Positions 1-56,037 of a DNA stretch of 56,037 nt are shown here, piece by piece. Location of the stretch: contig CAVVXT010000017.1 in the NCBI GenBank assembly GCA_963752255.1, positions 1 through 56,037 on the forward strand. Direction: 5' to 3'. Numbering within the stretch: the first letter of the stretch is position 1; the number at the start of each line of letters is the position of its first letter. The notes beneath the pieces were generated by a model, which was not told the origin of the DNA, searched no databases, and worked only from the letters and a program-made list of their open reading frames with translations. The position numbers were made by a program, and so were the translations under genes. This DNA comes from Nitrososphaeria archaeon. Its GTDB lineage: Archaea; Thermoproteota; Nitrososphaeria; JACIWG01.

Positions 1-1743
1 AGGCTTTGCGCTCTAAATTCAGTTATAGCTTTCTTCTTCTGCACTACTTTAGAAATACCTAATTTCTTGCCCTGTTCCGTAATATAATATTCCAGCAAAG
101 AATGTTTAACTTCTGTAAACGCTCTAAATTTGTTGCCGCAAAAGGACACCATCTTCTCAAAGTCATCGTCTTCATCAAATCTCTTTAAATCTAATATCGC
201 TTGGGTTAACCAAATGTTCCAAAATTCTTTGTTGACACTCCATCTCCTCAGTTGTTGACCTACTTTTTTCCTGAAGTCGCTCTTGTTCGAGTTGGATACC
301 GCAAAAATTATTTGATCATAAATGTGTTCAATTTTTTCTTCGCAATATCTCTGGGTCAAAATAGCCTGTAGATTGAAATCAGAACGATCAAGGTTCGCCA
401 TAGTATATGCGAATGTTGTAGCTACTACTCCAATGTTCCATAACATGCCACTGCTAACTTTTTCTAGTGTATCTTCTGAGGTGTGATAGTATTTATCCGG
501 CCAGTTTGTAAAAGAAGGTGTTGGTACGCCGACACTGGGATCAGACAGAATTTCGTGGTCGCTACCACCAGAGAATTTCACAAATTCATATCTAAAATCT
601 GATATATTTTCTGAGCCCGTTAGGGTCTTGATTTTTTTGGGAAGGAACTCAAAGATGTACTTTATGTAGGCGTTAACAAAGGTTGGCAATGAGTAAGGAG
701 TGCTGTCGACCATCAAGATGCTCCCACATTTTTTCTGGTCTTCACCTACCATATCTAAGTTTATTCCAGCCATAAAATTTCCAAGTTCCTCCTCTTTGCT
801 TGAAAGGAATGCAAACGTGCCTGTCATTTCAGGTACGAAAAGGAAACGGATAGTTCTCTTTGGACTGCTTATTTTTTCGTCTTTAATTAGTCTAATCAAG
901 ATTCTGAGCTGCCTCAACTAATGCGCCAACACCTGAAGCGTTGTCGTTGGCAGATGGCTGAGGGTGACATAAGTGTGCTGTTAAAAGTATTTCTTTATCA
1001 GTTTCTCCTGGAATCTTTGCTGAAACAACTTCAATAGCACCGTCATAGAGGCTTCCTGATACATAGGCCTTAACTTTCAAAGGTTCTTTCTTAGCTTTCG
1101 CTCTAATCTTCATCCCTATTCGAGGGGAGACTACAAAACCGAAGCATTTTTTATTCTTCGGGTACCACCAGAAGCTTGTATATTGTAATCCGTCAGGCAA
1201 ATCTATTTTTTCTCTGACAGGAGGCCATTCCATTAGCCTATCTGTCAGTATTCCAACTGCACCAAATTTCTCCACCGCTAGAGAGTAGACATTGCTTACA
1301 TCACCGGATGTGAAAACAACTTTTCCTTCCACCTTATTTTTTTTGTACTCATCTTCGGTTTCCCCTTGTTCAAGTATGACAAGGTCTGCTTCAATACCCT
1401 TTGAAGGTGTGGAAATGCTGCGTTGTATAACACTAAGCTTGCTGTCGCCGTAATCTGCGATCTTCTCCTCGCCATCATTTGTTATTAGGAATAGCTTGGC
1501 ATCATTTATAGAGCACTCTTGAAAAGATGAATGATTCCAAAATGATACTCCTTCTTTTGCAGGGTAAACAAGCACCTCAGAATCTAATCCTGCCCCAGAC
1601 AGCATGTCTCTGACGTATTCGGCTGCAGCCCTATATCCCGGACTTGCTTGGATTCTATGGAAATTTACAACCTGGCAAACAACTTGTTTCGCTCTTTCTC
1701 CGGAATATTCTTTACAAAAAATATCGAATACTTCTTTGATCAT
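1..1743 (-). CDS. M28-family/DUF4910 metallopeptidase-like protein, frameshifted near 906, runs off left edge
   Basis: HLCHP..SANDNASG metal-ligand motif in 892..1743. After a 1-nt shift the frame continues (RTIRFLFVPEMTGT, INLDMVG, GGSDH, YYHTSEDT) without a stop to position 1. Confidence 0.8.
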
Positions 1744-1840
1744 TGTATCAAGTGAATTTAAATAACTATAAAATGCTTTTCATTTAGGTTAGAGCTTCAT
1801 ATATCCTCTAAAAATTTTTTCCTTTAACTTTGATTATTTT

Positions 1841-2293
1841 ATGCCTACACTTAATGCCGTTGAAAAACAGGTTATGCTGAATATAAATCAGGACTTTAAT
1901 TCCTCGTTCCAGAAATGGTTTAGCATTTTGGTGGAAGACACGGGTAAAGAGGCACGTGTAGATGAAGATTTCACCCCTATAATAGAGCAAGATGGATACG
2001 AGCAAAATATCAGCTATCTTAGTGGTGGAGAAAAGACTAGCATTGCTCTTACGTACAGGCTCGCGTTAAACAGTATTGTTCAAAAAGTTTCAACAGGTAT
2101 GTTGTCTAATCTTCTTATACTAGATGAACCAACAGACGGCTTCAGCAAAGAGCCGCTTGGAAAAGTCAGGGACATACTCGATGAAATTCAAAGCCCACAG
2201 GTAATAATTGTATCTCATGAGAAAGAACTTGAAAGTTTTGCAGACCAGATTTTCAGGATAACCAAAATCCAAAGAGAATCAAAGATTGCATAA
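1841..2293 (+). pseudogene. C-terminal fragment of a Rad50/SbcC-type SMC ATPase
   Basis: ABC signature LSGGE, Walker B LILDEPT and H-loop IIVSH are present. Walker A and the coiled coil are absent, and there is no room for them upstream. Confidence 0.75.
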
Positions 2294-2472
2294 AGAAATG
2301 GTGGACTCAAACCATTTTTGTAAGCTGCAAGCAGCAACAAATGTTATACTGAAAACGTAGGAAACATTTGTTCTTGTTTTCAACGAAGTTTGACGTTTGT
2401 TCAAAAGATGTCTCACGATCACCGAATTAGTAATCCTTTTTTCAGTGTTATAAAAACTGTGTCTAATGTTAT

Positions 2473-3114
2473 TCAGATTCGTTTGGCTCTATGTCTCAAT
2501 ATTTCGACAAAAGCAGGTATCAGAGAAACTATGATAATTACATAAATCAATAAGGATAGGTTATCCTTTACAATCTGGAAGCCTCCTAAAAAGTAACCGC
2601 TAAAAATAAAAATAGCAACCCAGGAAACACCTCCTATTATATTGTAAATGAGAAACCTACTATAACTCATTTTACCCACGCCCGCTACAAAGGGTGCGAA
2701 GGTTCGAATGATGGGAACAAATCTTGCTATAATAATCGTTTTAGCTCCATATTTTCCATAAAAATCACGCGCTCTTTCCAGATACTCTTTTTTCAGAAAT
2801 CGACTGTTCTCTTTACGAAATATTTTTGGACCAACAACATATCCAATCCAGTAATTTACCGTGTCCCCCATGATTGCTGCAAGAGCGAGAAGTCCAAAAA
2901 GAGCTTCGACGATGAATGAGCCTTTTGAAGCAAGAGTTCCTGACACAAATAGAAGGGAATCACCGGGAAAAAAAGGGAATACAACTAGCCCTGTCTCACC
3001 AAATATAGCTAAAAAAAGTATCGCATAAGTCCAGAGACCAAATTGTTGAATTAAAAATGCCAAACTTTGGTCCAGATGAATCAGAAAGTTTATAAGATCT
3101 TCTAAAAGCGCCAA
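2473..3114 (-). CDS. dedA: DedA family membrane protein
   Basis: FGETGLVVFPFFPGDSLLF and ARFVPIIRTFAPFVAG motifs. Confidence 0.9.
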   Translation of the reverse strand: MALLEDLINFLIHLDQSLAFLIQQFGLWTYAILFLAIFGETGLVVFPFFPGDSLLFVSGTLASKGSFIVEALFGLLALAAIMGDTVNYWIGYVVGPKIFRKENSRFLKKEYLERARDFYGKYGAKTIIIARFVPIIRTFAPFVAGVGKMSYSRFLIYNIIGGVSWVAIFIFSGYFLGGFQIVKDNLSLLIYVIIIVSLIPAFVEILRHRAKRI

Positions 3115-3252
3115 AGTTACAGCCTCATTGTTCCATTTTGTACAGTCATATAGTCTTTTCTAGAGATCATTATGGTTCATGAGTCGTATATTAAGGTCAA
3201 AATAAATAAAGATGTAATATTCAGTCTTTTTTAAATTATGAACCTTAAGTTC

Positions 3253-4614
3253 TTAATCTAGCACTGTTGAAGGGTTCATGATTTTGTTTGGGTCGAAGAT
3301 TTCCTTTATTCCTCTCATCAACTCGATATTTTTGGATGAGGTGAATTTTTTAAGCTCTTTAACCCTAATCTTTCCTATTCCATGTTCTCCGGTAATAACT
3401 CCACCTAAATCAACAGCTGCCTGATATATTTCGCCTTTAATCTTCTCGTATTTGTCAAAATCTTTTTTCATCACGTGCGAGTGAACATTTCCGTCTGCAG
3501 CATGACCGTATACGGGAATATATGCGGAATATTTTTCAGCGACTTCGTCTATAATGTCAGCAAGCTTTCCAATGTTTGATGGAGGCACTGTAGTATCCAT
3601 GATATCTGCGTAATCTGATTTGAGTGCCGTGTAAATGTTACTTCTTATCTTCAGTATTGACTCTTGTTCGTCCCGCCTTTCAGCAAGTGAAGGCTCAAGT
3701 CCATTATTCTCGATACAAATATTTGACATCTTTTCGGCATCGCTAAAAACCTCATTCTCGCTTCCAGCTAAAATCGCTAAAAGAAAGACCTTTCCTTCCA
3801 CGTTCCACTTTTCGCCTAAATGGGTTGCAGATATTTCCATAACCTCCTTCTCAACGTATTCGAGAGCTAATGGCACTATTCCACTGTACAAGATCTTTGG
3901 GACAGTGCTAAGTGCCTCATGTCTTGAATTAAACGGAAGCAGAAGTGTAAGCGTGCGCTCCGATTTGGGAGTGAGCTTGATGACGGCTTTTGTTACAACA
4001 CCCAGCGTTCCTTCACTTCCTATTATTAGATGCATTAGGCTGTATCCCATGTTGTCTTTGAGAAGTTTACCGCCGAAATTAACTATTTCTCCAGTTGGTA
4101 AGACCACTTCCAATCCTTTTACAAAGTTCCTCATGACACCGTGTTTGACTGCTCTGGATCCGCCTGCGTTACATACGACAAGTCCTCCTATCTGTGCGCT
4201 CTCATCTCCGGGATGTGGTGGAAATGAAAGTCCGGCTTCCTCAGCTGCATTAAGCAGCTTGCCAAGTGTAGCTCCTGCTTCAGCAACTGCCATCATGTTT
4301 TCCTTATCAACTTCTATTTTATCCATCTTCTCCAATGAAATAATTATTCCGTCTCTAGTCGGTATAGCTCCTCCCACTAATCCTGTTCCTCCTCCCCGAG
4401 GATAAACCGGTATTCTTCTTTCATTTGCAAGCTCCAAGATCCGGGATATCTGGTCGGTTCTTAGGGGTTTAACGAGTATACAATTTGAGGAAGAACTAGG
4501 TTTTACAGGATTGCAGGTCTCGTCAGACAGATAGCTTTCCATCTGTTCCCTTTTTGTTACTACAAGTTCTCTTCCAACTATCTTTTCAAGATCTTCTGGG
4601 ATGTTATCCATCAA
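3253..4614 (-). CDS. FAD-linked 2-hydroxyacid oxidoreductase (GlcD/D-lactate dehydrogenase LctD-like)
   Basis: PRGGGTGLVGG FAD motif, GSEGTLG, GHAADGNVH, GEHGIG; overlaps etfA. Confidence 0.88.
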   Translation of the reverse strand: MMDNIPEDLEKIVGRELVVTKREQMESYLSDETCNPVKPSSSSNCILVKPLRTDQISRILELANERRIPVYPRGGGTGLVGGAIPTRDGIIISLEKMDKIEVDKENMMAVAEAGATLGKLLNAAEEAGLSFPPHPGDESAQIGGLVVCNAGGSRAVKHGVMRNFVKGLEVVLPTGEIVNFGGKLLKDNMGYSLMHLIIGSEGTLGVVTKAVIKLTPKSERTLTLLLPFNSRHEALSTVPKILYSGIVPLALEYVEKEVMEISATHLGEKWNVEGKVFLLAILAGSENEVFSDAEKMSNICIENNGLEPSLAERRDEQESILKIRSNIYTALKSDYADIMDTTVPPSNIGKLADIIDEVAEKYSAYIPVYGHAADGNVHSHVMKKDFDKYEKIKGEIYQAAVDLGGVITGEHGIGKIRVKELKKFTSSKNIELMRGIKEIFDPNKIMNPSTVLD

Positions 4615-5624
4615 GCTTGATTCACTTTTCTTGTTTTTATTTCTTTAATTATCTGAGGCAGCACTTGGTAAAGATCTCCTACGATTGCGTAGTCTGCGTA
4701 TTTGAATATTGGAGCTGATGGGTCTGTGTTTATCGCTATTACGATTTCAGAATCTCTCATTCCCGCCAAATGCTGGGGTGAACCAGATATTCCGCAAGCA
4801 ATGTACAGTTTTGGTTTAACGGTGTTGCCGCTGAAGCCGACCTGATGTTCTTTTCCTATCCATCCCTCGTCAACAGGTGTTCTACTAGAACCTACTTTTC
4901 CTCCGAGTAAATCGGCGAGTTCTTTAACGAGTTTAAATCCTTCGGGTGTACCCAAGCCTCTTCCCCCAGAGACTATTATTTTAGCATCAGCAATGTTAAG
5001 ACCTGTTCCTTTCTCTTTGCCTATAAAAATCGGACTAGCCAAACCTGAGACTTCTGTACTTTTTTCGATTATAACTCCTTTTCTCGTTATGTTTCTCTCA
5101 TTCATTTGCATAACCTTGTATCTGACAGTCGACATGATAGGTCTAGTCCTTGTTTTAATATGGGCTAGGATATTTCCTGTAAACGCAGGGCGAATTTGGA
5201 TAAGATCACCATTCTCATCTATTTGCAGATCTATGCAATCAGCAGTCAGCCCGGTCTTTATTGCTGCTGCGACCCTCGGTCCAAGGGATCTACCAAAATG
5301 TGTCGCGCCGAACAAGAATATTTCAGGCTTCTCTTCTACAACAAGTTTAGCAATATTGTGTTTGTACTGGATTACATCTGGGACTTTAAAGATCGGGTGA
5401 CTATATAGGAAGACTTTATCTGCACCGTAGTAGATAAGTTCCATAGCCATTTTGCGGCTGATCTGGTCACCTAAAATTACGCTTGAGAGTTCAGCGCCTA
5501 TTTTGTCAGCAATTTCCCGTCCCTTTCCTAGAATCTCGAATGAAATGGGATGAATTTCTTCCTCCCTTTGTTCAGCAAAGACCATCACCTTCTTGTGTAC
5601 ATCCATCGTTGGTTCATTAATCAT
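4611..5624 (-). CDS. etfA: Electron transfer flavoprotein alpha subunit
   Basis: GLTADC, SGGRG, QVGFSG.TVKPKLYIACGISGSPQHLAGM, AINTDPSAPIF. Confidence 0.92.
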   Translation of the reverse strand: MINEPTMDVHKKVMVFAEQREEEIHPISFEILGKGREIADKIGAELSSVILGDQISRKMAMELIYYGADKVFLYSHPIFKVPDVIQYKHNIAKLVVEEKPEIFLFGATHFGRSLGPRVAAAIKTGLTADCIDLQIDENGDLIQIRPAFTGNILAHIKTRTRPIMSTVRYKVMQMNERNITRKGVIIEKSTEVSGLASPIFIGKEKGTGLNIADAKIIVSGGRGLGTPEGFKLVKELADLLGGKVGSSRTPVDEGWIGKEHQVGFSGNTVKPKLYIACGISGSPQHLAGMRDSEIVIAINTDPSAPIFKYADYAIVGDLYQVLPQIIKEIKTRKVNQA

Positions 5625-6425
5625 CAGATCAGCTTTTCTTTTTCAAGAGCTTCAATAATAGCCGCAATGCGCCTCTCCAGCATCTTTGAAGACCTTTCCT
5701 TCTCTACTTTTCTCCTTCGGTATTACAATTTTGTTAACTGACGTAGGCGAACCTAAGTAGCCTATCTGGTTCAATTTCTATTACATCTGACAGAAAATCT
5801 GCGTTCCAAATCGGTATGTTCGTTCTCATTACTTTGAGCTTTTCTTTAAGCGTCGGAAGCCTAGGCTTGTTGACATCTTTTGTGACGCTAATCAGATACA
5901 GGATAAGATGATGTCAACAAAATATGATGCATCCTCCATTTCTGTAACTAAAGTGATTTTGTCATCTGAAATTTCTTTGATGTTCGAGACGTAATAGACG
6001 TGCGGTATATCAAGCTGTTCTGCTACCTCAGCTCCGACCTGCCCCGTATCACCGTCAACAGTCTTTTCTCCGCAAAAGATCAGGTCAGGTTTACCCATCT
6101 TCACTACCGCTCTTGCTAGAGTGTATGATGTAGCCCATGTGTCGGCCCCAGCGAACTTTACATCCTCAAGGTGTATCGCGTCATCTGCCCCCCGCGATAT
6201 GGCCTCCTTTAATGCTGTAGCCGCCGACGGGGGGCCCATGCTTATAGCCGTAATTCTTCCACCAACCTTTTCCTTAACTTGGACAGCTGCCTCTAAAGCG
6301 TTCAGATCAAAGGGGTTTATTTCTGCTTCTGCAGAGCTTCTATCTATACGCCCTTTCTCGACGTCGAATTTCACTTTAGTAATATCTGGAACTTGCTTTA
6401 TGAGGACAACTATCTTTAAGATCAT
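5624..6425 (-). CDS. etfB: Electron transfer flavoprotein beta subunit (frameshifted in 3' part)
   Basis: KQVPD, INPFDLNALE, GADTWATS, DGDTGQVG. The C-terminal part (NKPRLPTLK, GSPTSV) continues in other frames below 5900. Confidence 0.85.
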
Positions 6426-6578
6426 TCTGAACGTTGTTGTACGAGAAAATACTTATTTAACAATTTACGTTTGATACATTCAGTTCCAAACCTTTTGCGA
6501 TGAAAATAGAAATAGATAAAAAATTGGAGTTCACTAATATAGGCTGTCAACATAGTGCAAGGGAGTCTTTGATCAGAA

Positions 6579-7619
6579 ATGAATTATGATGTTAACGCAG
6601 GTCCAAGGAAGGTGGAGAAGGTCTTCCAGAAGAGGCAGCTCGTATTCCTGGTTATCGGGGTCTCTGCCTTCGTTTTGTTTATATCTTTTTCTGACCTTAA
6701 AAGCGTATTAGGGTACATTTCACTCGCAAATAAGATATTTTATTCATTAGCCTTTTTGTCCATGGTTCTAGGTGTATTCGCTTATGGATCTTCATGGATC
6801 TTTCTGTTAAGGTCAGCAGGTATAAGATTGAACGTATTCAAAGCAATTGAAAGCACATGGATAAGTGTCTTTTTCAACATAATGGTTCCAACGGCTTCAG
6901 TCGCAGGTGAAGTAGTGAGGGTAATGCACGTTGTTAATGAAACCAAAGATAGTTACGGCACTGTCTCCGCTACCGTGTTCCTTCATAGGGTTATTAACTT
7001 CTTTCCTTTTATAGTTGGTTCCATTTTCGGTTTTACATATCTCGTCATTTTCTATAATCTCCCCACCTATTTGTCAAGTATATTGATACTGATTTCTTCT
7101 GCGTTGGTTTTATCTCTTGTAATATTATTACTTTTTTCTGTAAAGCCGGAAATTTCAAAGGGAATAGCTTTAAGGATAACCAGATTTCTGGACAGGGCCT
7201 TCCTTAAGAGAAGAAGTAATCCGTTGAAGCTTACTGAGCTTGCAACCAAAGGCTTCACCGAATTCGAAGCTTCTCTAAAGATATTAAAAAATAGAAAGCT
7301 ACTTTTGTTGCTCTCAATTTTATTTGCATTTGTATATTGGTTCTTCGATATCGCTGTAGCATATTTAGTGTTTACTTCATTGGATTTCCCAGTACCTTTA
7401 GGCATCATCATCGCGGTATATACAATAGGAATTTCGATTCAGATGGTTCCAGTAGGGATACCAGGAATGGTCGGCATCGTGGAAACGGTGATGTCTGGTC
7501 TCTATGTAGTTTCAGGCATACCTCTAAGCCTGAGCGTTGCAGCAACTGTTATGATAAGACTTGTTATGATGTGGTTTGAAGCACTCATTGGTGGAGTAGT
7601 CTTACCTAGCTTATTCTAG
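6579..7619 (+). CDS. Lysylphosphatidylglycerol-synthase TM/flippase-like (UPF0104) membrane protein
   Basis: FFN..VPTASVAGEVVR and PVGIPGMVGIVE motifs; multiple TM helices. Confidence 0.8.
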   Translation: MNYDVNAGPRKVEKVFQKRQLVFLVIGVSAFVLFISFSDLKSVLGYISLANKIFYSLAFLSMVLGVFAYGSSWIFLLRSAGIRLNVFKAIESTWISVFFNIMVPTASVAGEVVRVMHVVNETKDSYGTVSATVFLHRVINFFPFIVGSIFGFTYLVIFYNLPTYLSSILILISSALVLSLVILLLFSVKPEISKGIALRITRFLDRAFLKRRSNPLKLTELATKGFTEFEASLKILKNRKLLLLLSILFAFVYWFFDIAVAYLVFTSLDFPVPLGIIIAVYTIGISIQMVPVGIPGMVGIVETVMSGLYVVSGIPLSLSVAATVMIRLVMMWFEALIGGVVLPSLF

Positions 7620-7666
7620 AAGGTAATAAAGACTTATTAGCACATAGACTATACAGTTTACGATCA

Positions 7667-9247
7667 ATGCTTCTGGGAACTGAGAATGAAGACGGAAACA
7701 TCGAGTACAAACTAAAACTTACGTCAGTCGATAAGGATAGAATAAACGAATTAGCTACACAACTAAACTATAGATTAAACGAAGGTGGAGGTGAAGCGTT
7801 CTACGAGCTCGGTGTTACTGATGAAGGTGAACTCTTGGGACTGGATCAGTCGGAAACTGAAACATCTTTTAAAAACTTTGATAAAATATGTAGAGCGATA
7901 AACGTATCATATAGGGTCATAAGATCAGTCGATGGAAGGAAAGGTAAAGTCTACGAACTTCTTATCAGAAGAGTTGTTGAAACCTTACCTATTTCAATAT
8001 CAGTTGTACTGTTAGGAAATGCTGACGCTGGAAAATCGACAATTAAAGGCACTCTTGTTTACAATATCCTAGACGACGGCAACGGTCTTGCCATGAGTAA
8101 GGTGGTTAGATACATGCATGAAATAAAGATGAGGAGAACCTCTGCCGTAAATACACATATATTGGGGTTCGATATTCAAGGTAAAGATATTAACTCGATT
8201 TTATTAAACTATAACGAAAGTGAAATTTACCTTAAATCTTCGAAGGTAATAAACTTAGTAGACCTAGCGGGTCACGAGAAATATCTTAAAACAACTCTTA
8301 GAGGAATTCTGGGAAACCTACCGGATTACGCATTCATAATCGTTGCGGCAAATTCGGGTACAGTCGGAACTTTTAAAGAACACCTTGGACTATCACTTGC
8401 ACTCAAAATTCCTGTTATAATTTGTCTGACAAAGATAGACTTAGCCCCTGAAAGAAAAACCAAAGAAACACTTGATGAAATAGTTAAAGTGCTTAAGCTT
8501 CCTGGAATAAATCGAATACCTTTCAATGTGAAAACAAGGGATGATATTGTGCTCGCAGCAAGGCATATTAAAAGCGGGCGTATCGTCCCTATTTTTTCTG
8601 TCTCAAATATCAAAGGTAACGGCCTTCAAGAACTGAAAGAATTCTTAAATATAATCCCCCTAGGATAAATTGGGTTGAAAGTTCAGGACAACCCTTCAAA
8701 CTTTATGTTGATGAAATTTTCAACGTAACGGGAGTAGGTTCAATAGTTAGCGGACTCATAGATGAAGGGACGGTTTCTGTGGAAGATGAGGCGTTTATTG
8801 GGCCCTTTGAAGATATCAAAGAGCCCTTCAAAAAGGTGAAGATAAAGGGAATTCAGATCAACAGGGTTTTTGTTAACAGAGCTTTTGCAGGGCAAAGTGC
8901 GACATTTGCTGTCCCTGAAATTACGTTTGGCCAGATAAGGAAGGGAATGGTTTTGCTTGATAAAAGAGTTGTACCACGACCCGTGACTCGTTTTGAGGCG
9001 TCAGTAAAAATTTTGCATCATCCGACAACGGTGAAGGCCGGCTACACACCTGTTATACACTCACATACGATAAGACAGACTGCAGAGGATAATTCAAATG
9101 AGCAAAGAGGTGCTAAGAACAGGAGATATCGCTGACGCTATGTTCGAATTTTTAACTAGACCAGAATATCTGGAAAAGGACCAGACGTTTGTATTCAGGG
9201 AGGGAAGAACGAGGGGGATAGGAACAATTCTCAAAACCCACAGTTGA
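7667..9247 (+). CDS. GTPBP1/2-family translational GTPase (split by frameshifts near 8660 and 9085)
   Basis: GNIEYKLKL N-terminus, G1 GNADAGKST, G3 DLAGHEKY, G4 TKID. Domain II/III (RKGMVLL, HHPTT, FREGRTRGIG) lie in the downstream frames. Confidence 0.85.
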
Positions 9248-9266
9248 CAAGGGAAACATTTATTTT

Positions 9267-9722
9267 GTGTCAAACAGAAATGGGAACATAATGAGATTGA
9301 ATCTTTCCGAAGAGAGCGTAATTAACTCAAAGAGTACTCTAGAAATCCTTTTTCCGAATAGAAAGACTAGGGTAGCAGCAAAGCTGTTGCTTGATTGGAT
9401 GAAAGAAAACAAAGGTCGGGCAACAAAGAACTCGTTGAACAATTTTACTAAGAGGTTAGAGGACAAGGAACTACTCTACAACAATACTCCCTTTAAATAC
9501 AGTAGACGAAATCTATATGGAACAATAATCAAGAACCTTATAAGACTTGGTTTTCTTCAGAGAAACGCTCCAGTATGGGATGATAGACTAAAGAGGACGC
9601 TAAAGGTGTATCAGATACAGATATTTGATATACCTAATAAACCTCCGGCAATAGGTTTCTGGAGGATATGCTATTACATGTGTAGGAAATGGAATGAAGA
9701 ATTTGCTTATTTTAAGCCATAG
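9267..9722 (+). CDS. Hypothetical protein (possible winged-helix)
   Basis: 151-aa ORF co-oriented directly after the GTPase; basic, helix-rich. Confidence 0.55.
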   Translation: MSNRNGNIMRLNLSEESVINSKSTLEILFPNRKTRVAAKLLLDWMKENKGRATKNSLNNFTKRLEDKELLYNNTPFKYSRRNLYGTIIKNLIRLGFLQRNAPVWDDRLKRTLKVYQIQIFDIPNKPPAIGFWRICYYMCRKWNEEFAYFKP

Positions 9723-9946
9723 CAGTAGACCTTCCCTTTAACTCTGCTATGGAAGTTCTTGCATGTAAAGCAGATAAGAAATGGTTTCTCCACGTTTTCT
9801 ATTGGACAGCAGATTTTTTCTTTCTTCATGGTCACGATCATCTTACCGCTAACTGCACCCTTAAGCTCTTTTTGGACCTCAGCAGGCACACGTAAGGGTT
9901 TCTCACATTTGAGAATGTCTACAATCAGTTTCTTATTTTCAGACAT
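9707..9946 (-). CDS. Small Cys-containing conserved-type hypothetical protein
   Basis: Likely start MSENKK; CP..CFTC..C pattern. Confidence 0.55.
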   Translation of the reverse strand: MSENKKLIVDILKCEKPLRVPAEVQKELKGAVSGKMIVTMKKEKICCPIENVEKPFLICFTCKNFHSRVKGKVYCYGLK

Positions 9947-10156
9947 GTTTACCCGAAGAGCGTTCAATTTCCTCACATATAACCCTTCCAATCGAAAGCA
10001 AGTAGTTAAAATCATCGAATCTAAATCAGAGCATGTGCTATACTTTACCCTAAAGAATATGAATTTTAAGATATATTTTTGTGTTCCATGAAAGAAATAA
10101 GTGGAGGACTGGTTTATCCATCTAAAATCTTATTACAAGTACTGTAGTTGAATCGC

Positions 10157-11287
10157 CTATTTTACTTTTTTTAGGAATTCTCTCACGTCCTGCACCATCT
10201 CAGGTTTTTCCTTCCCAGTTATGCCATAGACCATTTCTTCATACGAGTTTATTTCTTCTCCTTCGAGAACTCCTGTCTCAACAAAGAATTCTTTCTCTTC
10301 TTGAGGTTCTATGTACTGTAGTGTTCCCAGAGCTCTGTCTCTGTCTCTTCCCATAACAAAGCCGTTAGATGGCTCCATACCGAGCACATAAGTTCCTTCA
10401 CCCATCATCTTCCATTCGAAAAGTTTGGAAAGGTCCTTCTTGCGTATCTTTATATATGTGCCAAGACCACCCAATAATTTCTTGTTTATTACAGCCGAGT
10501 ATGCGTATCCATCTTTGTCCGCTAACAGGTCGTGGATATAGACCTTCTCGTTAAAGCCTTTTGTTGGATTCTGGAATTCATTAAATTTCTCAGCCCCAGC
10601 TTTTGCTTCGGCATCTCTCGGGAAAAATAGATGCGATGTGGAGACCAACTTAGAATTCGAATCAAGAACTGGGAAGCCAAAGTTCATGTGATAAATCATC
10701 ATAAGGGGTTGCCTACTCCATCCTTCGTTGGTTACCTTGTCTTTGATAATTATACGTTTCCCACCTAACATGGCTTCTAATCTTCGACTAATCGTGAGGT
10801 TGGCTCCAAAGATTCTGGCTTCTTTTGCCTCACCTTCCAAAGCGATTGTATATTCATCATTCTTCCAATATCCGCCCGCAAAGATCAGCTTAGCTGGACT
10901 GTATGAAATCCTTCCATGCAATCCCAGTTGTTCACCCTGATCAATTGTGGGTGCACCCGCATATGTCAAACCACATGTTGTAAGAAGTCCTCCTGGAAAA
11001 CCCCTAATCCATCCTAATCCTTCCGGTTCAAAAAAGCTAGGCGCGGCTATTCCCGTCGGACTTATAAAAGCTAATGGGATGCCCTTGTAATCGGCATTAA
11101 CAATGTCCATCGCTCTATCTATTGCAACGAGAAAGTTCAATTCACCGGTTCTTACAATAGCTGTTCTAACACCGCGTTCAACACTCTCCGTAAGCTCAAC
11201 AATCTTTAAGCCGCCAACTTGATCAACGTTTCCAATGCGTCTAAGTAAGTCTTCTTTTTTATATGTGCGTCCAAAAAGATTAACCAT
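10157..11287 (-). CDS. Aldose 1-epimerase family (DUF4432) protein
   Basis: GGLLTTCGL..AGAP, GLHGRIS, YHMNFGFP, YVLGMEP. Confidence 0.85.
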   Translation of the reverse strand: MVNLFGRTYKKEDLLRRIGNVDQVGGLKIVELTESVERGVRTAIVRTGELNFLVAIDRAMDIVNADYKGIPLAFISPTGIAAPSFFEPEGLGWIRGFPGGLLTTCGLTYAGAPTIDQGEQLGLHGRISYSPAKLIFAGGYWKNDEYTIALEGEAKEARIFGANLTISRRLEAMLGGKRIIIKDKVTNEGWSRQPLMMIYHMNFGFPVLDSNSKLVSTSHLFFPRDAEAKAGAEKFNEFQNPTKGFNEKVYIHDLLADKDGYAYSAVINKKLLGGLGTYIKIRKKDLSKLFEWKMMGEGTYVLGMEPSNGFVMGRDRDRALGTLQYIEPQEEKEFFVETGVLEGEEINSYEEMVYGITGKEKPEMVQDVREFLKKVK

Positions 11288-11643
11288 AAAAAAAATAGTT
11301 AGGTGTATGATTTAAGCTTTGAATTTATATCCAATTATTTTTTCATATTTAGATTAAATTGTCTAGTTCACAATGTGAATGAGAAAATTGTGTTTCGTCA
11401 ATTTATGATTCCCGTTCTAATATATCTATCTTCCTCATCATTTTTCACCGGTAAAACTGTAAATGTTAGAATCTGCTCTTAACAAATGCTAATTCCTTGC
11501 AGTTATCAAACAGATATTGTGCTGTTAATGATATATTTTATTTAACCTCTATCTATGAGACGAACAGTCAACAAAATTTATCCATTAAGTCATATAAAAT
11601 TTTTGTTCAAAATAATAAAACACGGCAATATAAATAGTATTAA

Positions 11644-11932
11644 GCTCATACGTCCTGAGCGAACAGTCTAATCAAGGGCATTCGAACGGTTCATGCGCGT
11701 GCATCTACCACCATGGAGGTCGATGTCGGAAATCCGCTATTCGGAAGCACTTGAAGATGCTGTTTGCGCCCGAGGAAATGAACTTCGAGTCATCGAACCG
11801 AACACGATCTGTGGCTTGGGTAACTTAGCTACTGAAAGTCGAAGGGTTGACCTGAAACTTTCGGTTAAAAGCGGAAAGTGGGAGGCAAGAAGATAAGAAG
11901 ATCAGTTCTGAAGGAAAAAGGGGCGTGTGGGC
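11644..11932 (+). ncRNA. Candidate structured non-coding RNA (~290 nt), family unassigned
   Basis: GC-rich island in AT-rich intergenic DNA. The 5' end (11644-11656) and 3' end (11920-11932) form a 13-bp helix with four G-U pairs; nested helices follow; TATA-like AT tracts lie at 11610-11637. Confidence 0.5.
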
Positions 11933-11951
11933 CTCTAAAATAACTAAAAAT

Positions 11952-12335
11952 CTACTTATTAAAATTCTGATATAACTTATCGAGTTCTTCTTTAAGAATT
12001 CTATTTTCTATCACATCTGAGTATAATATCAAGATTTTTATCAGCTTTAGTATGTCTTTGTTTGAGCCATTTATAATATTGCTAAATTCTTCCTGACCCT
12101 TTGGAGTAATAATATACTTTGGATATCTCTCATTTTCCACTTCAAGTTTTTTTAAATAGTTTTTGGCTTCAAGCTCATTCGTGAGATAATATATTGAACC
12201 AGGGCTAGGTTGCCATAATCCGTCGGTTCTTTCCGATATTCTTTTTATGAGTGTTACTGCGGAGAGAGGTGCTCTTGAAGCTTCTTTGAGTAGAATTGCT
12301 TTAAGCAATCCTGTCGGCACATTTAAAGTCGCCAT
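11952..12335 (-). CDS. PadR-family transcriptional regulator
   Basis: WQPSPGSIYY..L and Y.ITPKG motifs. Confidence 0.85.
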   Translation of the reverse strand: MATLNVPTGLLKAILLKEASRAPLSAVTLIKRISERTDGLWQPSPGSIYYLTNELEAKNYLKKLEVENERYPKYIITPKGQEEFSNIINGSNKDILKLIKILILYSDVIENRILKEELDKLYQNFNK

Positions 12336-12417
12336 GCTATTTTTATGCGTTAAGGGGATAAAAAAGTTATGGAAAATTTCGAACTTACCTTATTAAGAAA
12401 TCTTAAATATCAATAAT

Positions 12418-12777
12418 TTGTGCAACCTTGAATATATGATAAAAGAAGATGTTGGCAAAGATAAATTGCCTTTGAAAGTAGTCAATTTAGCTAATTTAGT
12501 ATCATATCAGAAGGACGCAATAGTGAGTCATACTGTAATCGATAATGATGCTGGTTCAACAACTATTTTTGCCTTTGACAAGGGGCAGGGGTTGAATGAA
12601 CATAAAGTTCCATATGATGCGTTGATATACATTCTTGAAGGTGAAGCGTCTGTAACCATTTCCGATCGTTTGTTCAGATTAGAAGAAGAACAAATGGTCA
12701 CGTTACCGGGAAATACACCCCATTCCGTTAGAGCACCTAATAGGTTTAAGATGCTTCTTGTACTGATCAGATCTTGA
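12418..12777 (+). CDS. Cupin-domain protein
   Basis: FAFDKGQGLNEH, ILEGEA, PGNTPHSV. Confidence 0.85.
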   Translation: MCNLEYMIKEDVGKDKLPLKVVNLANLVSYQKDAIVSHTVIDNDAGSTTIFAFDKGQGLNEHKVPYDALIYILEGEASVTISDRLFRLEEEQMVTLPGNTPHSVRAPNRFKMLLVLIRS

Positions 12778-13083
12778 TTTTGTTTTTTTCTTTTACAGGA
12801 AGAAAAGTATTACCGCTAATGCAACTGCTAGAGCGAAAACTAGAATTAATATGAAAACTGGACAAAGAAATTTACAAATTGTGAAAATCTATAACGTTAA
12901 ATTTACATTTCACATTTGGAAATATCACGTGAAAAAGATAATGGATATTCCTTATTTTTGTTCTGCAATCTCCAGAGATGACCTTTTTTGCATTATCCAC
13001 AAAACAAAATAGCCAATGAAAGATTAAATAAAAATAGTAAAAACACTAACATGCTCTAATTGCATATCGTCGGCAAAAAAATT

Positions 13084-13377
13084 TTAGGCATACCATCTTG
13101 AAAATTGCATTGCATCTACTTTAAGAAGTTCCTTTGCTATTTCCTTAATTATTTCAAAATCAAAAACTTCATAAACATCATATTCTGCAACATAGTGAAT
13201 AAAGTCAACATACAATTTGTCTTCTAAAATATGCTGTGTTTCATCATCACCCTCGAGTAACTCTATTTCCTTTATCCTCTTTTTCACTTCTTCTAAATTA
13301 AATTGCCCTGTGAAAGTAGCCCTTAGTTTCTTCACTTCTTCTAACATTTTTTCCGTTTCAGCATACATTTTAATCAC
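13084..13377 (-). CDS. Viral hypothetical protein
   Basis: 97 aa ending D.E..H..ED.L...F.RWYA, a pattern I recall from phage hypothetical proteins. Confidence 0.6.
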   Translation of the reverse strand: MIKMYAETEKMLEEVKKLRATFTGQFNLEEVKKRIKEIELLEGDDETQHILEDKLYVDFIHYVAEYDVYEVFDFEIIKEIAKELLKVDAMQFSRWYA

Positions 13378-13473
13378 TATAATATCTTTTGTGTGCTAGT
13401 TAAGTCTTCAGCGAGAACCTCATCACATTTGTCCAGTCTTCGATGTTTTCTTTCATCACAAGACTTAACCACA

Positions 13474-13713
13474 CTACTTTTCTCCTCGTTTACAGTTTTT
13501 AGCTTTAGGAAGTCTGTAATAGATGGCTTCAATTTCAGCGACAAGAAGGTTAATGACAAGAACACCTTTTTCCTTTGGAATTTCAAGTTTAATGTAGTCG
13601 GTTGTAAGCTCTTTTAAAGTACCTTCATAGAATTTGCTATCAAGCCTAATATGCACCCTCAAAAATGTACCTTTAGGCAATTCACAGAGCAAATCCCAAA
13701 AATAGTTAGTCAT
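13474..13713 (-). CDS. Viral small beta-barrel protein (possible Sm/LSm-like fold)
   Basis: V.IRL...YEGTLKELTTDYIKL...INL.VAEIEAI pattern; overlaps upstream stop. Confidence 0.5.
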   Translation of the reverse strand: MTNYFWDLLCELPKGTFLRVHIRLDSKFYEGTLKELTTDYIKLEIPKEKGVLVINLLVAEIEAIYYRLPKAKNCKRGEK

Positions 13714-14051
13714 GGTGTATCAATTCCTCGCGCTGTGAAATTAAGAAAGTCTTGAAGATGCGTTCCGTAAAATCTGCAATGCCTAACCTTTCCTTTCTCA
13801 CTATGTAAAACGTCTATCTCAACTATTTTGTCTTTCGTGTACCTGAAATAAGTTCGCCCATCCTTACTACATTTGAGACAAATATGAATTCCCTGATAAA
13901 CCGTTTTCCTATCATGCTTTCTACAATCAAAGCAAAGTTCCCTTTTTGTCGTTGTCACGAAAGCATTACCGCATCTAGCACAGTTCTTATAAATCGAAGC
14001 ACTGTTAACATTCTTCCATTTCTCATTTAAAACTTCAGCATTCCAAGTCAT
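13710..14051 (-). CDS. Viral Zn-finger protein
   Basis: CARC..CFDC and CLKC..H..C motifs. Confidence 0.65.
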   Translation of the reverse strand: MTWNAEVLNEKWKNVNSASIYKNCARCGNAFVTTTKRELCFDCRKHDRKTVYQGIHICLKCSKDGRTYFRYTKDKIVEIDVLHSEKGKVRHCRFYGTHLQDFLNFTARGIDTP

Positions 14052-14152
14052 TTCTTGTCACCGTCAAGATATTTAACAAAGAACCACACGATAGCAAAAG
14101 CCACGATAAAGGCAATGACGAGATTTTTAACATTCAAATCAGGAAATGTCAT
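14048..14152 (-). CDS. Viral 34-aa single-TM protein (not in ORF track)
   Basis: MTFPDLNVKNLVIAFIVAFAIVWFFVKYLDGDKK; ATGA overlaps on both sides. Confidence 0.6.
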   Translation of the reverse strand: MTFPDLNVKNLVIAFIVAFAIVWFFVKYLDGDKK

Positions 14153-14316
14153 CTTATCAGTTCACCGCCGATTTTAAAAGACTTCTTGCAGTGTTTGCAT
14201 CTCCAAATCCTATTCCTGTAAAATTTGACAAGCAGTAGACCAAGACCTTCCTTCTTCGTTTTCGACCACTTCGCAAACATTATTTGACCACACTTAGGAC
14301 ACTTTGGGTTAGTCAA
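14149..14316 (-). CDS. Viral 55-aa Zn-ribbon protein (not in ORF track)
   Basis: TTG start after an AGGTGA SD; CPKC...CKHC. Confidence 0.65.
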   Translation of the reverse strand: MTNPKCPKCGQIMFAKWSKTKKEGLGLLLVKFYRNRIWRCKHCKKSFKIGGELIR

Positions 14317-14341
14317 TTTTGCTTCACCTTTCTAGCCTTCC

Positions 14342-14608
14342 TCACTTTGTGACCATGCGCCCTCTTGCAAAAAGGTGATATTTCCGCATCTCATTCGTCT
14401 GCACCTCATAGTTTTTGCATCCATAACAAAACCTGCACTTTTCGGTATTCTGATTTTTACATGTATCACAAGGAATCTCATTGAAAAAAGGTTCTTGCTC
14501 TTTTTCTGTCAAATCTTTCTTCTTGTTAGGCGTGTTGACTTCAACGCAGAGTGGAATAATTGAACGATGATAGCACATTTCATAGTTCGGGCATGTCTCA
14601 CAGGGCAT
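14342..14608 (-). CDS. Viral Cys-rich protein
   Basis: Two PCxTCxN..C repeats; overlaps the integrase stop. Confidence 0.6.
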   Translation of the reverse strand: MPCETCPNYEMCYHRSIIPLCVEVNTPNKKKDLTEKEQEPFFNEIPCDTCKNQNTEKCRFCYGCKNYEVQTNEMRKYHLFARGRMVTK

Positions 14609-15894
14609 TAAGAAGCACCTCTCTGTTTGAAGAATGCTTTAACGTCACCCTTGATCTTGTTAACTTTCGCGATGCTGAAGGTCAAATAGTACCTTTTCAG
14701 CGTGTCAACGTCAATCCATCCGACACCCATTAAGCCGATTCCTGCGTCACCGTCACCTGCGATCAGTTCAAGTGACACTTCCGCGCTTTGCCATAGAAGA
14801 TTAACATGAAGATGTCTCATTGTATGCGGTGTGATTTCGTCAAATCTTTTAGTTGGGAATAATTCCTTGCAAATTCCTTCAAACTTGTTAACAAGCAAGC
14901 AATACGCGCCATAAGGAATATCAAAGACAAATTCCGCATTCGGCTTTATTTCAACAACACTTGTTATGTTGTATTTGTGACCTTCCGAATTTCTAACATA
15001 TTTGTATTCAAGTCTTTCATGGTATTCTTTCAGCTTCAATATATCGTCTATGAGACTATCCCAAAAGAGATCAATAGGGCAATACTTCCACCAAATACCT
15101 TTCTTAACCTTGCTTTCGTATATGTCAACATTTTTGTTTTCAATGCTCATTTTATCCCATCGAATACCTAAAATTCCCCCCCTTGCTTCACCTTCGGTGA
15201 TCCTTGATCCTTCTCTGCAACCAAAAGTTAGGTGCGCCTTCAGCATTGTTCTTTCATAGAATGTTAGCCTTTCATCGTTTAATGCTCTTAAAATTTCTTC
15301 CGTAAAAAGTTCATAGCGTTTAACTTCAGTAATTTTGTAAGGTGTTGTTTCAACTTCGTCAATGCCTGTTTGAAAGTGTGGCGCAATAGCTCTTATTGAA
15401 ACAGTTGATCTATACTTCATATTATGCGATTTAAGTGAAGAAAGGTAAGTGTTCACATCAACTTTTGTCCAATTAGAAGGATTCTTGAAGCGTAGAAACT
15501 GAAAAGCTTTCTGTGCATCCTCTAAAACACTTGGATATTTTTTAAGCCCTTTAGCTCTAGCGTTAACAATGTACGATCTAACAGTTGGGTAAATGCTTTC
15601 ATATTCAATCCTTCCGTCAGGTAGTTTCTTTTTGGTATAAAGTGATTTAACACCACCTTCAGCCATGCCTTTTTTAAATTCTTCGTATTGCTTCACAATT
15701 TCAGGATCGAATTTAGGGTTTAATTTGTCAAGCTGTTTGTTTAACCATTCAATATTCCTCAAAGCTGTACTTACATCAACTGCTACACCAACTTCTTTAA
15801 CAGCTTCATTAAGACTTCTTAACTTAGATGCTTCCCTTGTGAGAAAATGTAGATACATTATTTGACTAATATCTAAAACTCTCGTTTTTGGCAT
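14608..15894 (-). CDS. Tyrosine recombinase/integrase with N-terminal HTH
   Basis: Catalytic R (FGCREG), K (ESKVK), HxxR (PHTMRH), W/Y (GW..VDTLKRYY). Confidence 0.85.
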   Translation of the reverse strand: MPKTRVLDISQIMYLHFLTREASKLRSLNEAVKEVGVAVDVSTALRNIEWLNKQLDKLNPKFDPEIVKQYEEFKKGMAEGGVKSLYTKKKLPDGRIEYESIYPTVRSYIVNARAKGLKKYPSVLEDAQKAFQFLRFKNPSNWTKVDVNTYLSSLKSHNMKYRSTVSIRAIAPHFQTGIDEVETTPYKITEVKRYELFTEEILRALNDERLTFYERTMLKAHLTFGCREGSRITEGEARGGILGIRWDKMSIENKNVDIYESKVKKGIWWKYCPIDLFWDSLIDDILKLKEYHERLEYKYVRNSEGHKYNITSVVEIKPNAEFVFDIPYGAYCLLVNKFEGICKELFPTKRFDEITPHTMRHLHVNLLWQSAEVSLELIAGDGDAGIGLMGVGWIDVDTLKRYYLTFSIAKVNKIKGDVKAFFKQRGAS

Positions 15895-16064
15895 TTTAAA
15901 ACCATCTTGACATCAACTTTGATTGCATATTTATATTAATCTTTCTATCATAAATGCCATAAATTGATACTATAATGCAACGTTGATAGCAAAATAAATT
16001 TAATCTTTTTCACAAAGAAAAGACTATGAAACGATGACATGAAGCAATAAAGTTTATTTAACCA
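15895..16064. promoter_or_regulatory. Divergent promoter region between integrase and RHH gene with operator-like motifs
   Basis: TTGACATCAA (15907-15916) and ATAATGCAA (15972-15980) also occur in the 25.1-25.5 kb control region; AT-rich TATA-like tracts. Confidence 0.5.
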
Positions 16065-16301
16065 TTGTTTTATAGCAAATCCATGTCAAAGGATGACAAG
16101 AACAAAAGGGAGAAAATAGTGCAGGAAAGTGTAAGACTGCCAAAATGGGCAATTGAAGAACTCGACATAATAGCAAACTATCTTAATTTTCCACGATCAT
16201 ACCTAATAAGACAATATATCTACGAAGGAATAAAGCGCAACCAAGAAGGAATACCTGCAAGTTTGTTTGAAAAAATCAAAAACAAAGAAGAAAAACAATA
16301 G
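16065..16301 (+). CDS. Ribbon-helix-helix (CopG-like) regulator, probable provirus repressor
   Basis: ESVRLPKWAIEELDIIA...RSYLIRQYI RHH pattern. It is the only convincing plus-strand gene in the element and is followed by a T-rich terminator-like tract. Confidence 0.75.
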   Translation: MFYSKSMSKDDKNKREKIVQESVRLPKWAIEELDIIANYLNFPRSYLIRQYIYEGIKRNQEGIPASLFEKIKNKEEKQ

Positions 16302-16335
16302 TTGGCAACCAATCTTTTTTTTATTTATTTTTTTA

Positions 16336-16551
16336 TTATATGAATAATCCGACTACGTAGCCGACGCCTAATCCTGCAAAAAACGTTGTCAGATCATACT
16401 CTAAAGTGTCGCCGTTATAGTACCACTCTGTGAACTGGTAGGTCACGTAGATCAGCGCGATTGACAGGGCTAAAACTTCCTCAGACTTCACAAAAAACCC
16501 TGAAGTTAAACCGAGAAGGAAATGCCAGTAGGGGAAAGGCATCAGATTCAC
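16336..16551 (-). CDS. Viral small membrane protein
   Basis: 71 aa, hydrophobic segments; last gene of the structural operon. Confidence 0.6.
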   Translation of the reverse strand: MNLMPFPYWHFLLGLTSGFFVKSEEVLALSIALIYVTYQFTEWYYNGDTLEYDLTTFFAGLGVGYVVGLFI

Positions 16552-16727
16552 TTATACCACTCCTTAAACTTCTTCGGATGATATTTCTTATAGTGCTTTC
16601 GAGTGGCTTCCAGGATCACATCTTTAGGAACATGCCAACTGTATTTTTTCCTGTCAAATCTTTTAATGACCTTACCGCAAGTAGTACAATGAATAACCTT
16701 CCAACGTGGCACTTCTCCCTTCGGCAT
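16548..16727 (-). CDS. Viral C2H2 Zn-finger protein, 59 aa (not in ORF track)
   Basis: MPKGEVPRWKVIHCTTCGK...RKHYKKYHPKK; GGTGA SD; overlaps next start. Confidence 0.7.
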   Translation of the reverse strand: MPKGEVPRWKVIHCTTCGKVIKRFDRKKYSWHVPKDVILEATRKHYKKYHPKKFKEWYK

Positions 16728-16731
16728 CTAA

Positions 16732-16869
16732 TCACCGTTTACGTTTCTTCGTGCCTTTCTTCCGTTCTTTATTCCACGCCTTTTTAAGTGCTTTAGCCAT
16801 AGAGAAACCTTCTTTCTTGTATTTCTGCGCTTTCTTCATTATTTTTTTCATTTTGCTTTTACTTGTCAT
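16732..16869 (-). CDS. Viral 45-aa highly basic protein (not in ORF track)
   Basis: MTSKSKMKKIMKKAQKYKKEGFSMAKALKKAWNKERKKGTKKRKR (21 of 45 K/R); GAGGTGA SD upstream. Confidence 0.7.
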   Translation of the reverse strand: MTSKSKMKKIMKKAQKYKKEGFSMAKALKKAWNKERKKGTKKRKR

Positions 16870-16896
16870 GTTTTTCACCTCGTTAAGACTTTTCAC

Positions 16897-17394
16897 CTAA
16901 AAAGAAGGCAAAGCCTTGTGACCGTAAGCACTTTCAATGAGATAAGCAACCGCAATGATCACCGCGATAACAATGACCGCGATAACAATGTATTCCGCGT
17001 ATGATCCCAATGTTTGAAAGTTCATCATCAGCTTCGACCAAAGGTCTTCAAGCCACCCTGTCGAAATGCCACCACCCAAGCCTGAAAAGTTAACGGTCAA
17101 AACCGCGTTCACGTTCTTTGTGTCTGAAACAAGCTGATCTAAAATGCCATAATCAATTTTCACCGATAAAAAATTGTCACCCTGCAAAACGTGACTTGTC
17201 ACATCACCCTGCCATGTCTTCGTATTTGTCGGTGAAACGATTAGATCGTTGAATTGAATTATGACTAGGTTGCTGTCTGCGGAAATGTTAAGGCTAGCAC
17301 TTGTTAAAGTGCCAATCCATGTGACAGGTGCTGATCCACTGAAGTCGGGTCCTTTCTCACTTTCCTTGATGATTTGAATGTTTTGATTTGTCAA
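16897..17394 (-). CDS. Viral beta-rich protein with C-terminal TM anchor
   Basis: 165 aa; C-terminal YIVIAVIVIAVIIAVAYLI. Confidence 0.65.
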   Translation of the reverse strand: MTNQNIQIIKESEKGPDFSGSAPVTWIGTLTSASLNISADSNLVIIQFNDLIVSPTNTKTWQGDVTSHVLQGDNFLSVKIDYGILDQLVSDTKNVNAVLTVNFSGLGGGISTGWLEDLWSKLMMNFQTLGSYAEYIVIAVIVIAVIIAVAYLIESAYGHKALPSF

Positions 17395-17610
17395 CTATCT
17401 CACTTTCACCCTTGTCTTCAAAATAGCTAGGTCTTCGCGGTTTGCTTGAACACAGTCTAGAACCTTGTTTGTTTGATTGAGCATTTGCGCCATTAACCAT
17501 ATTTGAACGTCATCTTTGTCAAATTTCCCTTCTTTCGAGTATTGATATAATTTTTCAGCAAGATCAGGCGCAAAACCTGCAATCAATGGAATAATCGTTT
17601 CAATGTTCAT
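17395..17610 (-). CDS. Viral hypothetical protein
   Basis: 71 aa, abuts neighbours in the operon. Confidence 0.6.
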   Translation of the reverse strand: MNIETIIPLIAGFAPDLAEKLYQYSKEGKFDKDDVQIWLMAQMLNQTNKVLDCVQANREDLAILKTRVKVR

Positions 17611-17615
17611 TTAGA

Positions 17616-18044
17616 TCACGCTATTATGAAGTAAGCCAATGCACCGAATATGATCAAAGCGATGACGATTGTTTGAATATTTAGACCGCTAGATGCTGAA
17701 GTGGTTGAAGTTGTTGGCGTTGTTGTTGCTGAAGTGGATGTTGTTGACGTTGCTGAAACTGTGCTTATCGGATATTGTGAAGCCTGACTTGTGCCTGAAG
17801 TCAATTGCGAAGTTGGCGTTGTTGAAGTGCTTGTTGATGTGACAGGTATAGGTATGCCACTAGGGTAAATTACGTTTGTTGAAGTTTTTACCGCATTAAG
17901 GGCAGGTGCATTGAATTGCCAATCGAAGTATTCTTGAAGTGAAGCCTTGCCACCTTCCGCTACATAGTCATTGTAAGAAGGCGCTTGCTGATTTTCCTGC
18001 ACATATTCGCTATACCATGACGAAACCCAACTTTCAATCGCCAT
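17616..18044 (-). CDS. Viral Ser/Thr-rich protein with C-terminal membrane anchor
   Basis: S/T linker then SGLNIQTIVIALIIFGALAYFIIA. Confidence 0.7.
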   Translation of the reverse strand: MAIESWVSSWYSEYVQENQQAPSYNDYVAEGGKASLQEYFDWQFNAPALNAVKTSTNVIYPSGIPIPVTSTSTSTTPTSQLTSGTSQASQYPISTVSATSTTSTSATTTPTTSTTSASSGLNIQTIVIALIIFGALAYFIIA

Positions 18045-18045
18045 A

Positions 18046-18690
18046 TCACTTCACTATGAAATATAGCAATGCACCGAATATAATCAAGGCAATGACGATC
18101 GTTTGAATAGGCAAGCCACTAGCTGAAGTCGTTGTTGCTGAAGGCGCGGTTGCTGAAGGCGTATAGCCACCACCACCTGCACCTGCGGAAGTTGCTGTTA
18201 ACCCTTGATTTGTTGACGTTGCTGAAGTTGAAACACTTGTTGTTGACAGATTAGTGTTCACGCTAGGTGCAACCGATTGCACAGTTTGACCTGAAACTGT
18301 CGTTGTAGCTGAAGGATTACCTAGTGCTATAAGAGATTGAAACAACGCCTGTGTCTGCGCGGTTGTCGGCGTTCCTGCAGGAACATTTATTGACATTGGC
18401 GTTGAAGCAACTACTGTGCCACTAACTACATTTGGCTCACCACTAGGCCAATATTGCACACCTGACAACAAAGCAAAACTGTCTGCTTCAACCCATGTTG
18501 CAATAACAGCTGTGCCAGATTGCGTTGGAGATTGCGCAACAAACTTATTCCAATGACCATAAGGCGCGTATGGCGTTCCTCTTGCCGTTATACAGGCCAA
18601 ATATGGAGTGCCTTTCGTTAACCCTGAAGCTATCCACTGTATTACTTGACCAACATCGTAATGACTACTATCTGTAATTATTGAAGGCAT
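18046..18690 (-). CDS. Viral Ser/Thr-rich protein with C-terminal membrane anchor (paralogous tail)
   Basis: Beta-rich N-domain, S/T linker, SGLPIQTIVIALIIFGALLYFIVK. Confidence 0.7.
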   Translation of the reverse strand: MPSIITDSSHYDVGQVIQWIASGLTKGTPYLACITARGTPYAPYGHWNKFVAQSPTQSGTAVIATWVEADSFALLSGVQYWPSGEPNVVSGTVVASTPMSINVPAGTPTTAQTQALFQSLIALGNPSATTTVSGQTVQSVAPSVNTNLSTTSVSTSATSTNQGLTATSAGAGGGGYTPSATAPSATTTSASGLPIQTIVIALIIFGALLYFIVK

Positions 18691-18700
18691 TTATTTCACC

Positions 18701-18955
18701 TCACACATTGTTGACGAAGCCAATTGTTTCACTTCTTGCACTCGTTTCTTTTAAGGCAAGCTGTCCAAAACTTATGCTTTCAGTTCTTCCCCTTGTTTCT
18801 TGAAGGTTAGCACCCCAAGCCTGCGTGCCACCACCGTTAATGAACAAGACTAATTCATTTCTCTGCACTATTTCAACAAGCGCGTAATTCCAAAAAGCGT
18901 TGCCTGATATGATGATCTTTTGGACCGTGTTATAAACTGAAGCAGCAAACGCCAT
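18701..18955 (-). CDS. Viral small beta-rich structural protein candidate
   Basis: 84 aa in the structural operon, abutting the upstream gene. Confidence 0.55.
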   Translation of the reverse strand: MAFAASVYNTVQKIIISGNAFWNYALVEIVQRNELVLFINGGGTQAWGANLQETRGRTESISFGQLALKETSARSETIGFVNNV

Positions 18956-19429
18956 CTAGAGCACCACCGCGAAGTAAACCTTGTCACCTGCGGAAGAATC
19001 AACAACGTAAGGTTGAGCTTCCGAAGAAACAGGTATTGAAAGCGCGTCATTAGCATTCAAAGGGTAGCCGTTGTCAATCGCGACCGTGCTGTCACCGATC
19101 CACATAGTGCTACTATTACTTTGACCTGCTCTCACTTGCACCTGCTTGCAATCTAGTGAAGGTGGCAAAAGTGCTTGAAGCTGACTTGCCGATTGTATAA
19201 CAACCTTCTTTGCTGAAAAGGTTGACCACCCTGCCAACTTTGTTATGATCGGTGAAGGGAAATTCACTTGTATTGCTGAAGGTTGCGAAAGTTGCTGATA
19301 AGTTGTGCTTGAAGGCACATAGACAGGTACTTTACCTTGCTTCGTGAATAAATAACCGATCAGCACCCCACCGACAAGTGCTGCTAATTCTGACATTTTA
19401 GCAAGCACCTTTCTAGGCGAATGCTGCAT
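18956..19429 (-). CDS. Viral protein with N-terminal TM and small jelly-roll-like domain (penton/vertex candidate)
   Basis: Likely start MSELAALVGG; V.VRA...N...MWIG...V....GYPL...D.LSIPV pattern typical of small viral beta-sandwiches. Confidence 0.55.
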   Translation of the reverse strand: MQHSPRKVLAKMSELAALVGGVLIGYLFTKQGKVPVYVPSSTTYQQLSQPSAIQVNFPSPIITKLAGWSTFSAKKVVIQSASQLQALLPPSLDCKQVQVRAGQSNSSTMWIGDSTVAIDNGYPLNANDALSIPVSSEAQPYVVDSSAGDKVYFAVVL

Positions 19430-20075
19430 TTAACTGCCAATTCACAGTGAAAGCATAGCTTGTGTTAATAACCTGCGCAACGAAGTCGCTGTCTGCAACG
19501 GAAAGCCTTGAAACAAGCGTTCTTGCAACCGCATTTATACCACCTTCAAAAGCTATTAGAGAAGCCTGTACAAACATGAAAAGACCTACTTCGCCAACTG
19601 TGCCTGCATAACCTGCGTTAAATGATACTGACCAAAGAACATAACCTGACGTTGCAGTTGAGCCTGTCGTACCTGATTGTGCATTTGGTATTGTGCCAAT
19701 TCCTCCACCTATTGGTGCTGTCAAAGCGGTCATTGAAGCGGTTGTTGGGTGTGTTAGGTCTGTGCCACAGGTTATAGTGCCATCTGTGAAGCCTGCTGTC
19801 GCCCAATGGTATGAAGGATAATTATTCGAGCCCACCGTATCGCAACTAAATAGATTAATGAAAGCAAATAATCCATTAAGCACAAAGTGGTTTCTGAAAT
19901 GTCGTGTGTCCTTGCCACCGTTGTTAAACCATACTTCACCTTTCATAATGATTTTGTCTTTCGCCAATGTTAAGGTGTTCTTTCTTCTTATGACGATCTT
20001 GTCGTAAAGCGCTTTCAGCACTATTGGTGGTGCTTTGAATTGATATTTTCCTATTTTGAATGTCACTTCATTCAC
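19413..20075 (-). CDS. Viral beta-rich spike/turret candidate
   Basis: GTD...PTTAS.TAL...F.AG..GTVGEVGLF...LVSR motif reminiscent of phage tail-collar/baseplate-type domains. Confidence 0.55.
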   Translation of the reverse strand: MNEVTFKIGKYQFKAPPIVLKALYDKIVIRRKNTLTLAKDKIIMKGEVWFNNGGKDTRHFRNHFVLNGLFAFINLFSCDTVGSNNYPSYHWATAGFTDGTITCGTDLTHPTTASMTALTAPIGGGIGTIPNAQSGTTGSTATSGYVLWSVSFNAGYAGTVGEVGLFMFVQASLIAFEGGINAVARTLVSRLSVADSDFVAQVINTSYAFTVNWQLNAAFA

Positions 20076-20611
20076 CTGCTTCTACTTGGATATACTTGCA
20101 CGAAGTAAGAAGGATATTCCGTGTATAGCTCTGTGTGAGAAGCTAGCCATGCGCTAGGGTTGCCTTCTGCGGTCTTCATTTCTGAAGGATCAGCTTCACC
20201 ACTGTTTATTTGGTTTGCAAGATACGAGATATATCCACTGTCAATGAAGGCTTGCTCGATTGCGTCATTTGAAGAATAGATGCCGACAGGGAATTTCACG
20301 CCTAAAATTGAAGTATTACCTGCGGTTGTTTGCTGTGTGTTAGCGTATGAATAAAGTGTCTGTCCTTCATTTGTTGAAACTGAAGGATTACTTGTTCCCT
20401 GAAGGTATTGCTGACCTTCCGCGCTTGTTGTTATTACATTCGGATTATTTGATGATGCAGGCGTTGTGCTAGTTGCAGGCGTAAAAGTTGAAGCGCCTAA
20501 AGTGCTTAAAGCACTGCTTACTTGATCTTTAAAGAAGTAATATATCACGACTACACCACCTACTAAGGCAATTCCGATAATTGCGTATTTCTCATTCTTC
20601 TTTAAAGGCAA
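20072..20611 (-). CDS. Viral membrane protein with N-terminal TM
   Basis: MPLKKNEKYAIIGIALVGGVVVIYYFF then S/T-rich region; directly downstream of MCP. Confidence 0.7.
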   Translation of the reverse strand: MPLKKNEKYAIIGIALVGGVVVIYYFFKDQVSSALSTLGASTFTPATSTTPASSNNPNVITTSAEGQQYLQGTSNPSVSTNEGQTLYSYANTQQTTAGNTSILGVKFPVGIYSSNDAIEQAFIDSGYISYLANQINSGEADPSEMKTAEGNPSAWLASHTELYTEYPSYFVQVYPSRSR

Positions 20612-20614
20612 TGT

Positions 20615-21505
20615 CTAAACACTATCTCGCATCAAGTAGAGACGCAGAACTTTGCTGATAAGACCTGTCACAATGAATTTCGTCAAGGTTGTGACAACGT
20701 ATGGTTGATGTCCTAGAGAATAGAAGCCTGTCTGATGACCTGAATATGTGTCAAGGTTTTCTTCGTCAATCACGTTCTGGCTATCGATCGCATCCAATCC
20801 TGCGCCACCGTTAGGTGCTAGCGTGAAAGCTGTAAAATCCGCGTCAGCGCCCACCGCGTAAGTGCCAACTGACAGAACACCTGTGTCAATTATTTCCCTT
20901 GAAAGCTGTGACATCATATCGACGGTGTTATCTCCTGCACCTGTGACCATAATTTTTGGTATTGCTTCAATTCTCATAGTTGGTAGAGCAGCTTGGCCTT
21001 GCGTTGTTAAAGCCGCGTCCTCCCAAATACCATAAACGGCGACAGTGATCGTTGAAGAAGCTGATCCAACTGTGCTTAAAACGTCACCTGTATTCCCAAT
21101 GGTCAGATCTAGAACCGCAGGCTGATCCGCGCTTGCAACCCTGCAAGGCACATAAACCATTGCTGTCCCACCTGTGTCACCTGCGTTTGCAATAGTTGGA
21201 TAACGACCTTTCGCTGAAGCACGCCCCAGCTTTTTAGAAAGCATGAAGGTTTCAAAAGGTATATCGTAGCCTTCACCCGCGTTTATAATCGGTTGCTGAT
21301 TCTTGTCTCTTAAAGCAATGCCGTGTAAGAAGTACATTGAAGATATTTTCCTTGAAGTGCCTGATCCGATTGTTGTCGCAACCGTCACCTGAAAGTCTAA
21401 CCCTTTCAAGTCACCGTAGTTAGGCAAAGGCACTTGTTGCTGTGGTTGATTATTTGCCGTGAAAGTGATTGTTCCGTAATTTTTTATTAGCTTACGATAT
21501 TGCAT
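20615..21505 (-). CDS. Putative double-jelly-roll major capsid protein
   Basis: 296 aa, beta-strand-rich, no TM. Motif order resembles my recollection of STIV B345 (TITFTA..VPLP..DLKGLDFQV / FLHGIALR / G.YP / ITVAVY / LP..IEAIP / D.TAFTL / EEN..Y). Lies just downstream of the packaging ATPase. Confidence 0.7.
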   Translation of the reverse strand: MQYRKLIKNYGTITFTANNQPQQQVPLPNYGDLKGLDFQVTVATTIGSGTSRKISSMYFLHGIALRDKNQQPIINAGEGYDIPFETFMLSKKLGRASAKGRYPTIANAGDTGGTAMVYVPCRVASADQPAVLDLTIGNTGDVLSTVGSASSTITVAVYGIWEDAALTTQGQAALPTMRIEAIPKIMVTGAGDNTVDMMSQLSREIIDTGVLSVGTYAVGADADFTAFTLAPNGGAGLDAIDSQNVIDEENLDTYSGHQTGFYSLGHQPYVVTTLTKFIVTGLISKVLRLYLMRDSV

Positions 21506-21730
21506 TTAAGGCTTCACCGCAGGTGTACTTTCATCTAGGTCTTCGCTCAAAGTCGCGGCTAGTGCACCACCGAATCCAATAATGAAGGTTGCGTAAGGTG
21601 TAACCGCAGGCAAAGCAGGCATGACAAAAACTGATACAGCACCGATAAACCACATAACAGTACCTAAAACAATACCTGAAGCGCCAGCAACAACTAATTT
21701 TCTATTAATGCTAGGCAAAGTCCATTTCAC
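21506..21730 (-). CDS. Viral two-TM membrane protein
   Basis: 74 aa, two hydrophobic helices; abuts the MCP start. Confidence 0.65.
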   Translation of the reverse strand: MKWTLPSINRKLVVAGASGIVLGTVMWFIGAVSVFVMPALPAVTPYATFIIGFGGALAATLSEDLDESTPAVKP

Positions 21731-21849
21731 CCACTAGGCTTTACCTTCAATATTTGCTGATCCAAGCTAAAGTAGTAAAAAATAGCTAGTCCAACAATTA
21801 CTGCCACCGATCCGATGGCAATTTCTTTAACTATGGATTTCCATTCCAT
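21727..21849 (-). CDS. Viral 40-aa single-TM protein (not in ORF track)
   Basis: MEWKSIVKEIAIGSVAVIVGLAIFYYFSLDQQILKVKPSG; GTGA overlap with the next gene. Confidence 0.6.
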   Translation of the reverse strand: MEWKSIVKEIAIGSVAVIVGLAIFYYFSLDQQILKVKPSG

Positions 21850-21916
21850 AGAGTATTTGGAAGAGTTTATTTGTTAACCTATTCGATTTACTTCATTATT
21901 TGGGAGTGTTTATAAG

Positions 21917-22156
21917 TCAGATGAGAAAAAGAAGCCTTGCACATTCTAGGCAATAGTATTTTGAGCATCCACCGTGACCGCGCTTGATAACAATTGTTTC
22001 ACCTTCAAGGAAAATATGTGGGTGAATTCCGTGTTTCATAGAATTATAGCATGTTAAACCGAAGCGCAGACCATATCTTGACTTCATCATCATTTGCAGA
22101 TTTGTCGCGTTAAGAGTGATCTTGTTTATTCGATTGAAGTTTTGAAAGTCGGACAT
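21917..22156 (-). CDS. Viral Zn-binding protein
   Basis: C...H...YYCLECA pattern. Confidence 0.6.
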   Translation of the reverse strand: MSDFQNFNRINKITLNATNLQMMMKSRYGLRFGLTCYNSMKHGIHPHIFLEGETIVIKRGHGGCSKYYCLECARLLFLI

Positions 22157-22165
22157 TTAGATCAT

Positions 22166-22768
22166 TTAAATTGGTTTCATAAGCGCAGGCTTGTCACTAT
22201 ACTTATATTTCATGTAGTAGTGGTATCTTGGAAGATTTTTCAGTTCCAAAACGTCGCAGCCGATCCATGAGGCGACAAGTTTAACGTCGTGGATCCAACC
22301 AAGACGGAAAACATAGATAAATTCAGCGTTTGAAACAATCGCCTTATGAATTTCCTGTGGGCGCTGAGTTATGCTAATCGTTGTTTTTCCTTCATTTCTG
22401 CCTGTCCTGATCCTGTCTTCAAAAACTTCAGGCATGAAGTTTGTGCCACCGTATTCCTGCACTTCTTCAACTATCATAACAAGGTTAAGCTGATTGTTGT
22501 AGTGCTTGCAAAACTCTATGAAGGCAGATATTTTTTTGTTGATCGGTTGATAAACATATTGCGCGTTTGCTTCGTACTTGTGTGATTTAGGGATTGGGAG
22601 ATCACTATATCCGCGCCAATTATAATCATAGATCACGAAGCTAACATTTGAAGCAATAAGGCTTCTTTTGACTATGAAGTTGTTTACGAAAAATGTTTTA
22701 CCTGATCCTGCGCTTCCAACAATCAGCACATTATTGTCGTAAGGATCATAGGTGATCCTGTCAGACAT
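22166..22768 (-). CDS. A32/FtsK-HerA-type genome packaging ATPase (STIV B204-like)
   Basis: Walker A GSAGSGKT, Walker B VMIVEE, GR (Arg finger), ITQRP, C-terminal K.L..YHY....KPI; 200 aa, no TM. Confidence 0.88.
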   Translation of the reverse strand: MSDRITYDPYDNNVLIVGSAGSGKTFFVNNFIVKRSLIASNVSFVIYDYNWRGYSDLPIPKSHKYEANAQYVYQPINKKISAFIEFCKHYNNQLNLVMIVEEVQEYGGTNFMPEVFEDRIRTGRNEGKTTISITQRPQEIHKAIVSNAEFIYVFRLGWIHDVKLVASWIGCDVLELKNLPRYHYYMKYKYSDKPALMKPI

Positions 22769-22971
22769 TAAGTGTTCACTTCAGTTTTAGGTGCTTCAAT
22801 CTCCTTTTTTTCTACTAGCTCTATTTCAAAAGATAGAAGAAACTTGTTGTCACCGATCTTGTCAAAAGAAGCTGTCACCTTCATGTTTGTGTCGATTTTT
22901 ATGTCTGCTTTATCCATCATTTTTATGAGCGGCTTTAAGGCAAATTCAAGAAGCGATAAAGTACCTGACAT
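22768..22971 (-). CDS. Viral hypothetical protein
   Basis: 67 aa, stop overlaps the ATPase start. Confidence 0.6.
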   Translation of the reverse strand: MSGTLSLLEFALKPLIKMMDKADIKIDTNMKVTASFDKIGDNKFLLSFEIELVEKKEIEAPKTEVNT

Positions 22972-22976
22972 TTAGA

Positions 22977-23645
22977 TCACTTTGTTTCCTTCTTTTCTTC
23001 AGCTTTCGGTGGCGTTGCAGGTGGTGTTGTTGGTTTCTTTTTACGCGTCATGAACTGCGCAAGAATAGGCGCGATAAATGCACTTGCAGTTGCACCTGCG
23101 GCAATATATAGAATTGTGTCACCTTCAACAATCCTTTCATGAACCCTTATCTGCATACCTGAAAGGGCAGGCTTCCAAAGCTCACCTAAATTCGCAAAGT
23201 CGTCATCGTCAGGTACTTCAAGACCGAAGCCTTCAAGTATGCCTGCAATGTTTTTGAATATCTTTTCAAGGTTAAGCTTTTCAGATAGAGGTACAAGTTT
23301 AACTGAAGATGTTGTCGTGCCTTGTACTGTTTGCCCGATTGGGATCGGTGGCTTCGGTTGCGGATTCACATTAACTTTAACGTCACTTGCAGACGTTACC
23401 TGCTTTGCTCTTTCTTCTAGCAGTTTGTTTCTTGCAAGATAGATTGTTGCTGATGAACATTTAATCGCTTTAGCGATCTCGTCGACGATTTTCTGATCTA
23501 TTTTTTGTTCTAAAACGATTTTACCTGAAGAAACATATTCATTTATTTTTTGTTTAGCTAGCTCTGTTAGATCAATTTTCGTTGAAGTTTGAGGTGCAAA
23601 TGTTTCAGGTGCTTTCTTTTCTTCAGCTTTTGGTTGTTCACTCAA
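22977..23645 (-). CDS. Viral protein with HTH-like segment and C-terminal hydrophobic helix
   Basis: VDEIAKAIKCSSATIYLAR (HTH-like); C-terminal ILYIAAGATASAFIAPILAQF plus basic/Pro tail. Confidence 0.6.
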   Translation of the reverse strand: MSEQPKAEEKKAPETFAPQTSTKIDLTELAKQKINEYVSSGKIVLEQKIDQKIVDEIAKAIKCSSATIYLARNKLLEERAKQVTSASDVKVNVNPQPKPPIPIGQTVQGTTTSSVKLVPLSEKLNLEKIFKNIAGILEGFGLEVPDDDDFANLGELWKPALSGMQIRVHERIVEGDTILYIAAGATASAFIAPILAQFMTRKKKPTTPPATPPKAEEKKETK

Positions 23646-23680
23646 TTTATTTCAACCTCAGTCGTGAGTTTTAAATTTCA

Positions 23681-24019
23681 TCAGTTATCGCTTCTCTCAA
23701 ATCTGCTTTTGAGAAAAGAAACAACTTTGTCGCGAAGGTCTTTATCATAGATCAGGATCGCGCCAGCGCTAAAAACGAGAACAACGATTACAACAACAGC
23801 GAATTGCCATCCTTTAATGCCTTCATCTTTTGGTATATTCTTAGGTATTTCATTAGGTATAGACTTAGGTATAGACTTAGGTAATTCTTTTACTTCATCA
23901 CTTATTTTGGCTATTTCTTCACCTTTTGGATTAAGCACTTTGTCACCTTTGATTTCTTCAGGCTTTGCTTCATCTGGTTTTTCTTCAGTCTTCTTCGTGT
24001 CTTTGTTTTCTTCAGTCAC
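23681..24019 (-). CDS. Viral membrane protein with IPK(S/N) repeats
   Basis: Charged N-terminus, 12-bp tandem repeats, C-terminal TM. Confidence 0.65.
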   Translation of the reverse strand: MTEENKDTKKTEEKPDEAKPEEIKGDKVLNPKGEEIAKISDEVKELPKSIPKSIPNEIPKNIPKDEGIKGWQFAVVVIVVLVFSAGAILIYDKDLRDKVVSFLKSRFERSDN

Positions 24020-24215
24020 TTAAATCGCCCCAATCTTTTACTTCAAGATTTACCCAATCTATTTTCATTTTATATTTTTTTTCAAATTTGAGAAGCGCGT
24101 CCTTATGTTCCAACGCGTCCTTATGTTCCAACTGAAGCCTTGTAAAATAGTGAATAAAAGAGATACAACGTCGAACTTCCTCGCGCGCCTCAAACCTCTT
24201 TGTTTCTTCGGACAT
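24012..24215 (-). CDS. Viral hypothetical protein
   Basis: 67 aa; perfect in-frame 18-bp tandem duplication (24096-24131, EHKDAL x2). Confidence 0.6.
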   Translation of the reverse strand: MSEETKRFEAREEVRRCISFIHYFTRLQLEHKDALEHKDALLKFEKKYKMKIDWVNLEVKDWGDLSD

Positions 24216-24443
24216 TTAGGGTGTCACCTTATCGTTTTGAAAAGAAACGGCTTCGCTTGTTTTGACTTGATCTCCTAACGTAAGATTGAGAAGTTTTGAG
24301 AGATCTAGTAGCTGTGCAAGGTCTCCAAATTGACTTAATGCATTTAGATCAATTGATGCTACGATTTTGTCGTTTATCTTGAAGTAAATAATTTCGCTGT
24401 ATGCGCTATATTCTATTTTGACTGTTTGTATTTTTTCACTCAA
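24216..24443 (-). CDS. Viral hypothetical protein
   Basis: 75 aa, GGTGA SD, abuts neighbours. Confidence 0.55.
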   Translation of the reverse strand: MSEKIQTVKIEYSAYSEIIYFKINDKIVASIDLNALSQFGDLAQLLDLSKLLNLTLGDQVKTSEAVSFQNDKVTP

Positions 24444-24591
24444 CTTCTATTTCACCGTTAACCCATTTCCTAAGCAGTTTCTCGACAACCTGCCAAATCG
24501 TAGTCTTATGGCTTCGCGCCTTCACAACACCGACAACTAGCAGATTGTAGTCAACCTTGATCCATGTCCTAATCCTTTCCTTTGTTGTCAT
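24436..24591 (-). CDS. Viral 51-aa RHH-like protein (not in ORF track)
   Basis: MTTKERIRTWIKVDYNLL...KARSHKTTIWQVVEKLLRKWV. Confidence 0.6.
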   Translation of the reverse strand: MTTKERIRTWIKVDYNLLVVGVVKARSHKTTIWQVVEKLLRKWVNGEIEVE

Positions 24592-24596
24592 TTAGA

Positions 24597-25100
24597 TCAT
24601 CCTTTCTTCAAGCTCTCCCTTGCTATGCGATGCACGATGTCGTCTTTGTCGTCTAGGTCAAATTCTCGTCCTGAAGTTGGATTGTTCTGCCATGAAGATT
24701 CCTGTCGGTAAGGTTCAAAGTCATCTCTTTCCCTCTGAGATTTCCAGCTTTCAGTCTTCGGAGGATTCATCTTAGCCTTCTTGTAGTTAATGGTTAACAC
24801 CTTACGTGGACAGTTTTTGCAGTAAATCTTCGCCATATCCTCTTTCTCAATCTTAGGATATTTCTGAAGAATAGGGCACTCAAAAGTTTGCTTACCTCTA
24901 ATCCAATCATAGAGATCATAAAGACAGATTGTTAGATTGCTGTCGTCAACGTTGACTCCCTGACTTTCTGTTTTCGTTTCATTGGTGTCATTAAGTTTAT
25001 CATGGATGATCTGATTGATTGTTTTGCCAGATGCCTTTTGTAATTCAATGATAGCTTTATAGTCTTCATCTAAAATTTTGACGCTTTTAAAATTAGACAT
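24597..25100 (-). CDS. Viral protein with N-terminal RHH-like domain and Cys cluster; first gene of the long operon
   Basis: KSVKILDEDYKAIIELQKASGKTINQII; C..ECP...YCKNC. Confidence 0.65.
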   Translation of the reverse strand: MSNFKSVKILDEDYKAIIELQKASGKTINQIIHDKLNDTNETKTESQGVNVDDSNLTICLYDLYDWIRGKQTFECPILQKYPKIEKEDMAKIYCKNCPRKVLTINYKKAKMNPPKTESWKSQRERDDFEPYRQESSWQNNPTSGREFDLDDKDDIVHRIARESLKKG

Positions 25101-25135
25101 TTGTGTTGGTATTATAATGATTGCTATTTAAGGTT

Positions 25136-25520
25136 ATTATGCAATCATATTAGTGCTCTCGAACACTCCTTTATTGCATAATCCCGTTCATTTTTATGTC
25201 ATCATTGTATAATGCAATTGCGTTATCGTTGCTTTCGTGGTATATTATAGAGCGTTAAAACATGGCGATTTTAAAAAGAAAAATGACTTTTTGACATGCA
25301 GACTAAAGAGTGTTGCCAACTATATAGGTTCTACCTGTTCTACCTGTCCATTATGCAAAGGCTTTTTGTTTCATTTTTGTTTATTCTACCTGTTCTACCT
25401 TTATTCTACCTTGATTATGCAATGACTTATGAAGTGTCAATAATGCAATGATTGACATCAAAAAAGGCATTATGCAATGGTTAGTGCAACGCTCAACCAT
25501 TGCGTTATTATTTGCTTTCG
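25136..25520. repeat. Repeat-rich provirus control/origin region
   Basis: Seven ATWATGCAAW copies, five TTCTACCT copies, and inverted repeats at 25136/25173, 25435-25457 and 25474-25503. Confidence 0.75.
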
Positions 25521-27047
25521 TTAAAGTGTGTTTGTAATATCCAGAAGTCTTTGGCAGTAATTTCTGCAGTTTGTATAGGTGTCTTTGTACAACTCAAATA
25601 TTTTGTCGTAGAGCACATGATTTTCATATGAAGGCTCATGTTCTCCAACGTCATTGACCAACACATCTGACGCTCTCTTCATATCCTTGAAATCGCCGAT
25701 AGCTATGCCAGCTAAAATAGCTGCCCCTAGAGATGATGCTTCCTCAACATTGGTCTTTATGACTTTTTTACCACAGACGTCGCTAACAATTTGTCTCCAT
25801 AAAATTGATCTAGCTCCTCCTCCACTGACTTTCAAAGATTCGATGGGGGCATATTCCTCTATGGCATCCTGTATCCATCGTAAAGTGAAAGTTACACCCT
25901 CCATCATGCACCTTATAATATGTGACCTACCGTGACCTAAACTTAAACCAAATATCATTCCTCTTACGTAAGGGTCCCTAATGGGGAACCTCTCACCGGA
26001 CATAAAAGGCAGAAACATTAAACCGTTGCATCCTGGAGGTGCTTTAGCTGCCTGTTCATCCAGTAGAGTGTAAACATCTACCCCCCTTTTCTTCGCTTCT
26101 TCCACTTCTTTTTCTGCAAAGTTTTCTCTGAACCATCTTAAGACAATGCCACAATTATTTACAGCCCCACCTGTAAGCCAATTTCGAGAAGCTATATAGT
26201 AGCAGAAGAACCTCATATTCTTATCCCAGATTGGATGTTTTGAAACTATCCTAACTGCGCCGCTGGAGCCTAGACTGAATGCGCCGACGCCTTCTGCTAC
26301 AGCTCCAAGGCCAACATTCGATAGAGCCCCATCAGAAGCTCCTAATGCTACGGGAGTGCCCTCTTCTAAATGCAGATTTTGAGCCACACTCCCCGGTAAT
26401 TTGTTGAAAACGGTGTCTCCTTCAACAAGATTTGGTAGCATCGACTCATCGATTCCAACAGCCTCGAGCAACCTGCTATCCCACTTAATCGATGTTATAT
26501 TGAGTAGCTGCGACCCCGATGCCAAAGACGGGTTTGTATAATAATCTCCAAAGAGCCTGAATATGATATAGTCTTGAGCTGTTACTATTTTATGGCATTT
26601 TGAGAATATGTCTGGAATATTCTCTCTCATCCAGAGTATCTTTGGTGCAAGATAAATGAACAATGGAGGACACCCTGTTCTCCTGTACAATTCTTCCGCG
26701 CCCATCTTTTCCTCAAGTTTGTTAACCTGCTCTGCCGCCCTAACATCGACCCATGGAATCAGTCTAGTCAAAGGTCTCCCCTTCTTATCGACAATACATA
26801 GGCCATGCATCTGTCCGGTGAATCCGATCGCCTTCACCCTATCGCCAACTGCTTTAGCTACATCAATGATTGCTTTACATGTGGAATCGTAAAGTTCATC
26901 TGGGTCCTGCTCAGCCCAGCTTGGTTTTGGATGTTCAACTCTTACTTCTATCTTTGACTCCTTGACAATTTTACCTTGATAATTGAAGGCGAATGCTCTG
27001 ACGGCAGTTGTGCCAATATCGATTCCAAGTAAGACGTCTTTGTTCAT
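25521..27047 (-). CDS. FGGY-family carbohydrate kinase (gluconokinase-like)
   Basis: GIDIGTT, EQDP, GASDGALSNVGLGA, FLPFMSGERFP, SGGGARS.LWRQI. Confidence 0.9.
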   Translation of the reverse strand: MNKDVLLGIDIGTTAVRAFAFNYQGKIVKESKIEVRVEHPKPSWAEQDPDELYDSTCKAIIDVAKAVGDRVKAIGFTGQMHGLCIVDKKGRPLTRLIPWVDVRAAEQVNKLEEKMGAEELYRRTGCPPLFIYLAPKILWMRENIPDIFSKCHKIVTAQDYIIFRLFGDYYTNPSLASGSQLLNITSIKWDSRLLEAVGIDESMLPNLVEGDTVFNKLPGSVAQNLHLEEGTPVALGASDGALSNVGLGAVAEGVGAFSLGSSGAVRIVSKHPIWDKNMRFFCYYIASRNWLTGGAVNNCGIVLRWFRENFAEKEVEEAKKRGVDVYTLLDEQAAKAPPGCNGLMFLPFMSGERFPIRDPYVRGMIFGLSLGHGRSHIIRCMMEGVTFTLRWIQDAIEEYAPIESLKVSGGGARSILWRQIVSDVCGKKVIKTNVEEASSLGAAILAGIAIGDFKDMKRASDVLVNDVGEHEPSYENHVLYDKIFELYKDTYTNCRNYCQRLLDITNTL

Positions 27048-27141
27048 TCTTCAACTGGTCACTAATGCGCTGTATGTAAATCTTTTTCTTAAAAAAATAG
27101 TTTTTAAAGGAAGTAAGGTAATAGTTAAGTGGGTCATTGGT

Positions 27142-27339
27142 TTGGCGGAATTGATTTGCCAAGTCTGTGGTTATCGGACGCTTGTGCCAACCCATCATGG
27201 TGTTCCAATGAGACCTATTAAAGAGGGTTTTATCAAGAAGAAGGTGATCAGGCTCGAATGTCAATCATGTGATCGTTCAATGTCTTTACCTACTCATTGT
27301 GATACGCCTATGACTTATATAGAAGATAAAAAAAAGTAG
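27142..27339 (+). CDS. Small double Zn-binding repeat protein
   Basis: Two CxxC...P.H[HC]..PM repeats; likely TTG start at 27142. Confidence 0.65.
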   Translation: MAELICQVCGYRTLVPTHHGVPMRPIKEGFIKKKVIRLECQSCDRSMSLPTHCDTPMTYIEDKKK

Positions 27340-27543
27340 TATTAGGTAGCGATATAGTAGAAACCCTAAATCTTAAGAAACTCGAACGAAATGGCAAGCT
27401 GCACATCAGTTTGTTCAAGAGCATCCTTCTTTGACAGGTTGCAGGGTGAATCCGTTTGTCTGTCCACACCTGATGATAAGGCCTGCCATTTTGCGCTAAG
27501 AGGTGAAGGTGCTTCCAAGTTTGGTTGCGTTAATTTTGATTGT

Positions 27544-28194
27544 CTAGCCGGCAAATATTATGTAGATTCCGATGGCAGCGATAATGAAGCCTACAATAGA
27601 ATCGTTGTATTTCTCAGGGACATGCTCAAATGTTTTTGCAAGTCCTTTGATACCAACTTGAACGAGAACCAATTGAGACAGAATTGAAGTTACAACAAAG
27701 ATGATGAGAAGATAGAATGCAAATAGCAGACCAATTGGAATGGAAGCTAGGAAGATAGGGGTGATGCTTAGGTCGGGAGAAAGTGCTGCTCCAAGGATAG
27801 CAAAGTAACCAATTCCATTGAGTCTCGACACATGCTTTTTTTCCTTCTCCTTAACTAGTTTCTCCTCTGGGGTAATCTCTCTTTTCTTTTTGGACACAAG
27901 AGCCCTGACACCAATGAAAAGCCCAACTACAAGCATTACGAATCCAACGGCGTATGAAATGTAGGAAGAGATCAGCCTTGAAAACAATAGTCCTGCTACG
28001 GCGATTCCAAATCCCAATGCCGCTGAAAGCATAGCGTGACCAGTAGCCGTTGCAAGCGATACGCCAAACAATCTTTTTCTACTCCAACCCGATGTCCTAC
28101 TGAGAATGCAGAGAGTAACCCAGTGGTCTGGAGCTGACATATGCAAAACTCCAACAAGCCCTGCTCCAACCAACAAAGGAATTATGTTAGTCAT
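27544..28194 (-). CDS. Membrane protein of Ni/Co transporter (NicO/RcnA/UreH-like) type
   Basis: GVLHMSAPDHW motif, GH in TM2, about 6 TM helices. Confidence 0.65.
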   Translation of the reverse strand: MTNIIPLLVGAGLVGVLHMSAPDHWVTLCILSRTSGWSRKRLFGVSLATATGHAMLSAALGFGIAVAGLLFSRLISSYISYAVGFVMLVVGLFIGVRALVSKKKREITPEEKLVKEKEKKHVSRLNGIGYFAILGAALSPDLSITPIFLASIPIGLLFAFYLLIIFVVTSILSQLVLVQVGIKGLAKTFEHVPEKYNDSIVGFIIAAIGIYIIFAG

Positions 28195-28503
28195 GTGAAA
28201 CGCATCAACCTCTGCAGTTCACAGTTTAGGTTTACGCCTGTTCTAAAAGCTTTTGCATCAGTTGTCTACGGAAGACAAGTTTATCGGCGCAAGTGAGAAT
28301 AGGATGATCCGAGGAAGGCTTAGCCTTCTCTAAGGAAGCGTCTGCCTATAAGATACACTGGTACGACTGTAAGAATATCTGAGATAAGTAGTTTCAGTTC
28401 GATACCTTGGCACGTAATAAATTCGTTAAAACAATATTATAGAGGTTTTTTTCCTTTTAACGTTATATGTGAGCCTTGTGCATTATGACAAGGGGGAATC
28501 TCA

Positions 28504-29043
28504 ATGGTGCTATTGCAAGGTGTAAAAATACGTCTTCGCCCACTCGAACAGGATGACGTTCGTGACGTCTACCGTATGGTAAATGATCCTAATATTGCAG
28601 GTGAATTTGATGCTTTTCAATTGGCAAGTTGGGGTGAAGTAGAAAAATGGTTTAGGGAAGAGGTTGGACCGAATGAATTTACAGTCTTCATTATTGAAAG
28701 AAATGAGGATAAAGCCAAATTAGGTATAGTGGTGTACTACACGGTTCATCCCGTTTTGCAAAATATAGAAATCGGTTTCCAGTTACACTCTGAGAGCGAA
28801 CGGAATAAAGGATACGGTACTGAGACAGTTAAGCTCATTGTTGAATACCTTTTTTTAACAAGGAATATGCAGAGGATTCAAGCAACGACAGATGTTGGAA
28901 ACTTGGCGTCCCAACGAGTTCTGGAAAAAAATGGTTTTGTGAGGGAGGGGGAGATGAGAAAAGCCTTATTCAGAAATGGCTCATTCCACAATACTTATTT
29001 CTACAGCATATTGCGGGATGAATGGTCGAATATTTCTGCGTAA
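28504..29043 (+). CDS. GNAT acetyltransferase, RimJ/RimL family
   Basis: RNKGYGTE, N.ASQRVLEKNGF..EG. Confidence 0.88.
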   Translation: MVLLQGVKIRLRPLEQDDVRDVYRMVNDPNIAGEFDAFQLASWGEVEKWFREEVGPNEFTVFIIERNEDKAKLGIVVYYTVHPVLQNIEIGFQLHSESERNKGYGTETVKLIVEYLFLTRNMQRIQATTDVGNLASQRVLEKNGFVREGEMRKALFRNGSFHNTYFYSILRDEWSNISA

Positions 29044-29172
29044 ATAGACAAAATAAATTATATGGTGTCTTTGAGTATTTTTATGAACTGAAGACATTAA
29101 ATGAGCTGCACCCTATTCAAGATAAATTTACAGTCTGAAAGCCATATATATTGTCAAATTTTTTATTAAATT

Positions 29173-30129
29173 ATGCACATTATAACACATGGCGATTGCG
29201 ATGGGATATGCGCAGGAGCAATAGCCCTTTACTCAAATAAGGGTGCAAGAGTTGTTTTCAGCAATCCTGTCAAACTGAACACAACTCTCAATAGCATATC
29301 TAAAGACGAAGACTTGATAATCTGCGACATAGCAATCAACAAATCAACTTTTAATGAAATTATCCAAACTCTTAACAGTTTCTCATCTCACATCATATAC
29401 ATCGACCATCATCCTCTGCCGCAAAATATCGAAAGCAAATTTGAACGTAATTTGACCATAATAAAAAGTGATAATCAGTGCGCTTCTGAACTTACATACG
29501 TCTTTTTTGCAAAGACTTTACCAGTAGATATGAGTCGGGTTGCGGTATACGGCGCCATAGGCGATTATCTAGATAACACTGCGGTAATAGAGTCTCTACT
29601 TGAAAATTGGGACAAAAGAACTTTATATTTTCAAACAGGCGTCCTTGTTCAAGCATTAGAAGATATTGGTCGGAATGACGACATAAAGATTAGAATATTA
29701 CAGGAACTTTCAAATAATGTTCCCCCTTCAGGAATAGATTCCTTCCTAGAACACGCTATTATCGCCTTCAGAAGGGAAGAAGAAATGAGGAACTTAATCA
29801 TGAAGAACGTCACAATAGTTGGAAACATCGGTTACGTCTTGCAACCGGATGGTCCCCTCGGAAAAGCAGCGGTCTATGCAAGAGCTTACGCAAAAGCGGT
29901 TGTGGGTGTCGCAGGTGAAATTAGACAAGGTTTAGTGGAAATGAGCTTGAGATCTGCTTCTAACGTAGACCTTGATTACATCCTCAATAAAATTGCGCCA
30001 ACTTTCGGAGGATTAGGTGGTGGGCATGCTATGGCGGCTGGCGCCCAAGTACCATTTGATAAGTTTTATGATTTTGTCCGCGCCTTAGATTCTGAAGTTT
30101 CAAGAGCTACACTTGTTCCAAGATCCTAG
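29173..30129 (+). CDS. DHH/DHHA1 phosphoesterase (RecJ-like)
   Basis: HGDCDG, IDHH, GGGH..AAGA. Confidence 0.85.
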   Translation: MHIITHGDCDGICAGAIALYSNKGARVVFSNPVKLNTTLNSISKDEDLIICDIAINKSTFNEIIQTLNSFSSHIIYIDHHPLPQNIESKFERNLTIIKSDNQCASELTYVFFAKTLPVDMSRVAVYGAIGDYLDNTAVIESLLENWDKRTLYFQTGVLVQALEDIGRNDDIKIRILQELSNNVPPSGIDSFLEHAIIAFRREEEMRNLIMKNVTIVGNIGYVLQPDGPLGKAAVYARAYAKAVVGVAGEIRQGLVEMSLRSASNVDLDYILNKIAPTFGGLGGGHAMAAGAQVPFDKFYDFVRALDSEVSRATLVPRS

Positions 30130-30208
30130 CGATTTAGGTGAAATCATCATAAAGTTGACGGTGATGATTTTAAAAATCTGAAGCAATAAATGGGAAAATG
30201 GAATGTCC

Positions 30209-31621
30209 TTAAATTCCTCCCCCTATCTTTACAACGTCTAATACGATCTTCTTAACATCATTGCCCAAAACTTCAGATATACTTGGCCTCGTTCTACTTT
30301 TGTCTCCGCTGATGAGTTCCTTAACATATGTTCCTGCTTCACATTCTATTAGAAGGTCGACCTTTCGTGCGCTCAGCTTTTTTGCTTCGATGTTCCTAAT
30401 TTTTCTCTCCCTTACTATATCCGCCCTTCGATTGACTACCCTCAGGGGGGTCTTCTGTTTGATTAAAGTCCCTTTAAGGGAAAACACCTTCAATAAATCA
30501 CTTTCGCCAACATCTTTAACAAAAGTTGCTACAGCATGATATGTTTTATCACATCTTTCCTCCTTGAGGGAGGCTATGTCCCCCTTTGAAGCAAGCTTTA
30601 ATTTACTAACTTGAACGCTTTTTGATTTGTTGATATCTCTATAAAGCCTCTCTAGGTCAACTGTTCTCTTCCTTGGATTAAAGATTTCTATGATGAACTG
30701 TCTATAATCTAAACATCTAACATCTACATCTTCGCGACCTGCACCATGAAAGCTACTGTGGGCGCTAGAAAGTTGATCAAGTATTGGTTTCTCGACTATA
30801 TGTTGCACAGAAGTTCTGTACGATCTTCCTGTCCATTTACATTTCTTGCAACCTCTACCGTTGCACGTTTTACAATTCCAAGTTGTCTGAGGTATTCCCC
30901 TCGCAAGCTTCCTGTATCCTCCATAGATATAGACGTTCTTGGATTCGACCAAGATAACATTTTTTTGCAGGTCCGCAAGAAAGAACAGGTCGGGTTCCTT
31001 GTGTTCAACTTGTTTCTGATATGCTGATTCTATTCGCTTACCAATTGTGCGATTTATTTCTTCTTTTATGGATTCTGAATAGTCTGGAGAGATCTGATTT
31101 AGTTGTGCATCTTTTTTAAATAATTCACTGTTTAATCTGGTTCCAACAAGAAAGCTTGTGAATTCATAACTTCTACTTTTTGCCATAGCTTCTAAAGTTA
31201 AAGACGGTATCAGTTCTTTAAAGATATCGAGGCAAAAAGTGCAAGTACTACTGCTTTCAATAATCATTGATTTGAAGTTGCCGTTGTAAAGGTTAGGTTC
31301 GCAACCTGATTCGATTACTAATGCGAGAGCATCTCTAACTATTTTCCCCCTTTGCTCATTTGAGAGACCATGCACCAATTTAGCAAATAGCCTTCCCAAA
31401 CATCTATCGCACATGTGACCATGATTTAGGGCGTCTATCGCAATCTGGAATATGTCATAATCCCTTATACCAAGCAACAGTCCTTTACCTTTCAATCTAT
31501 CTTCGTTTTTTTCTTGTCTATTTGTTGAATTCGCGTCTGTAGACATATTTCTTATCGCGTTTAATAGGTCTCTTATATTTTTTGATTTGGCAATATTATT
31601 ATTTATCTTAAGATCTTCCAA
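30209..31621 (-). CDS. pus10: tRNA pseudouridine(54/55) synthase
   Basis: CDRCLGR, Y.KL.RGIPQT.W, FHGAGREDVD, Q.TP.RV..RRAD..R, GTYVKELISGD..RT.PS. Confidence 0.9.
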   Translation of the reverse strand: MEDLKINNNIAKSKNIRDLLNAIRNMSTDANSTNRQEKNEDRLKGKGLLLGIRDYDIFQIAIDALNHGHMCDRCLGRLFAKLVHGLSNEQRGKIVRDALALVIESGCEPNLYNGNFKSMIIESSSTCTFCLDIFKELIPSLTLEAMAKSRSYEFTSFLVGTRLNSELFKKDAQLNQISPDYSESIKEEINRTIGKRIESAYQKQVEHKEPDLFFLADLQKNVILVESKNVYIYGGYRKLARGIPQTTWNCKTCNGRGCKKCKWTGRSYRTSVQHIVEKPILDQLSSAHSSFHGAGREDVDVRCLDYRQFIIEIFNPRKRTVDLERLYRDINKSKSVQVSKLKLASKGDIASLKEERCDKTYHAVATFVKDVGESDLLKVFSLKGTLIKQKTPLRVVNRRADIVRERKIRNIEAKKLSARKVDLLIECEAGTYVKELISGDKSRTRPSISEVLGNDVKKIVLDVVKIGGGI

Positions 31622-32140
31622 CCAGTAATAAGAGAGCAGTTGGTTAAGGTTTAACCTTATGTTAAAAGATCATTCTGCATAAACCTGGATGGTGTGTCAC
31701 AGTATTTTGTCCGTATTTCTTGGCAAAGCTTTCAGGCCTTATACCTTTAAAAAGAATTTGTTCTCTGCTTCCATCAAGTCTATGTTGAATTATATAGGTC
31801 GTGAAGGCACCTGCCAAGAAAACTGGATAAACCTGCACTCAATATTCAGATCGAATTGTCCCTTGACATTCCATCATCAATAATTCATTTACATTTTATA
31901 GAATAAATAAACCTTCTGTTTTAATTGATCGATGAAAACAATAATCATATTCTTTCCCTCAATAGTTCTTTTGATAATTTTCCTTAGAGTACGACTTTCG
32001 AAAAAACTTGATTCATTTCTTACCCATTTACAAGCCACTCAATTGCACGAGATTATTGCTGTCGCGCAAAATCCCAATCTTGATTAATCATAGCGCGCGC
32101 TATGTTTTAAGCAAATCAAAAAAAGTATGGTAAGAGATGG

Positions 32141-32522
32141 CTATTCAATGCCCCATCTCTTGGTGATCTTCACGATCAGGAAGATCACTAATGCCACGAT
32201 GATGAAGGTTATCACGGCCACTAGAAAGTCCCCTATGCCGAAGTTCTGTTTAGATAACGTGACAACGTAGGTTGCAAGGTTCCCAAGTCCAGGTATTGCA
32301 AGACCTATTAGTGGCATTATCAAATCTTTGACTAGTGCATAGCACTACAGCGCCTAAGTAAAGGCCGATGATGAAAGCAACAGCAAGCCCCATCACCTTA
32401 TATTTCGATATAAAGTCCATGAATTCGTTCCACATGCCCTTGGGAGCAGGTGGGGCAGGTTTCGGTTCAAGTAATTGACGTATCTTTTGAAGTTCCTCTA
32501 AAACTTTATCGTCTGTAGACAT
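32141..32522 (-). CDS. mscL: Large-conductance mechanosensitive channel family protein (frameshifted near 32345)
   Basis: EFMDFISKYKVMGLAVAFIIG in one frame; IMPLIG...GDFLVAVITFIIVA in the next. Confidence 0.8.
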
Positions 32523-32907
32523 TGAAATCGTTTTTGATACTGTCTCCTTATATTTAAACCTTAGATGATCTATTGCAAATAAATTGGAGGCGCTTTAATT
32601 TACATAGCCTATTCTCTGAATTATTTATCTTCAAATAAATTAGGTTTTTTAATATTTGTTCACTTGACAGGCTATTTAGTTCAAGACTAATAATAAGATA
32701 ATCGATTAAAGTAAAAAAAGCCTTGTTCATAAGAATCCATCCATAATCTATTAAGGAGAACTGGATCATACTGGGGCATAACGCTGGGATATGCCTAAAG
32801 TGCTAGTATTTACATCTGAACATTTGAACAGTTGAACAATTTATGTGATCTTTTGAACAGTTTACCTGAATAAGAGAACATTTAAAAGTGGATATCCAAT
32901 AAAAAAA

Positions 32908-34128
32908 TTGATATGTCATTATGAGAAAGAAGGATTTAGGGGTAAGGAGAAGGCAATAAAGATGTGGCTGAACGGAGGGGATTTTCGAACCATCAGAGAT
33001 GAAGTGGGTGAGAGTGTCGGAAAATTGTCAACGGATTTGAGCGAGCTTAGGAAGGAATTTCCAGAACTTGAAGAATTGAGAAAAATTAATATGTTTCTCA
33101 ATGAGCATAACTTAAGCCTGAGCAGGCTTTAAAGGGTGCTTATTTAGTTACAGAGCTCGAAAAAGTCAGTATAGATGTCGATAAGGCATCTGATGTGATA
33201 TCTCAGATATCATTATACGGTAAGGAAGCACCAAAGATATTATCACAAGCTAGAGAGTTTCACATCCTCGTAGAGCAAAGCGGTTTAAGCTACTCAGAAC
33301 TACTGAAAGACTATAAAACGAAGACAGAAAAGATCGAGGATCTAACCGAAAATATTCAGAAACTGAAATCGGAATGTGAACGTCTTAAAAATATATGATA
33401 TATATGATGAAAAAAAGGTGAAGCAGCAAGATGAACAAGAAAATCTAATTAAAAATTTGCGCAGAGGTCTCGAAGATGAAAAGAAGAAGACTCAGAACAC
33501 AATAGACGAACTTAAAGGAAATGTCTTGGCACTTGAAAAGCAAAGGGAGGAAATATTAGGAAAAATCCAATTTGCTCAGGCAATTGTTGATGCGCTAAGC
33601 TCGAGTGATATTTCTGAGGGCCAGGTTGAGTCTCTAACAAAAAGACTTGGTTACGCTCTAGAACAGAGGCAGAAGGGTCAAATGTTCGTCTATAAAGCTG
33701 AAGTAGCAATAGCAAAACAGCAGCTTATTAAAGGCTTAGTGGACTTTGTAAAGATGGATATCGTCAAGAAAGAGGAGTACGAACAGGCGAAAGAACAGAT
33801 AAAAGGGCTAACAGAAGAACATGCTAAGATAAAGACTGAAGCAGACAAGATTCCTAAGTTGAATAATTATATTCTTTTAAGGGATGAGGCAGTCAATGTC
33901 CTAAGCAGAAGCCTTTTTCCTGCGAAACAAGATAAAAGAGGGGACTGGGTAATGGTATGCCCAAGATGTAGGGTAACATCTATTTTCCATCCTGAACCAG
34001 AACATAGTGAAAGCCTACTTGAGAAAGGTTACATGACCTTTGAATGTGCCTCTTGTCACCAAAAGACGGACTTTACTCTCGAAGAACTTTACGATGACAT
34101 CCTAAAACATGCTTTACTTTACACTTAA
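32908..34128 (+). pseudogene. Fragmented coiled-coil protein with N-terminal HTH-like and C-terminal Zn-ribbon segments
   Basis: Three consecutive same-strand ORFs (32908-33132, 33195-33398, 33376-34128) with heptad-rich sequence; CPRC..CASC at the end. Confidence 0.5.
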
Positions 34129-34271
34129 AGCCTAAACACCATTTGCTATGAAAAAAATGTACTTTATATTGAAGGATAATTATTGATTAGGTTGCAATTA
34201 TCAATTTTAAAAGGATAAGGAAAAGAATATTTTCGTAACCTTTAAATTTTCTAGAAAGGGGCTTTCCAAGT

Positions 34272-36098
34272 ATGTGGTACGGATACACAGGTAAGATCGC
34301 GCGAATCAATCTTTCTACAAAAAATTTTAAGGTTGAAGATTTGGACAAAGAGCTGGCAGAAAAATATATCGGTTCTATCGGAATCGCAGGAAAGGTCTTG
34401 TTAGATGAAGTTCCTCCTTGGGCATCTGCCTACGATCCAGTTAATCTATTGATTTTTGCCACAGGGCCAGTTACCGGAACTAATACACAGACTGCTGGAA
34501 GATATTCCGTTGTCACAAAATCACCCTTAACTGGCTGCTTCGGTGACAGCAGTGTTGGAGGATATTTTGGTGTAGAACAGAAGCGTGCAGGTTATGACAT
34601 GCTTATCTTTGTCGGTAGAAGTACGGAACCTGTTCTAGTTTCCGTTGTAGATGGTAATGTCAGGTTTATTGATGCCTCACCTTATTGGGGCATGGATACA
34701 AGGGAATGCAAGAGAGCCATCCGTAAGGACATGGGGGATAGAAGGGTTCAGGTATCATGTATAGGTCCGGCTGGAGAAAATTTGGTCAGATATGCATGCA
34801 TAATGCATGATGATGCTGGACGTGCTGCTGGTCGATGCGGTGTTGGTGCTGTTATGGGTTATAAGAACTTGAAGGCAGTTGCTGTGCGAGGAAGCAGAGA
34901 AATCTCCGTAGCTAATCCAAACGCGTTGAATGAAGTAATGCGTGAAGTCCTTGAAAATTATCGCACATCTCCTAATGTGAAGAGGTTTCATGAAGCGGGT
35001 ACGATGGGTGGTTACGAAGCTAATATGGGTATTGGCGATAGTCCTACGTACAATTTTGCAAATGAACAATTTGGTGAATTCGATGAAGAAAGAACTAAGA
35101 AGCTTGCATATCCAGGAGGATTCGAGAAGATACTGGCTAAGACCAATACATGTTATATGTGCGCAATAGCTTGTCGGCGTGTTTCAAAAAAGGGGGAAGG
35201 AAAATACATACTAGAAGAAGGAGAAGTTGAGGGCGTTGAATATGAGTCTTTGTCGATGCTCGGCTCAAACCTAGGCATCGACGATATATTTGCTGTCAAT
35301 CTAATGAATGACATGTGCAATAAACTAGGTTTAGACACTATTACAACTGGTGGAACAATTGGTTTTGCCATGGAATGCTACGAAAGGGGAATACTTAGCA
35401 AAGAGGATACGGAAGGCATCGAGTTAAAGTTTGGTAATGTGGATGCTGCGATAGCTCTAATACAAAAGATTAGTAAGAGGGAAGGAATTGGTAATTTACT
35501 TGCAGAAGGCTCAAGAAGAGCAGGTCTAATTATAGGAAAAGGAGCTGAAAAATATTCGATCCATGTCAAAGGTATGGAGTTCCCAGCGCATGACCCTAGA
35601 ACCTTTCAGGGAGGTGGTCCACATTACGCTTGCTGCCCAGTTGGTGCAGATCATATGGAAGGCATTTCTCTTTTCGTGGAAGGCTTTGGCCAAAGATTTC
35701 CGGAAATTGGAATAGACGGTGATTATGGCACCCGATATGCGACTGAGAAGAAAGCTTTCATAGCAAAAATGATAGAAGATTGGTATGCTTTCTTAGCATC
35801 AGCAGGCTGGTGTCTTTTGTGTTCTTCTAGATATGGTGCTTTGAACAGGTTTGTTCGTACCTTTAATGCTGTCACTGGTCAAAATCTGACAATTGAAGAC
35901 GGGCGACTCGCTGGGGAAAGAATATACAATCTAAAGAGAGAATTTAATATTAAACATGGTATTACGATAGAAGAAGATACTTTACCAGAAAGGTTGTTGA
36001 AAGAACCAAATAAGAAATCAGACAACGCAGTTGTGAAGTTAAATGAAACTTTACCAGAATACCTAAAGCTGAGAGGATGGAGTTTATCCAATAAATGA
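34272..36098 (+). CDS. aor: Aldehyde:ferredoxin oxidoreductase family (tungstopterin)
   Basis: YGYTGKIARINLS, KSPLTG, IGPAGEN, GR.G.GAVMG.KNLKA, CYMCAIAC, GLDTI, HDPR. Confidence 0.92.
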   Translation: MWYGYTGKIARINLSTKNFKVEDLDKELAEKYIGSIGIAGKVLLDEVPPWASAYDPVNLLIFATGPVTGTNTQTAGRYSVVTKSPLTGCFGDSSVGGYFGVEQKRAGYDMLIFVGRSTEPVLVSVVDGNVRFIDASPYWGMDTRECKRAIRKDMGDRRVQVSCIGPAGENLVRYACIMHDDAGRAAGRCGVGAVMGYKNLKAVAVRGSREISVANPNALNEVMREVLENYRTSPNVKRFHEAGTMGGYEANMGIGDSPTYNFANEQFGEFDEERTKKLAYPGGFEKILAKTNTCYMCAIACRRVSKKGEGKYILEEGEVEGVEYESLSMLGSNLGIDDIFAVNLMNDMCNKLGLDTITTGGTIGFAMECYERGILSKEDTEGIELKFGNVDAAIALIQKISKREGIGNLLAEGSRRAGLIIGKGAEKYSIHVKGMEFPAHDPRTFQGGGPHYACCPVGADHMEGISLFVEGFGQRFPEIGIDGDYGTRYATEKKAFIAKMIEDWYAFLASAGWCLLCSSRYGALNRFVRTFNAVTGQNLTIEDGRLAGERIYNLKREFNIKHGITIEEDTLPERLLKEPNKKSDNAVVKLNETLPEYLKLRGWSLSNK

Positions 36099-36212
36099 TC
36101 TTTCTAGAGTTTATATCTGTAACATTAAAGGGATCTGGTTTTGCCTCGTAACGTTTAGAGTAAGACGTATTGCATAATCAATCATAATTAAGATATATTG
36201 TTATACGGTGGT

Positions 36213-36365
36213 TTATGGTGAATGCGCTAATAATGGGGAAGGAAAGAAAAAAATGATTTTAAAAACGGCAAGTGAAATAGCTACTACCTTAAGTCTTTGC
36301 TTTAACTCTTCAATATGTTGCCAAATAGTAAGCTTCTTATCCTTATTCTCCAATACAGTCCCCAC
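36213..36365 (-). pseudogene. tatC: Truncated TatC N-terminus
   Basis: GTG-started 50-aa ORF ...KLTIWQHIEELKQRLKVVAISL directly downstream of tatA; rest of gene absent. Confidence 0.6.
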
Positions 36366-36402
36366 ATTATCCTCGCCGGTGAGTCTTTATAAACACTGAA
36401 AT

Positions 36403-36687
36403 CTAGGCCAGCTTTTTGGCGACGATTTCATTCGCTACTTGATCCTTAGTTTTTCCTTCGGTATTTATTCCTAGACTGTGAGCAACCTCTAAAAGCTTGT
36501 CGTCGGTATAATTACTCGTTTCCATGACATTCTTGGCCACTTCTTCCACACCGGATTGGGCTTTCTTAAACTCCCTCTGAGCCATGCCAAGTGAGCGTGC
36601 AAGTTGAGGTATTTTATTCGGCCCCCAGATTAGGAAAACAGCTAAAGCACCTACTATTACAGCAATCTCTAAAGGATCCAATGCCAT
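36403..36687 (-). CDS. tatA: Twin-arginine translocase TatA/E
   Basis: Likely start MALDPLE; TM then WGPNKIPQLARSLG.A.REFKK. Confidence 0.85.
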   Translation of the reverse strand: MALDPLEIAVIVGALAVFLIWGPNKIPQLARSLGMAQREFKKAQSGVEEVAKNVMETSNYTDDKLLEVAHSLGINTEGKTKDQVANEIVAKKLA

Positions 36688-36764
36688 ATTTATCGTAAAA
36701 CCATTTAGAGAGGACAGATATAGGTCTATCGTTTGGACTGATATATTTACAATCTCAGTCCATT

Positions 36765-37068
36765 GTGTACAAGGCAGAATCGAGAGGCAAAGTGAATGTG
36801 CCTGTAAATCCGTACAAGAGTTCTCAGCATTGTTCAAGGTATGGTTTTGTTCACAGTTGGAATCGTCATGAGCTTCGTTTTCGCTGTGGCAACTGCGGGT
36901 TTGAGTTAAACGCTGACCTTAATGTGAGTCGTAACATCGAGATGCTTGGCAAGTCTGAGTGTCTCAGGCTCTTCGTCAACGAGCCAATCGTAGCGTCAGG
37001 TGAACCTGTTCCCAGGGGAACAGTGGATGGCAGCTACAAGCTACCCCTTGCAAAGGGTAGTAGTTGAC
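36765..37068 (+). mobile_element. tnpB: IS200/IS605-family TnpB 3' remnant with right-end hairpin
   Basis: VNP..SSQ.CS..G....RFRCGNCG.ELNADLN.SRNI (Zn ribbon plus RuvC-III); hairpin CTACCC...GGGTAG (37041-37060) ending in GTTGAC. Confidence 0.8.
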
Positions 37069-37122
37069 ATGTTCATAAATATCCTTATAACTAGTTGTGG
37101 TGTCGAGGGAGAATAATTCGGC

Positions 37123-37548
37123 ATGGGCTACGAGTATTATGTATATGGCATGTATATGTCAACAATCATCCAAATTCTGATGGATTGGTCTAAGAAGAAT
37201 GATGTAGAAAAGATACTTGAGGTACACTTAGAGGTAGGTGAATTCGCAATGACCAAACCTGTAAATGTGCGCTCTTCTTTCAAGCTACTGTTAAAGGGGA
37301 CAATTGCAGATAGCGCAAGGTTCTTTGTCAAGAAGATTCCAGGCGTAATGGCATGCAAAAAATGTGGTTACATAGGCAAGGCAAAGAAGATATACTATGT
37401 TAGAATGGGCATATACATACCGTCGACCAAATGCCCAAAATGTAATGAGGTAGCCTTGGAAGTAGTTCGGGGTAAGGAGTACGTATTAAAGGAAATCAAG
37501 TTTAAAAGAAAAGGGTCTGAACTACCTGAACAGGTTTTTTACGGTTGA
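37123..37548 (+). CDS. hypA: HypA/HybF-family nickel metallochaperone (divergent)
   Basis: V.LEVGE, CKKCG...CPKC, V.RGKE..LKEI; canonical N-terminal MHE reads MGYE. Confidence 0.75.
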   Translation: MGYEYYVYGMYMSTIIQILMDWSKKNDVEKILEVHLEVGEFAMTKPVNVRSSFKLLLKGTIADSARFFVKKIPGVMACKKCGYIGKAKKIYYVRMGIYIPSTKCPKCNEVALEVVRGKEYVLKEIKFKRKGSELPEQVFYG

Positions 37549-37844
37549 ACTAAACTCTCTTATTGGCCTAGGATTTATGCCTTCGATAACTGCTATCGCT
37601 ATAAGGAAAATTATTGGATAAAGCATCTTCCGGTTCGGATCATATGTAATAGAAAACCATTCGGGCAATCCTTTATAAATGAATCATGGTAGCAAACCCC
37701 CAATTCCTGTTATGATTGTGATAAAAAAAACTGGTATAAAAACTGGTATCCGATATGTCAAAGTAAATGAACTATTTTGAGCAAAAGCTGGAAAAAAATT
37801 TATAAAACTCCAATAAAGAGGTTATTACTGTTAGATGATTCATT

Positions 37845-39482
37845 ATGTCAGATCGAGGTTTGGTACCAGGTGGGGAATATTATAAGACAAAAGGCAGGGA
37901 TGCTCAGAGAAATAATATCGCCGCAGCAAAAATAATTGCTAAAATTGTTAGGGCATCTATGGGCCCCAGGGGAATGGACAAGATGCTCGTTGATGGCACA
38001 GGAGATATCACGATTACAAATGATGGTGCCACGATTCTAAAGAAAATTGAAGTCAAAAATCCTGCGGCAAAGGCCATGATCGAAATCTCGAAAGCTATTG
38101 ACAACGAAGTAGGTGATGGAACAACTTCAGCAGTAGTCTTAGCGGGTGCTTTGCTTGAAAAGGCTGAAGAATTATTGGACAAAAAGGTTAACCCTATGAT
38201 AATCGCGGATGGCTACAGAGGAGCTGCTATTAAGGCAAAGGAGATTCTTAATGATCTCGCAACAAAAGTAGATCCAAAAGATAAGAAATGGCTAACTAGA
38301 GTTGCAAAAACTAGTATGGCCACAAAACTCGTTGGTGAAAGCGACTTCTTGGCCAGGATTGCTGTGGACGCAATACTATCTGTTGCCGAAGAATTAAATG
38401 GAAAATTTAAAGTTGAAATGGATAATATAAGAGTGGAAAAGAAAGCTGGTGGTTCAATAAGGGATTCGAAGCTGGTACAAGGTTTGATCGTAGAGAAGAG
38501 CATTGCTCACAGCGGTATGCCTAGGCGTATTAAGGATGCAAAGATAGCATTACTTATGAGTCCACTAGAAATCGAAAAGACGAAATTTGACGCAAAAATC
38601 AATATAAGTAACCCAGGACAGATGAAAATGTTTCTCGAAAAAGAAAACAGTATCTTTAAGGGAATGGTCAACAAAATAGTGGAAGTTGGGTCAAATGTCC
38701 TTGTCTGCAATAAAGGTATCGACGACATCGCACAAAACTATTTAGCGAAAGCGGGTATACTTGCCATAGCGCATAGGGATCTCGAAGCTGGCATGGGCTG
38801 GCTCTCCAAAGCAACGGGAGGCAGGCTCGTTACCAGTCTGGAAGAATTGTCTCCAGCTGATCTTGGATATAGTCAGCTTGTTGAAGAACGAAAGGTTGAA
38901 GAAAGCAAGTTTGTATTCTTTGAAGGCTGCAAGAATCCAAAAGCAGTCTCGATACTTATTAGAGGCGGGACACAGAGAGTAGTCGAAGAAGATGAGAGGT
39001 CCATCCATGATGCGCTCAGTGTCGTGAAAGACGTATTATTAAAGCCACAAATAGTCTTGGGTGCTGGTTCTCCAGAAGCCGAGGTTGCTTCCAAACTCCT
39101 AGAATGGTCCAAGACACTGTCCGGAAGAAAACAGCTTGCAGTGCAGAAGTATGCTGAAGCTGTAGAATCAATACCTCTGGCCATTGCTGAGAACGCAGGT
39201 ATGAATCCTATCGATACACTTGTAGAACTTAGAGCTAAACACAGCAAAGGGGAAAAGACTGCTGGTGTAAACGCTAGAGAAGGTAAGATCGAAGATGCTG
39301 CTAAGTTTGGGGTTTATGAACCACTCTCAGTTAAAGAGGAAATTTTTTCAGAAGCTACAGAAGTAGCAATCATTGTCCTTAGAGTAGATGATATCTTCTC
39401 CAAAGGCACCTTCAAGCCAAGGGAAACTCAAGGACCAGAATGGCATCGACCAGGACCGGAATGGCATGGCACTGGGGTGTAG
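37845..39482 (+). CDS. ths: Thermosome (group II chaperonin) subunit
   Basis: GPRGMDKMLVD, ITNDGATIL, EVGDGTTS, ERSIHDAL, LAIAENAG. Confidence 0.93.
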   Translation: MSDRGLVPGGEYYKTKGRDAQRNNIAAAKIIAKIVRASMGPRGMDKMLVDGTGDITITNDGATILKKIEVKNPAAKAMIEISKAIDNEVGDGTTSAVVLAGALLEKAEELLDKKVNPMIIADGYRGAAIKAKEILNDLATKVDPKDKKWLTRVAKTSMATKLVGESDFLARIAVDAILSVAEELNGKFKVEMDNIRVEKKAGGSIRDSKLVQGLIVEKSIAHSGMPRRIKDAKIALLMSPLEIEKTKFDAKINISNPGQMKMFLEKENSIFKGMVNKIVEVGSNVLVCNKGIDDIAQNYLAKAGILAIAHRDLEAGMGWLSKATGGRLVTSLEELSPADLGYSQLVEERKVEESKFVFFEGCKNPKAVSILIRGGTQRVVEEDERSIHDALSVVKDVLLKPQIVLGAGSPEAEVASKLLEWSKTLSGRKQLAVQKYAEAVESIPLAIAENAGMNPIDTLVELRAKHSKGEKTAGVNAREGKIEDAAKFGVYEPLSVKEEIFSEATEVAIIVLRVDDIFSKGTFKPRETQGPEWHRPGPEWHGTGV

Positions 39483-39606
39483 GATAAAAGCCCTTCTTAT
39501 TTTTTGTTGTTTTTGTCGGTGTTTCAAGTATTTAAGAAAATTTTATATAATTAAATTCGAACAAAACATTTAAAAACTAATCAAATTTAGAATTGGAGAA
39601 GGATAT

Positions 39607-40167
39607 ATGCAATCAGCTGAAAAAGATAGAGGATCCGGCGTATGGTACATTGGGCTTGATAAAACAACTGCTCCAATAAACGAAAGTGTCATATACTTTG
39701 GTGCAACAAGAGACTTCAAAGATGTAACTGGCAAAATTCTTCCATATTCTTTTATTAAGTCTCTTGGTATGTTAATGAATAGTAGTAGATATCCAATATA
39801 TAAATTATACAAATGTGTAAACAGGATCGTTTCGCCCACTAAAGAAGATATGACAGATTACGCGATGATAGCTGTTCTAGCCTTGAAAAAAGATGACATT
39901 CAAGGATTTGTTGACGGCACATTTAGCATCACACAACGCGACGCGCATCTCTTTCGTAGGGTTGGTTTGCTCTTTAGTATATCTGAAGACAATCAAGTTG
40001 GATTGTTCGGTTTGTGGCCTGATGAATTCTATAAAGGAATCGCGGCACGTCCGATTAATGCGAAGGTAGTGGAGTCCTTGTTGGTCAATAGGCCAGACTT
40101 CTGGAAAGCTGTTTTCATAATGGTAACTTCTGACTATGACTGGAAAAATATATTTGGATATAAATAG
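39607..40167 (+). CDS. Hypothetical protein
   Basis: 186-aa ORF co-oriented with neighbours. Confidence 0.55.
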   Translation: MQSAEKDRGSGVWYIGLDKTTAPINESVIYFGATRDFKDVTGKILPYSFIKSLGMLMNSSRYPIYKLYKCVNRIVSPTKEDMTDYAMIAVLALKKDDIQGFVDGTFSITQRDAHLFRRVGLLFSISEDNQVGLFGLWPDEFYKGIAARPINAKVVESLLVNRPDFWKAVFIMVTSDYDWKNIFGYK

Positions 40168-40298
40168 ATTAAGGCTTCCAATTTTCTTTCTATTTAAATG
40201 GTCGTCAAGATAGTCACTAGTTGCTGTTAATTGAAATATATCACTTTTCGTAGCTTTTCTAAGAAAGACTTAAATTGTAACATGTTGTTACAAAATTA

Positions 40299-41501
40299 AT
40301 GAGTGTAGATGGGCTTCGAGAAGATTTTCCAGTATTAGGGCAAGGCTTTGTCTATCTGGATAGCGCATCAACGTCTCTGACACCTAAAACTGTTGCTGAT
40401 AGGATTGTGGAATATTATACACAATTTAAAGCAAACCCATTAAGAAGTGTCCATACTTTAGCAATGAGAACAGAAGAAAAGGTCACTCAGGCTAGAGCGA
40501 TTTCGGCGGGCTTCATAAATGCATCATCGGAGGAGATCGTTTTTGTGAAGAACTCTACAGAGGGGCTCAATCTAATCGCTAGAGGTCTTAAAATTGCGAA
40601 AGACGAGAATGTTGTAATATCTGCTCTTGAGCATCACAGCAACTATGTTCCTTGGCTTGTTAGGTGCCATAGGGATAGGAGGGAGTTTAGGGTCGTCTTT
40701 CCGAAGCAAGCCGATGGTTTAATGACTGTTGATGATTTTGCCGAAAAAATTGATAAAAAAACTAGAGTCGTTACTCTGACCCATGTTAGTAACGTTTTAG
40801 GCACAATATCTCCAGTAGAGGATATAGTTAAAGTGGCGCACGAAAATGGCGCATATGTCGTTCTAGATGCAGCACAATCTGCACCCCACCTTTCTATTGA
40901 CGTCAAGAAGTTAAATGTAGACTTTCTGGCCCTAAGTGGGCATAAGATATGCGGTCCGACTGGGTCAGGACTACTTTACGTTAAGAGGGACCTATTCGAC
41001 AATATTGAACCAATTAACTACGGCGGTGGCGCCTGTCATACAGTTGATGTTTCAAGTTTTAAACTATTGCCGCCTCCTTCAATGTTTGAAGCGGGAACCA
41101 TTCCATTCTGTGAAGTGATGATGATGGCTGACGGTTTCCAATATGTGAAAAAAATCGGCTTACATAATATTCTGGAGCATGACAGGAAGTTGGTTAGAAT
41201 GGCTCATGAACTAGTGTCGGGCATAAAGAATTTTAAAATCTACGGTCCTGACGTTGAAAAAAAGACAAGTATTTTCACTTTTAACTTGAAAGGAATCGAT
41301 CCTATGGAACTGGGCATGATGCTTGATTCTATTGGCCAAATAGAAGTAAGAAGTGGGCATATGTGTGCGCAAGTTACTACAAGAAGGGTTTTGGGTGAAA
41401 GAGAAGGAGTGGTTAGGGCTTCGACCTATTTTTACAATAATGAAAGTGACATCGAAAAGCTCACCGATTCGCTTAAGAAGATTGCAAGCGCATTCTCATA
41501 A
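40299..41501 (+). CDS. sufS: Cysteine desulfurase, SufS subfamily
   Basis: YLDSAST, EHHSN, DAAQS, SGHK, RSGHMCA. Confidence 0.88.
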   Translation: MSVDGLREDFPVLGQGFVYLDSASTSLTPKTVADRIVEYYTQFKANPLRSVHTLAMRTEEKVTQARAISAGFINASSEEIVFVKNSTEGLNLIARGLKIAKDENVVISALEHHSNYVPWLVRCHRDRREFRVVFPKQADGLMTVDDFAEKIDKKTRVVTLTHVSNVLGTISPVEDIVKVAHENGAYVVLDAAQSAPHLSIDVKKLNVDFLALSGHKICGPTGSGLLYVKRDLFDNIEPINYGGGACHTVDVSSFKLLPPPSMFEAGTIPFCEVMMMADGFQYVKKIGLHNILEHDRKLVRMAHELVSGIKNFKIYGPDVEKKTSIFTFNLKGIDPMELGMMLDSIGQIEVRSGHMCAQVTTRRVLGEREGVVRASTYFYNNESDIEKLTDSLKKIASAFS

Positions 41502-41561
41502 CATTCTTATGATCTACTCCTAAATACAAACTTAATATAACATACGACATTATCTCAGAAC

Positions 41562-43085
41562 ATGCAGAAGTTCGTCTTAGGCATAGATTGTGGCACAACC
41601 TTATGTAAATGTGTACTTTTTGACCTAGACGGCAATGTTATTGCAATGGAAAAAAGTGAATACGGCATGTACCAAGAGCAAGAGGGTTGGGCTGAGCAAG
41701 ACCCTGACTGGTGGTGGAATGCCGCAGTAACTAACGTTAGGAATATTATAGAAAAGACAAAGATTGATTCAAAGTCTATAGCTGGCATTGGAGCAGACTC
41801 ACAACGGGAAGCATTTGTTCCCTTGGATGCCGAAGGCAATAAGCTTTGGAACAGTATCATATGGCTTGACAAGAGAACCATACCATTAGCTGAAGAAATC
41901 AAGAAGATCCTGCCAGCAGACGAAGTCAGGGATAGAACAGGAGGACGCATTGATCATATCGTTTCCGCTCCAAAGATCATTTGGCTAAAAAGGTACAAAC
42001 CGGAGATATTCAGTAAAACAAAGAAGATAGTCTTCTCTAAGGATTATATTGTCTATAGGTTGACGAATAAGGTGGCCACAGACTATTCTATGGCTTCCCG
42101 CACTAGATTATTTAATATCAGAAAAAAGGTTTGGGACGAAGACATTTGCGATGCCCTTGACATTCCTATCAGCATCCTACCAGATGTCCAAGGCGCTTGG
42201 GAAGTTGTCGGTGAGGTAACCAAAGAAATCTCTGGAATAATAGGTCTGGCTGAAGGCACACCTGTCGTCAGTGGAGGCGGTGATAGGCCATGTGAATCGT
42301 TGGGTGGAGGCGCAATTTATCCTGGTCAAATGAATATCGGTTCAGGCACCGGTACTTCCTTTGAAGTTCCTTTAAGTGAACCACACCTCGACTATAAGGA
42401 CAGAATTGACTGTTGTTGCAATATTTTCCCAGCTGCATGGGAGTACGAAGTGGGACTGCTTACGGGTGCATGTCTGAGATGGTTTAGAGATAAATTTGGA
42501 TATGAAGAAGTTGAAAAAGCCAAATTGGAAAATGGCGATCCTTATCATTACCTTGACGAACTTGCTGAGAAGGTTAATGAAGGTTCGGATATGCTCTTCT
42601 GTTATCCATATTTTATGGGCGCAGGTGCCCCACAATTTGATTTTCAAGCTAAAGCGGTCTACTTTGGATTTACCCTATGGCATGGCAAACCTCATTTTGT
42701 TAGGTCGTTGCTTGAAGGAATTGCTTTTCAGTACGTTGGTATCATAGAGTTACTTGGTGAATTAGGCGTCAGGGTAAAGGACGCTTCAATGACTGGAGGA
42801 GAAACAAAGAGCAGAGTTTGGAACCAGATAAAGGCAGATGTAATTGGCATGGATATTAGGGTTCCGATAGTTGAAGATGCCGCTGCAGCTTTGGGCTCTG
42901 CGATTTTGGCAGGCGTAGGCTCTGGAGTATATAAGAATGTACAAGATGGAGTTAAAAGTTGTATCCGTTTTAGGGACGTTTATAAACCTAGGTCAGAACA
43001 CCATGAAAATTATGCTAGAATACATGAAAAATACAAGAAAGCTTATGAAAGCATAAGCAGGGCGTACAGTATCTTTTCAGAATGA
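41562..43085 (+). CDS. FGGY-family carbohydrate kinase (xylulokinase-like)
   Basis: GIDCGTT, AEQDP..WW, GGGD, GG..KS.VWNQIKAD. Confidence 0.9.
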   Translation: MQKFVLGIDCGTTLCKCVLFDLDGNVIAMEKSEYGMYQEQEGWAEQDPDWWWNAAVTNVRNIIEKTKIDSKSIAGIGADSQREAFVPLDAEGNKLWNSIIWLDKRTIPLAEEIKKILPADEVRDRTGGRIDHIVSAPKIIWLKRYKPEIFSKTKKIVFSKDYIVYRLTNKVATDYSMASRTRLFNIRKKVWDEDICDALDIPISILPDVQGAWEVVGEVTKEISGIIGLAEGTPVVSGGGDRPCESLGGGAIYPGQMNIGSGTGTSFEVPLSEPHLDYKDRIDCCCNIFPAAWEYEVGLLTGACLRWFRDKFGYEEVEKAKLENGDPYHYLDELAEKVNEGSDMLFCYPYFMGAGAPQFDFQAKAVYFGFTLWHGKPHFVRSLLEGIAFQYVGIIELLGELGVRVKDASMTGGETKSRVWNQIKADVIGMDIRVPIVEDAAAALGSAILAGVGSGVYKNVQDGVKSCIRFRDVYKPRSEHHENYARIHEKYKKAYESISRAYSIFSE

Positions 43086-44002
43086 CAAGTCTTAATTGCA
43101 TGGGTTCTGTCCAGCTATCCGTTTTCTTACTTATACATAGTGTTGACCCTGCAACCTGTCTACTGCAGGTATGAATCAATATGTGTTAGCAGCTTAGCGT
43201 AAGATAGACTAATACACCTATCTTTTCTTAGAAGGCCAGATATGGAACGCCCTTTTTAGCGTGGTCACTTGCGGTGCAGCCAGAAGCGCCAAGCCGTCGT
43301 ACTAGGTGTAATCTAGGACATCAACTGGTCCATTTTGGTGCAGACTCGTGCAATCTACCGCAGCGTCAGCCGATCCATCAACCTGTTAATCGACAGCGTG
43401 TCGACCATAACGTGCAAATGTCCTTGACAATGTCTGGATAATATAAAGGTAAACTAATGAAAGCATTTCATTATGCAACACCTAAGATATCTTTGGATTC
43501 ACTAAGTTAACATAGACCTATTTCTTAATAATTAGATTCGGTACTGATGGAAGGGAATTGAAGCTCTCCCAAAGCGTAAAGGCGGGCCCGGTGGTTTTCG
43601 ACCATAATTAGGTGCAAATACCTAATTCCAGTTATGTAAATGGATCGTTTACCAGCACGGTGTCTTGTTAGATATTTTAATTCCTAGGTTCCTCACTCTT
43701 TATGGGACTTCAATGGAACCTTTTTACGATTGAAAAAGATTTCACCTTCGTCTTAAGGATATGTATATACAGAAGTATTCTTATTAAAGCCGATTTTCCG
43801 GCATCGTTGTCGCTATTAAATCTACAATCTGATTGTATCCTATCCTAAAGTCAACACCCTGCAATGCTTGGATGACTCACTCCCATTTATCAACAATTCC
43901 CCAGAATCCTACGAGAGAAAGCCATTAATTGCAATTATCTAATCTATGTTTCTATGATCTATGAAACCAAAATAATGATGGAACTACATTGCATACTTGT
44001 TT

Positions 44003-46051
44003 TTAAGAACGGATGACCATAAAGTTCCAAGGCATAATATTTTCTATTTCGACAACCGTCTTTCCTTTAGATATTTTTACTTTATCATTTGGTATAGTGA
44101 CTTGTTTTCCTTTTCTTCGAAGCTCATATAACTTATCCGATTTCATACGGATTTCTGCGGAAAATTCACCTGTCTCATCTAGCGACGCGTTAAGTAGCAT
44201 TAGCAAGAACTGTTCCTTATCGTCTGACACCTTAATAAAAGGAATAACCTTAATGCATTTGTCTATCATTACAGGCATTTCTCCTTTACTAATCCAGTCA
44301 CAAGTTCTAACTATCTGCGCTCTTTTTGCGGTAGAGTGAATATTTATCCAAGGTGAATATCCATGTATGGCAACTCTTCCCCCAAGCGAATTCTCGAACA
44401 ACGTAAAAGTTGGTCCAAGATTCTCTGCTTTGGGGCTGATTAACTCGCTAAGTACCCTAACGCTTTTGTTCAAAGGCTCCAAAACATAGCCGTCATAAAG
44501 CCTCGGTGGAAAAGGAGGTATATCCACTAATCCATAGAAGTCTCTTCCGCTTCTAGAGTATCTCTTCGCATTGCTGTACTGACCATTCAATGAGTCGGAG
44601 GTTAATTGTTCAGAAACACCGTTCGTGTAGAATTTCTTGGTAGATGCTCCACAGTATTCTCCCAAACCTGCATCCCACATACATTCTAGAGCCCTTCCAT
44701 CTAAGATTACTCCCTTGGCCAGCATCCCCTTAAGCTCTTCCTTCGTATATCCCTGCGGCATGTTCCCTGAAAGGATAACACCACAGGCACCTTTTTCGTA
44801 CATGGTGAAAGGAATGCCGATCTCGTTCATAGCATAAGCCATTGAACCATCATTGTGCCCTGTTGGCAATTGTAACCAGTCTTCGTTTTTGACTTCTCTT
44901 TTAGCCCAGAACTGTGGAGATAAAGCGGGGTAAAAGCCTGCATTTTTAAAGTTTCCAGCGAACTCGTCAATGGCTTTCCACAGAGGCCTAAACTCACTTA
45001 TCGCTTTCATATGATCGTTATACTCGTCTAATGAACCTTCCTCTTGTCTTAAAACGCAAAAGGCAATTCCATTGCAACCATTCATTATGGTGGTAGTTCC
45101 TTCTAGAATCATCATATGGACCGATTTACCTAGTCTACCTTGATGAGGGAAACAATCGAATTCGTATTGGACATCTTTAACGAAGTCAGGATAGGCTGCA
45201 CTCTGTCTCGCACATTCTAAAACTTTTCGTATAAAGCGGATAGGAGCACTGTCCTCATAATAGGCGCCTCCAGGCCTCCCCTTAACCCCTTTAAGGGCGG
45301 TCATCCACTCGTCAAAAGCAAAACCATCGTAGTTTGTCCACCACCACGTAGTGCCCATCGTGGTTGCGGTATGCATCCAACCTAACTCAATATCCGCATC
45401 AACACCATGAACTGCTTTCTCAATAAGTGAGAAATGGTTTTTCATCGTCTCTATATTTTGACGGACCCATTTCTCCCTGTACCCTCTACCCTCTTCAGAA
45501 TTTAGTTTTTTTACCAACGATTCCCTGGTGAAGTTTGTACCATACTTCTGATTAAAAATGGATATGCACTTAGGACAAAAACAGGGAAACTCTAAAGGAG
45601 GATGATGCTGAATTCTGTTGTCATCGTCTGCCCAGATGAAGTCCGGTTGAGCTTTAGCGCACAACCTATATTTTTCTCTAATATATTCTTTGAATTCGTT
45701 AGTGTTTGGACAGTAACAAGTCTTTGAGCTCTTCCCAAAGGGATCAATCATAGTTTGAAATGGAGGTTGAGGAAAACCCCAGTCCCAAACATCGTCGCTA
45801 TGTCCTATAGTGTTTAACATTGTAATACCAACACTCTTGAAGCCGTAACCTTTCAATTTTTGAATTCTATCCTTATATATTTCACAACGTTTTTTGAATT
45901 CTTCTAAAGGGGTATAACCAATCTGGTAGTATTCATTTTGGAGGGCTATCTCATCGATATCTTTTTGATATGGTTGCAGAAATGATACAAGTTTTTTGAA
46001 TTCTGAATCGGTTTCATATAGTGGGTACCATATTCTCATTGATATTTTCAT
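44003..46051 (-). CDS. 682-aa putative glycoside-hydrolase-like protein (copy 1)
   Basis: IWADDD.R..HH and CYCP/CFCPKC motifs; cotranscribed downstream of sugar ABC permeases. Confidence 0.55.
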   Translation of the reverse strand: MKISMRIWYPLYETDSEFKKLVSFLQPYQKDIDEIALQNEYYQIGYTPLEEFKKRCEIYKDRIQKLKGYGFKSVGITMLNTIGHSDDVWDWGFPQPPFQTMIDPFGKSSKTCYCPNTNEFKEYIREKYRLCAKAQPDFIWADDDNRIQHHPPLEFPCFCPKCISIFNQKYGTNFTRESLVKKLNSEEGRGYREKWVRQNIETMKNHFSLIEKAVHGVDADIELGWMHTATTMGTTWWWTNYDGFAFDEWMTALKGVKGRPGGAYYEDSAPIRFIRKVLECARQSAAYPDFVKDVQYEFDCFPHQGRLGKSVHMMILEGTTTIMNGCNGIAFCVLRQEEGSLDEYNDHMKAISEFRPLWKAIDEFAGNFKNAGFYPALSPQFWAKREVKNEDWLQLPTGHNDGSMAYAMNEIGIPFTMYEKGACGVILSGNMPQGYTKEELKGMLAKGVILDGRALECMWDAGLGEYCGASTKKFYTNGVSEQLTSDSLNGQYSNAKRYSRSGRDFYGLVDIPPFPPRLYDGYVLEPLNKSVRVLSELISPKAENLGPTFTLFENSLGGRVAIHGYSPWINIHSTAKRAQIVRTCDWISKGEMPVMIDKCIKVIPFIKVSDDKEQFLLMLLNASLDETGEFSAEIRMKSDKLYELRRKGKQVTIPNDKVKISKGKTVVEIENIMPWNFMVIRS

Positions 46052-46101
46052 AAGTGTAAAGCTTTAATTCTAATTATATAAACGTTCATAAATCGTATTG
46101 T

Positions 46102-46944
46102 TTATCCTTTAACTGCACCACTTGTTAAGCCTTGTATAAGATATTTTTGAACAAATGCAAATAGGATGAAAGCAGGGACACAGAATAGTGTACAATATGC
46201 CATTACCTTCCCCCAGTCCAAATATTCGGAAAAAGCTAACGAATACAATGCCACTGTAAGAGTCTTCATATTTTCGTCAATCATAATTGTCAGTGAAAAT
46301 ATATATTCCTGCCAACCCATTAAAAATGACCATATCGCAACAGCTCCCAATCCCGGTAAGGCAAGAGGTAGTATAACCCTGTAAAATGCGGTCAATCTAC
46401 TTGCACCATCAACCATCGCTGACTCTTCAATATCTTGTGGAATACTATCGAAATAACCTTTCATCATCCATGTACAAAATGGTAAAGAAAAAGTGATATA
46501 CAAGAGCGTTAAACCAGGATAAGAATTAGTCAAACTTAATTTACTGAGGACATAGAAAAGAGGAATTAGACTCATTGTAGGGGGAAGCATTTGGGCTACA
46601 AACAAATATAAAGAATAGGTTGTTCGTCCTCTAAACTTGAACCGAGAAAGGCTATATCCTGCCATGCTTGCAGATACCATTGCAAAGAATGTTGAGGCCA
46701 ATGTAACGATCAGGGTATTAATATAATAACGTACTACCAATGTCGAATTAATGATCCATATTATATTGTCAAGAGTAATAGGCGATGGAAACAATTGTGG
46801 AGGCAGTTTCTCTGTATTTGCAGGTATTTCAAAAGTAGTTGATATCATAAAATATATAGGCAACAATAAGAATGATATGACAATTATAAGGAATAAATAT
46901 AGAAATATAACTCGAAGTCTTTTATGAGAATTTTTGATTTTCAT
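46102..46944 (-). CDS. Carbohydrate ABC transporter permease (MalG-like)
   Basis: EAA loop IPQDIEESAMVDGA; QKYLIQGLTSGAVKG. Confidence 0.92.
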   Translation of the reverse strand: MKIKNSHKRLRVIFLYLFLIIVISFLLLPIYFMISTTFEIPANTEKLPPQLFPSPITLDNIIWIINSTLVVRYYINTLIVTLASTFFAMVSASMAGYSLSRFKFRGRTTYSLYLFVAQMLPPTMSLIPLFYVLSKLSLTNSYPGLTLLYITFSLPFCTWMMKGYFDSIPQDIEESAMVDGASRLTAFYRVILPLALPGLGAVAIWSFLMGWQEYIFSLTIMIDENMKTLTVALYSLAFSEYLDWGKVMAYCTLFCVPAFILFAFVQKYLIQGLTSGAVKG

Positions 46945-46945
46945 A

Positions 46946-47809
46946 TCATAGCCCCTTTCTTATTTGCCCAGTAAGTATGAAAATCATTATAAGCAAAGTA
47001 ATGACCGAAAATATTGATAAGGCAGACCCGTAACCAGCGTCAAAGAAGCCAAAGGTTGTAAGATAAATATAAGGTACAATTATGGATGAAGCAAAAGCTG
47101 GTCCTCCTCCTGTCATCATTTGTATAATATCGAAACTGTTCCATCTCCAAATGACTCCCAAAGCTAATACAATGACAATAATAGGTCTTAACTGTGGGAG
47201 TGTTATATTCCTAAATTTCGCCATACTCCCAGCACCATCCACCTGTGCAGCCTCATAGAGCACTTCTGGTATAGATTGTAGGCCTGCTAGTAATGATACC
47301 GCATACCATGGGATCGACTTCCATAGTAGTACTATTAGACAAGAAAATAACACGATATTTGGATCCCCTAACCATGATATCGGATACTTTATTATACCAA
47401 GCAACTGTAGATAGTAATTGATTATGCCATAATTGGTGTTATAGAACAATGTTGCCCAAATAGTAGCTGCTACAACTGGTGGTACAACCCACGGTAAAAG
47501 GATTAACGCTCTGAAGACTCCTCTAAATTTTATTTTTTCATTTAACAGTAAAGCAACGCCAAGTGAAATAAAAAAATTTAAACTGACGCCTACTGCTGTG
47601 AATATAATAGTATTTTGCAAAACAAGAACGAACAATGGATCATGTAATTCTTGGATATAATTAGCTAAACCAATAAATTGCAAGTGGGTAAAATCGAACT
47701 TTGTAAAGCTTAGAATGAACGTATATAAAATAGGAATACCACTAAAAATAACTAACAAAATAATAGAAGGAACCGTGAATACGATTATATTCCGTTTTTC
47801 TTCTACCAT
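46946..47809 (-). CDS. Carbohydrate ABC transporter permease (MalF-like)
   Basis: LAGLQSIP..LYEAAQVDGA, MTGGGP. Confidence 0.92.
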   Translation of the reverse strand: MVEEKRNIIVFTVPSIILLVIFSGIPILYTFILSFTKFDFTHLQFIGLANYIQELHDPLFVLVLQNTIIFTAVGVSLNFFISLGVALLLNEKIKFRGVFRALILLPWVVPPVVAATIWATLFYNTNYGIINYYLQLLGIIKYPISWLGDPNIVLFSCLIVLLWKSIPWYAVSLLAGLQSIPEVLYEAAQVDGAGSMAKFRNITLPQLRPIIVIVLALGVIWRWNSFDIIQMMTGGGPAFASSIIVPYIYLTTFGFFDAGYGSALSIFSVITLLIMIFILTGQIRKGL

Positions 47810-47861
47810 TTTTATCTCTATCAGGTTGGATATGAAGACTCTTATACTGTCATTGCATTAA

Positions 47862-49340
47862 TTATGTTAAAGCAGATAGGATTGTTGTTATCTGTTGATC
47901 CATTGTGCTTACTATATCGTCAGGCTTGGCCTTCCCCAAGATCAAGTTCTGCAAATTCGGTTCCATGACTAGTGTATCAACTTTGGAATTTAGTGGACAA
48001 TTGGTATTTCCCCTACTATACGGGAGCAAATCTGAAACCTTTTTCATGAAAGTAGTGTTGCGACTATCAGTTGACCATTGTCGGAAGGGTGGTATATATG
48101 TCTCTGGTATAAATCTTGCAAGTACTCTTTCGTAATCACTAGACCAATTAAAAAAGTCCATCATAGGATTAGAATCCTTCGACGCTTTTATCACGCACCA
48201 TGCACCATTATCTTGAACTATTACGCTATTCTGAATCGAATTTGTTAACATAGGCTGCACACATGCATCCCATTTGAAATCTGGAAAACTGGTATTAAGT
48301 TGTGCGCTCAAAAATTCCTCGCAATGCACCATGGCTACTTCTTCATTTTTGCAAAAGGCATTCATCAAATCCACAGTGGATGCCCAAGTAACGCAATCTG
48401 GAGGGATTACTTTTTGAGTATTGCATAAGTCGTATATTTTTTGCAACGCTGTTTTGAAACCAGGATAGGATGCGCCAGACACCCATTTTCCGTTAACTTG
48501 CATAATTGGGTCTACACCTTGTTCCCAGAACCACCAATACCAATGTCTCATAAAATATGCATACCCAGCAGCGGCACGTGCTCCATATGCATATTTTTTT
48601 TCGTCGGGATTAGCCAATTTCACACAGATGTCCGTAAATTCATCCCAACTCCAAGGTTCATCGATAGTTGGAATCCTTATATTGTTTTGTGTAAATAGAT
48701 CCACGTTATAATAGATCAGCCCTGCACCATCGTTTGCTAATGGTAAACCATAGATATTTCCATTATATCTGAACCCATCCCATACTCCTTGAGGAATGGA
48801 TAACGGATTATTCGACGATTGGTCAAGTAAGTTGGGCGGTACAAGATTGTCCAAGGGAAGTAAATAGCCTCCACCTGCAATTGGCGCGAAGAATCGTTGA
48901 CTGAGTTGAACTCCATCTGGAGGCACGTCCGCTGTTACCATCGCTGTAACGACTGGCACAAAATTGTTTGGATCCAAGTACTGTTGGTTCACTACATAAC
49001 TTGGATTTAGTGCATCCCATTGATTTATTTGGTCGACAAGTATGGGATAATATTTACGAGTTTGCGCAAAAGTGTGGAAAAAACGTAAACTTGTCGGCTG
49101 AGCAGAGGTAGATGCAGTTGTTGTTGCAGTTGTAGTTGTAGTTGCAGTTGTAGTTGTAGTTGCAGTTGTAGTTGTCGGTGGTACAGTACTTGTGACAGTT
49201 GTAGTAATAGGAGTCTTTTGGCCATTTGTACCAATGTAATAGGCTACACCCCCTATCACAACTATGGTGGCAGCAATGCCAGCATAAGTGATAAATTTTC
49301 TTCGATTTACATTTTTAGACGTATCAGTACTTTCTGACAT
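47862..49340 (-). CDS. Sugar ABC transporter substrate-binding protein with twin-arginine signal
   Basis: NRRKFI Tat motif plus TM, Thr-rich linker, YGLP...LIYYNVDLF, WSWDEF. Confidence 0.88.
   Translation of the reverse strand: MSESTDTSKNVNRRKFITYAGIAATIVVIGGVAYYIGTNGQKTPITTTVTSTVPPTTTTATTTTTATTTTTATTTASTSAQPTSLRFFHTFAQTRKYYPILVDQINQWDALNPSYVVNQQYLDPNNFVPVVTAMVTADVPPDGVQLSQRFFAPIAGGGYLLPLDNLVPPNLLDQSSNNPLSIPQGVWDGFRYNGNIYGLPLANDGAGLIYYNVDLFTQNNIRIPTIDEPWSWDEFTDICVKLANPDEKKYAYGARAAAGYAYFMRHWYWWFWEQGVDPIMQVNGKWVSGASYPGFKTALQKIYDLCNTQKVIPPDCVTWASTVDLMNAFCKNEEVAMVHCEEFLSAQLNTSFPDFKWDACVQPMLTNSIQNSVIVQDNGAWCVIKASKDSNPMMDFFNWSSDYERVLARFIPETYIPPFRQWSTDSRNTTFMKKVSDLLPYSRGNTNCPLNSKVDTLVMEPNLQNLILGKAKPDDIVSTMDQQITTILSALT
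49113..49176. repeat. Low-complexity tandem repeat encoding poly-Thr/Ala linker
   Basis: (GCAGTTGTAGTTGTAGTT)n-type units inside the binding-protein gene. Confidence 0.8.
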
Positions 49341-49401
49341 GTCAAGCTAAAAGAAATCTCTCTTTTATAAATGTTATGATATCAGGTTCTGTTACCTCTG
49401 C

Positions 49402-50012
49402 GTCGAAGTAATTCATAAAACCGTCTATATGTGGATAAAGAAATACATCTCATTAATGGAAAATTATGTTGAGAAACAGAAACCGAATGTTAGCGATACA
49501 TGGAGAACTGACGAATTATGGGTTAAAATCAAAGGTGACATGAAATATCTCTTTGCTCTGATGGATGACGAAACAAGATTCTGGATAGCTCAAGAAGTAG
49601 CTGACACCAAATACAAGCATGATGCTGGAAAGTTGTTTCAGAAAGGTAAAGAAATCGCTGGAGAGAAACCCTTAACCCTAATCACCGATGGCTTAAACTC
49701 GTATCATCAAGCATACAAAAGAGAGTTCTTCTCACACTATAGTCCGAGAACCGTTCACATTAAAGAAATCCGATTAAACGGTGAAATACACAATAACAAA
49801 ATGGAGAGAATGAACGGACAGGTAAGAGATAGGAAGAAAGTTATGAGAGGATTAAAGAGGAAAGATACACCAATTCTCAAAGGATACCAAATATTTCATA
49901 ACTACATAAGACCACACGAAGCATAAGAAGGAAAAACCCCAGCCGATAAATGTGGTATTGAAGTTAAGGGAGATAACAAGTGGATAACAATAATCCAGAA
50001 CGCTAGCAATAA
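49402..50012 (+). mobile_element. IS6-family (archaeal DDE) transposase remnant, N-truncated with premature stop at 49924-49926
   Basis: HKTVYMWIKKY, WRTDE, YLFALMD, ITDGL.SY, NNKMER.N, YIRPH, then GKTPA..CGI...NKWIT.IQNA beyond the stop. Confidence 0.85.
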
Positions 50013-50180
50013 ATGGCCTAACAATTCCAACAACCGAAAGGGCTATATTATGGAGATGCCTTAAACTGAAGGAATCCAGATGAGCGGAACCTATCAACCA
50101 AGAGGAGCACTTATCATCAACAAATCATCTTAGTTGCTGGGTTCCTAGGAGGGATTGCATTCACTACCCTAATCGCAGTA

Positions 50181-50537
50181 TTGCAACAATACAACACAAT
50201 CCAAAATGAGATAATGCAATCACCATCATGGTTACCCACATACTTCATGACATTTTTAATTATTGACTTGGCGGCAATCAGTGCCGCGTTTATCTTCTCA
50301 TGCGTCATGGCCCTACCCATTGCGTCTGGACACATTCCAGCGAATGGCTCGGTGGATAAATTTTCTCAGTTTATGTTCAATATTGGAGTAATTGAAATAT
50401 TAATCGCGATTATAGCGTTACTCTCAATCGTTTCCACGTTTGCAGGAATATTTGTTGGCGTAATAGAAATATTGGCATATTGTTGGGCAAGAAGGGCGTT
50501 AAAACGAGACCGCTCTCTTCTCCAAAGTGCCTCATAA
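50181..50537 (+). CDS. Hypothetical membrane protein (possibly a fragment)
   Basis: Hydrophobic ORF following the IS remnant. Confidence 0.4.
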   Translation: MQQYNTIQNEIMQSPSWLPTYFMTFLIIDLAAISAAFIFSCVMALPIASGHIPANGSVDKFSQFMFNIGVIEILIAIIALLSIVSTFAGIFVGVIEILAYCWARRALKRDRSLLQSAS

Positions 50538-51228
50538 TCCCAAAGCCAAAGTAAAGTAACAATTACGAGAATAACCATCACGCATATAAATATAAAATAG
50601 AGAATATCCATCTAAACTCTCATACCCCAAAAATTATCCGACGAAAAGTAACACCCCTAAGAATCTGACGAAGAGGTACCAAGACCTAATATCAATTAAG
50701 ATTAAAGGTAAAACTATCAGGCTACAGACTAGAAAAAATGGTTTCACCTAGGAGCTTAACTAATACGAAAAAAGCAGTCTCTCAACACTAATTATGTTGC
50801 TGTCAAGCAAGTCTAGTCCACACAGCGTTCAAAGTTAATTATTTATATGAAGCTCATGAAGAACCAGTGAGACTAGCATCGAACTATTCCGTAGATGAAG
50901 GCAGACGGGAGCATGTGGCATATTAGGAAAATCCGTTTGTATTGTCAATTGATTGACAATAAAAAAAGGGCAAGCTCTTAGAGTATATTTGCAAATTATT
51001 TTAACACATTCTGCGAACTAGATTTTATTTGTGAAATTGGAAAAGAAGTTTTAATAAGAAACGTCTTTCATCATCACTTAAGACGTTTTAGTGTAGGATA
51101 GAATGGCATCATACATGAACCATATACCACAGGCTTTATGATAGAAGATTATCTAAAACTGGCTTAATGTCGGTAAACGACTATATCTGTAATATTTAAA
51201 ATAAGAATTGTTGATATTTCTTACCTTA

Positions 51229-52012
51229 TTAGCTGTGTGATAAATAATCATATCGACCACCATCCACAACTATGAGCTGCCCAGTCACAAAACTTGATTC
51301 ATCAGATGCCTAGAAATAATGCGACGTTAGCTATATCCTTAGGGTCTCCAATTCTCCTTAATGCAGTCAATTTTGTCTTTTCTTCAATAAAATCTTTAAC
51401 TTCTTTTTGGTTTCTACCGACATACATTATTTCTGTCCTGGTTATTCCTGGTGCTATTGCATTAACATTGATGTTATATTGACCTAGTTCATAGGCAAGT
51501 TTTTTAGTCAAGACAATTAAGCCAGCTTTTGCAGGAGCATAAGTGACATATCTCCCACTTCCCACAATGCCTAAGGCGGCATTAGATGAAATGTTAATTA
51601 TTTTGCCATATCGCTGCTTGATCATAAATGGGGCTACAGCTTGAACACCATAATATGGTCCAATCAAATCAATACTTAAAGTCGTTTTCCAATCTTCATA
51701 GCTAGCCTCTAAAACACTTGGGCTAAATGTAGTTATGCCAGCATTATTAACTAGTATATCCACTTTCCCAAATTTTTTTATCACTCCTTTAACCATATGA
51801 AAAACTTGTTCTTTATCAGATATATCAGCCTGAACTGAAAAAGCTTTCCTCCCTAAATCTAAAATTTCTCTAACAATCTTCTCTGCTCGCTCTTTATTAT
51901 GTTGATAATTTACCACAACGTTTGCTCCTTCATTCGCGAAAGTTATGGCAATAGCACTCCCAATACCCCTTGAAGAACCTGTTATTAGACAAACTTTGTT
52001 ATTGATTCTCAT
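51229..52012 (-). CDS. SDR family oxidoreductase (FabG-like), frameshift near 51307
   Basis: TGSSRGIG, NNAG, YAPAK, VNAIAPG; the tail ASDESSFVTGQLIVVDGG is in the shifted frame. Confidence 0.88.
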
Positions 52013-52457
52013 GCATTAAAGAAGGCAAGGATATGGTTTAAATATTTGAGAAATGATCTAAAGAGATTTGATATAAAGCATACTCATATTCTTTGCTTTA
52101 AGAAAATGCTATTCACGTAATATGATAGTAAAAACTGAAATAGCATTTGCCTCAAAGTGACTACATTTCTGCTTTTCAATATTGATTCTTCTCTATAGAT
52201 CTTCTTTATTTTTCTACATTTAGTTGTTAGTTTGATTAGTATTTGATGATGATACTGATGAAACGAGTAAGTGAATTAGATTTAAGAGGGCAAATTTGCC
52301 ATATCCTTCGGTCTTTTAGAAGAAAAGCAAAATAAATAAATTGTGTATGATATTCGATTAATAATCCTAAAAGCACTGATTACCCGAGATACAACAAAAG
52401 AAGGATTAGATCACTAAAACATCTTTTAGTTCAGATTTAATCCATTTAATAGCACTT

Positions 52458-54506
52458 TTAAGAACGAATAATTTTAAAGTTCCATGGTTCAATGTTCGTA
52501 ATTTTGACAACTGTTTTGCCGTCAGACACTTCCGTCCTCTCTGAGAGTATAGAAGCCAGTGAACCATTTCTGTGAAGCTCATAAAGCCTATCCGATTTTA
52601 CACGCATTTCAGCCGAAAACTCTCCCGTCTCATCTAGCGAAGCGTTAAGCAACATCAGCAAGAACTGCTTCCCATCACCAGACACCTTAATGAAGGGGAT
52701 GACTTTTACACTCTTATCAATCTTTACAGGCATCCTTTCTCTACTAACCCAATCACATACTCCCATTATCTGAGCCCTCTTCGGAGCAGAGCGAATATTT
52801 ATCCAAGGAGAATAGCCATGAACAGCAACCCTCCCCCCCAACGAATTCTCGAACAATGTAAAAGTGGGTCCAAGATTCTCTTCTGAGGCAACCATGATTA
52901 ATTCGCTAAGTACTCTGACATGTTTGTCCAATGGCTCCAAAACATAGCCGTCGTAATACGTCGCAGGGAAAGGAGGAACATCAACCAGCCCATATAAGTC
53001 TTTTCCGCTTCTAGAATATCTTCTCTCATTACTGTATTGGCCATTCAACACGTCAGAAGTAAACCGTTCAGAAACACCGTTTGTGTAAAGTTTCCTAATA
53101 GATACACCACAATATTCACCCAAACCTATATTCCAAAGATGTTCTAGAGACTTCCCGTCTAAAAAAGCACCATTAGTAAGCATTTTCCTAAGCTCATCCT
53201 TCGCAAACCCCTGAGGCATATTACCTGTTAATATGACACCGCATGCATTGTTTTCACTCATTGTGAAAGGAATGCCGATCTCGTTCATAGCGTAGGCAAG
53301 TGAACCATCATTATGTCCCGTTGGTAGTCGGAACCAATCCTCGTTTTCCACCTCCCTCTTCGCCCAGAATAGCGGAGACAACGCAGGGTAGAAGCCAGCA
53401 TTCTTGTAAGCTCCAGCGAAGTCGTCCATAGCGGTCCAAAGGGGCTTAAACTCGCTTATCGCTCTCATATAATCATGGTAATCGTCCAAAGAGCCCTCCT
53501 CTTGCTTTAAAAAGAAAAAGGCTACGCCGTTATGCCCGTTCATTATACTTGCGGTGCATTCCAGAACCATCATATGGATTGACTTTTGTAGTCTACCTAG
53601 GTTTGGGAACATGTCGAATTCGTATTGGACATCTTTTACGAACTCAGGATAGGCTGCACTCTGTCTCGCACATTCCAAAACTTTGCGTACAAAGCGGATA
53701 GGAGCTGTATCTTCGTAATAGGCTCCTCCAGGCCTACCCTTAACACCTTTAAGGGCTGTCATCCACTGGTCGAAATCGAAACCAGCGTAGTTCGTCCACC
53801 ACCATGTAGTCCCCATAGTGGTCGCCGTAGACATGAAACCCAGCTCGATGCTTGCATCAACACCATGAACTGTTTTCTCAATAAGTGAGAAAAGGTTGGT
53901 GATAGTTCTAATGTTTTGGCTGACCCATTTCTCTCTATACTCTCCGCCATCTTTCGAATTCAACTTTTCTACCAACGATTCCCTGGTGAAGTTTGTACCA
54001 TACTTCTGATTAAAAATGGATATGCACTTAGGGCAGAAGCAGACGAACTCCACAGGAGGATGATGCTGCATTCTAACATCATCGTCTGCCCAGATATGAT
54101 TAGGCCCAGCTTTAGCGCACAATCTGTATTTTTCTTTAATATACTCTCTGAATCCACTGTCGTTGGGGCAATAACAGCTCTTGGCACTCTTTCCGAAGTT
54201 ATCAACCAAAGTTTGAAATGGAGGTTCAGGTAAACCCCAGTCCCAAAGTTCGTCATTGTAACCTATAGTGTTTAACATGGTAATCCCGACGTTGAAGCCA
54301 TAACCTTTCAATTTCTTAATCCTATCCTTATACATTTCACAAAGTTTTGCGAAATCTTCTAAAGGGTAATAGCCAACCTGATAATATTCATTTGAAAGGG
54401 TTAATTCGTCTATATGCTCTTTGTACTGCTGCAGGAAGGATACAAGTCTCTGAAATTCTGACTCGCTCTTGAATCTTGGTTCCCAGATTCTAATTGACAC
54501 TTTCAT
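52458..54506 (-). CDS. 682-aa putative glycoside-hydrolase-like protein (copy 2)
   Basis: Collinear, highly similar paralog of 44003..46051. Confidence 0.55.
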   Translation of the reverse strand: MKVSIRIWEPRFKSESEFQRLVSFLQQYKEHIDELTLSNEYYQVGYYPLEDFAKLCEMYKDRIKKLKGYGFNVGITMLNTIGYNDELWDWGLPEPPFQTLVDNFGKSAKSCYCPNDSGFREYIKEKYRLCAKAGPNHIWADDDVRMQHHPPVEFVCFCPKCISIFNQKYGTNFTRESLVEKLNSKDGGEYREKWVSQNIRTITNLFSLIEKTVHGVDASIELGFMSTATTMGTTWWWTNYAGFDFDQWMTALKGVKGRPGGAYYEDTAPIRFVRKVLECARQSAAYPEFVKDVQYEFDMFPNLGRLQKSIHMMVLECTASIMNGHNGVAFFFLKQEEGSLDDYHDYMRAISEFKPLWTAMDDFAGAYKNAGFYPALSPLFWAKREVENEDWFRLPTGHNDGSLAYAMNEIGIPFTMSENNACGVILTGNMPQGFAKDELRKMLTNGAFLDGKSLEHLWNIGLGEYCGVSIRKLYTNGVSERFTSDVLNGQYSNERRYSRSGKDLYGLVDVPPFPATYYDGYVLEPLDKHVRVLSELIMVASEENLGPTFTLFENSLGGRVAVHGYSPWINIRSAPKRAQIMGVCDWVSRERMPVKIDKSVKVIPFIKVSGDGKQFLLMLLNASLDETGEFSAEMRVKSDRLYELHRNGSLASILSERTEVSDGKTVVKITNIEPWNFKIIRS

Positions 54507-54859
54507 TAAGAAATTCGCTCTCTGAGCTGTGAGTGCGTCTTTTATATAAACTTAATAATATAACTTAAGTTTATTCACTCTATCTGCGACGATCAAAAAC
54601 ACATCCATACTCATAATAAGATGACCTGTCAGCGTTCTTCAGAATGAAGACTAACGATATTTTTTAATGGTTATTACACGGAAGACATATTACATAGTTG
54701 CAAAAAATTATAGTTAATTCACTGGGTAACCGTATAAGACCTTTTTCGTCGCGGACTACTTGAAAATGATTTGAAGTTTTAATTACATTCTACAGGGGAC
54801 GTAAGTGACAGATTAGACCTGTTTTATAGCTTGACAATGTACACAAGGGGCTTCAAGCG

Positions 54860-55160
54860 TCTCCGTCTGGCGTTCTGCGTTGAAGAGCCCTGCTAAGAGG
54901 GAGCAGGAGAGGCGGTTCGCTCAATCGTCCCATGACACGTTCGGAGAAACTGGGATTAGTCTGGTACAAAGGTCGTCTACTGCCAAAGAATGTGGCCCTT
55001 AACCCTCTAGCTATAAAGGGGAAGGGTTAACGCCGAACACAGAAGTCAAATAGTTGAAGCGAGGAAGCGTAAAGGGCAACTGTTCGAGGTGACAGGAAGG
55101 ATCTTGGTTAGACTCTATAACGAGATTGTTGCGGTCATCTGATGCCGTACGGTGACTTTC
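54860..55160 (+). mobile_element. Probable group II intron (IIB/CL-type) domain-I remnant, no RT ORF or domain V seen
   Basis: Ordered blocks TGAAGAGCC..GCAGGAGAGGCG..CCCATGACACG..TGGGATTAGTCTGGTACA.AGGTCGTCTACTGCC..AAAGGGCAACT match my recollection of CL-class intron 5' regions; hairpins at 54889-54907 and 54999-55030. Confidence 0.55.
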
Positions 55161-55617
55161 TAAAAGTCTTGATTGAAAAAAGTGCTCCGGCTGGTATTTA
55201 CACTAAAATCGGTATAAATCTTTTGAAAAATAGATACATATTCTTTGTCTGTTCCAAACCAATATTTGGGAATGCTTAGAAAACGCGATTCTTAGCCTAA
55301 TCTCTTTCCATTACTCGGTGTAATTATTTTATCTCTGTTATTCCATGCTGTAATCAGACAAGCCCTACCGCTTGGGCTCAAATTATTTTTTGACAAAAAG
55401 AATGCCCACTCCGTTTTCATCAAATTTGTGGCCTTCATAGCCATGTTCTTTCACCTGCCAAAGCAGAGTGCCTTCTTCATTTTTTTCCTTGCGGACTGGC
55501 ACAATTTTATCAAAGGCTTCTTTTTCTTTAACAGGTTCGGAAAGTGGATTCTGGGATGAATCGTCGCAATCCAAGTCCACTAGAGGGTTAGGCTCCAGCC
55601 ATCCTAGCATAGGTGAT

Positions 55618-56037
55618 ATGATGAAGGTTTTCATTAGCTATGCCTTTTCAGACAGGGATGTAATGAATATACTTCGTGAGGTAATAAAGAAGAGAAATAT
55701 TGAAGTCTATACTGCGGAACATCATCTAAATTTGGGTAGAAGCCTTTCACTTAAGATCCAGAATGCAATTAAAAGCTCAGATGTAGTGGTCGCTATAGTC
55801 ACTAAGGACGAATCTTCTCCATCTGTTAATCAAGAGGTTGGCTATGCGATAAGTTGCCAAATCCCAGTTATCCCTATGGTGGAGGAAGGTGCTAAAATTG
55901 GCTTCATGATCGTTGATGTAGAACAGATGCGCTGGAATAGAAATAACCTTTATAACTCAATTGAAAAGGTAGCAGACTACATTGAGAAAGAATTCGAAAG
56001 CAAAGGTAAAGATGAGGAAGGCATAGCGCTATATAAT
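55618..56037 (+). CDS. TIR-domain protein, partial (runs off right edge; not in ORF track)
   Basis: AGGTGA SD; MMKVFISY...KIQNAIKSSDVVVAIVT...SPSVNQEVGYA...IPVIP, with the catalytic-type Glu. Confidence 0.82.
   Translation, partial: MMKVFISYAFSDRDVMNILREVIKKRNIEVYTAEHHLNLGRSLSLKIQNAIKSSDVVVAIVTKDESSPSVNQEVGYAISCQIPVIPMVEEGAKIGFMIVDVEQMRWNRNNLYNSIEKVADYIEKEFESKGKDEEGIALYN

What the first reader, a model, noticed from the sequence alone, without database searches (positions are those of the whole stretch)
13084..25520. Integrated double-jelly-roll (STIV-like) provirus in a non-Sulfolobales-looking archaeon: candidate new virus family
Seen: a compact ~12.5 kb block with a 200-aa A32-type ATPase, a 296-aa beta-rich MCP candidate a few genes downstream, about 11 small TM proteins, vertex/spike candidates, RHH regulators and a tyrosine integrase. 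No terminase, portal or tail genes are present. Established: an A32 ATPase with a DJR MCP and small membrane proteins defines tailless icosahedral viruses with an internal membrane (PRD1, PM2, STIV). Inference: a temperate Varidnaviria virus infecting a Nitrososphaeria/Bathyarchaeia-like host, with mostly orphan genes, plausibly an undescribed lineage.
Basis: partly seen in the sequence, partly recalled or inferred. Interest (0 to 1): 0.92.

Follow-up and report, generated by a model that had tools for sequence, protein, structure and literature searches.

The report
Integrated double-jelly-roll provirus in a thaumarchaeon
A 12.6-kb virus genome sits inside a sugar-kinase gene of a non-ammonia-oxidising thaumarchaeon; it has a PRD1/STIV-type capsid protein and packaging motor, so it is a new lineage of a rare but already known kind of archaeal virus.

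Summary
A same-genus genome (G009) has the empty site, which delimits a ~12.56-kb insertion (window ~12,975-25,545) in the 3' end of an FGGY kinase gene, flanked by an imperfect 16-17-nt repeat.

- **Capsid protein:** the AlphaFold model of the 296-aa protein matches PRD1 P3 (Z 18.1) and the STIV coat protein (Z 17.9) over its whole length.
- **Packaging ATPase:** the profile of the 200-aa ATPase matches STIV B204 end to end (E 9.8e-13).
- **Integrase:** the 428-aa protein is a divergent tyrosine recombinase with conserved R..HxxR..W..Y.
- **Relatives:** ~12-kb metagenomic contigs share the same gene order, and one has a 123-bp terminal repeat.
- **Host link:** one of 14 spacers in the host's own CRISPR arrays matches the ATPase gene at 35 of 39 positions.
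- **Host identity:** the host class holds amoA-positive genomes, but the host and two relatives searched lack amoA.

The kind is known. Three DJR proviruses with an A32-like ATPase and a tyrosine integrase were described in Nitrososphaera (PMC6563490). This MCP falls in the same broad profile family, but in a separate clade. I rate it a new member of a known kind, plausibly a new family.

The parts
12960..12976 (.). attL: imperfect direct repeat (17 nt) that holds the displaced original 3' end of the FGGY kinase gene
   Evidence: The empty-site alignment with G009 ends here. TCCAGA (12971-12976) is identical in both copies.
25530..25545 (.). attR: second copy of the repeat (16 nt, 13 positions identical to attL with one indel), inside the last codons of the kinase gene
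   Evidence: The element supplies six new codons and a stop, so the kinase stays 508 aa.
25521..27047 (-). Host FGGY carbohydrate kinase gene, the integration target (3' end)
   Evidence: Pfam FGGY_N 2.6e-66 and FGGY_C 3.5e-37. The orthologue in G009 is 97% identical.
25101..25529 (.). Non-coding control region next to attR with two sets of short repeats; candidate operator, origin or integrase arm sites (inference)
   Evidence: TTATGCAAT: 4 of the window's 7 copies lie here, and 0 of 100 shuffles reach 7. TTCTACCT: all 5 of the window's copies lie at 25329-25411. 64 nt here are 75% identical to L020 10769-10831.
24597..25100 (-). First gene of the leftward gene train, 167 aa, Cys-rich; function unknown (regulator or replication, inferred from position only)
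   Evidence: 37% identical homologue in L020. No Pfam or PHROG hit.
22977..23645 (-). Conserved 222-aa protein upstream of the ATPase, with a C-terminal TM helix; possibly a membrane-anchored DNA-binding protein (weak lead)
   Evidence: Homologues in L020 (55%) and in L024/L025/L026 (29%). TM at 178-196. The nearest Atlas cluster is viral, with HTH_23 in 14% of its members and a score of 0.88, so this is a lead only.
22166..22768 (-). Genome-packaging ATPase, A32/STIV B204 type (FtsK-HerA superfamily)
   Evidence: Pfam FtsK_SpoIIIE 1.3e-5, 25.2 bits against a cut-off of 24. phrog_2666 2.2e-25. PDB: B204 E 3.1e-5 with the single sequence and 9.8e-13 with the profile, positions 9-197 against 4-204. 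GSAGSGK (residues 18-24) and E101-E102 are invariant in 5 sequences; reading them as Walker A and B is recalled. The gene contains the protospacer 22293-22331.
20615..21505 (-). [quoted passage not shown]
   Evidence: AF2 pLDDT 71.4, pTM 0.73. Foldseek: PRD1 P3 E 7.2e-13, STIV 7.8e-11. VIA-align: 1w8x_A Z 18.1 (271 aligned, rmsd 3.7) and 2bbd_A Z 17.9 (265 aligned, rmsd 3.4). The family profile hits the STIV coat protein at E 0.0052. Trimer prediction: median score 0.80 against a best control of 0.00.
20072..20611 (-). 179-aa protein with an N-terminal TM helix and a Ser/Thr-rich linker; candidate virion membrane protein
   Evidence: TM at 9-27. Partial homologues in L019 and L020.
19413..20075 (-). 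220-aa beta-rich protein; candidate host-recognition (spike or fibre) protein
   Evidence: 41 proteins with E <= 0.001, its own included. AF2 pLDDT 84.4. Best fold match is the Haloferax tailed virus 1 tail protein 9h4p_BD: Z 9.7, 136 aligned, 20% identity and Foldseek E 4.4e-4. Next come phage baseplate and fibre proteins at Z 5-6.5.
18701..19429 (-). 157-aa and 84-aa conserved proteins downstream of the spike candidate; penton or minor capsid candidates, untested
   Evidence: 68% identical homologues in the same order in L020. The Atlas gives only viral hypothetical clusters, best score 0.91.
16897..18690 (-). Three C-terminally anchored proteins (214, 142 and 165 aa), two with Thr/Ser-rich linkers, and a 71-aa ORF; candidate virion surface or membrane proteins
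   Evidence: C-terminal TM helices. The 214-aa and 142-aa genes share a 93-nt repeat at 74% identity (family D2). The 165-aa protein has a 27% identical homologue in L022.
16065..16301 (+). The only plus-strand ORF (78 aa); possible RHH regulator facing the integrase gene
   Evidence: Pfam RHH_1 E 0.021, below the cut-off.
14608..15894 (-). Divergent tyrosine recombinase (integrase), intact in the integrated state
   Evidence: phrog_32871 integrase 2.7e-9. R227, R231, H357, R360, W393 and Y403 are invariant in an alignment with the L020, L024 and G183 homologues. The top PDB profile hit is 3nkh_A 'Integrase', E 0.014. No Pfam hit.
13084..14608 (-). Distal small genes (88, 55, 113, 79 and 97 aa), several Cys-rich or zinc-ribbon; function unknown
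   Evidence: Zn-ribbon hits are below the cut-offs. The 113-aa protein has a weak HNH PHROG hit, 8.7e-4, and the 97-aa protein hits phrog_10733 at 6.5e-12. All lie inside the insertion.

Best explanation
This is the integrated genome (~12.56 kb) of a temperate, tailless icosahedral virus of the double-jelly-roll lineage (realm Varidnaviria). Its host is a non-ammonia-oxidising member of the class that holds the ammonia-oxidising archaea.

**Shown:**
- It is an insertion that is absent from a sister genome.
- It sits in the 3' end of an FGGY kinase gene, between imperfect 16-17-nt repeats, and it replaces the last six codons, so the kinase keeps its length.
- It encodes a DJR capsid protein, a STIV-B204-type packaging ATPase and a tyrosine recombinase with its catalytic residues.
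- The capsid, ATPase and spike gene order recurs on ~12-kb metagenomic contigs, one of which has a terminal direct repeat.

**Inferred:**
- The integrase recombines a site on the circular virus genome with the kinase 3' end, and can reverse the reaction.
- The repeat-rich 430-bp non-coding region next to attR controls the single leftward gene train, replication, or both.
- MCP trimers build an icosahedral shell over an internal membrane that holds the small TM proteins.
- The ATPase, perhaps with the conserved membrane-anchored 222-aa protein, pumps DNA in through one vertex.
- The 220-aa fibre-like protein and the Thr/Ser-rich anchored proteins mediate host recognition.
- No replication protein is recognisable, so replication is presumed to depend on the host.
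For: **Integration**
- The two flanks are contiguous in G009 at 95% nucleotide identity.
- Junction sequences show the repeat.
- The kinase is 508 aa in both genomes, with EIAEQK replaced by DITNTL.
- The target is an FGGY kinase by Pfam.

**MCP**
- AF2 model: pLDDT 71.4.
- PRD1 P3: Z 18.1, 271 aligned, rmsd 3.7. STIV MCP: Z 17.9, 265 aligned, rmsd 3.4. PBCV-1, PM2 and FLiP follow at Z 14-16, all over residues 1-296 or nearly so (9-296 for FLiP).
- Foldseek E 7e-13 to 8e-11.
- The BFVD list is led by capsid proteins of DJR viruses.
- The profile of 81 relatives hits only the STIV coat protein in the PDB at E below 1 (0.0052).
- Homotrimer prediction: runs 0.84, 0.08 and 0.80, median 0.80, best of 3 controls 0.00, runs agreeing in at least 79% of contacts, partner pLDDT at least 81. 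The tool's mark was reached by 20 of 30 solved pairs and 1 of 23 single chains. DJR trimers are solved, so the pass may reflect likeness.

**ATPase:**

**Integrase:**

**Relatives**
- L020 (contig of 12,689 bp, GC 38%) shares 12 of the 30 ORFs at E <= 1e-4. Ten run in the same order from the 222-aa gene to the 84-aa gene at 32-78% identity (222-aa 55%, 67-aa 75%, ATPase 78%, 79-aa 32%, 40-aa 70%, MCP 69%, 179-aa 49% over a partial match, 220-aa 61%, 157-aa 68%, 84-aa 68%). The other two are the 167-aa gene (37%) and the integrase (26%).
- L024 (12,045 bp) has a 123-bp terminal direct repeat and carries homologues of the 222-aa protein, the ATPase, the MCP and the integrase.

**Host link:** 1 of 14 spacers in the genome's own CRISPR arrays matches the ATPase gene at 35 of 39 positions (E 4.7e-8), and matches relative L019 at 33 of 39. 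The mismatches fall at spacer positions 6, 18, 21 and 33.

**Composition:** element GC is 39.4%, within the range of the flanks.
Against: - No virion, induction or excision data exist, and no sequencing run could be listed.
- No penton (single jelly-roll vertex) protein was identified.
- No replication protein was identified.
- The MCP model rests on 5 sequences, and 52 residues have pLDDT below 50.
- Cellular DJR-like proteins also match the model, at lower scores: DUF2961 4kq7 at Z 11.1 and glycosidases at Z 10.7-11.3.
- The single-sequence PDB search for the ATPase was topped by a multicystatin chain (E 3.6e-7, residues 52-97 only). I take that for a local compositional match.
- The MCP has no Pfam or PHROG hit and no tblastn match at E <= 1 in 50,697 phage and archaeal-virus records.
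- One of the three trimer runs scored 0.08.
- A resident self-matching spacer, together with an apparently split cas7 and no cas1 found, is equally compatible with a long-resident, possibly inactive prophage.
Confidence: 0.85

Rival explanations
1. It is a defective or cryptic prophage: a once-active DJR virus that can no longer excise, replicate or build particles and is carried passively or partly domesticated.
For: - No replication gene is recognisable: only 1 of 27 ORFs scanned reaches a Pfam cut-off.
- The att repeats are imperfect, with 13 of 16 positions identical and one indel.
- A near-matching spacer sits in the host's own array, next to a cas7 split over two frames, and no cas1 was found in a genome that is 94.7% complete. 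That fits long co-residence.
Against: - All core genes are full-length compared with the L020 homologues: ATPase 200 against 200 aa, MCP 296 against 296 aa, spike candidate 220 against 219 aa.
- The gene train is tightly packed without visible frameshifts.
- The integrase keeps its catalytic residues.
- The element is absent from a genome whose flanks are 95% identical, so the insertion is recent on that scale.
Confidence: 0.12
2. It is an integrative plasmid-like element that merely carries capsid-module genes, like the integrative elements with an MCP and ATPase whose viral nature is unconfirmed, and it spreads without building virions.
For: PMC6563490 (passages read) notes that the viral nature of several archaeal elements encoding both signature proteins has not been confirmed. 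No lysis or egress gene was identified here.
Against: - No conjugation or plasmid replication or partition family was hit.
- The conserved core shared with relatives is the morphogenesis block itself, not an accessory.
- Relatives cluster at one size, which suits a capsid-limited genome. Contigs run 11.8-12.7 kb, but only L024 shows a terminal repeat, so the others may be incomplete.
Confidence: 0.03

Closest known systems
Thaumarchaeal DJR proviruses NitGar-E1/E2 and NitEve-E7 (Krupovic et al. 2019, PMC6563490; passages read)
   Same: - An integrated element under 20 kb in a genome of the same class.
- It carries a DJR MCP, an A32-like ATPase nearby and a divergent tyrosine integrase.
- CRISPR spacers match it.
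- The MCP profile built here hits the MCP of such a provirus in amoA-positive genome G183 at E 1.8e-54.
- The integrases are alignable: 22.6% identity over 363 aa, E 6e-8.
   Different: - The host is a different order, lacks amoA, and has only 10 genomes held.
- Pairwise MCP similarity to G183 is about 21% over 133 aa.
- The two MCPs sit in separate clades of the quick tree: ours in a clade of 8 with SH-aLRT 100, and G183 on a branch of length 1.95.
- Only 1 of the 30 ORFs, the integrase, finds a BLASTP match in the 40 kb around the G183 MCP.
- Gene order differs: the G183 ATPase is on the opposite strand.
- The integration target is a kinase 3' end, whereas the paper reports an intergenic site or another element.
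Sulfolobus turreted icosahedral virus (Turriviridae)
   Same: - MCP fold: Z 17.9 to 2bbd_A.
- ATPase alignable end to end with B204.
- A tyrosine integrase is present; A510 of STIV according to PMC5894146.
- A small dsDNA genome with many small membrane proteins.
   Different: - MCP identity is 9-14% in the structural alignments.
- No homologue of other STIV proteins surfaced in Pfam or PHROGs.
- The best match of the spike candidate is a haloarchaeal tailed-virus tail protein, not the STIV turret.
- The host is mesophile-like at 39% GC and is not in Sulfolobales.
- The genome is about 12.6 kb.
Bacterial tailless DJR phages (PRD1 and other tectiviruses; Thermus phage phiKo; Lysinibacillus phage phiG2)
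   Same: - Best MCP fold match is PRD1 P3, Z 18.1.
- The nearest ATPases among isolated viruses are phiG2 (28%, 1e-12), phiKo (27%, 3e-10) and a Vibrio phage (24%, 3e-4). All have genomes of 11-14 kb.
   Different: - This element has no protein-primed polymerase, although relative L022 has one (DNA_pol_B_2 1.2e-38).
- The host is archaeal.
- The life style is integrative.

Membership tests
DJR-MCP viruses (Varidnaviria, Bamfordvirae) | Major capsid protein with two vertical jelly rolls in one chain | tested here: met
   The model matches PRD1 P3, STIV, PBCV-1, PM2 and FLiP MCPs at Z 14.2-18.1 over the full length. Foldseek E is down to 7e-13. This is a predicted structure, not a solved one.
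DJR-MCP viruses (Varidnaviria, Bamfordvirae) | [quoted passage not shown] | tested here: met
   B204 at E 9.8e-13 over positions 9-197. FtsK_SpoIIIE is above the Pfam cut-off. The gene lies 661 nt upstream of the MCP gene.
DJR-MCP viruses (Varidnaviria, Bamfordvirae) | MCP assembles into trimers (pseudo-hexameric capsomers) | tested here: met
   Prediction only. Median score 0.80 against a best control of 0.00; runs 0.84, 0.08 and 0.80; at least 79% contact agreement; pLDDT at least 81. The mark was reached by 20 of 30 solved pairs and 1 of 23 single chains. The pass may stem from likeness to solved DJR trimers.
DJR-MCP viruses (Varidnaviria, Bamfordvirae) | Single jelly-roll penton protein at the vertices | tested here: inconclusive
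   The one candidate I folded (220 aa) resembles a tail or fibre protein instead.
DJR-MCP viruses (Varidnaviria, Bamfordvirae) | Icosahedral virion with an internal membrane | not testable with these tools
   There is only the indirect sign that 9 of 30 ORFs have a predicted TM helix.
Turriviridae (STIV-like) | Close MCP and ATPase sequence kinship and shared turret and minor capsid genes | tested here: not met
   - The MCP profile reaches the STIV coat protein only at E 0.0052, over one jelly roll.
- The single MCP sequence found no viral protein in the PDB.
- There was no tblastn match at E <= 1 in the phage and archaeal-virus records.
- No other STIV-like protein was recognised.

It works like STIV but is not a member of that family.
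Thaumarchaeal DJR proviruses (PMC6563490) | A thaumarchaeal iMGE under 20 kb with a DJR MCP, an A32-like ATPase and a tyrosine integrase | tested here: met
   The class assignment rests on amoA being present in G183 and G212, which are labelled 'same class'.
Thaumarchaeal DJR proviruses (PMC6563490) | MCP in the same clade as the Nitrososphaera provirus MCPs | tested here: not met
   It is the same profile family, but the clades are separate in the quick tree and pairwise similarity is weak. The tree is a quick search with SH-aLRT support only.
Tyrosine recombinases | Catalytic R...H-x-x-R...H/W...Y | tested here: met
   R227 (and R231), H357, R360, W393 and Y403 are invariant in 4 sequences at 23-25% identity. 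phrog_32871 integrase at 2.7e-9. Assigning these residues to catalytic roles rests on recalled knowledge of the family. Pfam Phage_integrase was not hit.
   HerA chains match only profile positions of about 87-176, at E 2.2e-9 or weaker, whereas B204 matches the full length at 9.8e-13. No formal ATPase tree was built.

The most novel reading that the evidence does not exclude
The element is the first host-anchored, precisely delimited representative of an unclassified, family-level or higher clade of ~12-kb DJR viruses of Nitrososphaeria.

- The MCP family has at least 97 clusters at 50% identity in public metagenomes.
- It is invisible to Pfam and PHROGs.
- The two recent virome papers checked, one on Nitrososphaeria and one on soil nitrifiers, do not mention it.
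- Within one conserved morphogenesis block, its members swap an integrase (this element, L020, L024) for a protein-primed polymerase (L022).

If so, Varidnaviria would be a regular, overlooked part of the thaumarchaeal virome, including its heterotrophic, non-ammonia-oxidising branches.
Probability: 0.5. Interest if true: 0.6.

Novelty: new member of a known kind. Interest (0 to 1): 0.5.

Why it matters
Only three DJR proviruses, all in ammonia-oxidising Nitrososphaera, underpin the claim that this virus lineage co-evolved with the Thaumarchaeota (PMC6563490). That paper itself asks for more representatives.

This element adds one from a different, non-ammonia-oxidising order. It comes with exact ends, a defined attB in a kinase gene, a matching CRISPR spacer in the same genome, and a set of syntenic ~12-kb relatives. 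Together these give a usable MCP, ATPase and spike profile set for finding such viruses, which current family libraries miss.

It does not change the picture of what DJR viruses are.

Tried and rejected
**Repeats and RNA genes**
- An exact-repeat search for att sites found nothing longer than 12 nt, and none at the true ends. The ends came only from the empty-site comparison.
- Rfam at gathering thresholds found nothing in the window.

**Searches for relatives that found nothing**
- MCP relatives by degenerate patterns: none in genome contigs or viral contigs.
- ATPase in viral contigs: none.
- MCP profile in the 10 genomes of the order: only G000.
- MCP profile in 401 genomes of the class: G000, G183, and a weak G212 hit at 4.7e-4.
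- MCP profile in 401 genomes of the phylum: G000, and a weak G558 hit at 2.3e-4.
- These are samples, so the family was 'not found in those searched'.
- Pfam on 81 MCP relatives: no family in more than 1 member.
- The att cores, allowing up to 3 mismatches, were not found in L020, L022, L024 or L025, so the relatives may use other targets.
- The CRISPR repeat occurs in the order only in G000, plus one degenerate copy in G009.

**Rejected readings**
- Cellular DJR-like glycosidase or DUF2961: rejected because those matches score lower (Z 10.7-11.3 against 18) and because the gene travels with the ATPase on virus-sized contigs.
- Two-SJR-MCP (sphaerolipovirus-like) reading: rejected because one chain holds both jelly rolls.
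- The 220-aa protein as penton: rejected.

**Unproductive or unavailable**
- Atlas look-ups of the 157-aa and 222-aa proteins gave only weak leads.
- The look-up of sequencing runs: none was listed. Read laying was therefore not used, and excision could not be tested.

**Literature**
- 'Nitrososphaeria' + 'provirus' + 'double jelly-roll': 0 papers.
- 'Nitrosopumilus spindle-shaped virus' + 'jelly-roll': 0 papers.
- The words Varidnaviria, jelly, DJR and icosahedral do not occur in the main text of 10.1101/2025.08.23.671958 (outline and abstract also seen). Varidnaviria, jelly, DJR and tailless do not occur in PMC11849493.
- PMC13573593 reports 3 Varidnaviria vOTUs among 655 archaeal provirus vOTUs (passages read). 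Its supplementary tables, which I could not see, might list this or a related provirus.
- The supplements of PMC6563490 and PMC5894146 were also not seen.

Full report
**1. What is in the sequence**

Window 12,800-25,600 holds a tight train of small genes. I kept 30 ORFs as a non-overlapping chain from the mechanical lists, and 29 of them lie on the minus strand. I dropped 13377-13586, which overlaps 13474-13713.

- The window has no tRNA gene and no Rfam family at gathering score.
- GC of the block is 39.4%, no different from the flanks.
- The window is a whole contig (C17) of a 2.1-Mb, 19-contig genome estimated 94.7% complete.

**2. It is an insertion with exact ends**

The flanking genes are an FGGY kinase (25521-27047; Pfam FGGY_N 2.6e-66, FGGY_C 3.5e-37) and a DUF4432 protein (10157-11287). 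Both have 97%-identical orthologues in the same-genus genome G009, where they lie 1.67 kb apart on one contig. Here they are 14.2 kb apart.

- BLASTN of the G009 stretch (L013) gives two blocks at 95% identity: L013 2269-4239 = window 27501-25529, and L013 4224-10001 = window 12974-7186.
- Sixteen bases of the empty site therefore align to both junctions.
- The junctions show an imperfect direct repeat at 12960-12976 (17 nt) and 25530-25545 (16 nt). Thirteen positions are identical, there is one indel, and TCCAGA is shared exactly.
- Read in the sense of the kinase, the element supplies six new codons and a stop. DITNTL replaces EIAEQK, and the protein is 508 aa in both genomes. The displaced original end lies at attL.
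- Integration into the 3'-distal part of a protein-coding gene was reported for 14 of 68 thaumarchaeal integrated elements (PMC6563490, passages read).
- The integrase gene is intact and lies away from the att sites.

**3. The capsid protein**

The 296-aa protein has no Pfam or PHROG hit and no meaningful PDB sequence hit.

- With four relatives, AlphaFold2 gave pLDDT 71.4 and pTM 0.73.
- Foldseek against the PDB lists PRD1 P3 first (E 7.2e-13, TM 0.64), then the STIV MCP (7.8e-11, TM 0.63), then PBCV-1 Vp54.
- An aligner that does not depend on Foldseek, run over 48,161 chains, gives the following, all over residues 1-296 or nearly so (9-296 for FLiP):

| Match | Z | Detail |
|---|---|---|
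| PRD1 P3 | 18.1 | 271 aligned, rmsd 3.7 |
| STIV MCP | 17.9 | 265 aligned, rmsd 3.4 |
| PBCV-1 | 15.6 | |
| PM2 P2 | 14.7 | |
| FLiP | 14.2 | |
| Cellular DJR-like proteins | 10.7-11.3 | lower-scoring, non-viral |

- BFVD is led by the MCP of Gluconobacter phage GC1. It also lists an uncharacterised protein of a Nitrosopumilus spindle-shaped virus (E 1.4e-13, but TM only 0.46) and AMDV5_4.
- A homotrimer prediction passed the tool's mark. Runs scored 0.84, 0.08 and 0.80, median 0.80, against a best control of 0.00. Contact agreement was at least 79% and pLDDT at least 81. The mark was reached by 20 of 30 solved pairs and 1 of 23 single chains.
- DJR trimers are in the structure record, so the trimer result shows likeness rather than proof.

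**4. The MCP family**

A profile search over 1.84 billion representatives found 97 proteins at E <= 1e-3, 80 at <= 1e-10 and 13 at <= 1e-30. Nearly all are 270-310 aa.

- A profile of 81 of them hits only the STIV coat protein in the PDB at E below 1 (E 0.0052, positions 19-123).
- Over whole genomes the profile finds the family in 3 of 401 sampled genomes of the class: G000, G183 at 1.8e-54, and a weak G212 hit.
- It finds the family in 2 of 401 sampled genomes of the phylum: G000 and a weak G558 hit.
- It finds the family in only G000 among the 10 genomes of the order.

**5. ATPase and integrase**

*ATPase.*
- The 200-aa protein reaches the Pfam cut-off for FtsK_SpoIIIE and matches phrog_2666 at 2.2e-25.
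- As a 5-sequence profile it aligns with STIV B204 from end to end (E 9.8e-13). HerA chains match only a central segment, at 2.2e-9 or weaker.
- GSAGSGK and a pair of glutamates are invariant. Reading them as Walker A and B is recalled knowledge.

*Integrase.*
- The 428-aa protein matches an integrase PHROG (2.7e-9) but not Pfam.
- Aligned with its homologues from L020, L024 and G183, it keeps R227, R231, H357, R360, W393 and Y403.
- The best PDB profile hit is an integrase at E 0.014.

**6. Other genes**

- **TM proteins:** 9 of 30 ORFs have a predicted TM helix. Three are C-terminally anchored proteins. Two of those are paralogues that share a 93-nt repeat.
- **220-aa protein:** it has 41 proteins at E <= 0.001, its own included, and a confident model (pLDDT 84.4). 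The best match is a domain of a tail protein of Haloferax tailed virus 1 (Z 9.7, 136 aligned, 20% identity; Foldseek 4.4e-4). Phage baseplate and fibre proteins follow. I read it as a host-recognition protein, not a penton.
- **RHH claim:** support is weak, with one hit below the cut-off.
- **Non-coding region:** the 430-bp stretch next to attR concentrates two short repeats. One variant copy lies 84 nt inside attL and one lies just upstream of the integrase gene. This suggests binding sites for a regulator or for the integrase, by inference.

**7. Relatives**

ATPase homologues led to ten metagenomic loci.

- **L020** (contig of 12,689 bp, GC 38%) has the same gene order from the 222-aa gene to the 84-aa gene, at 32-78% identity. 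It also carries homologues of the 167-aa gene and the integrase, arranged as a circular permutation of the provirus.
- **L024** (12,045 bp, GC 55%) has a 123-bp terminal direct repeat, as expected of a circular or terminally redundant complete genome. It carries the 222-aa homologue, the ATPase, the MCP (profile E 3.3e-72) and the integrase.
- **L022** (contig of 12,353 bp, GC 28%) has the ATPase, a 303-aa gene in the MCP position that the profile does not recognise, and a protein-primed-type PolB instead of an integrase.
- The longest contigs of the spike-candidate homologues are 11.8-12.7 kb, with one exception: one homologue lies on a 26-kb contig.

**8. Host**

G183 and G212 are labelled 'same class' and carry amoA (2e-120 and 5e-115). 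G000, G009 and G008 do not. The class is therefore the one that holds the ammonia oxidisers, and the host belongs to a small order (10 genomes held, one family) in which the three genomes searched lack amoA.

The genome has two CRISPR arrays with 16 repeats and 14 spacers. They flank cas6, cas8b, cas7, cas5 and cas3. One spacer matches the provirus ATPase gene at 35 of 39 positions, and L019 at 33 of 39. The four mismatches lie at positions 6, 18, 21 and 33. This spacing fits silent codon differences from a related virus, by inference.

**9. Comparison with what is known**

- Yutin et al. 2018 (PMC5894146, passages read) define a STIV group in which all genomes encode a B204-like ATPase and many a tyrosine integrase. 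Its TKV4-MVV subgroup reaches Thaumarchaeota.
- Krupovic et al. 2019 (PMC6563490, passages read) describe NitGar-E1, NitGar-E2 and NitEve-E7, with spacer matches to the MCP gene.
- The present element has every feature of that kind. It differs in host order, in MCP clade (quick tree), in having no other detectable shared gene except the integrase, and in its target site.
- Among isolated viruses, the MCP finds nothing at E <= 1. The ATPase finds only small tailless phages at 24-28% identity.
- The two recent virome papers checked, one on Nitrososphaeria and one on soil nitrifiers, do not use the words Varidnaviria, jelly or DJR in their main text.

**10. Verdict**

The novelty is that of a new lineage, plausibly family-level, of a known kind. 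It is not a new kind.

Open points:
- whether the element is inducible;
- which protein is the penton;
- how the genome replicates.

Noticed in passing
G000 contig C19, 42032-42593 and 49622-50053 (locus L029): Two CRISPR arrays in opposite orientation flank cas6, cas8b (TM1802), cas7, cas5 and cas3. The cas7 gene is split over two overlapping ORFs in different frames (L029 7305-7670 and 7612-8280, covering Pfam Cas7 positions 2-102 and 106-248). No Cas1 was found in the genome, although the control rang in 7 of 14 genomes. A degraded interference or adaptation system might explain why the near-matching spacer against the resident provirus is tolerated. The split could also be an assembly error.
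   Followed up: partly
L022 8778-10814: A 28%-GC relative with the same ATPase (51% identity) encodes a protein-primed-type DNA polymerase B (DNA_pol_B_2 1.2e-38) where this element has an integrase. It also has a 303-aa gene in the MCP position that the MCP profile does not recognise. This looks like module exchange within one virus group.
   Followed up: partly
BFVD entry A0A514K343: The MCP model matches an uncharacterised 303-aa protein of a Nitrosopumilus spindle-shaped virus (Foldseek E 1.4e-13, 19% identity, but TM only 0.46 and rmsd 14). A DJR-like protein in a spindle-shaped virus would be odd. No paper in the library links the two terms, and tblastn of the MCP against phage records found nothing.
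   Followed up: partly
G009, G008 and other genomes of the family: There are many FGGY kinase paralogues per genome: 10 matches in G009, 14 in G008 and 5-7 in three others. This points to a sugar-using heterotroph. The provirus targets only one of them.
   Followed up: no
window about 11640-11950: On reading the sequence, a stretch between host genes looked richer in G+C than its AT-rich surroundings and looked like a structured RNA. It overlaps a 67-aa ORF at 11693-11896. Rfam at gathering thresholds found nothing there, and I did not fold it.
   Followed up: no
G558 contig C2, 7165-7812 (locus L040): The MCP profile gives a weak match (E 2.3e-4, open frame of 312 aa) on the second, small contig of a two-contig genome of another class in the phylum. 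It may be an extrachromosomal DJR element.
   Followed up: no
window 17616-18690: Two adjacent genes (214 and 142 aa) are paralogues. They have near-identical C-terminal membrane anchors and Thr/Ser-rich linkers, and share a 93-nt repeat at 74% identity. L020 has two unrelated genes of 171 and 174 aa in the same place, so this looks like a variable region.
   Followed up: partly
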